From: an uncultured Methanoregulaceae archaeon
Lineage (GTDB): Archaea; Halobacteriota; Methanomicrobia; Methanomicrobiales; Methanospirillaceae
Assembly (NCBI GenBank): GCA_963701095.1
Contig: OY969564.1
Coordinates: forward strand, 1,408,001 to 1,472,000
Reading direction: 5' to 3'
Length of the DNA: 64,000 bases
Position 1 is the stretch's first letter. Each line of letters starts with the position of its first letter. Under the pieces are notes generated by a model. The model had not been told where the DNA came from and did no database searches. It saw only the letters and a list, made by a program, of their open reading frames with translations. Below are positions 1 through 64,000 of this stretch, one piece after another. A program made the translations under genes and the position numbers.

Positions 1-7
1 CGCTGCC

Positions 8-1114
8 ATGAAGAAGTGCGGGGCTGATGCTTTTGTGCATTATGCCACGGGTGAAGATGCCGATATGCGGTACCTCACGAGATTCGTGATGCATGATTCC
101 TTTGTTTTTTTTAAGAGACAAAAGCAGCCAGGAACGATTATTGTTCCCCAGATGGAGGCCGAGCGGGCTTCCCGCGAATCAACAACAGCCGTAATGACCC
201 GTACTCAAGCCGGGCTGCCCGACATTACAAAGAAAGAGAAGAATCCTTGGAAAGCGATAGCGCAAATGATCGGGGAACAGGCCGGGAAGACCCTCCTTGT
301 GTCACCTGCGTTTCCCGCAATACTGATGAGAGCGCTTGAAGATCATGGCCGGGTGATCGTGGATGAGGGGACAGTCGGGAACATGCGGATAAAAAAGACG
401 CCAGATGAGATCCGGCTTATAAAAGAGGTCCAGAAAAAAACCGAACGCGCCATGGATCTCGGGATTTCCCTTGTCAGGCACGCAACGATCAAAAGAGGGA
501 TCCTGTACCATAATGATGCCCCGCTCACGTCAGAACTCATGCGGAATGTGATCCATAAACACATTATGGATGACGGTTGTCGAGCGGTAGAGACCATTAT
601 TTCATGCGGCGAAGATACTGCGTTTCCGCACATTATCGGAAGTGGACCGTTAAAACCCCACATGCCCATCGTAATTGACATGTTCCCCCGGGATGAATTA
701 ACCGGGTATTTTGCGGATATGACACGAACCATCTCGAAAGGAAAGCCAAGCCAGAAGATTGTCGAGATGTTCGAAGCAGTCCGGGAAGCCCAGCAGATCG
801 GTATCTTACACATAAAATCCGGGGTGGCGGGATCGGAGGTACACAACGCTGTCGTCGAGCATTTCAAAAGCCGGGGGTATGAGAGCGATACCCGCGGGTT
901 CATCCATAATCTCGGTCATGGTGTTGGTCTTCAGGTCCATGAGCTACCCACATTAGGTCCATCAGGGGCTGCTCTCGAAGCAGGTTCTGTCGTCACCGTT
1001 GAACCCGGTCTTTATTATCCCGGGGTCGGGGGGGTACGTCTTGAGGATATAGGCGTGGTTCGAGCACGGAACTTTGCTAATTTTACAAAATTTGAGGAGA
1101 CATTGATCGTATGA
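8..1114 (+). CDS. Xaa-Pro aminopeptidase (M24B); start may lie upstream of the window
   Basis: M24 motifs IDMFP..GYFADMTRT, HNLGHGVGL.VHE, EPGLY, GGVRLED. Confidence 0.9.
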   Translation: MKKCGADAFVHYATGEDADMRYLTRFVMHDSFVFFKRQKQPGTIIVPQMEAERASRESTTAVMTRTQAGLPDITKKEKNPWKAIAQMIGEQAGKTLLVSPAFPAILMRALEDHGRVIVDEGTVGNMRIKKTPDEIRLIKEVQKKTERAMDLGISLVRHATIKRGILYHNDAPLTSELMRNVIHKHIMDDGCRAVETIISCGEDTAFPHIIGSGPLKPHMPIVIDMFPRDELTGYFADMTRTISKGKPSQKIVEMFEAVREAQQIGILHIKSGVAGSEVHNAVVEHFKSRGYESDTRGFIHNLGHGVGLQVHELPTLGPSGAALEAGSVVTVEPGLYYPGVGGVRLEDIGVVRARNFANFTKFEETLIV

Positions 1115-1995
1115 AAAAGATGAAAGATGACGTACTGGATAAATATATTTCCGCAGGGAAACTCGCCTCTGCGATACTCCGGGAAAGTGCGCAGGAGATC
1201 CGGGTGGGTCGGTCCTTTCTGGAACTGGTCGATTCCGTGGAGAGCCGGGTCCGGGAGAATGGTGCCGATCTTGCCTTCCCTCTCAATGTCTCCTTAAACG
1301 AGGATGCAGCGCACGACACGGCATCACCGGGGGACGAACGCCTCTTTGCCAAAGGGAACGTGATCAAGCTCGATCTAGGTGTGCAGATCGACGGCTATAT
1401 CGCAGACACCGCCACAACAGTCGACCTTGGGAACAACGCGCTCCTTCTTGATGCGTCCCACGAGGCACTTGAAGCAGCAATCCGCTTGGTCAGGCCGGGA
1501 GTGACCGCAGGAGAGATCGGGGCAGTCGTAGAAAGAGAGATTACACGTCGGGGATACCGGCCCATCGCCAACCTCACCGGACACGGCCTTGACAGGTACG
1601 TACAGCACCGGGACCCGACCATTCCCAACATTGCCATCAACGGCGGTTCCGTGCTCGAAGAGGGAATGGCTTTTGCGATAGAACCATTCGCCACAACCGG
1701 GAGCGGCCGGGTCGGGGAAAAAACCCGGATTGAGATCTACTCCCAGATCGCGGAAAAACCGGTCCGGATTCCCTCTGCCCGCGCGGCCATGGAAAAGGTA
1801 AAGGAACGCCACGGGCTTCCTTTCTCCAGGCGCTGGCTTGACGACAAAAAGATGGACCTGACGCTCCCAGGCCTCGTGCGATCCGGGATCCTCCATGGAT
1901 ATCCGGTCCTTTCTGACATTCCTGGTTCGCTTGTTTCACAGCATGAGCATACCCTGATCGTGACAAACGACGGTTGCATCGTCACAACACGGTGA
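1111..1995 (+). CDS. map: Methionine aminopeptidase type II
   Basis: AFPLNVS..AAHDT, KLDLGVQIDGYIADTA, NLTGHG, AIEPF, SQHEHT. Confidence 0.95.
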   Translation: MKKMKDDVLDKYISAGKLASAILRESAQEIRVGRSFLELVDSVESRVRENGADLAFPLNVSLNEDAAHDTASPGDERLFAKGNVIKLDLGVQIDGYIADTATTVDLGNNALLLDASHEALEAAIRLVRPGVTAGEIGAVVEREITRRGYRPIANLTGHGLDRYVQHRDPTIPNIAINGGSVLEEGMAFAIEPFATTGSGRVGEKTRIEIYSQIAEKPVRIPSARAAMEKVKERHGLPFSRRWLDDKKMDLTLPGLVRSGILHGYPVLSDIPGSLVSQHEHTLIVTNDGCIVTTR

Positions 1996-2042
1996 TAGGA
2001 TAGGTATAAGGATTCAGGCGTTAAATAGTAAAAGTTACAGCC

Positions 2043-3317
2043 ATGTCCGGAGATATAGAAAGCCTGCGAATCATGGAAATACTGCTCACTGCAGAAATTT
2101 TCAACCAGAACCCTACCCTCGATCTCAACGATCTGACACCGGTGTGCCGGGAGATCTTCTGCTCCGGGGATACCAAGTGCATCAAGCGTCCGGTGTTTGT
2201 CAGTGACGGGATGATCAGGCGCACCCTTAATATCGCTGATGCCCACGAGAAGATCGCAAAGAACCCATTTGTATCTTATGAAGAATTCGGACAGCGCCTG
2301 AAGATCACTACTCTTAAACCAGCTGCAGACTGGTTCCTTACACAGGGTGGTGCTTCGCTTATCCAGCAGAACCCTGCACTGGCTTTTTTTTATGAATCCC
2401 CCGACAATAAAGGTGTTTCTTATCAGGACGTCCGTAAGGCAAACCCTCGTTATGAAGATACCCGGGCCAGCCTAGAGATCCGGCTCTCCAAGATGATTGG
2501 AGAAGATGAAAAATTTCGGCAAGCTCAGGAGCTTGTTATAGTCATGGCTCCTGATGAGATTGAACAGCGGATGGAAGATATCATACGCACGCCGGAACAA
2601 AATGCACTCATTAACAAAATTCACAATGCGGTAGACAACAGGGATTTCCTGAACCGGCACCGTATTTATGAAGTGGGAAAACTCCTTTTTGTCGGACCAC
2701 CTGGAACGGGAAAAACCTCTCTTGCCCTTGCGATGGCTCATTCAATGCATATGCCTATTCTCGAAGTCAGGCTCTCGATGATTACTTCTCAGTACATTGG
2801 GGAGACATCCAAAAACATCGACAAAATATTCGAGCTGGCAAAGGGGCTCTCTCCGTCAATCCTGTTCATAGACGAATTCGATTTTATCGCAAAATCCCGA
2901 TCCTCAGATGACCATGCAGCTTTGAAGCGGGCCGTCAACACACTATTGAAAAATATTGACCGGATTAGTCTCGTCAAAAACGGCGTCCTTTTAATAGGGG
3001 CAACGAACCACCCCCAGCTGCTGGATGAAGCTGCCTGGCGGAGGTTTGATGAGGTCGTAGAATTTTCCAACCCAAACGAGGAGATGCGGAGGGAGATTGT
3101 TAAAAGCGTCACTTCTAATATGGCCTGCACCTGCAACTTTCACGAAATAGCTGCACTGACTGATGGATTCTCAGGTGCTGACATACGATTGATGATAAAA
3201 GAGGCTATGTTATCGGCACTCATGGACAAACGCGAAGTTATCGAAAATAAAGATCTGGAAATAGGGATTCGTATGGTAAGGAACCGTGATGCAATCCGGA
3301 ACTTGAGCTGGATCTAA
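2043..3317 (+). CDS. AAA+ ATPase
   Basis: Walker A GPPGTGKTS, Walker B LFIDEFD, SRH ATNHPQLLDEAAWRRFD. Confidence 0.9.
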   Translation: MSGDIESLRIMEILLTAEIFNQNPTLDLNDLTPVCREIFCSGDTKCIKRPVFVSDGMIRRTLNIADAHEKIAKNPFVSYEEFGQRLKITTLKPAADWFLTQGGASLIQQNPALAFFYESPDNKGVSYQDVRKANPRYEDTRASLEIRLSKMIGEDEKFRQAQELVIVMAPDEIEQRMEDIIRTPEQNALINKIHNAVDNRDFLNRHRIYEVGKLLFVGPPGTGKTSLALAMAHSMHMPILEVRLSMITSQYIGETSKNIDKIFELAKGLSPSILFIDEFDFIAKSRSSDDHAALKRAVNTLLKNIDRISLVKNGVLLIGATNHPQLLDEAAWRRFDEVVEFSNPNEEMRREIVKSVTSNMACTCNFHEIAALTDGFSGADIRLMIKEAMLSALMDKREVIENKDLEIGIRMVRNRDAIRNLSWI

Positions 3318-3318
3318 G

Positions 3319-4041
3319 ATGAAATTTATTTTACTGGGTACTGGTGACGCCGTTGGAACACCCAAAATAGGATGTGATTGTCCCCAGTGCAGGCATGCCT
3401 ATGAAACCGGCACCGGCCGATTGCGGACATCCCTTCTCATCGAACACGCAAACCAACACATCCTCATTGATACCTCACCTGACCTCCGTCAACAATTGCT
3501 CAAGTGCGGTTCACCCTTTATTGACGCTGTGATCTGGACCCATGGTCATTACGATCATTTCATGGGTTTTGGCGAATTCTACCGGGTCCAGAAGTACCCA
3601 CGGGTTTTTGCCGCTGAACCGGTGCTCCGGTACTGTGGCGAAACATTCCGGTTCCTTGACTTTAAACGAAGTCCAGTAGAACCGTATGTACCGTTTGATC
3701 TTTTTGGAATATCGGTTACCCCTTTCCTTGTGAAACATCCACCGGCATATACCTGCGGGTTTGTTTTTGAGAACAACGGGATGCGAGTGGGATATACTTC
3801 AGACACAAACCGGGATATTCCGGAAAAAAGTCTCCGGTTGCTTGAAAATCTTGATCTTCTTCTCATCGATGCCCTGGTTCCCTCGCATATAGCTGTTGTC
3901 AAGCACATGAACTATCTCGACGCCTGTACGCTAGCCGAAAGCCTGCACGCCAAAGATTTCCGGTGTATCCACATCAGCCACGTAATGCCGTGGGAGTACC
4001 CCCACCTTTCTCACGACGGCGAAGTTTTTGATTTTCCATAA
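3319..4041 (+). CDS. MBL-fold metallohydrolase, PhnP-like
   Basis: LGTG..GTP..GCDCPQC, DTSPDLRQQ, THGHYDH. Confidence 0.88.
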   Translation: MKFILLGTGDAVGTPKIGCDCPQCRHAYETGTGRLRTSLLIEHANQHILIDTSPDLRQQLLKCGSPFIDAVIWTHGHYDHFMGFGEFYRVQKYPRVFAAEPVLRYCGETFRFLDFKRSPVEPYVPFDLFGISVTPFLVKHPPAYTCGFVFENNGMRVGYTSDTNRDIPEKSLRLLENLDLLLIDALVPSHIAVVKHMNYLDACTLAESLHAKDFRCIHISHVMPWEYPHLSHDGEVFDFP

Positions 4042-4146
4042 AGATACCGAGGTTCGCCTATTCAGCTTGATGAAAGATTTTTTTTAATCCTCCTATACCG
4101 CCCTCACCCATACTTTAATAGTTCACAGGTTCCCAAACATAGGTGC

Positions 4147-4422
4147 ATGATTGTAAAAGTACTTGAACTCGAAAAAGATAAGGCCCGACTTATTATCCAG
4201 GGGGAGGGGCATACGTTCATGAACGCCCTTGTCGAAGAGATCCTGACGGATCCTGATGTAGACGTCGCAAAATATACCATCGAGTTCCAGTTCTCAGATC
4301 CTGAACTGCTGGTAACCACTAAGAACGGTAAGAAAAATCCCATGACCGCGATAAAAAAAGCTTGCAAAAGAATTTCAGGAAATTGCAGTGAGCTTGTCAA
4401 AGGTCTTTCAAAACAAAAATGA
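4147..4422 (+). CDS. rpoL: DNA-directed RNA polymerase subunit L (Rpo11)
   Basis: 91 aa with GEGHTFMNAL..DPDVDVAKY signature. Confidence 0.93.
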   Translation: MIVKVLELEKDKARLIIQGEGHTFMNALVEEILTDPDVDVAKYTIEFQFSDPELLVTTKNGKKNPMTAIKKACKRISGNCSELVKGLSKQK

Positions 4423-4566
4423 AATTGGCTTATACAGCCATTTTATATTTTTTTAACAATTCCACTTGTCCTTTATTCGTATTATTTATCTTCCGGATTG
4501 AAGCCGATACCCAAAAAGAAGAATACATAAGGGATGCTCCGTATTCAGGAAAAACGGGATCGAAAA

Positions 4567-5181
4567 TTATTCTGCCCTTTCTGTAAAGACTATGGAACCC
4601 GATATGCGGGAAATCTTGATCTTCACGCTCTGGCCGGGCTTCGCATTTGCGACATACATAATGTAACGACCCATCTTCACTACACCGTCACCGCGTTTTG
4701 ATAGTGACTGGATCTCAACATCCATGACCTGACCTTCTTCAAGATTTTCTGACACCGGTTCGGTCCTCACTTTGCGCTTTCTTACCGGGCGGTGACCTCC
4801 GCAAGCATCGCAACGGAGAAGGAGAATACGGTCATCCTTAACCAACCGTGTGTCGGGTTTCCCACATTCGGAACAGATCACATAATCGTCTACGTAGTTC
4901 TTGATAATCGTCCTGAAAAGCGAGATCTCAAACTTACCATTAAAAATTGCCCTGGTACCGTCGATCTTTCCCGAGGTGCCAAGTTCGCCTAGGATATACT
5001 TCATCATGTGATCTTTGTCTCGACGGACTTTATCAGCTATCTCAGCAAAGTTTTCAAGGATTGTGGTCTTACCCTCGATATACGCCTTGGCCTCAGGAAC
5101 TATAAAACGTTCTGAAGATGCACTTTTTTCGGATATATGGGAATAGGCTTTTTTTAGAAGATCATCATAGGTGTCCGTCAT
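4567..5181 (-). CDS. eif2b: Translation initiation factor 2 beta subunit with C-terminal TRAM domain
   Basis: [18 protein letters not shown], Zn finger [18 protein letters not shown] tail; start taken at ATG 5181. Confidence 0.93.
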
Positions 5182-5253
5182 ATCTGTATAATATAAAGGA
5201 TGCGGGGATGCAAAAGTCTTTCCCAGCACCCGGCTATGAATCCCATTTCCAGG

Positions 5254-5745
5254 TTACTCCAATTTTGGCCCCGCCGCATTCACGAATGCAACCAAATCTG
5301 CATTCACTGAGTCATCCTCGATATCTTTCTGGTTTACGGCAATAAATCCTGCAAATATCATGCCCCGGCCCTCGATCCATTTTCTGAATATTTCTTCACT
5401 CTGGCCGGGCCTTCCGCCGCAGGTCACAAATGCAACCGCTCGTTTCTTCCCGCAGTTATCAAGCACATCAATCATCGTATGAATTGCTGGCGTCGGTTTG
5501 AAAGCCCAGACCGGAGATCCGAATACCAGTAGGTCGTACTCCCTCACATCGAGATGGGAAGGTTCAATTTCTGTCTTTCCTTCACTCCGCGCAGCATTAC
5601 ACTGCATAAGAAAACGCGTCAGTGCAAAATACCGTTTCCGGTCAGTGACTTCGACAAGACGGCTGTCAGTTGTTACAGAAGCGATGTGTTGCGCGATATG
5701 TCGGGTATTGCCAGTTTCGGAATGGTAGATAATACAAATTTTCAT
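5254..5745 (-). CDS. Flavodoxin family protein
   Basis: IYHSETGNTR and DLLVFGSPVW FMN-binding motifs. Confidence 0.85.
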   Translation of the reverse strand: MKICIIYHSETGNTRHIAQHIASVTTDSRLVEVTDRKRYFALTRFLMQCNAARSEGKTEIEPSHLDVREYDLLVFGSPVWAFKPTPAIHTMIDVLDNCGKKRAVAFVTCGGRPGQSEEIFRKWIEGRGMIFAGFIAVNQKDIEDDSVNADLVAFVNAAGPKLE

Positions 5746-5858
5746 ATAATGTAGAACGTATCGTATAACAAAAAAGTTTTCACCCGCGATATACACGCTA
5801 ATGATTACAGAACGTCTGATTTTTAAGATAAAAAAAATAATTAAAAAAAAGGCACAGA

Positions 5859-6865
<1,007 letters not shown>

Positions 6866-6943
6866 TCAGCAACCAAAGCACATAATATTATATGGAAAAA
6901 CTCAAAAAGCACACTTGCACATTGAGCAGGGATGCGATGACTT

Positions 6944-7939
6944 ATTAATAACGTTGCAGTAGACAGAACCCCCGACCAGCCTTTCAGTGGTAAACTCCCT
7001 GATGTCCAGGCAACTTCTCCCGATGTAAGGATTAATCTGACAAGGGTTGGGGTAAAAAACGTAAAAAAACTTGTCGAAGTCACTCGTCCGGATAAGAGGC
7101 CGGTCGTTTTTATCTCGAATTTCGATGTATATGTGGATCTCCCCGGGAGCCTGAAAGGTGCCAACCTTTCGAGGAATTTTGAGGTTATCGACGAGGTGCT
7201 CCAACAAGCAATAGACGGTAAGGTCAACGAGATCGAGAATCTCTGTAGCGCGGTAGCTCGGAAACTTCTTGATCGCCATGAGTATGCGGATAGAACTGAG
7301 GTTCTCATGCGCAGCGAGTTTATGGTAAAGCGCGAAACGCCGGTAAGCCATACGACCTGCCATGAGGTAGTCAAGGTGCATGCGCGGGCAATTGCAAAAA
7401 GGACATTCCGTGAGCCGATTGTACGCAAAAGCGTCGGCGCGGAGGTCACGGGTATGACAGCATGCCCCTGTGCCCAGAATATTATGAAAGAGCGGGCAAA
7501 CAATGTCCTTGAGACGCTGGGAATCAACCAGAAGACTATCGACGCATTCTTTGCAGAAGTGCCGATGGCTACCCACAACCAGCGGGGCCGGGGATTCCTC
7601 TGCATCGAAACGGACGATGATCAGCATGTTGATCTTGAAAAAATTATCAAGATTCTCAAGGAGTCCATGAGTGCTGGAATCTACGAGCTCCTCAAGCGTG
7701 GTGACGAAAGTGCGGTCGTGCTTGCCGCGCACAAAAATCCGCGGTTTGTCGAAGATTGTGTACGCGAGATGGCAAAAAAAGTGCTGACTGGTTTTGACTA
7801 TCTTCCGGGAGATGCGGTCGTTATTATCAAACAGACCAATGAAGAAAGCATCCACCAGCACGATGCGTATGCCGAGCGTAGGGCTACCCTTGCAGAATTA
7901 CTGGATGAGCTCAATGGCGAAAGAAAATTACCAGAATAA
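6944..7939 (+). CDS. mptA: GTP cyclohydrolase MptA (FolE2 family); start codon uncertain
   Basis: In-frame LPDVQA..RVGVKNV upstream of the ORF-track start; GANLSR, TACPCA, ATHNQRG, NPRFVEDCVR, EESIHQHDA. Confidence 0.9.
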   Translation: MNNVAVDRTPDQPFSGKLPDVQATSPDVRINLTRVGVKNVKKLVEVTRPDKRPVVFISNFDVYVDLPGSLKGANLSRNFEVIDEVLQQAIDGKVNEIENLCSAVARKLLDRHEYADRTEVLMRSEFMVKRETPVSHTTCHEVVKVHARAIAKRTFREPIVRKSVGAEVTGMTACPCAQNIMKERANNVLETLGINQKTIDAFFAEVPMATHNQRGRGFLCIETDDDQHVDLEKIIKILKESMSAGIYELLKRGDESAVVLAAHKNPRFVEDCVREMAKKVLTGFDYLPGDAVVIIKQTNEESIHQHDAYAERRATLAELLDELNGERKLPE

Positions 7940-8107
7940 AACATTCGTGAAGTAAAATAATATAGAGACATAAATAGAATAAAATTGTATTTTTAAGCCT
8001 TTTTGTGTGGTCGGAAAAAGACGATGTTTTTTCTCCCTTTTTTATTTTAATGACCGATTTAGGCGTAAATTCATTTTTCCAGAACCGGGAAATTAAAACA
8101 ATAAACG

Positions 8108-8171
8108 TTATAAAATCGGGTGTTGTAGATAGAGTTGAACGTACTTTGTACGGTCAATTATCTCTAGAGAT
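8108..8171 (+). promoter_or_regulatory. Putative frh promoter: TATA box plus downstream inverted repeats
   Basis: TTATAAAA 8108-8115; TTGAaCGTAC-ttt-GTACGgTCAA 8135-8157; ATCTCTAGAGAT 8160-8171. Confidence 0.45.
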
Positions 8172-8236
8172 GAGAGATGTATAGAGTAATTTTGTACAGA
8201 AATACGAACAACGCAACATAACATGAGGCGATAATA

Positions 8237-9604
8237 TTGTCGAAAGTTGTAGAGATTTCCCCAACCACAAGACATGAGGGACACTCCAAGCTTGTCTTGA
8301 AGGTTAACGATCAGGGTATCATTGAAACGGGTAACTGGTGTTCCATTACCCCGGTGAGGGGCGTCGAGAAGCTTGCCGTCGGCAAGACCCCCGAACAGGT
8401 GCCGAAGATCGCATCCCGTGTCTGTGGTATTTGTCCGATTGCCCACAACCTTGCGGCTACCGAAGCAATGGAAGCATCCATCAAGTGCGAAATCCCAAAG
8501 GACGCAAAGATGCTCCGTCACATCCTTCAGCTCGCAAACCGGCTGCACAGCATTGCACTGCACGACATCCTGATTCTGCCCGACCTGTATTTACCAGGTA
8601 CCGAGACTAAGATCAACCCGTTCACGGCAGAGGAGCCGGTGCGCACCGTTGCAAAACGCATCCAGCGACTCCGTGAGATCGGCCAGACCATCGGCCAGAT
8701 TGCCGGCGGCGACTGCATCCACCCGAGAAATACCCGTGTCGGTGGTATGTATCGGAACTGCTCGGAGCAGGCAAAAATCAAGATGTACGACCTTGCAAAA
8801 GAGGCACTCCCCCTTGCAAAGGCCCAGATGGATCTCATGATCGCGATCCTCAGGAACTATCAGGCGCGCGAATCTGTAGATGTCGGCGGCATGAAGGTGC
8901 CCCTGCCTAAGACCCTCGGTTACCACAACCAGGGCTACCTTGCAACCCACGCGTTCTATGGCAACTCAAGCCTGGACGAATGCCCCGGATGGGACATCGA
9001 CCGGTTTAAGGAAGTCCGGCCATGGGACTGGTACATGGGCGAGATGGAAGTCTCGCTTGAAGAGCCAAGGTATCCAATCGGCGGTACCACCAAGGTCGGA
9101 ACCAAGGTCAACCCACAGATGGAAGCCTGCACCGGTATCCCGATGTATGACGGCCAGCCTGTTGAAGTCGGCCCGCGTGCCCGTCTCGCAACCTACAAGG
9201 GTTACGATGAGAAAGGCACAGTCGGCCAGAACGTGGCACGTGAAATGGAATACACGGACAGCCTGTATGAGATGATCGACTGCATCGATGCACTTGACTC
9301 GAACGGCAAGGTCGTTGCAGACTACATTCCCGACGGCGACGGCTCTCTGGGCTGGGCATCCAACGAAGCCCCCCGTGGCACCGATGTACACATTGCACGC
9401 GTCAAGGACTGGAAGGTCCAGTACTTCAGCATGCTCGTCCCGACTACCTGGAACTTTGCGACCTGCAGTGCCGCCCTCACCGGCGCGCCATGGCAGCTTG
9501 CTGAAGTTATCATGCGCGGGTACGACCCCTGTGTGTCATGTGCAACCCACATGATCGTACTGGATGAAGACAACAAGTTAGTGGCTCAGAAGCTCATCCA
9601 GTGA
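8237..9604 (+). CDS. frhA: F420-reducing [NiFe] hydrogenase alpha subunit
   Basis: TRHEGH, RGVE, RVCGICPIAH, EAPRG, RGYDPCVSCATH plus C-terminal extension; TTG start. Confidence 0.97.
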   Translation: MSKVVEISPTTRHEGHSKLVLKVNDQGIIETGNWCSITPVRGVEKLAVGKTPEQVPKIASRVCGICPIAHNLAATEAMEASIKCEIPKDAKMLRHILQLANRLHSIALHDILILPDLYLPGTETKINPFTAEEPVRTVAKRIQRLREIGQTIGQIAGGDCIHPRNTRVGGMYRNCSEQAKIKMYDLAKEALPLAKAQMDLMIAILRNYQARESVDVGGMKVPLPKTLGYHNQGYLATHAFYGNSSLDECPGWDIDRFKEVRPWDWYMGEMEVSLEEPRYPIGGTTKVGTKVNPQMEACTGIPMYDGQPVEVGPRARLATYKGYDEKGTVGQNVAREMEYTDSLYEMIDCIDALDSNGKVVADYIPDGDGSLGWASNEAPRGTDVHIARVKDWKVQYFSMLVPTTWNFATCSAALTGAPWQLAEVIMRGYDPCVSCATHMIVLDEDNKLVAQKLIQ

Positions 9605-9614
9605 GTGTCACCTG

Positions 9615-10166
9615 ATGCTGCATTCGGAAATCGTAATCGTGGGATGCGGAAATCCCCTGTTTGGCGATGACGGGTTTGGCCCAGCTGTGATTGAGGAAAT
9701 GGAGAAGCTCACACTTCCCGACAATGTAACAATACAGGACGGTGGCGCTGGCGCCCCGCACTTTATTTTTAATTTCCTTAATCCTGAAGTGACCAAGAAA
9801 CTTATCGTCGTTGATATTTCAGATTTTAATGCAAAGCCTGGATCAATTTCCAGAATCTCCGGCCAAGATCTGAAGCCGGGAGCTTACATTGACCCGCATT
9901 CATGGGATGGTACCGACCAGCTCTGTCGTATCAGTGATCAAATCGACACTACCGTGATCCTGTGCCAACGGTCAAAGGCCCTGAAAAAGGGAGATGCGGA
10001 CGTTGATATGGAGCTTTCAGAAGATGTGAAAAACGCGATTCCGAAAGCAATCCGGGTAATACTCGAAACTATTGGAGTGGATTATGGGACTACTATCAAG
10101 TGTATTCAAGAAGAACGTCAGCCCGGAACCGCCAAAACCAGCTGCGGCTCCCTCAAAACAAGCTGA
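9615..10166 (+). CDS. frhD: Hydrogenase maturation protease
   Basis: GCGNPLFGDDGFG motif; position in frhADGB. Confidence 0.93.
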   Translation: MLHSEIVIVGCGNPLFGDDGFGPAVIEEMEKLTLPDNVTIQDGGAGAPHFIFNFLNPEVTKKLIVVDISDFNAKPGSISRISGQDLKPGAYIDPHSWDGTDQLCRISDQIDTTVILCQRSKALKKGDADVDMELSEDVKNAIPKAIRVILETIGVDYGTTIKCIQEERQPGTAKTSCGSLKTS

Positions 10167-10986
10167 CGTCGCAGCAAAACCAGCAGAAACAAAAAAGGAG
10201 GTTAAGCCTGTGGCTGATAAAATTACATTAGGTTACACGCACGTCAGTGGGTGCACCGGTTGTACTGTGGCGCTCGCAGACAACTATGCCGGATTATTAA
10301 CACTCCTCGACAGATACGTCGATCTTAAGTATATGCCTACCCTTGCAGATGCAAGGCACATCCAGAAGGTCGATGTCTCGTTTGTTGAGGGTTCCGTCTG
10401 TATTAATGACAAACTCGCTGTAGAAGAGATCAAGGAAACCCGTGAAAAGTCAACAATCGTAGTCGCCCTCGGCGGCTGCGCATGTTATGGCAACATCACC
10501 CGGTTCTGCCGCGGTGGCCAGCAGAATCAGCCGGCCCACGAGGCATTCCTGCCAATTAACGAACTGATTAAAGTTGATGTATTCATCCCCGGATGCGCAC
10601 CAACTCCGCAGATGATCAGGAACGTTGCGGTTATGGCATACCTGCTTCTCAAGGGAACCAAGGAACAGAAAGACCTCGCGACTGCATTCCTTAAGCCCCT
10701 CATGGCACTCCCAGCACAGGGAACTGCCTGTGGAGCATCGTCAGCATGCTTCTGCGATCTGATGACCAACGTCATCGACCAGGGTCTGTGCATGGGATGC
10801 GGCAGCTGCGCAGCAGCCTGCCCGGTCAACGCAATTACTCATGAGTACGGCAAGCCCCAAGGCGAGCGTGACCTGTGCATCAAGTGCGGCGCATGCTACA
10901 ACCAGTGCCCGCGGAGCTGGTTCAGCTTCGATGTCGTAGAGAACTATGAGGCGATCAACGAGGCCATCATGGCGGCACTCCAGTGA
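10084..10986 (+). CDS. frhG: F420-reducing hydrogenase gamma subunit
   Basis: GCTGC, GGCACYG, IPGCAP, two CxxCxxCxxxCP ferredoxin motifs. Confidence 0.95.
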
Positions 10987-10997
10987 AGGTGATTGAA

Positions 10998-11925
10998 ATG
11001 GGAGCAGAACTCGGTAAATACAAATCATGCGTCTCAGCACGGAGCACCGATAAAGAGGTTCTCAAGCACGCTCAGGATGGCGGTATTGTTACATCCCTCT
11101 TCGGCTATGCACTCGATGCAGGAATCATTGACGGCGCAATTGTCGCAGCAACAAAAGAATTTGCAGCAAAACACCCGTCAAAGATCATGAGAGACAACTC
11201 TAACTGGGATATGATTGAGCCATGGAGACCAATCCCGGCGATTGTTAACACTAAGGCTGCAGCTGCTTGCAGCAGCAGGCACGAAGTACAACATCAGCCC
11301 GAATGTCTCAATGATCAAGGAGGCAACCCGCAGCTTTGGTCTTGACAAGGTTGGTATTGTCGGAACACCCTGCCAGATGCAGGCAATCCGGAAACTCCAG
11401 CTCTACCCAATCGGTGCCCGTGATGTCGGCGCCAGCATTGCACTTGCAGTTGGTATCTTCTGTATGGAGAACTTCCCGTACCAGAGTATCCTTCAGCTCG
11501 TGGAAGACCATGCGGCAATGAAACTCGAATCAGTCAAGAAGATGGAGATCGGGAAAGGCAAGTTCTGGGTCTACGGCAAGCGCGGACAGGTCGTTCAGCT
11601 GCCCCTCAAGGTAACCCACAAATACGAGCAGCCAGGCTGCCACGTATGTCTCGACTACGTCGCAAACCTCGGTGATGTATCCACCGGCTCCGTTGGCAGC
11701 CCCGATGGCTGGTCCACCGTCTTTGTCAGGTCAAAGATTGGGGAAGCAGTCTGGGCACAGGCAATGGCAGCAGGTGTCTTTGAGACCCAGCCCATCGAAA
11801 AGGTCAAGCCCGGTCTTGAACTTGTGACCAAGCTCGCAAACGAGAAGATCACGAAGAACAAGAACACGGTAGAGGCCCGCAAGACCTTCGGTGTTGGAAA
11901 AGGACTCAGGAACCCCTACATCTAA
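10998..11925 (+). CDS. frhB: F420-reducing hydrogenase beta subunit; 1-nt insertion at ~11260, probably an error
   Basis: AQDGGIVT in the first frame; [37 protein letters not shown] in the second. Confidence 0.93.
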
Positions 11926-11926
11926 C

Positions 11927-11934
11927 TTTTTTTT
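11927..11934 (+). terminator. Oligo-T archaeal terminator after frhB
   Basis: T8 run immediately after the stop codon. Confidence 0.5.
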
Positions 11935-12028
11935 GAAAATATGACTTGAACACAAAACGTGTGTGTTCTGATTTGTTATGATTTTGCGTTAAGCATGCAG
12001 GATTGCATAAGCCGGACATCCCGAAATC

Positions 12029-12340
12029 TTAAATTCCCCAGTTCTTGATTTCACGAATGGAAGCACCCGGAAGCAAGTGCAGGAAAAATCCTTCCACTAC
12101 TCCCCGAAAAGCCGCTTCTTTAGAAGAATACGTTCTGGAATCTCGGTAATAATCTTTGGCTCCTTTCTCCCGCACGACAAGGTTTGGGATGCCATAATAT
12201 TCGCTACCCGATCGCATAATTTTAATTTTAAGAGGGACTTCGACATCCCTTATAGTGATCTCATAAATTCCGACTAATTCCCGTATAAGCAGGATATCCG
12301 GGTGCTGCCTGATGTAGTCTTCCTCTGATGCTGGCGTCAC
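12029..12340 (-). CDS. Hypothetical protein
   Basis: Protein-like ORF filling the gap; start uncertain (GTG 12340). Confidence 0.55.
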   Translation of the reverse strand: MTPASEEDYIRQHPDILLIRELVGIYEITIRDVEVPLKIKIMRSGSEYYGIPNLVVREKGAKDYYRDSRTYSSKEAAFRGVVEGFFLHLLPGASIREIKNWGI

Positions 12341-12601
12341 AAGCGTATATAGACAGCCATACAGGAAAAAGGATCGGTTTTTTCGTTTTGTCTCTATTTT
12401 GCAGAATATTTCTAAACTTGGATTTTCCGTACCTAAATGTACCATAAACCGCTGGCTGGTTTATGTTAAACCCGCAAGAATATGAAGATTATACGTTCGC
12501 AGAAAGGAGACTTTCCGTGTACATCTTTGACCCGGTTTTGTTTCTTAAACGTTGAAACCGCAGTCTTTATGCCGCAGTCGCAGGTATCTACTAAGAAGTA
12601 T

Positions 12602-13300
12602 ATGACCAGAAAATGCGGAAACTGCGGTGCACCTGCCCCTGACACCAATTCACGGTTCTGCGACCTGTGCGGAGCGCCGCTTATCCTGGAGCCGGTAACC
12701 CCTCAGGGTCTGCCGGTCTGCCCAACCTGTGGAGCTGTCGTTTCTGATAAGAAAGCTCAGTTTTGCGATGTTTGCGGTGGACCACTTGCAAAACCGGTCT
12801 GCCCTGTTTGTGGCAACCAAGCACCGTCTCCCCGCTCAAAATTTTGCACCCGTTGCGGCGCAACCTTCGTACCTGGAGTTCAGGGCGGGAAAAATCGTGC
12901 CACGCCAACCGCACCTGCACCAGTACCAGAATCTGAGCCTGTGGTCATACGGCCAAAGAAAAGTCGCCTGCCAACATCTGAAGACCCTTCCTCAGAATGG
13001 GATCCCTGGACCGATGGTGACCCGCTCTACGATATTTCAACCCCTCTTCCGCAACAACCTCAGCAAAAACCCTTGAATAATCTCCAGCGTATTGCCGAGG
13101 GAACAGCACGAGTACCTCGACCTGCCCCGGAACAAATGCTCCATTCTTCCGGGCCGCAGAAAAAATATTCTCACCTTCCTCTCGTTGCCGATGAATTAAA
13201 ACGGGATACTGAACGCCATATTGCTCCTGATACTGCAGAAAGCGAAAAACCGGGCGTAAACACAAACAGGAAAAAAAGGGAGGGATATTCAAATTTTTGA
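12602..13300 (+). CDS. Double zinc-ribbon domain protein with Pro-rich tail
   Basis: Three CxxCG..FCxxCG units; the C-terminus may be shifted in the A-run at ~13271 (alternative end KKGGIFKFLK* at 13305). Confidence 0.8.
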   Translation: MTRKCGNCGAPAPDTNSRFCDLCGAPLILEPVTPQGLPVCPTCGAVVSDKKAQFCDVCGGPLAKPVCPVCGNQAPSPRSKFCTRCGATFVPGVQGGKNRATPTAPAPVPESEPVVIRPKKSRLPTSEDPSSEWDPWTDGDPLYDISTPLPQQPQQKPLNNLQRIAEGTARVPRPAPEQMLHSSGPQKKYSHLPLVADELKRDTERHIAPDTAESEKPGVNTNRKKREGYSNF

Positions 13301-13379
13301 AATGAAAGTATAGCAGAAATTACAGAACATATTTTGTGCTCTTTCAACATCCCTTACGGCATAGTGGCATTTACAATAG

Positions 13380-14213
13380 TCATGTGAAATACCGGACAAT
13401 GTTCCGGAAGATTGTCATATTTAGTGATTCTTCCGGGATCTTTTCTCCTTTCCGCCTCATTTGTTCTTTGAGCAGTGGCCAGTCATAAAGGTTAGTAAAT
13501 TCCATAGCCCTTTCAGGATGAGGCATCATACCTAACACCTTACCGTCCGCAGATGTGAGACCGGCGATGTCCTCTAAAGAGCCATTCGGGTTGAATGGAT
13601 ACTCGCCGCAGGCAGGGTTCAGATCATCCCTGCAGTACGTGAAGGCGATCTGCCGGTGTTTTTTGATCCGCAGGAGAGTCTCAGAAGAACAGTAAAGGTT
13701 TCCTTCTCCGTGAGATACCGGGCAGAAGAGTTTGACGATCCCATGTGTCCAGATAGTATCTGCACCAGGACGGATCGTCACAAACCTGCATTCGAGCCGC
13801 CCGCTCCTGTTGGGCATAAGGGCGATCTCCCGTGAGTACGAGCGATCAAATGCAGGGACAAGACCGAGATTTGCAAGGATCTGGAAACCATTGCATATAC
13901 CAAGGACAAGATTTTCGCCATCTAAAAATTCCAGAAGATCATCCCAGAGATTGTTTCTCACGCGGTTTGCATATGCGTTGCCTGCACCTGTATCATCGCC
14001 ATAGGAAAAACCGCCAGGAAAAATCAGGAGGCGGTAATCCGACAGATGTTGGCGCCCTGCAATCAGATCATTGATGTGAATAATATCCGCATCCATACCG
14101 GCCCGGAGGAACGCCTCCCGCGTTTCCATTTCAGAATTAATCCCGTACCCGCTCATGATGAGGGCTTTTTCCTGTATATGAGGTCGTAATGATAATTTTT
14201 GTGCAGGTGGCAT
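13380..14213 (-). CDS. purQ: FGAM synthase glutamine amidotransferase subunit
   Basis: GYGINSE.ET, PGGFSYGDD, LGICNGFQIL, SHGEG, GMMPHPER; own ATG at 14213. Confidence 0.92.
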   Translation of the reverse strand: MPPAQKLSLRPHIQEKALIMSGYGINSEMETREAFLRAGMDADIIHINDLIAGRQHLSDYRLLIFPGGFSYGDDTGAGNAYANRVRNNLWDDLLEFLDGENLVLGICNGFQILANLGLVPAFDRSYSREIALMPNRSGRLECRFVTIRPGADTIWTHGIVKLFCPVSHGEGNLYCSSETLLRIKKHRQIAFTYCRDDLNPACGEYPFNPNGSLEDIAGLTSADGKVLGMMPHPERAMEFTNLYDWPLLKEQMRRKGEKIPEESLNMTIFRNIVRYFT

Positions 14214-14214
14214 A

Positions 14215-17156
14215 TCAGAACCCCCGGTAAGGCGATTTGTATGCCTCTTCCAATTTTTTGATTTCCTGATCCAAAAGGAGCTCCTGACCAGTAATCCGGA
14301 GCCGGTTTCCCCGGTTTTTCCCAGCAGTAACGCATCGGCACCGATCGTTTGTTCAAAAGCCCGTTTATGATCAGGTGCTACCGTAACAAGGACCCGTGCA
14401 AGAGTCTCTGAGAAAAGGAATAAATCCGGTCGCATATTGGTAGGGATAGTTATATCCATGCCAAGTTGACCGGCAATCGCAACCTTTGCAAGCGCAATAC
14501 CCAATCCCCCATGATTCACCGGGTATGCCGACGCGACTAATTCGTGGGCGATTGCATTTGAAAGCCGGGCATAGCGTGCTTGTGCCATCGCTGCATCGAG
14601 TCGGGGAACAACAATCCCTGAAACACCAAGATGGGCATAATATTCAGATCCGCCCAGTTCTTCCTCAGTCCCGCCAATAACATAAACCAGATCTCCTGTT
14701 ATCTTTGCATCGAGAGAGACCACCTTTGTAATATCTCCATGAATACCAATAGAGGAAATCAGGAGCGTGGGGGGGACCGAGACTTTCACCCGGTTATTCT
14801 CACCATCATAGCCGGAAAAATCATTGAACATACTATCTTTCCCGGAAATAAATGGCGTCCCGAACGCTTTGGCATAATCATAGCAACCCATTGCTGCCTG
14901 TTTAAGCTGCCAGAGCCGGCCCGGTTCATCAGATGAGCACCAGCAGAAATTGTCAAGGAGTGCAATAGCGTCAAGAGGAATGCCGATGGATACGAGCCCC
15001 CGAATCGCAGTGTCGATAGCAGCCCCTGCCATAGAATAGGGATCGATCTCAGAATAAGCCGGGAAAAGTGCCTGGCAGAGCCCCACCGCTTTTCTTGAGC
15101 CTGGCACCACTTTGGTAAGTGTGGCAATCGACTGCACCCGCCCCTTTCCCTGCACGGGACCTAGTACATGACCTCCTTGCACGGTATGGTCATACTGGAT
15201 CGAGATAAATTCAGTTGAACAGATGTTCGTCCGGGCGAGCATTGCAATGAGGGTCCCACCAAGGTGATCCGGGCATGGCGGCATTGGGTCAGGATTTGTC
15301 AATTTTACCGGAGTTGTTATGAGATGTTTCCGGGGTAGCCCATCATGCAGGAATGCAAGATCGATATCCATAACGATCTCTCCGCGGTATTCCACCACAC
15401 ACTTTCCCGTATTCGTAAAAGTTCCTATTACGGTCGCTTCCACCTCACGGCTGGAAAGAAGATCAGTAAATGCTTTGAGATTTTCAGGAGGAACTGCAAG
15501 CGTCATCCGCTCCTGAGATTCGGAGATCCAGATCTCCCACGGTGCCATTCCGGGATACTTGAGGGGAACCAGGTCTAGTGTCACATGGCACCCATTACAT
15601 TCCTTTGCCATCTCAGCAACAGAACAGGAAAGGCCGCCAGCGCCGTTATCAGTAATGCTCCGGTACAGACCAAGATCCCGGGCCTCCTTCACGATCACAT
15701 CTGAAAATTTCTTCTGGGTAATGGGATCTCCTATCTGGACAGCAGTGACCGGGCTCTCCGGGTCAAGAGCCTCAGAAGAGAATGTGGCGCCGTGTATACC
15801 GTCCTTTCCCACACGCCCGCCGACCATTATAATAAGGTCTCCGGGTTCTGCCTTTTTCTCGTAGAGATTTCGGCCATTGTGCTTCCTTGGCATAATACCG
15901 ACGGTGCCAGCAAAAACGAGAGGTTTTCCCGCATAGCGGTTATCAAACCAGCAAAAGCCCTGTGGTGTCGGGATACCAGAGCAATTGCCCCCCACCCCGA
16001 CGCCACGCACGACACCTTCAAATATCTGCCTTGGAGCGAGAATGGGGTTGGTACGATCTCTTCCCCGGAACAGTTTCGGGTCCGTTGCCGGATCGCCAAC
16101 GCAGAATCCGTAAATATTGATACAGGGTTTTGCGCCAAGACCAAAACCGATCGTATCCCGGTTTACTCCGACAATACCGGTAAGCGCCCCCCCAAAAGGA
16201 TCGAGCGCTGATGGAGAGTTATGGGTCTCAACTTTATGGGTTACGAGATATTCTTCGTCAAAAACAATTGCGCCAGAGTTATCAGTAAATACCGAAACGC
16301 AGATATCACGTTCCCCTTTATCGGCCCTGATCTCTGTCGTCGCGGCCTGGATATACGTCTTGTAGAGACCTTCAGGGACATCGTCGTCCATAGCTGAAGC
16401 AAATATCGTATGCTTGCAGTGCTCGCTCCATGTTTGTGCGAGAGATTCAGACTCTATGTCGGTAGCCTTTCTTCCTCTTTTTTCAAAATAATCCCGGATT
16501 GCATGAAGCTGGGCAAGATCGAGCGCAAGCGGTCCCCGTCGCTGGCCGGTCTGAGGATCAGGGATGCCTTCCTTACCAATCCGGGCAAGCTCTGCATCCG
16601 AAATAGCGAGATCTACGCTGCCTGCCACCTGGACCTCGTGGAGCCTGACTTGAGGGACAACACGTTCCATTCCGTTTTCCCCGTATTCCTGGCGTGTCTT
16701 GGTAATTACTCTGTTGACAAGAGGGTTTGCAAGTGTGGCTGCGAGTCGCATCTGCTCATCGGGAGTAAGCCTGCCACGAGCGAGGTATAGTGAAGATGAT
16801 GATACCATCTCTCCCTCCTCAAATGGCATGCCAAGATAGTCTTCAATGGTCTGGCGGGCTGTAGCGCCCACATTGTCAGTTACTCCAGGTAAAAACCCGA
16901 CTTCGATCGCGTAATCGAAAAGGGCCCGGGTCGCTTCGTCCACCACGAATTCCTGCACTACGGGATTGCTGAGCCTGGCACCAATCTCGGCAAGTTCAGC
17001 TGAGCTGAGGTCCCTGCAAATAGTGGCGATTGTATAGATGTCGACCAGCTGCAGCGCCTCTATGGCAAAACCGAGTGAACGGATTCGGTCAGTGCGGATT
17101 TTTTCGCGAGGATCTTTTATATACTGAACTTCTATGCGGTGGACAAAAGAAGCCAT
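14215..17156 (-). CDS. purL: FGAM synthase PurL, long form with N-terminal extension; 1-nt deletion at ~14311 creates a false fusion to purQ
   Basis: QTWSEHCKH, KVETHNSPS, DNGAGG, SESQERM, ISGKDS; the alternative frame ends ..EEAYKSPYRGF* at 14215. Confidence 0.92.
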
Positions 17157-17246
17157 AGATACTCGTATGCCCTTAAAGGAGAAAAGACGTATCGTTTCGA
17201 TAAGATCTCACCCTGATATGAGCATCAGCCAGAATTAAAAAAGATC

Positions 17247-17741
17247 TTAATTTTTCCATCGGGTAACGGTAACCGGATCGATCATCGCATTGATGGCGAG
17301 ATCAAAGGGCACGGTTCCGGTCCAACCGGCCCGTACAAACATATCCTGGAAACAGACACCAACAACTTTTGCGCCACAGTGGCTGATAGTGAGATCCCGC
17401 ACCTGTTCTTTGGTAACCGGCATCAGTGGCATAGCAAGCCCCCCCATAATGACAAGGACACGGGCCTCTGTGACCGCCAGTGGTTCGCCGGATGCCTGCA
17501 TGCCGATATCCGGAACGTCATGGATGGTATGAGCTTTTGCCTCGTCAATCAGGGGTACAAAGGCCTGACGGAGATGGAGTCCACGTATCGCAACGGCAAG
17601 TAATTCGACAAATGGAGTGCAGGTTCCGACACATCCGTAGTAAACGACAAGATCCCCTTCCTTGAGGTTAAGGCTTTTTATATATTCTTTGAACGGGCGA
17701 AGGATGCCGGGTATTCCGCGCAGGGATTCAGATTCGTTCAT
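17247..17741 (-). CDS. DUF2124-like methanogen protein
   Basis: YYGCVGTCTPFVELL and MGGLAMP..VGVCF motifs; start ATG 17741. Confidence 0.7.
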   Translation of the reverse strand: MNESESLRGIPGILRPFKEYIKSLNLKEGDLVVYYGCVGTCTPFVELLAVAIRGLHLRQAFVPLIDEAKAHTIHDVPDIGMQASGEPLAVTEARVLVIMGGLAMPLMPVTKEQVRDLTISHCGAKVVGVCFQDMFVRAGWTGTVPFDLAINAMIDPVTVTRWKN

Positions 17742-17799
17742 AGGTAACCAAACATCAGCATAAAAGACTATTAAGAATTCCAAAAATATCTTCCCTCTT

Positions 17800-18296
17800 T
17801 TAACAGAACCGAGTGTCAGACCGTGTGTGCTGCGCATTCTGAGCGACCGCCGTGAGCCAGCCGCAGCGTTCTCCGGGATACGCATCGAACTCCGGTACAT
17901 AGGGTTTAATGTCCAGAAGAGGTGTCCCGTCGATAACATCAACATCCTCGATTGAAAGGACACAACTGTCAACACCAGTAAGTTTCACGATCGACATACC
18001 GATAGCATTAGGGCGTTTCGGCGATCGCGTTGCAAAGACTCCCCGGGGAACGGGATCAAGAAAAGGAGTGACTTTAAGGGATACCCCGAACTCATGTGCA
18101 ATGCGTACAACAAGATAATCCGGGAGAACTCTTCGAGATCGGTGAGCCCCTCGCATAAATCAGGAACGATATCTATTGTCCCCCGCACACCCCTTGCCCC
18201 ATTCGGTTGGATGGGCATGCCCGCGATATTGGTAAAAGGTGAGTGAATCATGCCAATAGGCTTGTATGCATATGCCGGACTTGATGTATCACGCAT
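17800..18296 (-). CDS. trmO: tRNA m6t6A37 methyltransferase TrmO/TsaA family; frameshift at ~18080
   Basis: KPIG.IHSPF..PIQP in one frame; RGVFATRSPKRPNAIG..DGTPLLDIKPY in the next. Confidence 0.88.
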
Positions 18297-18394
18297 GAAG
18301 ATCTATGATGCACGGAAAGGTAAAAATTCCCGGTACAGCAATCCGGGAACTACTTTAGGTAATACGATCAACGTTTTTGGAGGAAAGTCGCCGT

Positions 18395-19183
18395 ATGGGA
18401 CAGAAAGCATTATTTTTCCGGTCAGAAAACCTCGCTATCATCAACGAGGATATATTCGCCACCCGTGCAATTCCGGCACATGATATTGATCTTGTAATAA
18501 CATCGCCTCCCTACAACGTCGAAATCAGGTACAATTCCCACAATGACCGGCTTACGTATGAAGAATATCTGAAATTCTCGAAACGGTGGATGAAACGCTG
18601 TTTCCGTTGGCTCCGAAAGGATGGCCGGTTTTGCCTCAATATCCCGCTTGATAAAAATAAGGGAGGCCGGCAAAGTGTTGGTGCCGATCTAACAACAGTA
18701 GCAAAAGAATGCGGGTTTACCTATCACACAACCATTGTCTGGAACGAGGGAAATATATCGCGCAGGACCGCGTGGGGATCATGGGCAAGCGCATCCGCAC
18801 CGTACGTTATCGCACCTGTGGAGCTGATTGTTGTACTCTATAAGGATTCGTGGAAAAAAACCAGCGGCTCGCTAAAATCCGATATCACGCCGAACGAATT
18901 CAAGGATTGGACAAACGGCCTTTGGACATTCAATGGTGAACGCAAGACCCGGATCGGGCATCCTGCCCCCTTCCCTGTGGAATTGCCATTGCGATGCATG
19001 AAACTATTCTCCTTTGTCGGAGACCATGTACTCGATCCTTTCATGGGTAGCGGTAGCACACTTCTCGCCGCCTTACAATGCGACCGGAGGTCAGTCGGTA
19101 TCGAGATCGACACCCAATATTGCAACCTTGCAGTTCGCCGAATCGAAGAGGAAACAGTTAAGCGGAACTCAAATCCAGAATGA
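18395..19183 (+). CDS. Orphan beta-class amino-methyltransferase, probably N4-cytosine; candidate target CCGG
   Basis: ITSPPYN (motif IV) precedes VLDPFMGSGST (motif I); HPAPFP; no adjacent nuclease gene. Confidence 0.88.
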   Translation: MGQKALFFRSENLAIINEDIFATRAIPAHDIDLVITSPPYNVEIRYNSHNDRLTYEEYLKFSKRWMKRCFRWLRKDGRFCLNIPLDKNKGGRQSVGADLTTVAKECGFTYHTTIVWNEGNISRRTAWGSWASASAPYVIAPVELIVVLYKDSWKKTSGSLKSDITPNEFKDWTNGLWTFNGERKTRIGHPAPFPVELPLRCMKLFSFVGDHVLDPFMGSGSTLLAALQCDRRSVGIEIDTQYCNLAVRRIEEETVKRNSNPE

Positions 19184-19320
19184 ATTCAAATCAAAAGAGG
19201 TGATCGAGGATAAGGATTCTATTTTAGTCATCTTGATCTTTTTCTTTTTACCTAAATATGCTCATGCTCGGAATGTAATCGAAAATTATAACCCATAAAA
19301 TTCTTTATATATATAGTGTA

Positions 19321-20615
19321 ATGAAAAAAGAGACGAGTCAGACACCGTTTGATCAGAGACTCTTTTTAATTTTCATCGTTACTTTTGCATCGATGATAGC
19401 ATTCGAATTTGCTGCCCAGTTCCTCTTTCCGTATGCACCTGACTGGCGTTCAAACCTTATTACCAGTCTTTTTACAAGCGGTCTTGCAGTCATCATTGCC
19501 TATTTTCCACTCAATAATTATTACAGCACAGCCACGAAGCTCTCATCAGAGGTAGAAAGGCGTCATGTGGTGGAAAATGAGTTGCGGGAGCGTGAAGAGC
19601 AGCTTAGAAGAACCTTTGACCAGTCCCCAGTGGGATCCGGAATCCTTTCAACGGCTCTCCGGTTTACCGGGTAAATGATACCCTGTGCGCAATAACAGGA
19701 TACACACCGGAGGAGCTTCTTTCCCAATCCATTACCTCAATTCTTCTTCCCGAAGAGATAAATCAGGTTATCACCTGTACAGAAACCCTCAAAAGAGGTG
19801 ATGCCAATGGAGATGAAAGCGATTTGCACCTGGTACGAAAAAACGGAGACAAGATCTGGGTGCATCAGTCGATCCGTCTCATCCGTGAAGATGATGGAAC
19901 CCCCCTGTACTTTATCCCGATGTATTTGGATATAAACGACCGTAAGCTTACGGAGGATGCCCTCCAGAAAACCAATAAAAAACTCTCGATTCTTTCAGCC
20001 ATCACCAGACATGATATCAGAAACCAGCTGACGGGGTTATCCGTATTCCTGCAACTAATGAAAAATGAATTCCAGAATGATCCGGTTCTGCAGAATTATG
20101 TTGTTAAACTTATTGCCTGCAGTGATGCCATAGAACGGCAGATCGAATTTACCCGGAATTACGAGGCCCTGGGGAGCGCAACCGCCAGTTGGTTTGATGT
20201 ATACCGGGGTATTTTTGAAGAGGCACAACACCTGCCTCTCGAAGGTATAACCGTGGACACCGGAGTAAAGGGATATTCAATATACGCGGACCCGCTTATA
20301 GGTAAGGTCTATTATAATCTCATCGAAAACTCCCTCCGGCATGGTGATCATGTGACAAAGATTGCATTTACCATGAACGAAACAGAAAATGGACTAGAGA
20401 TCTTGTATACTGATAATGGCGTGGGGATACAGCCTTTGGAAAAAGAGAAGATATTTCTCCGGGGTTACGGCCGTAATACCGGACTTGGTCTGTTTTTAAT
20501 CCGGGAAATCCTTGCAACTACAGGTATCAATATAACTGAGATCGGGACACACGGAGCTGGAGCCCAATTTGAAATTATCGTTCCCAAAGGTGCGTACCGT
20601 TTTTCAGAGTCTTAA
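19321..20615 (+). CDS. Membrane-anchored PAS histidine kinase; 1-nt deletion at ~19667
   Basis: Two TM segments, PAS (FDQSPVG..RVND.LCAITGY after frame repair), ITRHDIRNQL H-box, NLIENS.RHG, DNGVGI, TGLGLF. Confidence 0.87.
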
Positions 20616-20781
20616 CTTTGATTTCCGGGGTTTGGAAAATTTATCAATAGATGTGGGTTGCCTCACATTCCGACAGCGATCGAAGAATTCGTCTGATTCT
20701 TAATTGCCTCCGGACTATGACACATCGACCCCTTTTGCCGACAGGAAAGGTTGTATACACTCAAACAAAACCTATAGGATC

Positions 20782-21006
20782 ATGCAATACACAATTGTCT
20801 TCGAACCTGACGACGAAGGCGGTTTTACCGCCCGCTGCGTTGAGATCCCGGGGACTGTTTGCAAGGGTGCCGACAAAGGAGAAGCGCTCGCCCATCTTAA
20901 AGAGGTAATCAGTCAGGTGCAACAGGACTGGCAGGCCGACCTGCACCGTATGATCACATCTCTTTCATCTGATATTATCAGGATCGATGTCGCAGAAACC
21001 GCGTAA
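20782..21006 (+). CDS. HicB-like antitoxin family protein
   Basis: YTIVFEPDDEGGFTARCVEIPG..GADKGEAL.HLKE pattern. Confidence 0.75.
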   Translation: MQYTIVFEPDDEGGFTARCVEIPGTVCKGADKGEALAHLKEVISQVQQDWQADLHRMITSLSSDIIRIDVAETA

Positions 21007-21134
21007 CCGTGGTAAGCACCTTCAGGGTTTTACATCCTCATAAATTTTATACCTATTTTTCAGGGTTTTCTGCCTTGTGCATCAGATCTCATTAAACGAG
21101 AGTATATTATTTTAGTACGTGAAGCGGCCAACAC

Positions 21135-22355
21135 ATGTACGATAAGCGCATCAGTTCTGGTGAAACCATTACGTTTGTTTTTGCCCGACGTATCCAGCAT
21201 GCACCGGCATCATTCCTGGGGGAGCTCTTCAGAGTCTCATCTGATCCATCCATTATTTCATTTGCCGGAGGATTGCCCTCATCCGAGCTGATCGATACAG
21301 AAGGGATTTCATCCGCCGCTCAGGACGTTTTTAAAACAGATCCACGTACGGCATTGCAGTATTCGACAACAGATGGCTACCGACCGTTACGGGAATACAT
21401 AGCAGATCGGTATCGCTCAAGGCTCGGTGTTCCGGCCACCGCTGACGAAATTCAGATCACCAACGGTTCCCAACAATGTCTCGATCTCTTCGCGAAGATA
21501 TTCCTCGATCCGGGGGACCTTGTAGGGATGGAACGACCGGGATATCTTGGGGCTATAGAGGCATTTTCGCTTTATGAGCCGGAATTTTTAACTGTACCGC
21601 TCAACCATGAAGGTCCCGACACGGTTGTTTTTGAAAAAACGATGAAGGAAAAGCCGGTAAAATTTTTTTACGGAATTCCTAACTGCCAGAACCCTTCAGG
21701 TTGTACGTATTCTCAGGAAAGACGCAAAGAGATTGCCGAAATACTAAGTGATACGGAAACGGTCTTTTATGAAGATGATGCATTCGGCGAACTCTTCTTT
21801 GATGGGACCCCCCGGCTACCGATAAAACGTTTTCTAATGGAAAACACGGTGATCTCAGGATCGTTCTCCAAAATCACTGCGCCCGGTATGCGGATCGGAT
21901 GGATGTATGCTTCTTTTGAGATCCTCAAGGAATTCAACATAGCAAAACAGGCTGCAGATCTCCACTCAAATTTTCTCTGCCAACAGATCCTCCACAGATA
22001 TCTGGTAACCAATGATCTCGATAGCCATATCCGGAAAATCGTATCGGTATATAGGCGACAGTGCCAGCTGATGTGCGATCTCTTCGATGACCTGATGCCA
22101 TCCTTGACTCACACGACTCCTGAAGGGGGGATGTTTCTTACTGCTGAACTCCCCTCAGGCCTTCACGCTATGAAAGTCTTTGAAGAGGGTGTCCGGGAAA
22201 AAGTTGCGGTATTGCCGGGGATGCCATTTTTTGTTGATGGCGGAGGCACTAATATTATCCGGCTCAACTTCTCCAATGCCAATGAGGAAAGGATCACTGA
22301 AGGCATGTACCGGCTTGCAAAGGTTATCAACGGGCTTTCCTCAAAAAAATCTTGA
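21135..22355 (+). CDS. PLP-dependent aminotransferase class I (LysN/ARO8-like)
   Basis: ISFAGGLP, TNGSQQ.LD, QNPSG, GSFSKITAPGMRIGW. Confidence 0.9.
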   Translation: MYDKRISSGETITFVFARRIQHAPASFLGELFRVSSDPSIISFAGGLPSSELIDTEGISSAAQDVFKTDPRTALQYSTTDGYRPLREYIADRYRSRLGVPATADEIQITNGSQQCLDLFAKIFLDPGDLVGMERPGYLGAIEAFSLYEPEFLTVPLNHEGPDTVVFEKTMKEKPVKFFYGIPNCQNPSGCTYSQERRKEIAEILSDTETVFYEDDAFGELFFDGTPRLPIKRFLMENTVISGSFSKITAPGMRIGWMYASFEILKEFNIAKQAADLHSNFLCQQILHRYLVTNDLDSHIRKIVSVYRRQCQLMCDLFDDLMPSLTHTTPEGGMFLTAELPSGLHAMKVFEEGVREKVAVLPGMPFFVDGGGTNIIRLNFSNANEERITEGMYRLAKVINGLSSKKS

Positions 22356-22468
22356 ATTGAAAGAGTAAATGAGCCTCCGGTTATAACTACCGGTTTTTTA
22401 GGTGACCCCCGTATATTCTCTTTTTATATAGAAGCATACGCCAGAGTTGTATATCAGGATGAGATAGT

Positions 22469-23972
22469 GTGATAAAAAAACTCCTTATATTCGTGCTGAT
22501 TATGGCACTTTGCCAGATTGTAGTTACCCCTCTTGTGTCTGGATATAGTGAAGGATTAGGGCCGGTAATCACAGAAACCACTACGGAACCGACACTTATG
22601 CCAACGGTAATTGAACCAACTACCGGGCCTACACTCATGCCAACTGTTACCGAACCAACATCAGTAGTTACTACAATTGTGACTGCTGTACCTACGACTT
22701 CCGTAGGAGGCCACCAGGGATGGATTGATGTATATTGCAATGTTGATGGATCCACGGTTTATTTCGATGGAACATATGAAGGCATCACAGCAGGGGGCAT
22801 CCTGTCAGTACCGGTTTTCACAACCGGGACACCGGTTAGAACGATTACTGTTTCCCAGACGGGTTATACAACATGGACTGGCAACCTCCCTGCTATGCCT
22901 TCCAATGGGCAGCATGTTTCAGTTTACGCAACCATCAACCCGCTTACCACGATTCCTACTCCTATCCCGCCGGTGACAACCGGATCTATCTATGCCCAGT
23001 CCAGCCCGGCCGGGGCTGCAATCTATATGAATGGGAATTTCTATGGGTACTCGCCTCAGACCATACCTGGTCTCGCGCCAGGTGCCTACTCTATGAAAGC
23101 CACCCTTTCCGGTTATACTCCCGATAATACCCTGGTTTATGTGTACTCCGGGCAGACAGCGCCGTATTACCCGGTCCTCCAGCAGTCACCCCAACCCCGT
23201 CAGACAGGTACGGTATATGTGACCTCCAACCCAACGCAGACTGGGGTATATGTCGATGGAAACTATTACGGAACCACTCCCCTTACCCTAACCCTGTACC
23301 CTGGCAGCCACCAGGTTGTACTCAAACTTTCAGGGTACAACGATTATTCCACAAATATCTGGGTAGTTGCAGGCCAGTCCCAGAACTTGCCGGTTACGAT
23401 GTCGTCAACAACATTCGGTAGTATTATTATTACTTCAGTCCCGGGAGCCATGGTGTATATGGACAGCAATGTTGCAGGCACGATCAATTCCGCCGGGACT
23501 CTCTCCCTTAATGGAGTTTCGGTTGGAAACCACATCTTCAAGGTGACTGCACCGGGTATAACACCTGGCTTAACACCGTGTACATCCAGCCAAATACCCT
23601 AAATACCATATCTGCGGCCCTTACACCTATCGGAGTACCTACGACAACAGTTCCGGCCTCAGGGGGTCTTACCATCGCTTCAACCCCCACTAACGCGGAT
23701 ACGTACATAGATGGTGTATACCGTGGTATAACCCCGCTCACCGTACCTGGCCTTGCACCAGGTGACCATTTGGTTCGCCTGTCCGCAGCCGGCTACGTAG
23801 ATTATTCAACTACGACAACAGTGACTTCGGGGCAGACCTCACCGCTGGCTATCGCGCTTGTTGTCGCTCCAACACCTACTGCAACCCAGTCACCAGCACC
23901 GGGTTCTTATCAGTACTCTGCGTCCTTGCGGCTGCAATAGGAATATGCTGGTATACGAGGAGGGGATTCTGA
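22469..23972 (+). CDS. PEGA-repeat cell-surface protein with PGF-CTERM anchor; 1-nt deletions at ~23552 and ~23899
   Basis: Signal peptide, Thr/Pro-rich repeats, several S.P.GA.VY.DG.Y.G.TP units; repaired tail reads PGFLSVLCVLAAAIGICWYTRRGF*. Confidence 0.85.
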
Positions 23973-23973
23973 T

Positions 23974-24648
23974 ATGACACAAACCTGTTCATGTTCGACA
24001 AAACTTATTGCAACTGCAGTTATTGCTATCGTTATTATATCGTTACTGACCGCATTTGCATACCATAGTTCGAACGCCACACTCAGGGATGCTGTACAAT
24101 CCGGACTGAAATCGACGGCCGGAGTAATGGCTACACAAATCAACGCAAGTGACCTTAAAGGTCTCACACCAGGTGATGAGAACACGACCCAATACCTTAC
24201 GGTTGCAGCAAAACTGAGGAATATGCGTAGCATGAACGATCAGCTCCTCAATGCGTATATTATAAAAGTGAATACAACGGACATGTCTGCCTCATTTTTA
24301 GTTGACGACCTCTATCCACTTGATCCCTCAGGTTCAGCACGGATTGGTCAGGCAGATACGTCACCGGACAAAGTGCAAATTTTTGAAGCACTCTCAGGCC
24401 CCACAGCTTCTCCTGTACCTTATACCGATTCGTGGGGGTCGTTCATGTCTGCTTATGCACCGATCGATGACACGGCCGGTAATACATATGCGATTCTCGG
24501 TGTCGATGTGTCGGAAAACGATTATGTAGCTTCAACAACTCATGGGGAGTGGATAATAGTGACTGGAGTAGTCTCCATCGTAATTGTACTCTCCGCCTTC
24601 TACATGTTTAGTCGTAAGAACGAAGAAGAGATACCTAAGGTTCCGTAA
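23974..24648 (+). CDS. Two-TM protein with an extracellular Cache-like sensor domain and no output domain
   Basis: TM..YTDSWGSFMSAYAPI..AILGVDV..TM..short tail. Confidence 0.7.
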   Translation: MTQTCSCSTKLIATAVIAIVIISLLTAFAYHSSNATLRDAVQSGLKSTAGVMATQINASDLKGLTPGDENTTQYLTVAAKLRNMRSMNDQLLNAYIIKVNTTDMSASFLVDDLYPLDPSGSARIGQADTSPDKVQIFEALSGPTASPVPYTDSWGSFMSAYAPIDDTAGNTYAILGVDVSENDYVASTTHGEWIIVTGVVSIVIVLSAFYMFSRKNEEEIPKVP

Positions 24649-24830
24649 AAAAATACCATTTTGCACCCTTTTTTCTGTTTCGAAGATAACCGTAAATTCG
24701 TGAAGGTACAACGACATTTCCTTGGTTTTGATTTTGTGATTTGTAGTCTGCTGGTCTGCTCCCGTATCAGCACACTTATTGGCACCGCATAAAAAAGAAT
24801 ACCTAAAACAGCTATACTTCTCTGGCAATT

Positions 24831-25304
24831 ATGACAGCAGCACAAGAATCCGGTAAACGGGTACGACTTGAAACGAATATGGGCACGATTACTATTGCAC
24901 TTGATCCTGATATGCCTGTAACCGCCGGAAATTTCGAAACCCTTGCAAAGAAAGGCTATTACGATGGTGTCATCTTCCATCGTGTCATTGATGGATTTAT
25001 GATTCAAGGAGGTGATCCTACGGGTACAGGTATGGGGGGACCAGGTTATGCGATCCGTGACGAATTTTCGAGTCATAACAGGAACGATCGGGGAACCCTC
25101 TCAATGGCAAATGCCGGCCCCAATACCGGTGGCTCACAGTTCTTCATCAATCTCGTGAATAACAACTTCCTTGACTCTAAGCATCCGGTTTTTGGCAAAG
25201 TTATCGAGGGCATGGAAATCGTGGACAGGATAGCTAAAACAAAGACAGGACCTGGAGACAGGCCGATAGAGAAAGTCACGATCCTTCACGCGATTGTGGA
25301 ATAA
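24831..25304 (+). CDS. Cyclophilin-type peptidyl-prolyl isomerase
   Basis: FHRVIDGFMIQGGDPTGTG, SMANAGPNTGGSQFFI. Confidence 0.95.
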   Translation: MTAAQESGKRVRLETNMGTITIALDPDMPVTAGNFETLAKKGYYDGVIFHRVIDGFMIQGGDPTGTGMGGPGYAIRDEFSSHNRNDRGTLSMANAGPNTGGSQFFINLVNNNFLDSKHPVFGKVIEGMEIVDRIAKTKTGPGDRPIEKVTILHAIVE

Positions 25305-25461
25305 CTATCTCTCATTTTTATGGATGTCATATAACCGTATATCCTTGGTTTATGCATATCCCAGCCCAGGGAAAAATATAAAAGAGTCGGTATTCGCTTT
25401 TATTTATTCCAAAAGGAAACCTATGTCTCTCGAATTCAGAAAGTTTTAATCAGGGGCGATC

Positions 25462-26322
25462 ATGAAAAAACCCACAACGTATAAAAATAGTGACCTCGAA
25501 GCACATGCCTTGGAAATTATCGAACATCATCTGTCCCACCGGCCCATGACCCGGAAGATGTGGAGACTACTCAAGGATTCTCCCGAGGTTCAAGCCTACT
25601 GGAAGATGGCAAACTATGTCACCGGGACAAAACTTGGCATGAACGATCACGGCCGGACTCATGCGTATGTTGCTACTGCATCCGCACTCACCATGCTCGA
25701 TTTGCTCATTGGGTCCTCATTCTGCCCTGACATCATATCCGGGGGATTTGGTGATAATGACGACGCAGCACTTATCGTCATGACAGCGATGCTCTGTCAT
25801 GATCTCGGAAACACCATCCACCGCGAGGAACATGCAGATTTTGGCGTTATGATAACCATGCCGCTTCTTGAACGACTTCTTCCTGAAATTTATGATGACC
25901 CGGCAAAACTCATTGCAATCCGGTCGTTCATTCTCTCAGCAATGTACTCGCATCACGGGACACCACGGCCGCTTACTATCGAGGCGGCCCTTGTATGTAT
26001 CGCCGATTCAACTGACATGACAAAGGGCAGGGGCCGGGTCGCGTTTGATTCGGGCAGTATCACAATTCATTCTGTCTCGGCTTTATCTATCGAAAAAGTT
26101 GACATCAGGAAAGGCGATACAAAACCAATCAGCCTTGTGATCCACATGTCAAACCCTGCCGGGATCTTTCAGGTTCAGGAGATTCTCGCACCCAAGGTGC
26201 GAGCCGGCCCTCTCTTCGATGCCGTTGATGTAGTCGCAGTAACCACTGAAGAGGCACATGCGGCGGGCAATGCTATCGTTACCGGGATCCGTATGCAGGG
26301 ATCAAAATTCGTGCCCCTGTAA
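25462..26322 (+). CDS. HD-domain phosphohydrolase
   Basis: NDHG..H, LCHDLGN..HR, ADSTDMTKGR. Confidence 0.85.
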   Translation: MKKPTTYKNSDLEAHALEIIEHHLSHRPMTRKMWRLLKDSPEVQAYWKMANYVTGTKLGMNDHGRTHAYVATASALTMLDLLIGSSFCPDIISGGFGDNDDAALIVMTAMLCHDLGNTIHREEHADFGVMITMPLLERLLPEIYDDPAKLIAIRSFILSAMYSHHGTPRPLTIEAALVCIADSTDMTKGRGRVAFDSGSITIHSVSALSIEKVDIRKGDTKPISLVIHMSNPAGIFQVQEILAPKVRAGPLFDAVDVVAVTTEEAHAAGNAIVTGIRMQGSKFVPL

Positions 26323-26387
26323 CCGGAAAAATGCCTGACCATCAGAGATAAAGAAATATCGCTGACGGCATTAACCGATAATCATTT

Positions 26388-26887
26388 TTATTTTTCTTCC
26401 CGAGTGTGGGATCTAAGTTTACCGATGAAGCGTTCAAGTGCATCCCTTGACTCGCGCCGGTTCTTCGCCGATACTATAATAGTCTCGGCCCCGGAAAAAT
26501 GCATTTTTGCTGCATCGGGTTGTGCGCCTATTGCATCGCATTTATTCAGGAAGACAATTGATGGTATATGCGCATTCGAAATTGAGGTGGAAAGATGCTC
26601 CACAAATTCGTCCACCGGAGAGGTCACATCAACGAGAAGGATCGCACCATCCATTCCCTTGCCTATGATCTCACGGGCAAATTCAAAACGCTCCTGTCCC
26701 GGGTTCCGTACAGGTAAACCCTTTTTTCGCCAATCTGAACCCGACCGTAATCGAGCGCGATAGTGGTCGAACCGCCAGTGCATTCGGCCTCGATATGTTT
26801 TGCCTGCGGATCGAGTGTCTGGATAAACGTTGACTTACCCGCCCCGAACGCACCAAAAACGACAATTTTGTACTTTTCTTCTGCCAT
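26388..26887 (-). CDS. Small GTPase (MglA/GPN-like); 1-nt deletion at ~26700
   Basis: GAFGAGKST, TTIALDYG, YGTPGQERF after repair, NKCD, VSAK. Confidence 0.85.
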
Positions 26888-27022
26888 TGTGGTACGATGG
26901 GCGAAAGAGGCTGTTTACCGTTTCGGTCGGAAATATTTAATTGAGATGTGCCTTCTCCAAGTCTTCTCTATAGTTCTCAGAATTTTCCTTCCAGTAAACC
27001 TCAGATTCGTTTTAGCGGATCA

Positions 27023-27886
27023 TCATTTACCCTTTTTCCGGATGAACGTGCCGTTTTTATATTCTGCAAATGCTCGTTGCAGCTCTTCTTCTGTATTCAT
27101 AACAATAGGACCACCCCAGGCAACTGGTTCACGGAGAGGTTTTCCGGAGAAGTACAAAAACCGGGTTCCCATCTTTCCGGCATTTACTTCGATCGATGTC
27201 CCGTTGCCGGAATACAAGGCTATCATGCGGTTTTTTTGTTCTTCGTTCCGGTGCGGATCAAAAATTCCAGATCCCGCGATAATATAGGCAGCTGCCGTAT
27301 ATCCAGACCTGACTGGAAGGGTGAATTGCACCCCCGGTTCAAGTGTGACATCGAAATAATCCGGGTCCGTAACGATATCACGTACTGGACCAGTTACACC
27401 GTCGATTGTCCCGCAGATAACTTTAACAACAGCGCCATCGGAAACATCGACATGGGGTACATCCCTTTCGCGGATCTCCTGGTATCGTGGATCCATCATC
27501 TTATGGCTTTTTGGGAGGTTGACCCAGAGCTGAAATCCTCCCATCTTCCCTTGAACAGGTTTTGGCATTTCCTGGTGGATAATCCCTGAACCTGCTGTCA
27601 TCCATTGGATTCCACCGGCATCAACACTGCCTGCATGGCCCATACTGTCGCCGTGCTCGACTTTTCCGTCAATCATATATGTTACGGTCTCAATGCCCCG
27701 GTGCGGGTGCCAGGGAAACCCTGCAAGGTAATCTTCCGGCCGGTCTGCACGAAAATCATCAAGCATGAGAAACGGGTCAAAGTGGGGTATCTGGGAATAC
27801 CCAAATACACGGTGGAGCCTTACCCCGGCGCCATCGATCGTTTCCTGGGAAAAAAAGAGCCTTGATATTTCACGTACCTGTGGCAT
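27023..27886 (-). CDS. Pirin family protein
   Basis: DPFLMLD, GFPWHPHRGIETVTY, QWMTAGSGIIHQE, GGPIVMN. Confidence 0.93.
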   Translation of the reverse strand: MPQVREISRLFFSQETIDGAGVRLHRVFGYSQIPHFDPFLMLDDFRADRPEDYLAGFPWHPHRGIETVTYMIDGKVEHGDSMGHAGSVDAGGIQWMTAGSGIIHQEMPKPVQGKMGGFQLWVNLPKSHKMMDPRYQEIRERDVPHVDVSDGAVVKVICGTIDGVTGPVRDIVTDPDYFDVTLEPGVQFTLPVRSGYTAAAYIIAGSGIFDPHRNEEQKNRMIALYSGNGTSIEVNAGKMGTRFLYFSGKPLREPVAWGGPIVMNTEEELQRAFAEYKNGTFIRKKGK

Positions 27887-27966
27887 GATCCAGCCTTTAC
27901 CACAATCAACGGATAAACATGGCGAATGTTACATATTCCCTTCATTGCCAGGAATATATGACCATA

Positions 27967-28239
27967 TTATGGACAATGGCAGGAACCGTCGCCAAGGGAG
28001 GACAACGGTGTAACAGTCGTTGAAACAACGGGCTCCATGGGACAGTTGCAGATAATGCTCGGCCGTGGCACAGGCGCCGTTGCGTTCTCGTTGGAGGCTG
28101 TCGGGGTTATTCCAGGGCTTACGGTAAGGTGCGGCTGAGGCTGTCCAGGCTGCGATGTAATAAGGCAGCCGCATAAACAAAGAAAAAACAGGATCAGAGT
28201 GACAAAAAGCAAATAAGATCCTAATATTTTCAGATTCAT
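27967..28239 (-). CDS. Small putative lipoprotein with CxCP motifs
   Basis: AGGTGA SD upstream; hydrophobic N-terminus ending LCGC; CNCP and CHCP. Confidence 0.55.
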   Translation of the reverse strand: MNLKILGSYLLFVTLILFFLCLCGCLITSQPGQPQPHLTVSPGITPTASNENATAPVPRPSIICNCPMEPVVSTTVTPLSSLGDGSCHCP

Positions 28240-28551
28240 TGAAATCACCTTACTATTTTCTGAAAGCACTTCTAATTGTTGCCTTGATTTCAAAAAAGTC
28301 GCAGTTATCTCTACGGACATTACTATTGCCGGATAGTGAGAAAAGAATATTATTCACTGTCCATCAGAGCTGGTTGAAAATAGATTTCAGTTGCTGAAGC
28401 GTGGATGGTGCCATTTGCCACTGCATCGTGAAATGAAGGTATGACATTAGTTCACCGAAAACAGCAATTATATTTAATTTTTGAAAAAATTCATATTTTG
28501 GATATATGCTTAATGAAAATTTCCGGGACTGTCCGGGAATACATTCGGCAC

Positions 28552-28794
28552 TCAAGCCCGCAGGGTCCACCGGACTGTGATCGCATGCACGGGGCAGAAG
28601 TCATTGCACAGGAAACACATGCAGCACAAATCACTTTTCTCCGGATAAACACCGTTTCCTTTGACCGAGACAAAAACGCCCATCGAGCACAGATCTACGC
28701 ATTCGTGTTTGTTATGGCAATGATGGCTCCTTCTGCACAGGTCCGGATCGACGTAAACTTCAGTTCCTACTGTCGTTGCGGGTCCGACTTCCAT
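28552..28794 (-). CDS. 4Fe-4S ferredoxin-like protein
   Basis: CCMCFLCNDFCPVHAI plus an atypical first motif Cx5Cx5Cx3C. Confidence 0.75.
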   Translation of the reverse strand: MEVGPATTVGTEVYVDPDLCRRSHHCHNKHECVDLCSMGVFVSVKGNGVYPEKSDLCCMCFLCNDFCPVHAITVRWTLRA

Positions 28795-28933
28795 GAAAAA
28801 ACTCCTTGTTTTCTGGTCTTGGGGGCGGCGGTACACCGCACCTGTATATCTTCTTTATATATTCGAGTTTTAATTATAAATTAATACTTTTACTTTGAAA
28901 AATAAGGGAAAAATCACCGTATTAAAAAAGATT

Positions 28934-29851
28934 TTATCGTTTCTGCTCTGACTCACCGGTCTTTGGCTGTGCCGGCCGGTTCCGTTTCCAGAGCCAATAG
29001 CCAATGTACACGATACAGCCGATGATGACCAGCGGCAGCACAGTTATAATAAACACGATGATTGAATCGACGACACCGAAGAAACCGGCAATACCCTCAT
29101 TTATGGCTGACACGAAGTCGAGACCCTGCGGTCCGCCGATAGGTTCTGGCTGCTGCAGGGAGACGGTGATGGTCGCATAATCGATTTGGCTGTTGAGGTA
29201 CTTCATGGTCCCGGTGACCCGATCTAAGTTGGTCTGTACATCATCAATCTGTTGTTGGATTGAGAGGACATCTTCGACCTTAGTCGCATTTTTCATGATC
29301 GCATTATATTGGGTGATCTGATTTTGGTACGCGGTGATCTGAGCCTGGACATCTACATATTCTTCAGTAACATCTTGTGCCTGGGTAGAAAGGGAGGTAA
29401 CTTTCCCGATTGCGTTTACATCGGCAAGTGTGTTGTCGAAATGGGTAGCAGGGATCCGGAGTTCAATGGAGCCGGTAGGTTGGCCGTTGTAATCAGTACC
29501 GATATTGGTCGTTGATACGTATCCTCCTGCCGCGGTGCCGATGGTCGCGATGACCGCAGCAGCATTTGTAACATTACTCACTTCAAGCGTGACATCCGCA
29601 GTTTTTATGATCTTCGTGTCGACGCCCTGACCCGGCTCCCCTCCAGATGTAGAAACTGGCGGTATTATCGGCCCGGATCCCACGATTGCCGCGTTTGTGC
29701 CTTGAACATACGAGACCGGGACGCTTTGTGCCGTTGGCGGAGTGATCTCTGCGACGGTCGACTTCGCGATACCGCTTTGTGTGCTGGTGCAACCGGCTAT
29801 ACCGACTGCTGCGATACATATGATGAGAATGACTAGCATTTTGTAATTCAT
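28934..29851 (-). CDS. DUF4349-type lipoprotein
   Basis: IAGC lipobox, KIIKTA..LEV, LRIPA, QDVTEEYVD, coiled coil, C-terminal TM. Confidence 0.8.
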   Translation of the reverse strand: MNYKMLVILIICIAAVGIAGCTSTQSGIAKSTVAEITPPTAQSVPVSYVQGTNAAIVGSGPIIPPVSTSGGEPGQGVDTKIIKTADVTLEVSNVTNAAAVIATIGTAAGGYVSTTNIGTDYNGQPTGSIELRIPATHFDNTLADVNAIGKVTSLSTQAQDVTEEYVDVQAQITAYQNQITQYNAIMKNATKVEDVLSIQQQIDDVQTNLDRVTGTMKYLNSQIDYATITVSLQQPEPIGGPQGLDFVSAINEGIAGFFGVVDSIIVFIITVLPLVIIGCIVYIGYWLWKRNRPAQPKTGESEQKR

Positions 29852-29889
29852 ACTAGCCTATCTATGACCACAATATAAATATACGACGT

Positions 29890-29913
29890 TAACTGCGAAA
29901 ATTTCCGCAGTTA
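29890..29913. promoter_or_regulatory. Perfect 8-bp inverted repeat, putative operator
   Basis: TAACTGCG-N8-CGCAGTTA just upstream of the TATA-like box (29871-29882) of the DUF4349 gene. Confidence 0.4.
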
Positions 29914-30081
29914 TCCCGGGCTTTGGGTGATTTGGGGCGTATTCTGGCCAAAATAATATGTTGATATACACGTGAACCCAACCCAATTAAAAGAATGAAG
30001 GAGGGGGTTCGGTCTTTGGAGTTATATGATTACCGGGAACAGGGCTGTTCGCATACCGGGGAAAAAACGCACAATTTGGGC

Positions 30082-30225
30082 GGGTATTGCATAGGGTTCA
30101 ACGTAGGGACCGCGGCCGCTCAAACAATAATTCACTGTTACTACCATGTGATGTCCCGTTAAACCGGCGATGTCCATGATCCACGAGGCGGAATCCGGGG
30201 TGGCATGCCGAAAGGCGTCAGTGAT
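30082..30225 (+). pseudogene. Degraded C-terminal fragment of a HIT-family hydrolase
   Basis: Translates GYCIGFNVGTAAAQTIIHCYYHVMSR*TGDVHDPRGGIRGGMPK versus the family pattern G.NIG.N.G.AAGQT..H.H.H.IPR..GD..DPRGG.RG; in-frame TAA at 30160. Confidence 0.7.
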
Positions 30226-30241
30226 GAGCATATGAATACGA

Positions 30242-31470
30242 TCAAAAAGGATCCGCAACAAACGCTGTAGAAGAGAGTATATCACCAAGCCCCGTCGTTT
30301 TCTTTACACCCTGCGAAATAAGGGTAGGGACGAAAACTACAATCTGATCCTCAACCGTGAAAATTCCCGGTGTTTCGACAGGACCAAATGCGGCAAGGAT
30401 TTTTTCATATGCATTAAGTCCCTCACAGGACATGACCTGATTGCCCCCTCCCGCTTCGCCGGCAACCTTCTGAGCTGCAAAAAGAAGAGCATTTCGGGAT
30501 AATACAGGCTCACCAGACCCGGGTGCTAAAATAAGGATATAGTACCCGAATGTATGCACATGTATTCTTTGAACACCTGTTGCATGGGCACATGCAACGG
30601 CGTCGCGAACCATTGAAACAGGGGATAACGGAGATCCTGAAATAGACTTGGGATCAAACGATCTCATATATTCACCCAGCTCCAGTTCATTGAGCCCTAT
30701 GCTATCCATGTGGGGGAAAATATGTTCGATTATCATGGATATGACCCGGGAATTTACTCCGGACACACATTCCATATGCGTCCTCATGAGGGGATTGACG
30801 CGACGTATTGCCAGTGCCTGCGAAGCCGCCGTTATAAAATCCTCTTTTTTCTCGAGGAACTGGTAACCGGAAAGAAACGCACGCCGGCAGGATCTAATTT
30901 GATTGAGGAAAGAATCCTGCCTGTCTATTGGAATCACGACGGTACGTGGGTCATGTGCCGGTGACACAATAAACCGGTTATTCCGGGTACAACTCCTTCG
31001 GCCAACGGTATAAGACCCGGTGAAAATTCGAAAATTAAATGAATTCTGTCGGGATGTTTCCCCGCTTCCGGAAAAGTGAGAGGAAGAACACCGGCATGCT
31101 GAAGCAAAGTCCTCGTACGGGGCCCGGCTCCCGGAACGGCACAGGTGACCGGAGCTATCCCAATCCTGCGCATTTGTTGCGCTGCAATACCAGCCTGTCC
31201 ACCTAGTGCAAAAGTACCTGTGTTGGAAAAATAAGATGAAATTTCAGAAAACACTGCATGGTCATGGATAACCATTTCGTCTGCCGAACAATAACGCATC
31301 GAATGTTGGAGCCGGTTAAGAATACTACTAAACTTTTTCTGCTTCCTGAAATCACACAAAAGTGACGGGGTAACCGGGATGATCCGGTCGATATTTGCAT
31401 TGAACCCGGTCAAGACGGGGTAGAGCCGTGGATTCTGAAGGAATGCATACTGATCAGACCAGACATTCAC
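30242..31470 (-). CDS. ADP-dependent glucokinase/phosphofructokinase; 1-nt deletion at ~30985
   Basis: GFNANID, GGQAGI.A, IHLIFEF, VPRNNRFI after repair, SIGLNELE, TTGLGDILS. Confidence 0.88.
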
Positions 31471-31599
31471 GTACCTTCACCGCACGCCAGATACGTCTTG
31501 GGAAGATGATAAAGGTGCCGGAACCTTTCGTATTCTTTTGTACCTTTCCATAGTTTTAACCTTTTTTTAGTCCATACGGGTCTATGGAGGGTTTCACGT

Positions 31600-33768
31600 A
31601 TGGCCGATCTTAAAGACGGTCTTTTAGAAAAATTTCCCCATGTCCCGGAACGGTTATCCGGGCTTATCGATCTGGCGTACAATCTCTGGTGGAGCTGGCA
31701 TCCCGAAGCACGGGTCCTCTTCAAGCAGATCAACCAGCAGGCCTGGAAACAAAGTATACACAATCCGGTCAAGATGCTTCAGGAGATTCCGGCCGAGTTC
31801 CTAGAGGGTGTCCTAGAAAAACCGGAATATCTCCGCCGGTACGACATTATTATGAACCGATTTTCAAGATACATGGCAAACCACAAAGGCTGGTTTTCGT
31901 CGCAATATACCGGCCGTCCTCTGACAATTGCCTATTTCTCGGCAGAGTATGGCCTGCATCATTCACTACCTTTCTATGCAGGGGGTCTCGGATTTCTCGC
32001 CGGAGATCATTTAAAGGAATGCAGTGATCTTGGGATACCTCTTGTAGGAGTGGGATTCATGTACTCTGAGGGGTACCTCCACCAGCACATCCTACCAGAC
32101 GGATGGCAGGATAACATCACTGAAATGCTGGACCGGGATGCAACACCCATTACCCGTGTACTTGACGCATCAGGCAATCAGATGATTATACACGTGCCCT
32201 TCATTACTCCGGAGATATTCGCGGCTGTATGGAGAGTGCAGGTAGGGAAAATTCCGCTGTACCTTCTTGATACGGACATCCCCCGGAATATTCCGGAAAA
32301 CCGGACTATATCGCACCGACTGTACGCCGAACAGACCGAGCAGCGATTAAAACAAGAAATTGTCCTTGGAATTGGCGGTAGAAAAATGCTTGGCGAGCTG
32401 GGTATATCGTTTTCTGCAGTTCACCTCAACGAAGGTCACCCGGCCTTCGCCCAGCTCGAAGGGATCCGGGAACGAGTTTCATCGGGTATGAATTTTACAA
32501 CGGCCCTCGATCAAGTAAGGGGGACCGCCGTTTTTACAACCCATACACCGGTGGCTGCCGGAAATGACATCTTCCCCCGGGACCTCATAGACAAATATTT
32601 TGCCAGTTATTACCCCCAGCTGGGAATCGATAGGGACACTTTTTTCGAACTGGGTCATCATCCCTGTGATGAGGGCACCGGGTTCAACATGACTGCATTT
32701 GCTCTTAAACTCACCCAGTACCATAACGGGGTATCAAAAAAACATGGCGACATTGCCCGGGGTATGTGGCGATGCCTGTGGCCGAACCTGAAAGTGGAAG
32801 AAGTCCCGATCGACAATATCACCAACGGTGTTCATATACCGACATGGCTAAATCCCCGGATGGATACGCTTTATTCAAAATATTTCGATTGTATTGATCC
32901 CCACTGGCATATGAATCACGACAACCCGGACATCTGGCAGGTCATTGACGAAGTCCCAGACAAGGAACTCTGGACACTGCATATCTGGCTTAAACAGAAA
33001 CTCTTCAACAGGATCCGGGAAAAAAAACGTATCAAATGGGAAAAAGAGTTAAACCAACCTGCAAACCTAGTCGCAGAAGGGATGATGCTTAACCCTTCAG
33101 TTCTCACAATAGGATTTGCCCGCCGGTTTTCCTCATATAAACGGGCTGATCTTATTTTCCAGGACCAAGCCCGGCTCCGGCGGATTCTCAACGATCCCTG
33201 GAGGCCGGTTCAGATTATTTTTGCCGGAAAAGCCCACCCGGCTGATAACGAAGGAAAAATAATTTTAAAGCGGATTTACGAATTTGCCGGGAAACCAGAG
33301 TTCGGCGGCAGGATAGGGTTTGTCGAGGATTACGGAGAACAGATGGCCCAGTACCTGGTTCACGGGGTCGACGTCTGGATGAATAATCCAGTCCCCCCCA
33401 TGGAGGCCTGTGGGACAAGCGGTATGAAGGCTTCCTTAAACGGGGTATTGAACCTGAGTGTCCTTGATGGGTGGTGGATTGAAGGATACAATGGCAAAAA
33501 CGGTTGGGCTTTTGAAGGCGATCCCAATCCTGCAACCAGAGATGCATCCGATGCCGCAGCCCTTTACAATATCCTTGAAAAAGAAGTAGTACCGCTTTAC
33601 TATTCTTCATCCATCGATGGAATACCCCACGGTTGGGTAAAAATGATGAAAGAGACCGTTAAAAGTACAGCCGCCACCTTTTCCGCTCGTCGTATGGTCA
33701 AGGAGTATGTTACAAAATACTATCCGTCTCTTGTTGCATGTGCAGAGAATGAATGTAAAATTGAATAG
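31600..33768 (+). CDS. glgP: Alpha-glucan (glycogen) phosphorylase
   Basis: AYNLWWSW, YAGGLGFLAGD, HLNEGH, FARRF..YKR, EACGTSGMK. Confidence 0.95.
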   Translation: MADLKDGLLEKFPHVPERLSGLIDLAYNLWWSWHPEARVLFKQINQQAWKQSIHNPVKMLQEIPAEFLEGVLEKPEYLRRYDIIMNRFSRYMANHKGWFSSQYTGRPLTIAYFSAEYGLHHSLPFYAGGLGFLAGDHLKECSDLGIPLVGVGFMYSEGYLHQHILPDGWQDNITEMLDRDATPITRVLDASGNQMIIHVPFITPEIFAAVWRVQVGKIPLYLLDTDIPRNIPENRTISHRLYAEQTEQRLKQEIVLGIGGRKMLGELGISFSAVHLNEGHPAFAQLEGIRERVSSGMNFTTALDQVRGTAVFTTHTPVAAGNDIFPRDLIDKYFASYYPQLGIDRDTFFELGHHPCDEGTGFNMTAFALKLTQYHNGVSKKHGDIARGMWRCLWPNLKVEEVPIDNITNGVHIPTWLNPRMDTLYSKYFDCIDPHWHMNHDNPDIWQVIDEVPDKELWTLHIWLKQKLFNRIREKKRIKWEKELNQPANLVAEGMMLNPSVLTIGFARRFSSYKRADLIFQDQARLRRILNDPWRPVQIIFAGKAHPADNEGKIILKRIYEFAGKPEFGGRIGFVEDYGEQMAQYLVHGVDVWMNNPVPPMEACGTSGMKASLNGVLNLSVLDGWWIEGYNGKNGWAFEGDPNPATRDASDAAALYNILEKEVVPLYYSSSIDGIPHGWVKMMKETVKSTAATFSARRMVKEYVTKYYPSLVACAENECKIE

Positions 33769-33852
33769 AGTTCACAGCGTGAATGCAGGATAAAAGTATA
33801 TTTTCTCTGAGGAAAAACGGAATAAACTGCAAAAAAAAGGAAATATTCCTTT

Positions 33853-34059
33853 TTAGCATTCATCAAGCATCTTCTTGATCATTCGCATAGTTTCGATCTT
33901 GAACTGGAAATGCTTGATCATCTCTTCTTTCATCATTATCTTCCCGTCAAGCATACGTTTTGCGAGCGTCTTTTTTTGGTCATCAGTTAACGAGTCCCAC
34001 ATCTCCTGCATCATCATTTCATGCTGCTGCATCATTCCGGGGTTCATTCCTTCGTGCAT
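33853..34059 (-). CDS. Small Met-rich hypothetical protein (68 aa)
   Basis: GGAGGT SD; 15 of 68 residues are Met. Confidence 0.65.
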   Translation of the reverse strand: MHEGMNPGMMQQHEMMMQEMWDSLTDDQKKTLAKRMLDGKIMMKEEMIKHFQFKIETMRMIKKMLDEC

Positions 34060-34310
34060 AAAACATCTACCTCCTCTTCTTTTTCCGGAAAACCGGACAC
34101 ACTCGAGCTTCTCGGAAATAAAGATATAATTTTGTCCAGATTTCATCGGATGTCACATGTATCATAGGTATAGAAAAGAGGGAATCAGCATGTCCTGGAC
34201 CCTGTCATTTTTTTCTTATTTCACGCCGTTTCCTTTTATCTCATTTTTTGAAACACATAAGAACGTTTAAATAATGTCACTTGATTTTTATCTATACGGA
34301 ATTCTAAAAA

Positions 34311-36737
34311 ATGATTCGTGGAAAGGCGGGAGTGAATCCTGAAGCTGACTCCAATGATGACCATGAACCTGATAGGTTTGTAAATATCGTTAAGATAAAA
34401 AAAGCGGGGGGTACATTCAGCTTTCCTTATATCCAGGAAATTCCCCACTACCGCCAAACAGAAGAGCGACTCAAAATTGAAACCGAAAAACTCAATATCC
34501 TTGCAGAGACTGCCCGGTTGCTGATGAGTTCGGAAAAGCCTGAACGCGTGGTACAGATAATTGGGGAACGGGTTATGCAGTTCCTCCATTGTCATTTCTT
34601 TTTTAATTATTTTATCGATGAAAGCGGACAGTATATGCACCTGAATGCTTACGCCGGGATCTCGGCGCATGAAGCAGAAAAAATTTCACCGATGAAGGTT
34701 GGCGACTCAGTCTGCGGCAAAGTTGCCTTGGAGGGAAAGCGGATAATAGAAACCAATATTTCCCAGACTAACAAGGAAATAACCCGCATAATTCGTTCAT
34801 TTGGCGCTTCTGCGTATGTGTGCCATCCGTTGCTCTCCCAGGGTTGTATTCTTGGGACTTTTTCTTTTGGCACTAGGGACAAGACCTCATTTACGAATGA
34901 GGAACTGGACCTGATGCAGGCAGTAACAGATCTTGTTGCCATGGCAATGGCACGGAAAAAAACCGAGGATTCCTTACGCGGGACAAGTCAGTACCTGGAA
35001 AACCTCACACGGTATGCAAATGCCCCTATCATCGTCTGGGACAACCAGTACAGGATTCTGCGGTTCAATAAAGCCTTCGAGTTCCTGACCGGGTTGGCCG
35101 CTGATGATGTTATTGGAAAACCTCTTGGTACCCTCTTTCCGGAAAAATCCAAGGAAAGTTCTATGGAACTTATCCGGAAAACGAGTTATGGGGAACGCTG
35201 GGAGTCGGTTGAGATGCCGGTCAAGCACATTTCCGGCACTACAAAAGTTGTCCTCTGGAATTCGGCAAATGTGTATGATGTAGACGGGGAGACAATAATA
35301 TCCACACTAGCACAGGGACAGGATATAACAGCACGTAAATACGCAGAAGAAACTGCAGAAAAAAACGCTTCTCTGTTGCAGGCGGCTCTTGATTCTACTG
35401 CTGACGGAATTCTTGTAGTTGATAACGAACGGAAAATAACTAGTTACAATAAAAAATTTTGCACGATATGGGGGATCCCCGAAAATAAACTCAATGAAGC
35501 TCAAGAGGCTACAGCACTTTTGTATATTTCGCCGCTTGTGGCTGATATTCAGGAGTTTTCCGTCCGTATGAATGAGCTGTACAACCATCGCGGACGGGAG
35601 AGCTACGATATGGTCAGGCTCATCGATGGCCGGGTTTTCGAGCGATATTCCAAGCCCCAGAAGATCGGCGAAACCATCGTCGGCCGGGTCTGGAGTTACC
35701 GGGATATTACCGAAAGAAGGCACGCCGAGGAGTCCTTGCAGGAAAGTCTTGAAAAATTCCGGATAATTGCTACCAGTACACCCGACCACATTGTAGTCCA
35801 GGATAAAGATCTACGATATACCCTTGTTATAAATCCTCAGCTGGATACGACAGAGAAAGATATGATCGGGAAAACCGATTATGATCTGATATCAAAAGAA
35901 GAGGCTGATACTGTAACTGCCATTAAGAAACGTGTACTGGAAAACGGGACAACGGCTACAAGTGAATTCGCTATTACCGGAGTCAAAGGAGAGAAAAACT
36001 ATTTTATTGGGTCATATGTGCCAAAAAAGAATGCCTCAGGAGAAATCGATGGTATAATCGGATATTTCCGTGATGTTACTGAGACAAAACTTGCCAATGA
36101 AAAGATCCTCGCCGCACTCGGCGAAAAGGAGATTCTTATCCGCGAGATTCACCACCGGGTCAAGAACAACCTCCAGATCATCACCGGCCTTCTTGAAATG
36201 ACAAGATCGAGGACAAATGATCCCATAACTACCGGCATCCTGACCGACATGATGCTAAAAATCAAGACTATGGCCCAGATCCATACTAGGTTGTACCAAA
36301 GTAATCAATCCGGCCAAATCAATATGGGGGCCCAGATCCAGGATATGATGATCGATCTTGCCGGAATCTATGGTAAATCCGGACCTGTGATCAACTCTGA
36401 CGTGGATACGGAAGGGTTTACACTTCCGGTCGATCTTGCAATTCCCTGTGCACTGGCAATTAATGAGATTCTGTCTAATGCATTCATCTATGCCTTCAAA
36501 GGGCGTAAAGAGGGTACGGTCCATGTATCAGCATGGCGGGAAGAAGACCTTATCCATATAATTATCAAGGACGATGGAATCGGTATCCCCCCCGAAGTTG
36601 ATCCTAACACAACTTCCAGTCTGGGATTAAAATTGATCCGCAACCTTGTCCGGCAGCTGCGGGGGACATTATCCATCGAAAGTAACGATAAAGGAACGCT
36701 TATACGCATCGATTTCCCCATAGAAACTAGCGGATGA
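34311..36737 (+). CDS. Cytoplasmic GAF-PAS-PAS-PAS histidine kinase (HisKA_2 type)
   Basis: GAF (SVCGKVA..AYVCHPL), three PAS repeats, EIHHRVKNNLQII, NEILSNA, DDGIGI, SLGLKLI. Confidence 0.92.
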   Translation: MIRGKAGVNPEADSNDDHEPDRFVNIVKIKKAGGTFSFPYIQEIPHYRQTEERLKIETEKLNILAETARLLMSSEKPERVVQIIGERVMQFLHCHFFFNYFIDESGQYMHLNAYAGISAHEAEKISPMKVGDSVCGKVALEGKRIIETNISQTNKEITRIIRSFGASAYVCHPLLSQGCILGTFSFGTRDKTSFTNEELDLMQAVTDLVAMAMARKKTEDSLRGTSQYLENLTRYANAPIIVWDNQYRILRFNKAFEFLTGLAADDVIGKPLGTLFPEKSKESSMELIRKTSYGERWESVEMPVKHISGTTKVVLWNSANVYDVDGETIISTLAQGQDITARKYAEETAEKNASLLQAALDSTADGILVVDNERKITSYNKKFCTIWGIPENKLNEAQEATALLYISPLVADIQEFSVRMNELYNHRGRESYDMVRLIDGRVFERYSKPQKIGETIVGRVWSYRDITERRHAEESLQESLEKFRIIATSTPDHIVVQDKDLRYTLVINPQLDTTEKDMIGKTDYDLISKEEADTVTAIKKRVLENGTTATSEFAITGVKGEKNYFIGSYVPKKNASGEIDGIIGYFRDVTETKLANEKILAALGEKEILIREIHHRVKNNLQIITGLLEMTRSRTNDPITTGILTDMMLKIKTMAQIHTRLYQSNQSGQINMGAQIQDMMIDLAGIYGKSGPVINSDVDTEGFTLPVDLAIPCALAINEILSNAFIYAFKGRKEGTVHVSAWREEDLIHIIIKDDGIGIPPEVDPNTTSSLGLKLIRNLVRQLRGTLSIESNDKGTLIRIDFPIETSG

Positions 36738-36741
36738 TACT

Positions 36742-38102
36742 GTGTCAAAGGTCCTTGTTGTAGATGATGAAGCAATTATCACAATGCAGCTCGAAGAGCG
36801 ACTGCATGCCATGGGATATACTGTTGTAGGTATGGCAGCATCAGGAGAGGATGCGATTGAAAAAGCCCGGCGCCTTTCCCCGGACCTTGTCCTTATGGAT
36901 ATTGTTATGCCAGGTAAGCTCAACGGTGTCGAAGCAGCACAAGTGATTGTCGGCGAATTGGATATACCGGTAATTTTTATTACTTCATACGCCGACGACA
37001 CAATTATCGAGAAGGCTAAACAGGTCCGGCCGTATGGTTATATTCTAAAACCCTTTAACGAATTGGAATTGAAAGCGGCAGTTGAAATAGCGCTTTTCAG
37101 GAAAGCTTCAGAAGAGGAAATAAAAAAGAAAGCGGCTGCTTTGCAGAGCACACTTCCTGCCGGGTACCTCCGGAAACAACCGGTATTGCGGATGCAGAAT
37201 ATCTGGCACTCCCTGAGATCAAAACGGTTCTCCTCAAAGACATCTTTTCCGGAATTATCCTCTTTTTATATGTGGATCCATCGGTAAAAGAGCCGATATT
37301 CAAATTCGCCATAGAAGCCGGCATCCAGAAGGGAGGCCGGTTTTTCTTTGCCTACCACCAGTCGGTGCTGCAAAAATATTTTATTGAAGAAATCTCAAAA
37401 GGCCTTCTTTATACGCGACGCATAAAAAAAGGCGAACTTTTTTTCATTCCCCGTATCATTGAAAAATGCACCTCAACCCTTCCACCAGCCGAATCACAAG
37501 GGGGTCTCCAAGTCGTTTTTGATTTTTCCGATACTGAAGAATTTGAGGATATTGTTACTGTGAAAGATATGATCCTCGAAAAAAAGGCATCCGGGGTTCC
37601 TATCACAGGTATTATTGCAGTTAATATGGGAAATCTCGATCATGACCGGATCCGGCTCCTTTCGGAAGGGATCGCCAAAATTATAATTTCCACGGGCAGG
37701 GACACAACCATTTCCTTTACCCACAACTCATTTCCTGCTGAAGCAATCACGGTCGTTCCCCAGTCTACTATAGAAGACGTAGTAAAGAAACTGCTTGAAC
37801 CGGTTATCTTATCGACATTGGAAAAACCGATTTCCGGATTCGATATTGTGCACGAAATCCATAACCGGTATAAGGTCCTTATTCCCCAAGCGCGGATTTA
37901 TTCATTCCTTTATGAGCTCCAGAAAAGAGGATATCTTGAGATGAAAGTTTCCGGCAAATCCAAACTCTACTACCCAACTGTTGCCGGCAAAAAATTCATA
38001 CGGCAGCGGCTAAACGAATTCAAGTTCGTTTTCCAACACATTATCGGAGCCGAAACGGAGGCAGAACAAAGGAATGATTTAAATTCTCCACAAACGAAAT
38101 GA
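36742..38102 (+). CDS. Response regulator: REC + central domain + PadR-type wHTH; 1-nt deletion at ~37162 splits it
   Basis: VVDDE..LMDIVMPG..ITS..KPF; adding one G at GCCGGG(G)TA joins it to the frame ending in LEPVIL..SGFDIV.EI..IYSFLYELQKRGYL..KLYYPT.AG. Confidence 0.8.
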
Positions 38103-38273
38103 CGGATTTATTATTCCAAATCTTGAAACAATATCTATAATCTCTGCATAACTATTTCACCTAGCATAGATGATTGAGGTTGCATGCGAACCCTTTTTAG
38201 TCCTGCCCGACAGGGTTCCGGGCGCCCGGTAGATCTTCTTACATTTTTTCACGATACTATAAGCGGGAATGAT

Positions 38274-38546
38274 ATGATCAAACCAAAGAAACAAAAAAAG
38301 ATAAAACAAACTGCTAAAACTCCCCCTACAGAGATTTCCAGAACTCCTAAATCAATCTATGTCAGGTGTCTGTTAAACGGAATTTCCGAGGAAAAGATTA
38401 GAATAGATCTGGAGCATAACAGGCTGACCATATCTGCTGCAAACGATGACGAAATTATTCTGAAAAAAATTAAAGTTCCTTCAGGATCGTATATCAGCAG
38501 CAAAAAATTTCACGAAGGCGTATTGGAAATTCTTCTCGAACGATAA
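38274..38546 (+). CDS. Minimal Hsp20/alpha-crystallin-like protein
   Basis: L.GISEEKIRIDL..LTISA..KKIKVP..FHEGVLEILL. Confidence 0.65.
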   Translation: MIKPKKQKKIKQTAKTPPTEISRTPKSIYVRCLLNGISEEKIRIDLEHNRLTISAANDDEIILKKIKVPSGSYISSKKFHEGVLEILLER

Positions 38547-38603
38547 TTGTAAAAACATCTTATAATTTTTCTGTATTGTCAGGTGTTCTTCTTCTATCAT
38601 AAA

Positions 38604-38654
38604 TGTTTCAAAATATGTTTCAAATTTTGATGTTCAGCAAAGAACCTATACCTT
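38604..38654 (+). promoter_or_regulatory. Conserved stress-promoter element, copy 1
   Basis: TGTTTCAAAATA TGTTTCAAATTT TGATGTTCAG CAAAGAACC TATACCTT. Confidence 0.75.
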
Positions 38655-38702
38655 TTGTTGTGTAGCCCTTACCTGCGGTACACACCAGCACAAGGTGAAA
38701 TT

Positions 38703-39053
38703 ATGGAGGAAAAAACAGAGAAGCTCCTGAAAAAATTCGAGCAGGAGAACGAAACCTACGTGAGTGCAACAGATAAACTGACGTACTGGATCATTTATGC
38801 GAGGATCCCGAAAGGAATGGAAAAAGGAGTCCATAACCTCCACCGCGGAAAAAAATATGTTTCCGGACCAAATGAGGAGGGAAATGTGCTGATTCTTCCA
38901 GATCCGGATAATTCTGAAAATTATGAGGTGGAATCCTGGGGAGAGATGGGAACGATCGATGATTTTGTCCAAAAAGCACTCCCTCGTATCCTGACGGATA
39001 AAAATGAGGCGGATAGCGGGCTGAACGAACGTTGTGGGGCCAGCTGCGGCTGA
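38703..39053 (+). CDS. Hypothetical protein with C-terminal CxxxC
   Basis: AGGTGA SD; 116 aa ending RCGASCG. Confidence 0.7.
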   Translation: MEEKTEKLLKKFEQENETYVSATDKLTYWIIYARIPKGMEKGVHNLHRGKKYVSGPNEEGNVLILPDPDNSENYEVESWGEMGTIDDFVQKALPRILTDKNEADSGLNERCGASCG

Positions 39054-39081
39054 TCCTTTAAAGAGTCATAGGATGTGAAAA

Positions 39082-39318
39082 ATGAAGACATTACCTCAAT
39101 CACAAAAAATGGTACTTGAGATTCTTGGCACGGGTCGAGCTATGACCCACAAGGAAATTGCAGGAAAAGTGAGTTACTCGCCAAGAACAGTAAGGTATGC
39201 ATTAAAAAAACTCAAAGAAAAGAAACTCCTCATCGAGAAAATGAATCTGCAGGATATGCGCCAGATAATTTACCAGTACCGATTTCAGGAGGCTGCAGCG
39301 GAAAGCTCATCCGGTTAA
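39082..39318 (+). CDS. Small winged-HTH transcription regulator
   Basis: LPQSQKMVLEIL..MTHKEIA..YSPRTVRYALKKLKEKKLL..NLQDMRQIIY. Confidence 0.85.
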   Translation: MKTLPQSQKMVLEILGTGRAMTHKEIAGKVSYSPRTVRYALKKLKEKKLLIEKMNLQDMRQIIYQYRFQEAAAESSSG

Positions 39319-39351
39319 CTATACACCATCTCTGGAAAGACAAAGAGGCTT

Positions 39352-40023
39352 ATGAGCAGGACTACACCATTCAGCGCGGTCAACCTTTATCAGGACGTGG
39401 CGGTGGATGCTGAAACCTGGAACCATTTTCCTGACACGGATGTTGTTGATATAACCGTACAAGCCATTAAAAAACGCGGAATAAAAGTTATTCTGGCAGC
39501 GGATGGTGATGAAGCACTTGCTGTAATCAGGAAACTTATTCCTTCCGGTTCGGAAGTCATGTCAGGGTCCTCGACTACTCTTATTGAGATAGGGTTTGAG
39601 GATTATGTTGCCAGGGGAACCAGCGGCTGGATCCTTTTGCATACCAAAATTAATGCCGAAGATGACCCGGTAAAAAGGGCAGAGATTCGAAGAAAATCGG
39701 TTACGGCTGATTATTTTATCTCATCTGCAAACGCGATTGCCCAGACCGGAGAGATCGTTTCTTGCGACGCCACTGGAAGCCGGGTTGGTGCATGGCCTTA
39801 TGCAGCCGGGCACCTTATCCTTGTCGCCGGAATCAATAAAATCGTGCCCACAGTCGAGGATGCTTTGCAACGCATCAGGACGTACGTTTTTCCGCTTGAA
39901 AATGTCCGGGCAATGAAAGCATATGGCACACAGAGCATGATCGGAAAATGTGTGATTCTTGCAAATGAGAAACAGGAAGGACGTATTACTTTGATCCTTG
40001 TCAGCGAATCTCTTGGATATTAG
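39352..40023 (+). CDS. LUD-domain (lactate-utilisation LutC/YkgG-like) protein
   Basis: GSSTTL.EIG, ADYFISSANAI..GEIV..DATGSRV, GINKIVP. Confidence 0.8.
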   Translation: MSRTTPFSAVNLYQDVAVDAETWNHFPDTDVVDITVQAIKKRGIKVILAADGDEALAVIRKLIPSGSEVMSGSSTTLIEIGFEDYVARGTSGWILLHTKINAEDDPVKRAEIRRKSVTADYFISSANAIAQTGEIVSCDATGSRVGAWPYAAGHLILVAGINKIVPTVEDALQRIRTYVFPLENVRAMKAYGTQSMIGKCVILANEKQEGRITLILVSESLGY

Positions 40024-40059
40024 ATGCTGGATTGCCTCTTTTCCAATGGTTAAAGATAC

Positions 40060-40110
40060 TGTTTCAAAAAGTGTTTCAAAATCTGATACTCAGGAAAGAG
40101 TCTATTATCG
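40060..40110 (+). promoter_or_regulatory. Conserved stress-promoter element, copy 2
   Basis: TGTTTCAAAAAG TGTTTCAAAATC TGATACTCAG GAAAGAGTC TATTATCG. Confidence 0.75.
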
Positions 40111-40275
40111 TTCCTGAGGAAAAGTCAGGCAGACAGAAGAGTTCACGCTACTGCGATAACGATACCGAAGTATCCGTGAGGTCCATTATCCAAAATCCAA
40201 CAACCCCTCCGGAACGCGGAAGATCAAAATTCAGGTACAGTTTGAGTAAGGACAGGATTGGAGAACGATAAAAAA

Positions 40276-41730
40276 ATGCCAGACATCTGTATCGGGTTCG
40301 AAGTGCACCAGCCTTTCAGGCTTAATCGTTATTTTTCCCCGGATCCAAAAAAAAAGGAAAAGGATCTTGATTCACTCTATTTTGATGCCATTAACCGGGA
40401 AGTGCTGGAACGGGTAGCAGAGAAATGCTACGTGCCGGCCACCAACATCATCCTGGAAAAACTTGATGAGGGGTTCCATTGTACGTTCTCTTTTTCCGGG
40501 ACATTTATCGAGCAGCTGGAGAAATGGAGGCCGGATGTCCTTTCCCTTTTTGACCAAGTAGCAAGGCATAAAAATTCCGAACTGCTCGGCCAGACCTATT
40601 ACCATAGTATCGCCGGCTGTTTTGGAGATAAAACGGAATTTATGGAGCAGGCCGGTATGCATACCGAACTTATGTACGACCTGTTCAGGATCCGGCCGAC
40701 TGTATTTGAAAACACTGAATTCACGTTCAACAACCACATCGCATCCTGCGTAAAAAAAATGGGCTATGCCGGAGTGTTTACTGAAGGAGTTAACCGGATT
40801 CTCGATTGGCGTAGCGCACATCATATCTATACCTGTGATGACGTGCCCGTTCTTCTCCGTGATATACAGCTTTCTGATGATATAGCGTTCCGGTTTGGTA
40901 ACCGGGGCTGGGACAAGTTCCCACTAACTGCAGACACATATGCTGACTGGATTCGCGGTGCGAATGGCGACCTCGTAAATGTCTTTATCGATTACGAGAC
41001 CTTCGGGGAGCATTTCTGGAAAGAGACCGGGATCCTTAATTTCCTTTCCTATCTTCCTGAAGAGCTGGAAAAACGGGGAGTCCGGACGATCCTTCCGTCA
41101 GATGCACTTGAGAGTTACATGCCGGTGGGTACTGTCGACGTGAAGGAAACCATTTCGTGGGCAGATATAGAAAAGGACGCGTCCGCATGGATGGGAAATG
41201 AGCGTCAGCACACAGCATACTCGGCGATACAGAAAGCTGCTGCATTTGCCAAGGATAAGGCCATCTGGCGGTACCTCCAGACAAGCGATCATTTCTATTA
41301 CATGGCGTCGAAGTTCGGAACCTGTGGCGAGGTACATAATTATTTCAGTCACCATGAGGCCAGAGACGCGTTCAAGATCTACATGGCAATCCTTGCCGAT
41401 TTTGAAAACAGGAATATCCGTTTTATGAAAAACAAGCGATCTGCAAAGACCCTGCGCACCCTCCCCCCGGAAGAGGCATTTCATTTTACTTCTCCCACGG
41501 GCTACGTCGGATATGCTGCATATAGTCTCGATCAGTTCTGCGACCTTCTCCGGGTAGTTCCGTCGGATTCGATTGCCTATCACCAGGAACGAGGGGATAT
41601 CGCGCAGTGGATAGAACACACACTCAAAGACCAGAAACTTGCAGAAGATATCATCGGCCGCAGGGACAGACAGGACCTGATTACTACCATCAACCAGAGG
41701 AGAGAGGAGTTATGGAGTCGCTTAGCGTAG
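40276..41730 (+). CDS. GH57 alpha-amylase with DUF5752-like C-terminal domain
   Basis: FEVHQP, QTYYHS, ENTE, LSDDIAFRF, DYETFGEH, LQTSDHFYYM. Confidence 0.9.
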   Translation: MPDICIGFEVHQPFRLNRYFSPDPKKKEKDLDSLYFDAINREVLERVAEKCYVPATNIILEKLDEGFHCTFSFSGTFIEQLEKWRPDVLSLFDQVARHKNSELLGQTYYHSIAGCFGDKTEFMEQAGMHTELMYDLFRIRPTVFENTEFTFNNHIASCVKKMGYAGVFTEGVNRILDWRSAHHIYTCDDVPVLLRDIQLSDDIAFRFGNRGWDKFPLTADTYADWIRGANGDLVNVFIDYETFGEHFWKETGILNFLSYLPEELEKRGVRTILPSDALESYMPVGTVDVKETISWADIEKDASAWMGNERQHTAYSAIQKAAAFAKDKAIWRYLQTSDHFYYMASKFGTCGEVHNYFSHHEARDAFKIYMAILADFENRNIRFMKNKRSAKTLRTLPPEEAFHFTSPTGYVGYAAYSLDQFCDLLRVVPSDSIAYHQERGDIAQWIEHTLKDQKLAEDIIGRRDRQDLITTINQRREELWSRLA

Positions 41731-42851
41731 CATTTTTCTGTTGGGAATCTATGTATGCGGAGCGGGTCGGGGGCCTTGCCAATGCCGCTACTAACCTTGC
41801 CGAGACCCTTGCAAAAGACCATGAAGTCCACTTTTTCACCCGTGGGTGGGTGCAGGACCAGGTTATCAATGACGTTTCGTATCACTACTGCCGGCCACAG
41901 GGCAATAATACCGTACAGTACTGCGAAGACATGAGTAATCAGATGGTGGAGCAGTTCTGCCAGGCTGACCAGAAAAAAAGGTTCGATATTCTCCACTTCC
42001 ACGACTGGCACCCGATACAGGCACTGCACAGATTGAAGGATCGGGAAACTATCCTTACATTCCATTCCACGGAATTTGGCAGGAACGGAAACCAATACGG
42101 GGATTGGTGGGAGTACAGGGAGATCTCCGGGAAAGAATGGTACGGGGGTCTGATTGCAAAGAGAGTTACCGCGGTTTCGACTGTCATGAAAAACGAAGTG
42201 ATGAGATTGTATAATATCCCGGATTGGAAATGCGACGTAGTGCCAAATGGTATTGTACCCCGACAGTATCATGCAAATATTGATCCCGGCGAGGTTAAAC
42301 AAAGATACGGGATTCATCCCTATGCTCCCCTGATCCTCTTTATCGGTAGACTCGTGTATCAGAAAGGTCCCGATCTTTTTATCGATGCATTACGGACAGT
42401 ATGCCGAGATCGATGGGATGCGAAAGTAATAGTAGCCGGTGATGGGGGGATGAGACAGTTCCTCCAGGAACGCGCACGGGATCTCCCGGTCAATTTTGTC
42501 GGATATATCCCGGACTCTGAATACATTCGTCTCCTCAACGCGTGCGACCTTGTAGTTATACCCAGCAGAAACGAACCCTTCGGTCTTGTTCTTTTGGAAG
42601 CATGGAGTGCGGAGAAACCCGTTGTTGCCTGTGATGTCGGGGGGCTTTCTGAGAATATAGATGCGTTCGTAAACGGTATCAAGGTGCAAACAGACCCCGG
42701 ATCGCTTGCATGGGGAATTAATACTTTAATTGGTGACCCCACAAATGCAGAGGTACTTGGACGGAGAGGACGAGCAAAAGTGGACCGACAATTCCTATGG
42801 AGCCCGATAGCAAACCGGATGGAAGGTACCTACTCGCAGGTGTGCAGTTAA
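41712..42851 (+). CDS. Glycosyltransferase family 4 (glycogen synthase-like)
   Basis: VGGL, HFHDW, GRLVYQKG, PSRNEPFGLVLLEAW. Confidence 0.88.
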   Translation: MESLSVAFFCWESMYAERVGGLANAATNLAETLAKDHEVHFFTRGWVQDQVINDVSYHYCRPQGNNTVQYCEDMSNQMVEQFCQADQKKRFDILHFHDWHPIQALHRLKDRETILTFHSTEFGRNGNQYGDWWEYREISGKEWYGGLIAKRVTAVSTVMKNEVMRLYNIPDWKCDVVPNGIVPRQYHANIDPGEVKQRYGIHPYAPLILFIGRLVYQKGPDLFIDALRTVCRDRWDAKVIVAGDGGMRQFLQERARDLPVNFVGYIPDSEYIRLLNACDLVVIPSRNEPFGLVLLEAWSAEKPVVACDVGGLSENIDAFVNGIKVQTDPGSLAWGINTLIGDPTNAEVLGRRGRAKVDRQFLWSPIANRMEGTYSQVCS

Positions 42852-42903
42852 TCTACGGCTGTGCGTAATTATGGTCTTGCTGAGTCACAACCAGGAAAAA
42901 AAC

Positions 42904-43347
42904 ATGCCCCTGCCATGGGATTTCCGCAGGGGAATCAGACAGTTATCCGACGATGTCTTATCCTTGGGGATCGATAATTACCTGGTATCTGAACAGTTTG
43001 CAGCGTTTTGCAGGAACCATGGGATCTATGAAATCTGGACCGGGATACGGGGGCTTTCCCGGGATAAACCGGAGTTATACGGCAGGGATGTTCTAGATAA
43101 TGCGTTTTTTTTGCTGTTACAGCACATTTACCGTGCAAGAAATGCTGAATTTTTAGGATTTCTTACTGATCTTCTGGCAGACTATTCCGGGGTCCCTCTA
43201 AATCCCTCATTTTTCCTCGCGATTCAGAATGATTTGATTATTCTTGGATATTCACGGAAAGATGCGGAAACCCACTTTTCATCATGGAGAAAAAGACGAG
43301 GAGATCTGAGGTCAGACACGGTCCAGGATGTTTCCCGGGTTTCTTAA
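42904..43347 (+). CDS. Hypothetical protein
   Basis: 147-aa ORF in operon orientation. Confidence 0.55.
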   Translation: MPLPWDFRRGIRQLSDDVLSLGIDNYLVSEQFAAFCRNHGIYEIWTGIRGLSRDKPELYGRDVLDNAFFLLLQHIYRARNAEFLGFLTDLLADYSGVPLNPSFFLAIQNDLIILGYSRKDAETHFSSWRKRRGDLRSDTVQDVSRVS

Positions 43348-43367
43348 AAAAATCCCTTGTGTACTTA

Positions 43368-43418
43368 CTTTTCAAATTTTGTTTCAAAATCTGGTTTTTA
43401 AGAGAGATCCTTTTATAT
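43368..43418 (+). promoter_or_regulatory. Conserved stress-promoter element, copy 3 (grpE-dnaK-dnaJ)
   Basis: CTTTTCAAATTT TGTTTCAAAATC TGGTTTTTAA GAGAGATCC TTTTATAT. Confidence 0.72.
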
Positions 43419-43720
43419 TTACTATTTAATTCACTCGCGGGTGAGATCAATTCCCATATTTGAAGCTTCAGGAGGAGGATACATCCCAAGAGAAACTATA
43501 GACAAAAACTGGGGTAATTTGTGTAAAGGGAAGGGAAGCGTACAGAAATTCCCTTTCACGGTAATGTCCCCGAGTGGGGTTTCCTGCCCGGGGGACAGAC
43601 TGTAGCCGGTGTAATTCCGAGAACTGCATATATTCCGATTTTGTCCGTCACTACTGGATCCACCCCCGGTTTGACTGAAAAGCCTGTAACTGGAATCTCA
43701 GGGGTAAAAGAGGTAATTTC

Positions 43721-44209
43721 ATGGATGAGATCGGGCAGCTGAAAACGGAACTCGAGGAAAAGACAAAACTATCCGAGGACCGACTGGAACGGTTGAGATA
43801 CCTCCAGGCAGAGTTTGATAATTATCGCAAATGGCAGGAAAAGGAGAAAGCAGCAATCATCGCACTTGCCAACGAGACCCTGATAAAAGATCTCCTCGTT
43901 GTTTTCGATGATCTCGAACGGGCGCTGCCGTCACTTACCCACGAAAAGAACAAAGCAGGCATCGAAATGATCTACAAGAATTTCAACAAAATCCTTTGTG
44001 CCTATGGCTTGCAACCGATACCCTGCCTTGGAAAAAAATTCGATCCGCAGTTCCATGAAGTCCTGTGCACCGAGAAGTGCGGGAAAGAACAGAACACCGT
44101 ACTTGAGGAGCTGGAAAAAGGGTATCAGCTGAAGTCCAAAGTGATCAGGCCATCGAAGGTAAAGATAGCAGAACATGTAATGGAAGAAACGGGTGAAAAC
44201 AATGGCTAA
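43721..44209 (+). CDS. grpE: Nucleotide exchange factor GrpE
   Basis: [36 protein letters not shown]. Confidence 0.95.
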
Positions 44210-46082
44210 GGAAAAAATAATCGGAATCGACCTCGGAACGTCCAACAGCGAAGCGGCAGTAATCATCGGCGGAAAACCCACGATCATCCCGTCTGCAGAA
44301 GGTGCAACCGTAGCCGGAAAGATGTTTCCCTCGTATGTAGCGTTTACCGCAGACGGCCAGCTTCTCGTAGGCGAACCGGCACGGAGGCAGGCCGTGAGCA
44401 ACCCTGAAGGAACAATCTCGGCGGCAAAACGCAAAATTGGTACAAACCATGTGTACAAAATTTACGGGAAAGAGTATACACCCCAGCAGATCTCGGCATT
44501 CATCCTGCAGAAGATAAAAAGAGATGCAGAAGCGTTCCTCGGAGAGAAGGTAACAAAGGCAGTCATTACCGTGCCTGCGTACTTCAACGACAACCAGCGT
44601 ACTGCAACAAAGGACGCCGGCAAGATCGCAGGACTCGACGTTGTCCGGTTAGTCAACGAACCCACGGCAGCGTCGATGGCGTACGGGCTCGACAAAGGCG
44701 GCGAGTACAAGATCCTCGTCTTCGATCTCGGCGGCGGTACCCTTGATGTCACCATCATGGAGTTCGGCGGCGGCACGTTCACGGTCCTTTCAACGTCCGG
44801 GGACACCCAGCTGGGCGGAACCGATATGGACACTGCGATCTACGAATGGATTGCAGCCGAGTTCAAGAAACAGGAAGGCATTGATTTACGCAACGACAAG
44901 ATGGCGATCAACCGGGTAAAAGAAGCCGCCGAGAAAGCAAAAATTGAGCTCTCCACGGTACTGGAAACCGAGATCAACCTGCCGTATGTCTCGGCAACCC
45001 AGGCAGGTCCCAAACACCTGTCAATGAAACTGTCGAGGGCAAAACTCGAACAGCTCGTCGAACCGATCATCCAGCGGTGTTCCAAACCGTTCGACCAGGC
45101 ATTAAAAGACGCGAAACTCTCCAAAGACGATATCCAGAAAGTGATCCTCGTCGGCGGACCGACCCGGATGCCGATCGTCCAGAAATTTATTGAAAACCAC
45201 GTGGGCGACAAGATGGTCCGGGGGATCGACCCGATGGAATGTGTAGCCATGGGTGCAGCAATCCAGGGCGGTATCCTCGGCGGCGAGATCACGGATATGG
45301 TGCTCCTTGACGTTACGCCGCTTACGTTAGGCCTCGAAACACTCGGGGGTGTCAGGACCGCCCTGATCGACCGGAACACCACGATCCCGACCAAGAAAAG
45401 CCAGATATTCTCAACCGCTGCAGATATGCAACCGTCGGTGACGATCCATGTGCTCCAGGGAGAACGGGCGATGGCTGCCGATAACGTCAGCCTCGGCCAG
45501 TTCAATCTCGTCGGTATCCCGCCGGCGCCGCGGGGAATCCCCCAGATCGAGGTTACCTTCGATATCGATGCATCCGGTATCATCAACGTTTCGGCAAAAG
45601 ACCTGGGCACCGGAAAAGAGCAGAAGATGACTATCACAGCGTCGTCAAAACTCTCGGATGCTGACGTGAAAAAGATGGTATCCGATGCCAAGGAATTCGA
45701 GGAGCAGGACAAGACACGAAAAGAGGAGATCGAGTCGCGCAATATCGCCGATTCTCTTGTCTACACCGCAGAGAAAACAAAAACCGACCTTGCCGACAAA
45801 CTGGACGCAGCCATGGTTGACCGGCTGAATGCGGCGATCACCAGTGTCAAGGCCGCACTCGACGGGAAAGATGTTACGACGATCCGGTCAGAGACGGAAA
45901 AACTCCAGAAAGTCCTGGGAGAAGCCGGGACTGCCGCATACCAGCATGTAAGCCAGCAGGCACAGCAACAGGCAGGAGGATCCCAGGAAGCACCTCCGGG
46001 TGCAGGATCGGCCGGCACTGCCACCGGTCCCAACGGTGAGAACGTGGTCGACGCTGATTTCAAAGTCAAGGATGACAATTAA
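44202..46082 (+). CDS. dnaK: Chaperone DnaK (Hsp70)
   Basis: [44 protein letters not shown]. Confidence 0.98.
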
Positions 46083-46096
46083 TACAAATTTTTCAC

Positions 46097-47170
46097 ATGA
46101 ACATGGCGAAACCGGATTATTATGAGGTACTTGGCGTAAAACGGGATGCTACAGCGGACGATCTCAAGAAAGCGTTCCGGCACCTTGCACGGAAATACCA
46201 TCCTGACCTCAACAAAGGCAGTAAGGACGCAGAAGAAAAGTTCAAGGAAATCAATGAAGCGTACCAGGTCCTCGGAGACCCCCAGAAAAAAAACCAGTAC
46301 GACCAGGTAGGCCATGTGGATTTCAAACCCGGGGATGCGGCCGGTTACCAACCTCCCAGTTATGACGACCTGTTCCGGGACTTCGGGCTTGGCGATATAT
46401 TCGATGCGTACTCGATGGGGTCCCGGGGATCCAGAAGGCGGGCCGGCGCGGATCTCCGGTATGATCTTGATATTTCCCTTACCGATGCATTCTACGGGTC
46501 CAAAAATACGGTTGCCGTCCCGCACCAGTCAGAATGCGGCACCTGTCACGGGACCGGCGCACAGCCGGGGTATCTCAAACAATGCCCGACCTGTCACGGA
46601 ACGGGCGAGATCAGGACGCCCCAGAAAATCCGTAACCGCCAGGTAATAAGTCTCTCGACCTGCCCGGAATGCGGGGGGAGTGGCAGGATTATCGAACAAC
46701 CCTGCCAGACCTGTCACGGCACCGGCGTCCTGCAGAAAACCCGGAAGATTGAGGTTACGATCCCCCGCGGTGTTGAAGACGGACAGCTCCTCAGAATTGC
46801 GGGCGAAGGTGAACCCGGGGAAAACCAGGGGCCGCCGGGTGACCTCTACGCGGTCGTTCACGTGAAAAATGATGCGGTATTCGAACGACAGGGCGCGGAT
46901 CTCCGCACAACCGCGGTTGTCGGGTTACCGGTCGCACTCCTGGGAGGAGAGATCAACGTGCCTACCATAACCGGAAGTGCCCTCCTGAAAATCCCCCGGG
47001 GGACACAAAGCAATACCCTGTTCCGGCTCCGCCTGCTGGGTATGCCGCTCCGCAATTCCGACAACCGGGGCGATCTCCTGGTAAAGGTCATAGTCCAGAT
47101 TCCTACAAACCTCACAAAAAAACAGGAGGATCTGATGAGAGAGGCGTTCGCGGGTGGGTCGGCCATATAA
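46097..47170 (+). CDS. dnaJ: Chaperone DnaJ
   Basis: J domain with HPD; four CxxCxGxG repeats. Confidence 0.96.
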
Positions 47171-47251
47171 ATGGAGCCATGGATGCCACGTGAAGCACAG
47201 TTGCCACCGGGTTATCCGGATGGGCATGAAATCAACGATAAAGGAGGAAAA

Positions 47252-47446
47252 ATGCAGCAGATTGAAAGCAGTAAAAAATACCAGAACGGTATTCAGGTAT
47301 TTTGGCCAAGTCCAGAAAATGACGGCAAGGATTTTTTCACATTTGACGAACTCATTGAACAGAGAATCAATGCACTCGATCTTCTTAACAATCCGGAAAT
47401 CTACCTGATTGATCCGGATCTACATACGATTAAATCATCGGCCTAA
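47252..47446 (+). CDS. Small hypothetical protein
   Basis: GGAGG SD before ATG 47252; 64 aa. Confidence 0.55.
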   Translation: MQQIESSKKYQNGIQVFWPSPENDGKDFFTFDELIEQRINALDLLNNPEIYLIDPDLHTIKSSA

Positions 47447-47514
47447 AATTTCAGAGGATACATGAACCATGAACCAAGAAAAAATTCCTTTTGGAGATAT
47501 GAAACAGTACCCTG

Positions 47515-47757
47515 ATGAACAAGTACCGGAAAAACCTGATTGATAAACTCACCCGGCAGGATCTCGATGAGTTCCAGTTTTACATTCATAACCAGTACAA
47601 CCCAGGACGCGGCTGGAATCGCGATTTCCGGTTAAAATTCGAACAAAAACTAAGACATTATTTTCATGAAGAGATTATTCGTCGTGAGATCTCCGGAATT
47701 GAGGCTATTCTGAATATGCTAAAGCCCGAAGATTTAAATAATGAATCCAATCGCTGA
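47515..47757 (+). CDS. Small hypothetical protein
   Basis: 80-aa ORF on the operon strand. Confidence 0.5.
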   Translation: MNKYRKNLIDKLTRQDLDEFQFYIHNQYNPGRGWNRDFRLKFEQKLRHYFHEEIIRREISGIEAILNMLKPEDLNNESNR

Positions 47758-47801
47758 TATCACTAAGTTACCCTTCTTTTTTTGGATTAACCGGGCCTTC
47801 T

Positions 47802-47852
47802 TCTTACAATAAATGTTTCAAAAATTGAGTTCTCCAATTAATTTGATAAAAT
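47802..47852 (+). promoter_or_regulatory. Partial stress-promoter element, copy 4 (hsp20)
   Basis: TCTTACAATAAA TGTTTCAAAAAT TGAGTTCTCC AATTAATTT GATAAAAT; one good box, upstream flank resembles copy 1. Confidence 0.55.
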
Positions 47853-47959
47853 ATCACAAAATAATATCCCACGCGGTGAAGAGCTGAGTCTCCCGGTAAC
47901 TTGTCAGGAAGACCTTGGTCCTTTACCGTTGAACTCTCGTAAAAGCGGGGGTGAACACA

Positions 47960-48439
47960 GTGGTCCGATGGTATTACCGATCAGTATTTGATGAGATTGA
48001 AGACATGCGGAAGTACATGGAGTCTTTATCTCGGCAGCTGCACGAGACCAACCCGATGGCATTGTTACCTGCAACCGGGGAGGCGAGAACAAAAATGCTT
48101 CCTGAACAGCCTACTGACTTGCTTGTCGATGTGACTGAGAAAGATGACGAGGTCATTGTGACCGCAGATATGATTCCCGGTGTGGCGAAAAAGGATATTT
48201 CGCTTAATCTTATCACACCCCACTCTCTTAAGATTTCCTGTGAACGCAAGGAGGAAAAGAAGGAGGAGAGGGAAGGGTACTATCTGCGAGAACGCAGTTT
48301 TGGATCGATGACGAGGATAGTTCCCCTCCCAAAACCGGTGACAGAAAATACGGCTTCTGCAACGTTCAAGAATGGCGTTTTGGAGGTACATCTCAAGAAA
48401 GTCGAAAAAGATTCCGGGGGGAAAATTTCCATTGAATAG
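47960..48439 (+). CDS. Hsp20/alpha-crystallin small heat-shock protein
   Basis: VDVTE..ADMIPGV.K.DI, ERSFG...R...LP, ATFKNGVLEV; GTG 47960 follows a GGGGTGA SD. Confidence 0.93.
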   Translation: MVRWYYRSVFDEIEDMRKYMESLSRQLHETNPMALLPATGEARTKMLPEQPTDLLVDVTEKDDEVIVTADMIPGVAKKDISLNLITPHSLKISCERKEEKKEEREGYYLRERSFGSMTRIVPLPKPVTENTASATFKNGVLEVHLKKVEKDSGGKISIE

Positions 48440-48458
48440 ACAAGAGGAGGGAGAGATA

Positions 48459-48770
48459 ATGGACAAATTCGATGAAGCGATGAAATCATTCGCAGGGATG
48501 TCACCTGTTCAGATGACTGAGGCTATGGGAAAATTTAAAAAAATGTGTACCTGCCCCTCATGCCCGACATACACGCTATGCGCAAAAAATGCACAGGAAC
48601 TTCTTTTCTGTGCGATAGGTAGGAGTTTTGTCTGTATTTCCCAGGAAAAGAACTGTATCTGCCCAACCTGCCCGATAACAGACCAGATTGGGCTCAAAAA
48701 CCGGTTCTATTGTACGAAGGGGTCCGAGATGACACAACGTTATGCAGGAGGCCTCTTTGGAAAAAAGTGA
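48459..48770 (+). CDS. DUF2769-like Cys-rich protein
   Basis: CTCPSCPTY..C..LFC..G.S..CI..CICPTCP..YC..G. Confidence 0.75.
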   Translation: MDKFDEAMKSFAGMSPVQMTEAMGKFKKMCTCPSCPTYTLCAKNAQELLFCAIGRSFVCISQEKNCICPTCPITDQIGLKNRFYCTKGSEMTQRYAGGLFGKK

Positions 48771-48858
48771 GTTATAATAAAGCCACGAAATGTAATTATT
48801 TGCTCAGGAAAAATAGTATTTTTTTTAATCGAATTCTTAACAAATATATACAGGATAT

Positions 48859-49944
48859 CTAGGTTTTCATTGATGGGTAATCTGTGTACCCCTTTTCTTC
48901 CCCGGTATAATACGTTGCGAGATCTTCTTTGTTTAGTGGTGCATTTTTCCTGAATCTCTCAGGGAGATCCGGGTTGGCGAGGAAAAGGACACCGAACGCA
49001 ATCAGGTCTGCTAAACCACTCTCTATTGCTTCGTTAGCGATCTGGGCATCGTATCCGCCGTTTAAAATAAGGGTTCCTTCGAATTTTTTTCGGATGAGCG
49101 GTGCCATCTGCATCTCCGGGGATATTACTCCAAGTCTTCCACCTATCGGTTCCACGAGATGGATATAGCCAATTCTCATCCTTCCCAGTTCCTGTGCAAG
49201 ATAAGCAAATGTCTCCCGGGGGTTCGAATCAGACATGGCATGATTTGAAAAATGAGGCGAGATCCGGTAACCAACTTTTTTCGGGCCCCAAACCCGGGCT
49301 ACTTCTTCTGCAACAGCAAGAGGAAAACGTGCGCGGTTTTTTACGGGTCCACCATATTTGTCAGTCCTTTGATTCGAACCATCTCTTATGAATTGATCAA
49401 GCAGGTAACCATTTGCACCGTGTATTTCAACACCATCAAAACCGGCGTCCTTTGCATTTTTCGCGCCATTACGGAACTGCCGCACAATCGTTAGAATTTC
49501 TTTTTGTTCAAGCGCCCGGGGAACCGGTATTTTTTTCTTTCCGGACGGAGTGTGAATCTCCTCATTAACCGGAATGGCTGAAGGTGCTACCGGAAGCTCT
49601 CCCCCCAGATAATCAGGATGAGACATACGCCCTACATGCCAGAGCTGGAGAAAGATCTTCCCCCCTGTGCGATGAACGGCATGTGTTACATTTTTCCAAC
49701 CTGAAACCTGTTCTTTTGAATAAATGCCGGGGGTCCGGTAAAAACCTACGCCCTGCGGACTTACCTGCGAACCTTCTGATATAATAAGGCCTGCAGAGGA
49801 TCTTTGTTCATAATACCTGGCTGCCAAAGGGCCAGGCACACTGTTTTCACCCGCACGACACCGGGTCATGGGTGCCATGACCATCCGGTTCGAGAACGTG
49901 AGATCATCCAACTTATAGGGTGACAGAAGGCTCTCTGGTTCCAT
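48859..49944 (-). CDS. Old yellow enzyme / NemA-like alkene reductase
   Basis: MAPMTR, QLWHVGR, EIHGANGYLLDQF, ANPDLP.R, GYTDYP. Confidence 0.93.
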   Translation of the reverse strand: MEPESLLSPYKLDDLTFSNRMVMAPMTRCRAGENSVPGPLAARYYEQRSSAGLIISEGSQVSPQGVGFYRTPGIYSKEQVSGWKNVTHAVHRTGGKIFLQLWHVGRMSHPDYLGGELPVAPSAIPVNEEIHTPSGKKKIPVPRALEQKEILTIVRQFRNGAKNAKDAGFDGVEIHGANGYLLDQFIRDGSNQRTDKYGGPVKNRARFPLAVAEEVARVWGPKKVGYRISPHFSNHAMSDSNPRETFAYLAQELGRMRIGYIHLVEPIGGRLGVISPEMQMAPLIRKKFEGTLILNGGYDAQIANEAIESGLADLIAFGVLFLANPDLPERFRKNAPLNKEDLATYYTGEEKGYTDYPSMKT

Positions 49945-49963
49945 TCAATACCACCAATTTCCG

Positions 49964-50849
49964 TTAATAGCCCCCGTAAGATACTATGGATTGAGTTGGG
50001 ACAGGAGTTATTGGTGTAGGAGTCGGGGAAGGAACTGTCGGAACCGTGCCAGTGATATTTGCCACGTACCAGAGATTGTTGAACCCTTCACCATTTGTAT
50101 CGCCGGGTTTTACATCGTTAGAGTAGTAATACAACGGTCTCCCCATGAAGGTGGTCTGTTTTGTTCCGTCTGTTCTTGTAATAGTACCTGAAATCAGCCG
50201 GATTAAGAGCCGAGGGAGCGCTGATTACGCCAGGATCGAATGGAGGCCATTTATCCGTGCATGCCCCTGTACAGGAGCTTGCGCCCGGGGTATCTTTTGC
50301 AAAATAATACAAGGTATTACCCATCTTGTCAACGAGGAAAAATCCAAGCGAGCTGCGCTCTGCTATCATCACAGTTTCATCCGGTTTGACAACAAACCAG
50401 TTGTGGGTCACGTTCTCACCGTAGACATCCCCGGGGTTACTATCGGCCTGGAAATAATAAAGCGGCCAACCCCGGTAGGTTGTCTGTTTCGTACCGTCAG
50501 TACGAACGAATGACGAAAAGTCAGATGCCACAAGCGGAGGGGAAACTGCGATTGTGTCAGTTGAAAAGACCGGCCAGATAGCGGCACACGAACCACTGCA
50601 CACACTTGTGCCGCTTGAAGGTATATCAAGGGCGAAATAATACAAGGATTTTCCCTGTGAATCTACAAGGATATTTCCGAGCGAAGTCGAAGCAACTTTG
50701 ATCGTATCAGAAGACATTGTTGCCATTGCTGTTGTCTGCTGTGCCGTCGGCTGTACTGCCGTAGGGGAGATCTGGTTTTGAGTACACCCAGAAACAAGGA
50801 GTGCTAATACCAATACCACAAGGACTGTAATCCCAAACCATTTTTTCAT
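49964..50849 (-). CDS. COG4315-type lipoprotein with repeated GxPLYY units; 1-nt insertion at ~50187
   Basis: VSGC lipobox; two C..C...WP..R.DG.KQ.T..G.PLYY..D..PGD..G units. Confidence 0.8.
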
Positions 50850-50979
50850 ACAACCACACCACTGCAGTGGCTTTCTTCATTCAAACATCAGATAATTGTT
50901 CTGGCAATTTCCAAATTATAGAACACTATTTGAGAGACATATGGATTGCCGGTCACTCCGATCTCTTCCCGGGGCAGAT

Positions 50980-52371
50980 TTAACAACCGTGACAATTACC
51001 TCTGAGTTCCCGGAGACCACGGGCACATACAGCGATCGCCTCTGTTGCAGTAGGGAAAATATGCGGAGTTACTGAAAGATCATCAGCTGTCAGGTACCTT
51101 ATCACAGCAATAACGCCTTCCTGGATCATCTCCGTGGCCAGAGGAGCGCAGATATGAACCCCCAGGATTCGCCCGTTTGCCTGGTCAGCGACCATCTTTA
51201 CCATGCCTCGCGTATCTCCATCAATGGAAAATTTCGCCATGGATTCTGTCCTGATACTGTATGATACCGGGTGCAGACCGGCTTTACGAGCTTTTTCCTC
51301 GGTCATTCCCACACTCGCAACCTGCGGCGTAGTAAAGATCCCGTGGGGGAGAAGTGCGCTGTTATAGGATCGTTTCAGTTCCCGCAAAGCATTTGTTGCA
51401 GCGATCTCGCCACCGTACTTTGCTGCGGTTTCAAGCATTGGTTCGCCGGTCACGTCTCCCGCTGCCCAGATATGCGGAGCTGATGTTTTCAGGGTCGTAT
51501 CAACAATAATGGCCCCGTCTTTTCTCGTTTCTATCCCCGCAGCAGCAAGGTTAAGTTGGCCGGTATTCGGCAAACGGCCGGTTGCCATGAGAAGACGATC
51601 GGACAGAATAGTCTTCTTTTCATTCCCGATATTGACATGGACAGCGACAGATTCTCCCAAACGTTCAACGCTTTTGATTTCTACACCAGTAAAAATAGTA
51701 ATTCCCTCTTGGATGAGATATCCGGTCATCAAATCGGAAATTTCCGGATCTTCCTCAGGAATAATCCGGGAGCTTCTCTGAAGGAGGGTAACCCGGGTTC
51801 CCAGATGGGCGAACATCTGGGCGAATTCAAGACCAAGTGCCCTTCCCCCAATGATAGTAAGCGAGGAAGGTATTTGTTCCAATCTTGTGGCATCCAGACT
51901 TGTCATGAACCGAACTGATCCGATACCTTCAATGGCAGGTATTGCCGGAGAAGAGCCGGTTGCAATAACAAATCTTTTCGCGGTGACTTTTTTGTCACCA
52001 ACCTGCAGAAGGTTTGGAGAAAGAAACTTTGCTTCGCCTTCAATAAGCTCCACGCCAAGGCGGGTGAAAAGATTATCATGCTTTTTTTTCTTCAGGCTTT
52101 CCTGAAGCGAATTTTTCTCAATAAGTGCCTGATTAAGATCAAACCTGATTTCTGCCTGGACGCCGGGGTGACCATGTCCCGGGTAGAATTTGTAACTGGA
52201 AAGAGACAGGAGAAATTTGCTGGGGATACAGCCGGTATTGACACAGGTTCCCCATAGCGTGCCACGTTCTATAATAGCGACGCGAGACGCACCGAGATGT
52301 ACCGCTGTTGTAGCCGCTGCTACACCGGCAGCACCGGTTCCGATAATTACCACATCATACTCAGCGGCCAT
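50980..52371 (-). CDS. Mercuric reductase-like flavin disulfide reductase
   Basis: GTCVNTGCIPSK, IATGS, WAAGDV, FTTPQVASVG, HIFPT; C-terminal CHGC. Confidence 0.8.
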   Translation of the reverse strand: MAAEYDVVIIGTGAAGVAAATTAVHLGASRVAIIERGTLWGTCVNTGCIPSKFLLSLSSYKFYPGHGHPGVQAEIRFDLNQALIEKNSLQESLKKKKHDNLFTRLGVELIEGEAKFLSPNLLQVGDKKVTAKRFVIATGSSPAIPAIEGIGSVRFMTSLDATRLEQIPSSLTIIGGRALGLEFAQMFAHLGTRVTLLQRSSRIIPEEDPEISDLMTGYLIQEGITIFTGVEIKSVERLGESVAVHVNIGNEKKTILSDRLLMATGRLPNTGQLNLAAAGIETRKDGAIIVDTTLKTSAPHIWAAGDVTGEPMLETAAKYGGEIAATNALRELKRSYNSALLPHGIFTTPQVASVGMTEEKARKAGLHPVSYSIRTESMAKFSIDGDTRGMVKMVADQANGRILGVHICAPLATEMIQEGVIAVIRYLTADDLSVTPHIFPTATEAIAVCARGLRELRGNCHGC

Positions 52372-52494
52372 ATATAAGCCCCTCTCTTTTTAGATGGGAT
52401 TCCAGCGTTGATACCGGTGCGGAACGCTATCTAAAAAATTTTTTTCTTTTCATTATCCAGACATATCGCAAATGGGCATGTTTCACGGAGGTTT

Positions 52495-53119
52495 TTATTT
52501 CTTCAATTTGTCAAATCGTTTGCCGATTTCATCCCAGTTTGCAATATTCCAGAATGCGTCAATAAATTTCGCCCGGTCATTTTTGTAATCAAGATAATAC
52601 GCATGCTCCCACACATCGAGGACCATCAGGATGTCAAAACCGGGAAAAACATTTACATTATGTTTTTCGATTTGCATAATAAGCGGTCTTCCGGTTTTTC
52701 TGCAAATCGTCAGTGCAGCCCATCCCGAACCCTCAACACTGGAAGCAGCCGTGGTAAATTCCTTTTTGAAGCGGTCAAATTTTCCAAATTCAGCATTAAT
52801 CGCATCTGCCAAATCCCCCTTAGGAGCACCGCCGCCTCCTTTTCCTGCGGGAGCGAGATTCTCCCAGAAAAGGTTGTGGAGTTTGAACCCGCCGATATGG
52901 AACGACAGACTCTTTGAGGGTTGCCTTAACGTCAAAATCACTATTCTCTTTCCGCGTTTTGTCGAACTTCTCGTAGATAGCATTTGCACCGTTGACATAC
53001 GCCTGGTGATGTTTCTGGTGGTGCAAGGTTAGTTGTTCTTCAGAAATGTAGGGTTTCAAAGCTGCATAAGCGTAGGGAAGCTTAGGCAATGCATAGAATT
53101 TTGCTGATTCCGGTTCCAT
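52495..53119 (-). CDS. sod: Fe/Mn superoxide dismutase; 1-nt insertion at ~52909
   Basis: [11 protein letters not shown] in one frame; [18 protein letters not shown] in the other. Confidence 0.93.
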
Positions 53120-53189
53120 TTTCTTAACCTCTCGCATAAAAGGACCAATCGAAAGAAAAGTCCTGTCTAAGTTCGGTGTTTACCATGAA

Positions 53190-53240
53190 ATTTTAAAGGG
53201 ATTTCCCTCAGAAACAGTTTTTGAAACATAAACTGAAATG
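53190..53240 (-). promoter_or_regulatory. Conserved stress-promoter element, copy 5 (sod)
   Basis: Minus strand: CATTTCAGTTTA TGTTTCAAAAAC TGTTTCTGAG GGAAATCCC TTTAAAAT. Confidence 0.72.
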
Positions 53241-53294
53241 ACTGCCCGACAGGAAAACAGGTGGTAGAAGAGAGTATGTGATTTTATAAGATCA

Positions 53295-54071
53295 TCACTT
53301 CAGGAGCTGATCCATTTTCTTCTTGTCAAACCCGAAAATAAAAGTCTCCCCTACCTGGACTACTGGTGATCCGATATGACCGGTTTTTTCGATTACGAGG
53401 TTTCTTGCTGCTTCATCCTCAGCCAGATTAATCTCATCGAATTTCACTTTCTTTGAGGTAAGGTACTCTTTGACCGCACGACACCCGGTACACCCCGGTG
53501 TTGAGTAGACCCGCACAACATCAGACGCAGCCCACGTTTTCTTAATAAAATTATCACGACCTGAAAGGACTTTATACTCCTTATACCGGCCTGGATTTTT
53601 CCTGTCATAATCCTGGTGATATTCTTCTGCCGGGAAAAAATTTGTGTAAGGCCGGATTTCTGTTGTGATAGGTTTTGTAAATTTTCCTGAATTTTCAATT
53701 TTCTTTTTTGACGCTTCTGCAAGATTCTTTTGTTCCTCGTCGCGATAGAATATGACCGTTCTGTACTGTGATCCTTTATCTGCGAACTGCCCTATAGGAT
53801 CGGTCGGGTCTATCTGTTTCCAGAAAATGTCAAGCAAGGCATCATAAGAAATCTTTTCCTCGTTGTACGTCACCTGGACAGCTTCGAAATGACCTGTTGT
53901 ACCCGTAGAAACTTCCTCGTACGTGGGATTTTCTTTTTTCCCGCCAGCATAACCGGAGACAACACTGATCACACCTTCAGCATTCCGGAACGGTGGCTGC
54001 ATGCACCAGAAGCAACCTCCGGCAAACGTCGCAGTTTTTCTCTTTTCTCCTGTTTCCAGTTTTTCATCCAT
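53295..54071 (-). CDS. msrA: Peptide methionine sulfoxide reductase A fused to a glutaredoxin-like domain
   Basis: AGGCFWC, GH.EAVQ, AEEYHQDY; C-terminal VYSTPGCTGC..KEYL..SPVV..GFD. Confidence 0.92.
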   Translation of the reverse strand: MDEKLETGEKRKTATFAGGCFWCMQPPFRNAEGVISVVSGYAGGKKENPTYEEVSTGTTGHFEAVQVTYNEEKISYDALLDIFWKQIDPTDPIGQFADKGSQYRTVIFYRDEEQKNLAEASKKKIENSGKFTKPITTEIRPYTNFFPAEEYHQDYDRKNPGRYKEYKVLSGRDNFIKKTWAASDVVRVYSTPGCTGCRAVKEYLTSKKVKFDEINLAEDEAARNLVIEKTGHIGSPVVQVGETFIFGFDKKKMDQLLK

Positions 54072-54100
54072 AGGACCATCTCTTTAGTTACAATGTTCAA

Positions 54101-55201
54101 TCATCCAAAAGTAAACGTGTACGCCCGAAGACCCGGCTCAGGGACATCCAACTCCAGAGTGTGCGTACCATAATCACTACCCTGAACAAGCGAATACAAT
54201 TGGTCGGCTTGGACGGTCACGACACTATTTCTGACATCAGCACCAGCGTTATCCGTTATCGGTTTTCCATCCACCATTACATGCACATCCGTCGCATCGT
54301 CAGCACTGGCAACGAGATAGACGTTTTTTGCATTATATTGGTACACAATACTCGCATTTCCGGTATTTTCGGCATACTGGTCAGCAAAATTCCAGGTCCC
54401 TGACAGGTACAATTCGTCAGGCTGAATCTCGGCTGGCAATACGAGAGTCTGGAGCCCGGATACGGAAGGCTTTCCATTTGCCAGGTACTGGTTCCGTGCA
54501 GAACCGAAGTAAGTTTCAGGGCTCCCGATACCTGAATAATTTATTGTCACTGCATTTCCCGGGACTCCATTAGTATTCGGTATGCTGATATTGAGACCCA
54601 GCGCTTCTGATCGTTCTACTAAAAGCTTCTGTATCTCTTGCTCAGTTTCATTGTAATCGCCTTCTCCGATATGGTGATACTCGATAAATCCGTCGATATC
54701 GATAAGATAGTCCTCAGGCCAGTACTGGTTCCCGTAGGAGTCCCAGCTAGCGTAGTTGTTATCCAGGACAACAGGGTACTGGATACCGAATTTCTGAACT
54801 GCCGTTCTGACATTGTTGATATCATGCTCAAACTGGAATTCCGGCGTATGGACTCCGATGATTTCAAGACCATCATTATGATATTTCTGGTACCAGAGAT
54901 TCAGGTACGGGATAGTGCGTTCACAATTGATGCAGCTATATGTCCAGAAATCAACAAGGATGACCTCTTTACCTATCAGGCTCCCGATAGTAATGTTATC
55001 AACGTTGATAAAACCCGAAGGCTCAGCGATCTCTTTTGCATAGGGGTAAATCTTTGCCTTTTCTGCGTTGATAGCTGTCCTGTTCCCCGGTGTTACTGCA
55101 GTACCAGCGTACGTCCGGTTTGGGCTCAAAGAAGACAGGGCCACAATTGCCAATGCAATAAGGATTATAGCTCCAATGAGTGCGAGTGTATTTTTTTCCA
55201 T
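54101..55201 (-). CDS. Membrane-anchored thioredoxin-like protein (DipZ C-terminal type)
   Basis: N-terminal TM, DFWTYSCINC, GVHTPEF.FE, SPETYFG, AYTFTFG. Confidence 0.88.
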   Translation of the reverse strand: MEKNTLALIGAIILIALAIVALSSLSPNRTYAGTAVTPGNRTAINAEKAKIYPYAKEIAEPSGFINVDNITIGSLIGKEVILVDFWTYSCINCERTIPYLNLWYQKYHNDGLEIIGVHTPEFQFEHDINNVRTAVQKFGIQYPVVLDNNYASWDSYGNQYWPEDYLIDIDGFIEYHHIGEGDYNETEQEIQKLLVERSEALGLNISIPNTNGVPGNAVTINYSGIGSPETYFGSARNQYLANGKPSVSGLQTLVLPAEIQPDELYLSGTWNFADQYAENTGNASIVYQYNAKNVYLVASADDATDVHVMVDGKPITDNAGADVRNSVVTVQADQLYSLVQGSDYGTHTLELDVPEPGLRAYTFTFG

Positions 55202-55204
55202 ATC

Positions 55205-55924
55205 TTATCCGCTCCCGAGAAGATACCCGTTGAGCTCCGGCAGGTTCGCGATGATGGAGAGTGTCTGCGTGAAAATCAAAATACCAATGATGATGAGGAG
55301 AATTCCAAAGACAATATTGACGTAATGGAGCACTCCCGAGTATTTTTTGATCCAGCCAACAGCCTGCGAGGCAAACAGGCCGGTGATAATGAATGGCACA
55401 CCAAGACCCGCAGAGTATGCAAGAAGGAGCGTGAATGCAAGTGACGGTTGATTTGCAGCAAGACCAAGAATCGCCCCCAGTGCCGCCCCCACGCAGGGCG
55501 TCCAACCGGCGGCAAATGCAACCCCGAAAATAAACGATGTAAGATATTTCGATTTTATCCCGGTTACACTGAACTTATGTTCCTGTTCCAGCCAGCTTAT
55601 CCGGATAAGGCCTATGAGGTAAAGGCCAAAAAAGATAATAATCAAGCCTCCGGCCCTTGACAACCAGAGCTGCGCGCCATTCGAAACCGACATAAGAACG
55701 GTATTCAGGAGCACCCCAAGCAGGGAGAACACCAGCGAAAAGCCGGCAACAAAAAGGATACTTGCAAGGACTATATCCCAACGTTTTCCGGATCCTTCTT
55801 TGGCAGAAGTGCCTGCAAGATAGATCAAAAATCCGGGAACGAGAGGGAGAACACAGGGGGCAAGAAAAGAAACAATACCTGCTCCAAATGCAACAATATA
55901 TGATACTTCAACCACGAGCACCAC
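55205..55924 (-). CDS. ccdA: CcdA/DsbD-beta transmembrane electron transporter
   Basis: SFLAPCVLPLVP and GWTPCVG; about six TM segments. Confidence 0.9.
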   Translation of the reverse strand: MVLVVEVSYIVAFGAGIVSFLAPCVLPLVPGFLIYLAGTSAKEGSGKRWDIVLASILFVAGFSLVFSLLGVLLNTVLMSVSNGAQLWLSRAGGLIIIFFGLYLIGLIRISWLEQEHKFSVTGIKSKYLTSFIFGVAFAAGWTPCVGAALGAILGLAANQPSLAFTLLLAYSAGLGVPFIITGLFASQAVGWIKKYSGVLHYVNIVFGILLIIIGILIFTQTLSIIANLPELNGYLLGSG

Positions 55925-56027
55925 CCAACGTTAACAGAGAGTTCTCCTCAAGTGCGGTTCATAGCGGATTTCCACGGATTCCTCTCAATGATGCATGTGA
56001 TTCCCAAGGTGTGTAGAAATAAGGCGA

Positions 56028-56183
56028 TTAGGTCGACCTATTCGGGGACATCACCCACGAACAATCTGCTTCATCCCCGGAAGACCTGCCATTCCGGATC
56101 TCTCCGGCAATAACTTCAAGGAGCATCGCAACATCATCGTTACGATCTTCATTTTTAATCGTGATTTTTATTTCCTGGGTCAT
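56028..56183 (-). CDS. Small hypothetical protein (51 aa)
   Basis: AGGAGG SD-like sequence upstream of ATG 56183. Confidence 0.45.
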   Translation of the reverse strand: MTQEIKITIKNEDRNDDVAMLLEVIAGEIRNGRSSGDEADCSWVMSPNRST

Positions 56184-56208
56184 GTTTGTTAACACATCCC
56201 TCCTGACG

Positions 56209-56796
56209 TTATAATTCTGCCATGCTCCCGGCTTCCGGCTCAGCGTCTGCAAAGAGATTATCGGGACTGCAGTTGTTCACCAGGTTCCGTATATTTATCC
56301 AGATAATTGGTTTCCCGGATGCAATGCCCGATCCGGCCTTCTGTATGACCCCGTGTATTGGTGCCGTATTTCCCCCTGATCGTGCAGTATCCGACTTATA
56401 CCGTGAACATTTAACCGTAATTATCGACGAAATTCCGTTTACCAGTATCCCCAGGTTCGAATCTCCCACTTTTTCATCAAGCATCAGGATACCCGTATAC
56501 TTCTCATCGATGTCAAACCCCCACTGCAATCTGAGACACCGGTTCAGATTAACCACGATTACGTTTCTCCGGTTTCTCCGGATAATCCCCTTGACTATGG
56601 AAGGTTTCGTGTTGTCCTGGTGTCTCAGGTATGCCTCCCTGACAACATCCCTTGTTTCCGTAAGATCTACAGCAAAATGTTTTCCTTGAATAACAAAAAC
56701 GAGCAGCTGCAAGGTTTTTTCTGACGATTCATTAACACCATCAAAGGGAAAAACTCCAAGATGTGCAGATTTTTTTTCACAGGTAACAAGGTCCAT
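56209..56796 (-). CDS. Divergent CheW-like protein
   Basis: QLLVF...FAVDL...RDV..P.IVKGII..R..VIVVNL..LGILV..I..IIWINI. Confidence 0.65.
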   Translation of the reverse strand: MDLVTCEKKSAHLGVFPFDGVNESSEKTLQLLVFVIQGKHFAVDLTETRDVVREAYLRHQDNTKPSIVKGIIRRNRRNVIVVNLNRCLRLQWGFDIDEKYTGILMLDEKVGDSNLGILVNGISSIITVKCSRYKSDTARSGGNTAPIHGVIQKAGSGIASGKPIIWINIRNLVNNCSPDNLFADAEPEAGSMAEL

Positions 56797-56923
56797 ACGT
56801 TTACTCCTCGGATATCAGTTACGGTGCCACAAAATCTTCCCTTTGACGTAAGGAGCCCGGGGGATTCTTTCCATGGCAGGATTCGTCTCTTCACCAGTCG
56901 AGATGGAGATATTTCAAAAGGGA

Positions 56924-56974
56924 TTTTTAAAGACCCTTTCCTGAAAATCAGAATTTGAAACACATTTTGAAACG
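56924..56974 (-). promoter_or_regulatory. Conserved stress-promoter element, copy 6 (cheW-like..ccdA..msrA run)
   Basis: Minus strand: CGTTTCAAAATG TGTTTCAAATTC TGATTTTCAG GAAAGGGTC TTTAAAAA. Confidence 0.75.
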
Positions 56975-57065
56975 AATGGATCCAAGAATAGAATCCAATT
57001 ATATTTTAAAAAATAATTTCCTCTATCATAACTTTTATAGTTCATGAAAGATTTACAAGGGGAGT

Positions 57066-57479
57066 ATGACACTCAAGGAGAAGATACTTGAAGTGATGGG
57101 AGAACCCCATCCCGCTGCAGTGGCGACGCTTGACGGAAAAATGCCTGCAGTGCGTTTCATGGTACTTACCGGCCTTCCTGACATGACTCTTGTCGGTGGT
57201 ACGATGAAAAACTCAAAAAAAGTCGAGCAGCTGACAAAAAACCCGGATGCGGCAATCTCGATATGGTCGGGAAAAGAATTCTCTGACCCTTATGTAGAGA
57301 TCAAAGCGAAAGGAAAGGTTCACGACGATATTTTAACAAAAAAGAAATACTGGAACCCGATGTTTGCCAAGTTCTTCAAAACGGCTGAGAACCCGGATTT
57401 CGTTGTTCTCGTGTTTACTGCATCCGAAATCACCTACCATGGCGCGAATATGTCGAGCGTGGAAGTCTGGAAGAGATAG
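57066..57479 (+). CDS. Pyridoxamine-5'-phosphate oxidase-like / general stress protein 26 family
   Basis: ATLDG..P.VRFM, S.KVEQL..NP, KKKYWNP..F....NPDFVVL. Confidence 0.8.
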   Translation: MTLKEKILEVMGEPHPAAVATLDGKMPAVRFMVLTGLPDMTLVGGTMKNSKKVEQLTKNPDAAISIWSGKEFSDPYVEIKAKGKVHDDILTKKKYWNPMFAKFFKTAENPDFVVLVFTASEITYHGANMSSVEVWKR

Positions 57480-57561
57480 TCCATATTTCAGAGACCCCCG
57501 ACAAAGGTTATTCGAGATCAGGAACATCCAAGAAGAAATTATAGATATGTTGTGATGCACT

Positions 57562-57986
57562 GTGCCAGAAAAGAAAAAAATCCTTTTTATCTGTATGCAT
57601 AATGCTGCCCGATCCCAGATTGCAGAAGGATACATGCGATCAAAATACGGGGATCGCTACGAAGTATTCAGCGGAGGAATCGAGGCTACCAGGGTTCATC
57701 CCATGGCTATTGAAGTCATGAAAGAGATTGGGATCGATATCTCCGGACAAAAGTCAAAACTGGTCGACGACTTTTTCGGAAAAAGTATCGATATTGTAGT
57801 TACAGTATGCGATGCAGCAAACAAAGTCTGCCCTTTCTTCCCGGGGCGCTGGACGTAATTAACGAGAATTTCCCGGAGCCTTCGAAGTTTACCGGATCTG
57901 AAGAAGATATACGCGCATCGTTCCGGCACCTGAGAGACCAGATTATCAATTGGATTGATCTCACGTTCAAAAAAGATCCGGATTAG
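57562..57986 (+). CDS. arsC: Thioredoxin-type arsenate reductase (LMW-PTP fold); 1-nt deletion at ~57843
   Basis: CMHNAARSQIAEG, TVCDAANKVCP; the C-terminus ..FR.LRDQI continues in another frame. Confidence 0.85.
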
Positions 57987-58263
57987 CTTTTTAATCAAAC
58001 CATCAGGGTGAAAACAGATCCGGAATAAAAAAATTGAATTTTCAATTTTAACAAAGATCAGCCTCCGAAAAAAAATCGGAGAATCCCTTAAGACAATAAA
58101 ATAAATGGACTTCGTATAAAGGGATCAAAATCAGGACGATCTTCTATTCACCTGACGATTGATGAAATCATTTTTGTTCTGAGGGTGGTTTAGGTACTGG
58201 AACATATATAATAATGCTTTTTATACCAGCACGAAGTATAGCTAAAATAAGTGAGGGCTTGAA

Positions 58264-59583
58264 ATGAAAAAAATCATGATATCTCAGGTCAGGTGCGGGG
58301 CGGCCAATCCATATGCATTACTAGCATCACGCACAGGAAAGAAAATTTCCCGTAATTTGACACCGGGTCAGATAAGGCAAAAATTCGAAGATGAATTTAA
58401 TCTCCCTTATGAACATTTGTTTGACCCGGTGCATGGTTCTCCCCTGTTTGCCTGTAACGAACAAGCAACATCCGCGAGTTCTATTAACAATATTGAGACT
58501 GGGGAGACAGCCTCCCGTGGCGTGGCAGCGCCAGTCGGCTGGGCACCCTTCAAAGGATCATTTTTACCAGCATCTCCACCCTACATCAATGATGTAAACC
58601 AAGGGTGCTCAATTAATTGCTGGTTCATCGCCGCACTTGCATCCGTTGCTTGGATATGGCCAGATTTCATAAGAAATTTCTATCCGAGCACCAATGCCAA
58701 TACCTATCTCAAATTCTATAAAGCTTATCCTGCTGGCTCGCCACCATATATGCCTACAGGAGGTTTATGGACCTATACTCCCACGGCTAGTTATTATAAG
58801 AGCAGTTATTCACTTCCCTATGGTGCAGCTGGTGTTGGTAATTATCTGTACGCTAGTCCGAACCCTGCATCAGCAACCACATCATTGTGGGCATCACTTA
58901 TGGAGAAAACATATGCGGAGTTTTTCCAGTTATCCGGTTCTGGTAGCGATGAACCAAATATTTCTACATTCAGTACCGGAAATCCCCTGAATTCCCTTAT
59001 CCACCTGACCGGGAAACGGTACTATTGCCTTGCTGATGTACAGAACGCGGCCGCCGCTAACTCTCCCGTCCAGCTGACAGAGACTGCGTATTATATGACG
59101 GAATTTAATTCTGCAAATTCGGTTTTTAACACGATTTATAACCAATGCTATGTGCCGACCGCTGGTGCTAATCCCGCCATAATTGCGACCCCGATGGTTG
59201 CATGGACCTACCTCACAGCGCCCACCGGTGTAACATACAGTAATGAAACCATCGTTGCCAACCATTGTTACTCAATTCTTGGGGTCCACAACATAAGTGG
59301 TACAAATTATATCGTGCTGAGAAACCCGTGGGGCATGTCGTTGATTGGGGGGTACGGTCAGGATCCGGACATAACCGATGGCACAGTTATCTCTTCATAT
59401 TCAGGAACATCAGCCGCAAATGCGACATGGACCGTAAGTCTGCCCCCAATAGGTTCTAACAATAACTCAACCCAAGGCACCGCTACATCCCTGACTGTCA
59501 ATCTTGCCGCTCAGGACGGGATCTTTGCCATTACCCCGGCAGCCTTCCTAGAGAATTTCGCGGGATTTGGTTGGGCATATTAA
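58264..59583 (+). CDS. Calpain-like cysteine protease (peptidase C2 catalytic domain)
   Basis: DVNQG..NCWFIAAL (Cys), WASLMEKTYA, NHCYSI (His), LRNPWG (Asn). Confidence 0.82.
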   Translation: MKKIMISQVRCGAANPYALLASRTGKKISRNLTPGQIRQKFEDEFNLPYEHLFDPVHGSPLFACNEQATSASSINNIETGETASRGVAAPVGWAPFKGSFLPASPPYINDVNQGCSINCWFIAALASVAWIWPDFIRNFYPSTNANTYLKFYKAYPAGSPPYMPTGGLWTYTPTASYYKSSYSLPYGAAGVGNYLYASPNPASATTSLWASLMEKTYAEFFQLSGSGSDEPNISTFSTGNPLNSLIHLTGKRYYCLADVQNAAAANSPVQLTETAYYMTEFNSANSVFNTIYNQCYVPTAGANPAIIATPMVAWTYLTAPTGVTYSNETIVANHCYSILGVHNISGTNYIVLRNPWGMSLIGGYGQDPDITDGTVISSYSGTSAANATWTVSLPPIGSNNNSTQGTATSLTVNLAAQDGIFAITPAAFLENFAGFGWAY

Positions 59584-59659
59584 AAGATCTCATGACAAAA
59601 GGGAGAGCACGTAATTGAAGAAAATCGTGAAATCTGAACATAACAGGAATTGATCGCCT

Positions 59660-62307
59660 ATGAAACGACAGTACTTCCATCATGTGCTGCGAGTTCTTGG
59701 TTTCCTCTTTTTCATTTCTTTATTTCTGGTGATGATATGTGCTGCCAACCCTTATGGTATTGAAACCATTATCACAAACGGTCCAATGTCTCAGCAGCAT
59801 CATCCAGCCGTCAATGGGACGAGGATTGTGTGGGATGACCAGACCAACCCCCTTGGCCACATCTTTATATACGACATTGCGACGGGGAATATTACCCGGA
59901 TTGTGAACAATCCTGCTGCTCAGTATTATCCTTCGATATCAGGTAACCTTACTGTATGGCAGGATGCACGAAACGGTGGCTGGGATATTTATATGTATAA
60001 TCTCACCGATCAGACAGAACATGAAATTACATCTTCACATTCTGCCCAGCACCCTGCTATTTCAGGAGATAAGATCGTATGGCAGGATGGGCGGAGTGGT
60101 CATTGGAATATTTATATGTACAACATTACCGAAGCGAAAGAATATTTGATCACTCCTGAAGCCGTTACCTATGATACGATGCTACCGGCAATTTCCGGTA
60201 ACCTCATTGTCTGGGGGGATTACCGGTATGATCCGACAGATACCAAACCGGTCGTTTTTATGAACGATACGAGTACTTGGACGACATCCCAGATTTCATC
60301 AGATACCACAGGTTCCTATTTCCAAGGCGTTCCATCGATTTCCAGTAACAAAATCGTGTGGGTTGATGATTTCCCCAATTTTCCGAATTCCACGATCATG
60401 TTGAGCCAGATCAGCGGGGGGAGCAGCAGATCTCAGACGGGAATTCCGGGCCATTCTCTGATGGCCAGATGGCTCCCTCAATTGACGGGAACCGGGTAGT
60501 GTGGGTAGATTTCGAAGGTGATCCGACTAACGGGATGATCTATATGAATGAAACAGATAACCCTTCTTTTTATCAGATCCCTATAGCCTCCAGTTTATAT
60601 GGAGAGCCTCTCTTAAATCCAAAAATTTCCGGTAACCGGATCGTCTGGGAAGAGGCCAATTCCCAAGGTCTGTCAAACATCCATCTTTTCACAATCGGTG
60701 CATCAGGCACCTGTCCTATTGTAACCTTTACAAAAAGTGCCACGAGCGGCGGTGCACCGCTTAGCGTCTCCTTTACCGATACAACAACTCCCGAATATTC
60801 TCCTGCACATTGGTTCTGGAATTTCGGCGATGGAATCGGTTCCTATGAGCAGAATCCCGTACACCAGTTCATGGCAAACGGGCAGTACCTTGTCAACCTG
60901 ACTGTAAGCGATGCCTACTGCAGGAACCTATCAACAAGCCAGACCATCACGGTGGGATCACCGGTCGCACAATTCACCGGAACGCCTTTATCCGGTCTGG
61001 TACCAGTCAATGTGCAGTTTAACGATACATCAACCGGGACCTCAATTAATATATGGAACTGGTCATTCGGAGACAATACATGGTATAACACCACCCTTCC
61101 CAGCCAGAAGAACCCCGCCCATCAGTACAGCCAGCCCGGCACCTATTCAGTCCAGCTCTTCGTGACAAATCCATACGGGACCGGTAATTTAACACGGAAC
61201 GGGTATATCACCGTTCTCCCGGGGGTGCAGGCCCTTGCAACAACCCCCATCAATGGAATCGGTGTAGATAACCGGTACGGCGGACAGTATCTTACCTATA
61301 ACATCACTCTTGCCGGGAACCCGACATTAAATCCAGCGCATTCTATTCTCGTATCGTTCCCCCCTGGGGCAAACGGCTGGCAGAATGTCACATTCGTTGC
61401 ATCAGATGCGATGGGATTTTCTGACACCGGGGGGAATTACACTGGCAATATTTCCCGGGTATACATCCAGACAGAAAATATTGCAGCAACGGGATTTTCA
61501 TCCGCACTTGGCAATCCGGTGTTTGTAAGTTACCTGATGGACCTTCCGGGTTATCCGGATCCGGCAAGTCTCAACACCGAGGTCTGGGAGAGCGCTCTTG
61601 CACAGGATAACACCAGTTTATCAAGCATTGCTCTTAAGAGCGGTTTTACACTTGTCGATTCCGTAGCCTACACAGCGAACTTTACCAAGACAAATATTGG
61701 AAATGCCGGCAATGTCACCATAAACATGAGTGTGACTCCTTCTTGGGTTGCCGGGGCTGGTACAACCGACATCACCGCGATCGGGATAAATCCCTCCACG
61801 GGAATTAGAGTGGGCACTATTCTCCCTACCCGTTATGCAGGTACAGATGGAACCCTTGATTATTTTACTGCAGATATTCCTTCACAATATGCATATTTCT
61901 CCAAATTTATCCTCGCAAAATACAGCGGTTCAGGTAACCTTTTCCAAATCATCACATTAGTAGTGAGTAACGAAATACAGAGTCCGGCGAATACAAGATA
62001 CGCAGGCAGCGGCAGCTGGAGTGGGTCGGGTAATAGTCCACCCACGTATTCTCCCACCGCAGTTCAGACAAATGTCATGCCACAGGTAACTGTATCCTCT
62101 CAGCAAACGGCGCCGAACCCCGTTATTACTTTCAACCCAATACCGGCACCCCCGGCACCGACGGCGCTGAGCACGGACGTAGGAATTATTGGCTGGCTCA
62201 CTGAAACCTTCGGCGGACACATATACCTTGTTGGAGCAGGAGGGATTGCTGTCATGTCGTTGATTTATATACGAAGGCGAAGACGCCGGTTTGACCCCCT
62301 GGGATGA
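59660..62307 (+). CDS. Beta-propeller + PKD cell-surface protein; frameshift in the G-run at ~60420
   Basis: Signal peptide, P.ISG..IVW.D.R repeats, two W.W.FGD..NP.H PKD domains, C-terminal TM + RRRRRR. Confidence 0.85.
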
Positions 62308-62352
62308 ATGAACATGAGGATCCCTTTTCAGGGGTCCCGGATAGGCAGCAAA

Positions 62353-63105
62353 TCAGGGGGTTCTGTTTTTGGCCGGATGGTCTCCCCATTGTGCCGGAAG
62401 GTTTGGATCCCGCACCCGGATCTCGTATTCATCATTTGCAAACGATCTCATAGCAGGAACGATGAAATCCGCAGGCGACATGCCAAAATGCGTCTGCCCC
62501 CGGGCTTTCCGTGCACCTTTATCGAGGTTTGTATCGACCATGGGAGGGATCATTTCAAAGACCCGAACAGACGTCCCTTCGAGCTGCTGACGAAGTGTGA
62601 TACTGAATGAATGAACTGCGGCTTTCGTCGCACAGTAGACAGGAAGCGGGGCCATCGGCATAAAGGCAAGGCCCGATGAGACATTGATTATTGCAGCTTC
62701 CTTCTGGTGTGAGAGGTGCGGTGTGAAGAGTGCGGTCATGTACACCAATGCCCGCAGGTTGATTTCGATTTCATCCTCGCCGTCTTCAACGCGGTACTTG
62801 AATAAATCCTCAGTACCCTTTCTGAAATCTATCATCCTCTGAATACCCGCATTGTTGACGAGCACATTGATTTTGGGAAACTTCGCAACTGCCCACTCAT
62901 AAAGTACCTGGCGTTCAGTTTCATTTGCAACGTTAGCCTTCCTTGTGTGGAGCGAGGGCAGAATCTTTTTTGCCTCTTTTAAATGGTTCTCTGTTCTCGC
63001 ACAGACGATGACCTCACTGCCTCCCTGAATGAACGCTTTGGCAAGAGCGAGGCCTATACCCGTCGCACCACCGGTGATAAGGACTGTATTCCCATCAAGC
63101 CTCAT
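62353..63105 (-). CDS. Short-chain dehydrogenase (DltE-like)
   Basis: TGGATGIG, NNAGIQ, VSSGL, YCATK. Confidence 0.92.
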   Translation of the reverse strand: MRLDGNTVLITGGATGIGLALAKAFIQGGSEVIVCARTENHLKEAKKILPSLHTRKANVANETERQVLYEWAVAKFPKINVLVNNAGIQRMIDFRKGTEDLFKYRVEDGEDEIEINLRALVYMTALFTPHLSHQKEAAIINVSSGLAFMPMAPLPVYCATKAAVHSFSITLRQQLEGTSVRVFEMIPPMVDTNLDKGARKARGQTHFGMSPADFIVPAMRSFANDEYEIRVRDPNLPAQWGDHPAKNRTP

Positions 63106-63290
63106 TTTTCCCTCGTAAAAGTATAGATGATTTTTATCAAATCAGTCTTTACTATGTTGGCACTACATACAATTCTCTCTCTTTTCGAACATGGATGATG
63201 AGTAATTGCATGAATCAGGATTTGTTCTTATATATTCATGCAAGAATTTATTTTGTATAACACCTGCTATCCAGATAATGGTGATTCCCT

Positions 63291-64000
63291 ATGCTTTACA
63301 GAAAAATGAATACGGCAAAAGAAAAACTTTCTATTCTCGGCTTCGGGTGTATGAGACTCCCGGTAACGGCTGATGGGCACATTGACGAAGAACAGTCTAC
63401 CGGTATGATCAGGTACGCTATCGATCATGGAGTAAATTATATCGACACTGCGTATCCTTACCTTAACGGAGAAAGCGAACCGTTTGTCGGACGGGCGCTT
63501 TCCGGTGGATACCGCAAGAAAGTGAACCTTGCGACGAAGCTCCCGAGCTGGCTCATCAGGTCCCGGGAAGATATGGACAAATACCTTGATGAGCAGCTCG
63601 AACGGCTCATGACTGATCATATCGATTTCTATCTCGTGCACGGGCTCAATGACATGTTCTGGGGGAATCTCTCGACACTCAAGGTGACGGAATTCTTCGA
63701 CGATGCGATTGCCGATGGCAGGATAAGATATGCCGGCTTCTCGTTCCACGACAAACTGGCTCTTTTTAAGGAGATCGTGGACAGCTATGACTGGACATTT
63801 ACCCAGATACAATATAACTTCATGGATGAGGAGTACCAGGCAGGAACAAAAGGGCTTCTTTATGCGGCAAAGAAAGGATTGGGTATCGTAGTAATGGAAC
63901 CTATCCGGGGAGGTCTGCTCGCAAGAGATCTCAAGGGGATATCGAAGATCTGGCAGACGGCAGAAACGCACAATGATCCCTCTGAATGGGCACTCCGCTG
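63291..64000 (+). CDS. Aldo/keto reductase, running off the window end
   Basis: Absent from the ORF track because it has no stop; reads MLYRKM..SILGFGCMRLP..GVNYIDTAYPY..LATKLP..MEPIRGG; GGTGA SD. Confidence 0.9.
   Translation, partial: MLYRKMNTAKEKLSILGFGCMRLPVTADGHIDEEQSTGMIRYAIDHGVNYIDTAYPYLNGESEPFVGRALSGGYRKKVNLATKLPSWLIRSREDMDKYLDEQLERLMTDHIDFYLVHGLNDMFWGNLSTLKVTEFFDDAIADGRIRYAGFSFHDKLALFKEIVDSYDWTFTQIQYNFMDEEYQAGTKGLLYAAKKGLGIVVMEPIRGGLLARDLKGISKIWQTAETHNDPSEWALR

Follow-up and report, generated by a model that had tools for sequence, protein, structure and literature searches.

What could couple the heat-shock, oxidative-stress and glycogen genes that lie near one another in an uncultured Methanoregulaceae archaeon? 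For the window analyzed here, the whole stretch of 64,000 nucleotides of contig OY969564.1, it had been predicted that these genes share a direct-repeat promoter element. All five sites of the original prediction are in place, with letters, coordinates and strands in agreement: 38604..38652 (+), with its TATA-like box at 38647, 40060..40108 (+), 43368..43416 (+), 53192..53240 (-), which is 5' of sod, and 56926..56974 (-), the top-scoring site in the genome. The partial copy at 47802 was likewise borne out in letters, coordinate and strand (47802..47850, +); this degenerate site, 5' of hsp20, scores 12.1 bits with the matrix from its own genome and 16.9 bits with the foreign matrix described below. 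As had been stated, a tandem copy is absent from the first 34 kb of the window. These sites, which we call class I, comprise three 12-bp blocks starting 43, 31 and 19 nt before the TATA, a purine tract and the TATA-like box. The element had been contrasted with known inverted-repeat operators; it is indeed a direct repeat, but the contrast is too strong because the bases that are most conserved also form a dyad.

The element is real in this genome and is not confined to the window. The whole genome, G000, is a single contig of 2.63 Mb (86% complete by markers), in which an iterated 52-column matrix with leave-one-out scoring found 18 class I sites of at least 24.9 bits; the next best match scored 17.3 bits, and the maxima in three locally shuffled genomes were 12.8-15.3 bits. 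Thirteen of these sites lie outside the window, and all 18 fall outside open reading frames of at least 150 aa, which occupy 78% of the genome. With a foreign matrix built solely from 66 sites of other genomes, 11 of the genome's own sites were recovered at 28 bits or more, all five window sites among them, whereas sites 345351, 373491, 453297, 456224 and 773139 scored below 20 bits or were lost and therefore depend on self-training. A GTDB-wide scan queried the repeat part alone, leaving the BRE/TATA part unseen by the query. Among the matches listed, that part scored above 3 bits in 44 of 48 unique sites labelled Methanomicrobiales compared to 1 of 54 sites with other labels, and the genome bearing this single site encodes the regulator discussed below. 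Among the taxa reached and the matches listed, the element is restricted to Methanomicrobiales, chiefly Methanoregulaceae. Scanning 251 genomes with a loose pattern gave noisy results, many of them isolated chance matches, and profile models were used instead.

De novo motif search added a sixth site in the window, at 38112..38157 (+) with the first T of its TATA at 38153, which is the same three-part operator in reversed orientation. Its words are 12 bp apart, the second lying 29 nt and the third 17 nt upstream of that T, and it is the best match in its own genome (29.0 bits) to a class II matrix trained without it. Blocks of class II sites start 41, 29 and 17 nt before the TATA, and the gap-free alignment of 35 such sites (A8) has two 8-nt words 12 bp apart that abut the BRE; compared to class I, the word is reversed and shifted by 2 nt. 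Together, the 71 class I and 35 class II sites align without gaps, with the operator entirely upstream of the BRE at a rigid distance. Columns 6-7, 13-14, 18-19 and 25-26 of the site alignment A3 are invariant. The purine tract and TATA-like box are conserved in the aligned sites, as is a peak of A located 18 nt beyond the first T; archaeal promoters have an A-rich position some 11 nt ahead of the start. tRNA promoters matched the BRE/TATA part of the model weakly (2 of 48 above 5 bits), and a de novo search for a general promoter of this genome did not converge on a TATA. Starts are predicted near 38182, 38676, 40132, 43440 and 47874 (+) and near 53168 and 56902 (-). As a weak hint in support of the predicted start at 38676, one metatranscriptome of a relative contains a contig that begins at 38689, 13 nt beyond it, with a depth of 90 compared to 3-4 upstream.

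The sites lie upstream of a range of genes. On the plus strand, the target units are a conserved hypothetical gene, a 78-aa winged helix (39082-39318) and a LUD-domain protein (38655..40023); GH57, a GT4 glycosyltransferase and a conserved hypothetical (40258..43347); an accessory grpE-dnaK-dnaJ operon downstream of the third class I site (43721..47170); and, by Pfam, hsp20 with a DUF2769 gene (47951..48770). On the minus strand, Pfam identifies an Fe/Mn superoxide dismutase (52495..53137), split according to a frame test and probably by an assembly indel, and a unit of cheW-like, small ORF, ccdA, dipZ-like thioredoxin and msrA-glutaredoxin genes (53295..56796). In relatives a site lies close 5' of ccdA, and their hsp20 genes bear strong sites. 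The housekeeping grpE of this genome is elsewhere and has no site, nor has the second grpE copy, which is 94% identical; among housekeeping-type grpE upstream regions, 0 of 16 carry one. Sites accompany 9 of 19 sod loci in regulator-positive genomes, all nine island-linked and the other ten without, compared to 0 of 11 in regulator-less genomes. Further targets are PEP synthase with LigD polymerase, HEAT proteins, secondary small regulators and desulfoferrodoxin-domain proteins. With its second DnaK operon, Hsp20, SOD, MsrA, glycogen enzymes, LigD and HEAT proteins, the set resembles a general-stress set; chaperones, ROS defence, glycogen and LigD are among the outputs of the bacterial sigma-B, sigma-S and PhyR-EcfG regulons.

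Of the two candidate binders named in the original prediction, the first, at 36742..38102 (+), is a response regulator composed of REC, an inactive KaiC/MEDS-like domain and a PadR-type winged helix, as judged by Pfam, alignment and fold. Its reading frame is split in the window by a one-base indel, probably an assembly error: this reading draws on a frame test and on short-read contigs X1 and X3, each one base longer across the split. When 11 intact relatives (445-452 aa) were aligned, REC kept D8, D9, D53, T81 and K103, so that the acidic pair, phospho-Asp, Thr/Ser and Lys of response regulators are present alongside an adjacent histidine kinase; the best NCBIfam match of REC is the PhyR model, far below cut-off. 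In a predicted structure the output domain matches 1xma (Z 11.9, rmsd 2.5, 95 residues), and its PF03551 scores, against a curated cut-off of 27 bits, are 28.5 bits for P0001, 38 bits for the second paralog in the genome (C1:446897-448252) and 24.5-27 bits for the window piece; on this modeling, the output domain is a PadR-type winged helix. Both Pfam-level PadR genes of the genome, the only two, belong to the regulator family. The middle domain, modeled at pLDDT 86, matches the folds of FlaH (Z 14.4) and KaiC (Z 13.0); an earlier structure model reached pLDDT 63 there, and the fold search from it gave REC domains only. Of 16 family proteins scanned, 2 (P0153 and P0175) exceed the cut-off of Pfam MEDS (PF14417), and P0001 itself is unmatched by it. 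The KaiC-hub paper of Makarova et al. may list MEDS-wHTH fusions.

Directly upstream of the regulator lies a histidine kinase gene (34311..36737, +) encoding GAF, PAS repeats, HisKA_2 and HATPase by Pfam; the protein appears soluble, with hydrophobic 19-mers all at or below 1.54. A kinase also precedes the regulator in related loci, and the window kinase is its presumed partner. Among loci the kinases range from about 300 to more than 1300 aa, some cut by locus ends, and their sensors are highly variable. The most constant neighbor of the regulator in related loci is the gene at 38184..38546 (+) for an Hsp20-like small protein (NCBIfam Hsp20, E 2e-7, below cut-off).

We consider it likely that the element serves a two-component regulon as its upstream activating sequence, with a kinase-phosphorylated PadR-type activator and a general-stress output. 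The cytoplasmic PAS/GAF kinase would phosphorylate the REC domain of the adjacent regulator, whose PadR-type winged helices would then bind the three 12-bp-spaced subsites abutting the BRE. Bound regulator would activate rather than repress by helping to bring TFB/TBP to promoters that are weak on their own, in the manner of haloarchaeal GvpE, and the operator would function in either orientation. The output may be a hardening programme of accessory chaperones, SOD, Msr with thiol repair and glycogen turnover, extending to PEP synthase with LigD polymerase, HEAT proteins and secondary small regulators. All test results agree with the original idea that one activator, just upstream of BRE/TATA, couples the genes for heat shock, oxidative stress and glycogen.

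Growth phase or energy or substrate limitation, a dormancy-type cue, might take the place of stress, with the kinase module swapped freely between lineages and the regulator and its activation unchanged. The two readings overlap, as they do in bacterial general-stress regulons. The variability of kinase size and sensors agrees with this alternative, as do the glycogen, PEP synthase, LigD and gas-vesicle outputs, which suit stationary phase, the phase in which GvpE is active according to the sections consulted of PMC9501494. The chaperone, SOD, Msr, DipZ/CcdA and desulfoferrodoxin-domain targets, however, indicate protein and oxidative damage, and we regard a dormancy-type cue as unlikely, while taking it seriously.

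The regulator follows the motif across 150 genomes scored with regulator profile and motif models. Class I sites occur in 31 of the 150, all within the 34 that have the regulator at E<=1e-120. Sites of either class occur in 36 of 37 genomes with the regulator at E<=1e-94 compared to 1 of 113 others, counts that are partly circular because many positive genomes supplied training sites and that come from related, non-independent genomes. The contrast persists within eight genera. In a blind test with loci chosen solely by the regulator gene in another family, a variant of the class I site lies on the same strand in L172-L176, about 0.5-1.6 kb downstream of the regulator. Action in trans is suggested by the 13 sites outside the window and by one target family: all 4 of its regulator-positive loci have a site, three of them 0.17-1.3 Mb away from the nearest close copy of the regulator, and neither of its 2 regulator-less loci does. 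Distant homologs that lack REC, seen in 7 genomes (E 1e-37 to 1e-69), came without a match to the motif models, as did the gvp-type paralog of G202.

The second proposed binder, the 78-aa winged helix, does not track the motif. It is near-universal, occurring in 230 of 251 genomes, and every one of the 8 genomes of the genus that lack the regulator has it; in g15 (genomes 65-91% complete), 5 of the 6 genomes with the motif yielded no copy. A small D5-primase-tail-like protein was also rejected, being patchy and itself a target; none of the 9 f2 genomes searched gave a match to it, and neither did at least 8 genomes of the genus that have the motif. These failures weigh against the view that the binder is a universal factor or some other product of the island and that the regulator merely shares the island. 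The regulator and most targets do lie on one island, the regulator, the Hsp20-like gene and most sites being physically linked, and a class II site that looks real occurs in G241 (96% complete), a genome without the regulator. We nevertheless find such hitch-hiking improbable, as in family f2 the site is accompanied by the kinase, the regulator and usually the Hsp20-like gene, with nothing else beside it, and paralogs in gvp operons are accompanied by the same element.

These paralogs may link the proposed activator to a known archaeal system. The UAS of GvpE, an activator element with a 12-bp layout abutting the BRE, consists of two 8-nt words, separated by 4 nt, that lie immediately 5' of the BRE at rigid spacing (PMC2241852), and GvpE systems are described in Halobacterium salinarum and Haloferax mediterranei (PMC2241852, PMC4390858 and, in the sections consulted, PMC9501494). 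This UAS and class II sites have the word type and the 29/17-nt distance to the TATA in common, the p-vac TATA position having been deduced from a 20-nt leader. Paralogs of the regulator adjoin gvpA or gas-vesicle operons in methanogen loci L181, L182, L188, L241 and L242, and a class II matrix with no gvp training put the gvpA promoter in first place in all 5 paralog-bearing methanogen gas-vesicle loci. The same matrix ranked the haloarchaeal UAS 1, 4 and 6 of 16,000-20,000 positions in the same register, with low absolute scores (-18 to -2 bits) and in GC-rich DNA where AT-rich stretches rank easily. GvpE is a PadR protein by Pfam, with an hhalign probability of 97.9 to the regulator family and, like the regulator, a winged helix with the same short wing; it nests within the family (SH-aLRT 84-86) on a long branch in a quick tree of 95 columns. 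On the GvpE profile, Methanoregula regulators score 10-15 bits compared to up to 19-21 for bacterial PadRs, 49 bits being reached solely by more distant family members, and on the family profile the best generic PadRs score 49-55 bits, like GvpE. A tblastn search of the output region against plasmids did not find GvpE. From sequence comparison, GvpE appears to be a distant PadR relative of the regulator, and the family-level relation seems clear.

The differences are equally marked. The KaiC-fold partner domain is fused in the regulator and is the separate GvpD in haloarchaea, an ATPase that causes GvpE to be broken down; the middle domain was rejected as a GvpD homolog, having no sequence match to three GvpD proteins. 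Unlike GvpE, the regulator has fused REC and MEDS-like domains and a cognate kinase and, in the window, is not encoded with gvp genes. Its operator has three blocks rather than two, with an extra reversed class of other spacing, and its regulon takes in about 20 scattered stress promoters compared to two gvp promoters. Our verdict is that operator and regulator are probably a variant of the GvpE-type activator with a new regulon.

Most bacterial PadR proteins repress. The PadR fold, and a third block that touches the BRE and could obstruct TFB, would suit a regulator that represses until phosphorylation releases it. We think this very improbable, as the operator is wholly upstream of the BRE at a rigid distance, where archaeal activators bind according to the sections consulted of PMC5937170 and PMC5512572, and GvpE, with the same layout, activates (PMC2241852). 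Least credible of all is that an alternative basal factor uses the repeat as an extended core promoter, or that the repeat bends the DNA with no dedicated regulator, as the gap-free alignment through the TATA and the A/T tracts might suggest. Against this stand the single TFB gene (in a genome that markers place at 86% complete), the 12-bp period, which is out of helical phase, the two orientations of the element and its absence from regulator-less close kin.

With a kinase-controlled activator as the preferred reading, the window system has a HisKA_2/HWE-type soluble kinase in common with bacterial general-stress systems and differs from them in having no sigma factor and a DNA-binding regulator on TBP/TFB promoters. 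Few archaeal response regulators are of the DNA-binding kind (20 of 697 in Methanomicrobia; PMC5847659 Table 1). FilR1, LtrR and Bat share REC, a helix-turn-helix output and kinase pairing with this regulator but differ in architecture (wHTH-DUF1724-REC, HTH-REC and REC-PAS-GAF-Bat-HTH, respectively; PMC5847659), and 'PadR' does not occur in the text of that paper or four of its supplement files. EarA, which uses four 6-bp sites, TFB-RF1 and Ptr2 are likewise bound immediately upstream of BRE/TATA; they serve one or few operons and, likened here by description, are presented without a receiver domain or kinase in the sections consulted of PMC5512572 and PMC5937170.

A wider reading, possible and offered tentatively, is that of a sigma-free general-stress regulon run, in Methanoregulaceae and their kin, by one phosphorylated PadR-type activator through a reversible operator of 12-bp period. 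The regulator family might also drive methanogen gas-vesicle operons, and haloarchaeal GvpD and GvpE, described as haloarchaea-specific in the sections consulted of a 2022 review (PMC9501494), might be a split, sensor-less offshoot of the KaiC-fold and winged-helix module. GvpE would then be a winged-helix rather than a bZIP protein, and GvpE-type activation would therefore not be halophile-specific. GvpE would be recast as a PadR-type protein with methanogen relatives, and a regulator would be predicted for methanogen gas-vesicle operons reputed to lack gvpDE. The system bears on the route from kinase signals to the TBP/TFB machinery in archaea: it brings together a kinase, a regulator, about 20 target promoters and a high-information operator that occurs in both orientations, and it offers a rare, testable archaeal example of an entire set of genes steered by a sensor kinase. 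It may also provide a handle on how oxygen and damage protection is switched in soil and wetland methanogens, and the element could double as an inducible archaeal promoter part. The cultured species Methanoregula boonei 6A8 encodes a family member, ABS56046.1, which we rejected as MetOD5 since the example in PMC5847659 is ABS56126. By inspection, some related loci have CheB/CheR-like or KaiC/KaiB-like neighbors.

The five tandem-repeat sites and the partial copy at 47802 in the original prediction matched their description exactly when we re-checked the window. In the genome that holds the window (G000; 2.63 Mb in one contig, 86% complete by markers), an iterated matrix converged on 18 sites that each score 24.9 bits or higher under leave-one-out, compared to 17.3 bits for the runner-up and a maximum of 15.3 bits in shuffled controls. 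All 18 lie outside long ORFs (0/18 within). A matrix built from 66 sites of other genomes regained 11 of them at 28 bits or more; five of the 18 rest on self-training of the matrix. We conclude that the regulon is real and well bounded, that its candidate regulator is a strong one, and that a link to a known type of activator can be traced.

A gap-free alignment of 71 such sites (class I) places the starts of the three blocks 43, 31, and 19 nt ahead of the first T of the TATA-like box, which is preceded by a purine tract and a C. A period of 12 was the only one, among the periods compared, to give positive column similarity. The best-scoring dyads centre on columns 16 and 25, and the middle block is the symmetry centre of invariant TG and CA steps. 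An A peak 18 nt after the TATA-like box coincides with the expected position of the melted region in archaeal promoters. Comparison with tRNA promoters weakly suggests that the BRE/TATA part is an ordinary promoter (p 0.009, with only 2/48 above 5 bits).

When GTDB genomes were scanned for exact matches to only the repeat part, with the BRE/TATA part left unseen, at least 121 stretches matched, at least 49 of them labelled Methanoregula, Methanoregulaceae, or Methanomicrobiales. Among the matches listed, the unseen part also scores in 44 of the 48 unique sites with those labels, compared to 1 of the 54 with other labels. The element is therefore a promoter part specific to this lineage, and chance explains the bacterial matches. 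Separately, a site on a contig labelled Nitrospirota (L044:3999) is near-identical to a Methanoregulaceae site in locus L146 and precedes the same small target gene, reflecting either mis-binning or transfer.

Within the window, the sites precede a hypothetical-wHTH-LUD unit, GH57-GT4, an accessory grpE-dnaK-dnaJ, hsp20, sod, and cheW-like-ccdA-dipZ-msrA. Targets elsewhere in G000 include three HEAT-repeat genes, GT4 with a glycogen debranching enzyme, PEP synthase with a LigD primase-polymerase, a desulfoferrodoxin-domain protein, and an ABC export unit, with weaker sites ahead of ATP-cone and PEBP genes. A site also stands ahead of each of four copies of a small uncharacterised protein of 117-150 aa (G000:C1 2499360-2500367, 773222-773656, and 456484-456747) that resembles the C-terminal winged helix of the D5 primase (atlas score 0.93) and may act as a second-tier regulator or as a chromatin protein. 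Relatives carry reshuffled versions of this target set, with additional encapsulin-like, ferredoxin-like, and isochorismatase-like genes (named by inspection). The site is absent from 16/16 regions upstream of housekeeping grpE, and it accompanies sod at 9 of 19 loci in regulator-positive genomes compared to 0 of 11 in others. A second accessory grpE-dnaK copy (G000:C1 896870-898901), with a grpE 94% identical to that of the window and a transposase-like fragment nearby (by inspection), is without a site.

The constant core of the island consists of a kinase (34311-36737), a response regulator (36742-38102), an Hsp20-like gene, and the site; kinase sensors differ from locus to locus. Named close relatives of the regulator are from Methanoregula or Methanoregulaceae. 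It combines a complete REC domain with a PadR winged helix and, between them, a middle domain of RecA/KaiC fold (model pLDDT 86; Z 14.4 to FlaH); in some relatives this middle domain matches MEDS. Response regulators bearing an HTH have been called rare in archaea (PMC5847659), and PadR does not occur in the text passages covered or in four of that paper's five supplement files. No description of the element, regulon, or architecture was found in the open literature, subscription journals being mostly outside the search. The window copy of the regulator gene is split, and adding one base anywhere from 37083 to 37286 restores a single 453-aa frame; two short-read contigs, both from one study that is possibly also the window's source, are one base longer across the split and otherwise identical there. 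Besides this copy, G000 holds another that is intact, as well as a paralog lacking REC. Other split or shortened window genes (30242-31470, 50118-50849, 52495-53137, and 57562-57858) encode an ADP-dependent kinase, a secreted-repeat protein, sod, and an arsenate-reductase-like protein. Single-base differences from the short-read contigs at 43599 and 50187 indicate indel errors in the window assembly. The 78-aa winged-helix family (39082-39318), which carries no specific Pfam or NCBIfam name, is near-universal in Methanomicrobiales (230/251 genomes), the island copies being additional paralogs. One run of KaiC-like, KaiB-like, kinase, and regulator genes (L189:3825-10493; RsbR-like gene nearby; names by inspection) may provide a KaiC-linked input to the regulator family. 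MEDS-PadR one-component proteins of about 300 aa (P0124-P0273) form a wide family, one labelled Thermoplasmata.

We searched the regulator's output-region profile in 251 genomes of Methanomicrobiales and applied the motif models to 150 of them, which comprised families f1 and f2 in full, every regulator-positive genome, and a sample drawn from the others. Two rival small DNA-binding proteins proposed as the binder, the 78-aa winged helix and the D5-primase-tail-like protein, fail co-occurrence. Of the 150, the 31 genomes with class I sites all belong to the 34 that have a close regulator. Class I or class II, the same operator reversed, occurs in 36 of 37 genomes with a regulator at E<=1e-94 compared to 1 of 113 others, counts that are partly circular and come from related, non-independent genomes. 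The exception among those others, G241, has a real-looking orphan class II element (G241:C55:13404-13448, locus L345), and no regulator was found in that genome. The contrast is repeated within genera g1, g2, g4, g6, g12, g14, g15, and g27, and loci fetched blind for the regulator gene alone also showed the site. The recognition helix is almost constant in motif-positive regulator copies and different in gvp-linked and distant paralogs. Targets that are not linked to the regulator, at distances of up to 1.3 Mb, also bear sites; this speaks for a factor acting in trans.

Class II emerged when the stretches between the regulator and the Hsp20-like gene, 35 regions in all, were searched de novo (window copy at 38112). 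Class I and class II are reverse complements of each other (best column similarity 0.76); in class II, words two and three stand 29 and 17 nt ahead of TATA. The element of GvpE, the haloarchaeal gas-vesicle activator, is described in passages of PMC2241852 as two 8-nt words 4 nt apart, rigidly spaced and abutting the BRE. Trained without gvp input, the class II matrix ranked the gvpA promoter first in 5/5 methanogen loci and the haloarchaeal GvpE element 1st, 4th, and 6th of 16,000-20,000 positions, with low absolute scores for the halophiles; a halophile locus without gvpE ranked 250th. This ranking is driven by the operator, not by BRE/TATA. GvpE itself is a Pfam PadR protein that can be aligned with the regulator family and nests within it with modest support, and generic PadRs are at least as close to GvpE as the Methanoregula protein. 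The Methanoregula regulator would work like GvpE without necessarily being its orthologue. Passages of PMC9501494 call GvpD and GvpE haloarchaea-specific and methanogen gvp clusters devoid of both.

A CDC48-like gene, gvpA, and gvpN stand after more distant regulator paralogs. Methanomicrobiales gas-vesicle operons (L181, L182, L188, L241, L242, and L247) are preceded by a conserved gene for a 220-aa uncharacterised protein, a paralog of the regulator, a CDC48-like ATPase, and often also a kinase; their gvpA promoters carry a class II element, with a second copy farther downstream in L181, L188, and L241. Single operators at G000:C1 466560-466590 and 2607595-2607625 score as class I sites when one strand is read and as class II sites on the opposite strand; the former, flanked by diverging ATP-cone-like and DUF1059 genes, recalls overlapping GvpE elements.

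We consider it probable that the kinase would phosphorylate the regulator, whose winged helices would fill the three operator blocks and, once bound, bring in TFB or TBP and thereby turn on a programme of general hardening. That the regulator would activate is inferred from the position of the site and by analogy with GvpE, TFB-RF1, EarA, and Ptr2, as portrayed in passages of PMC4390858, PMC5937170, and PMC5512572. Data from one metatranscriptome of a relative hint weakly at a transcript start near 38689.
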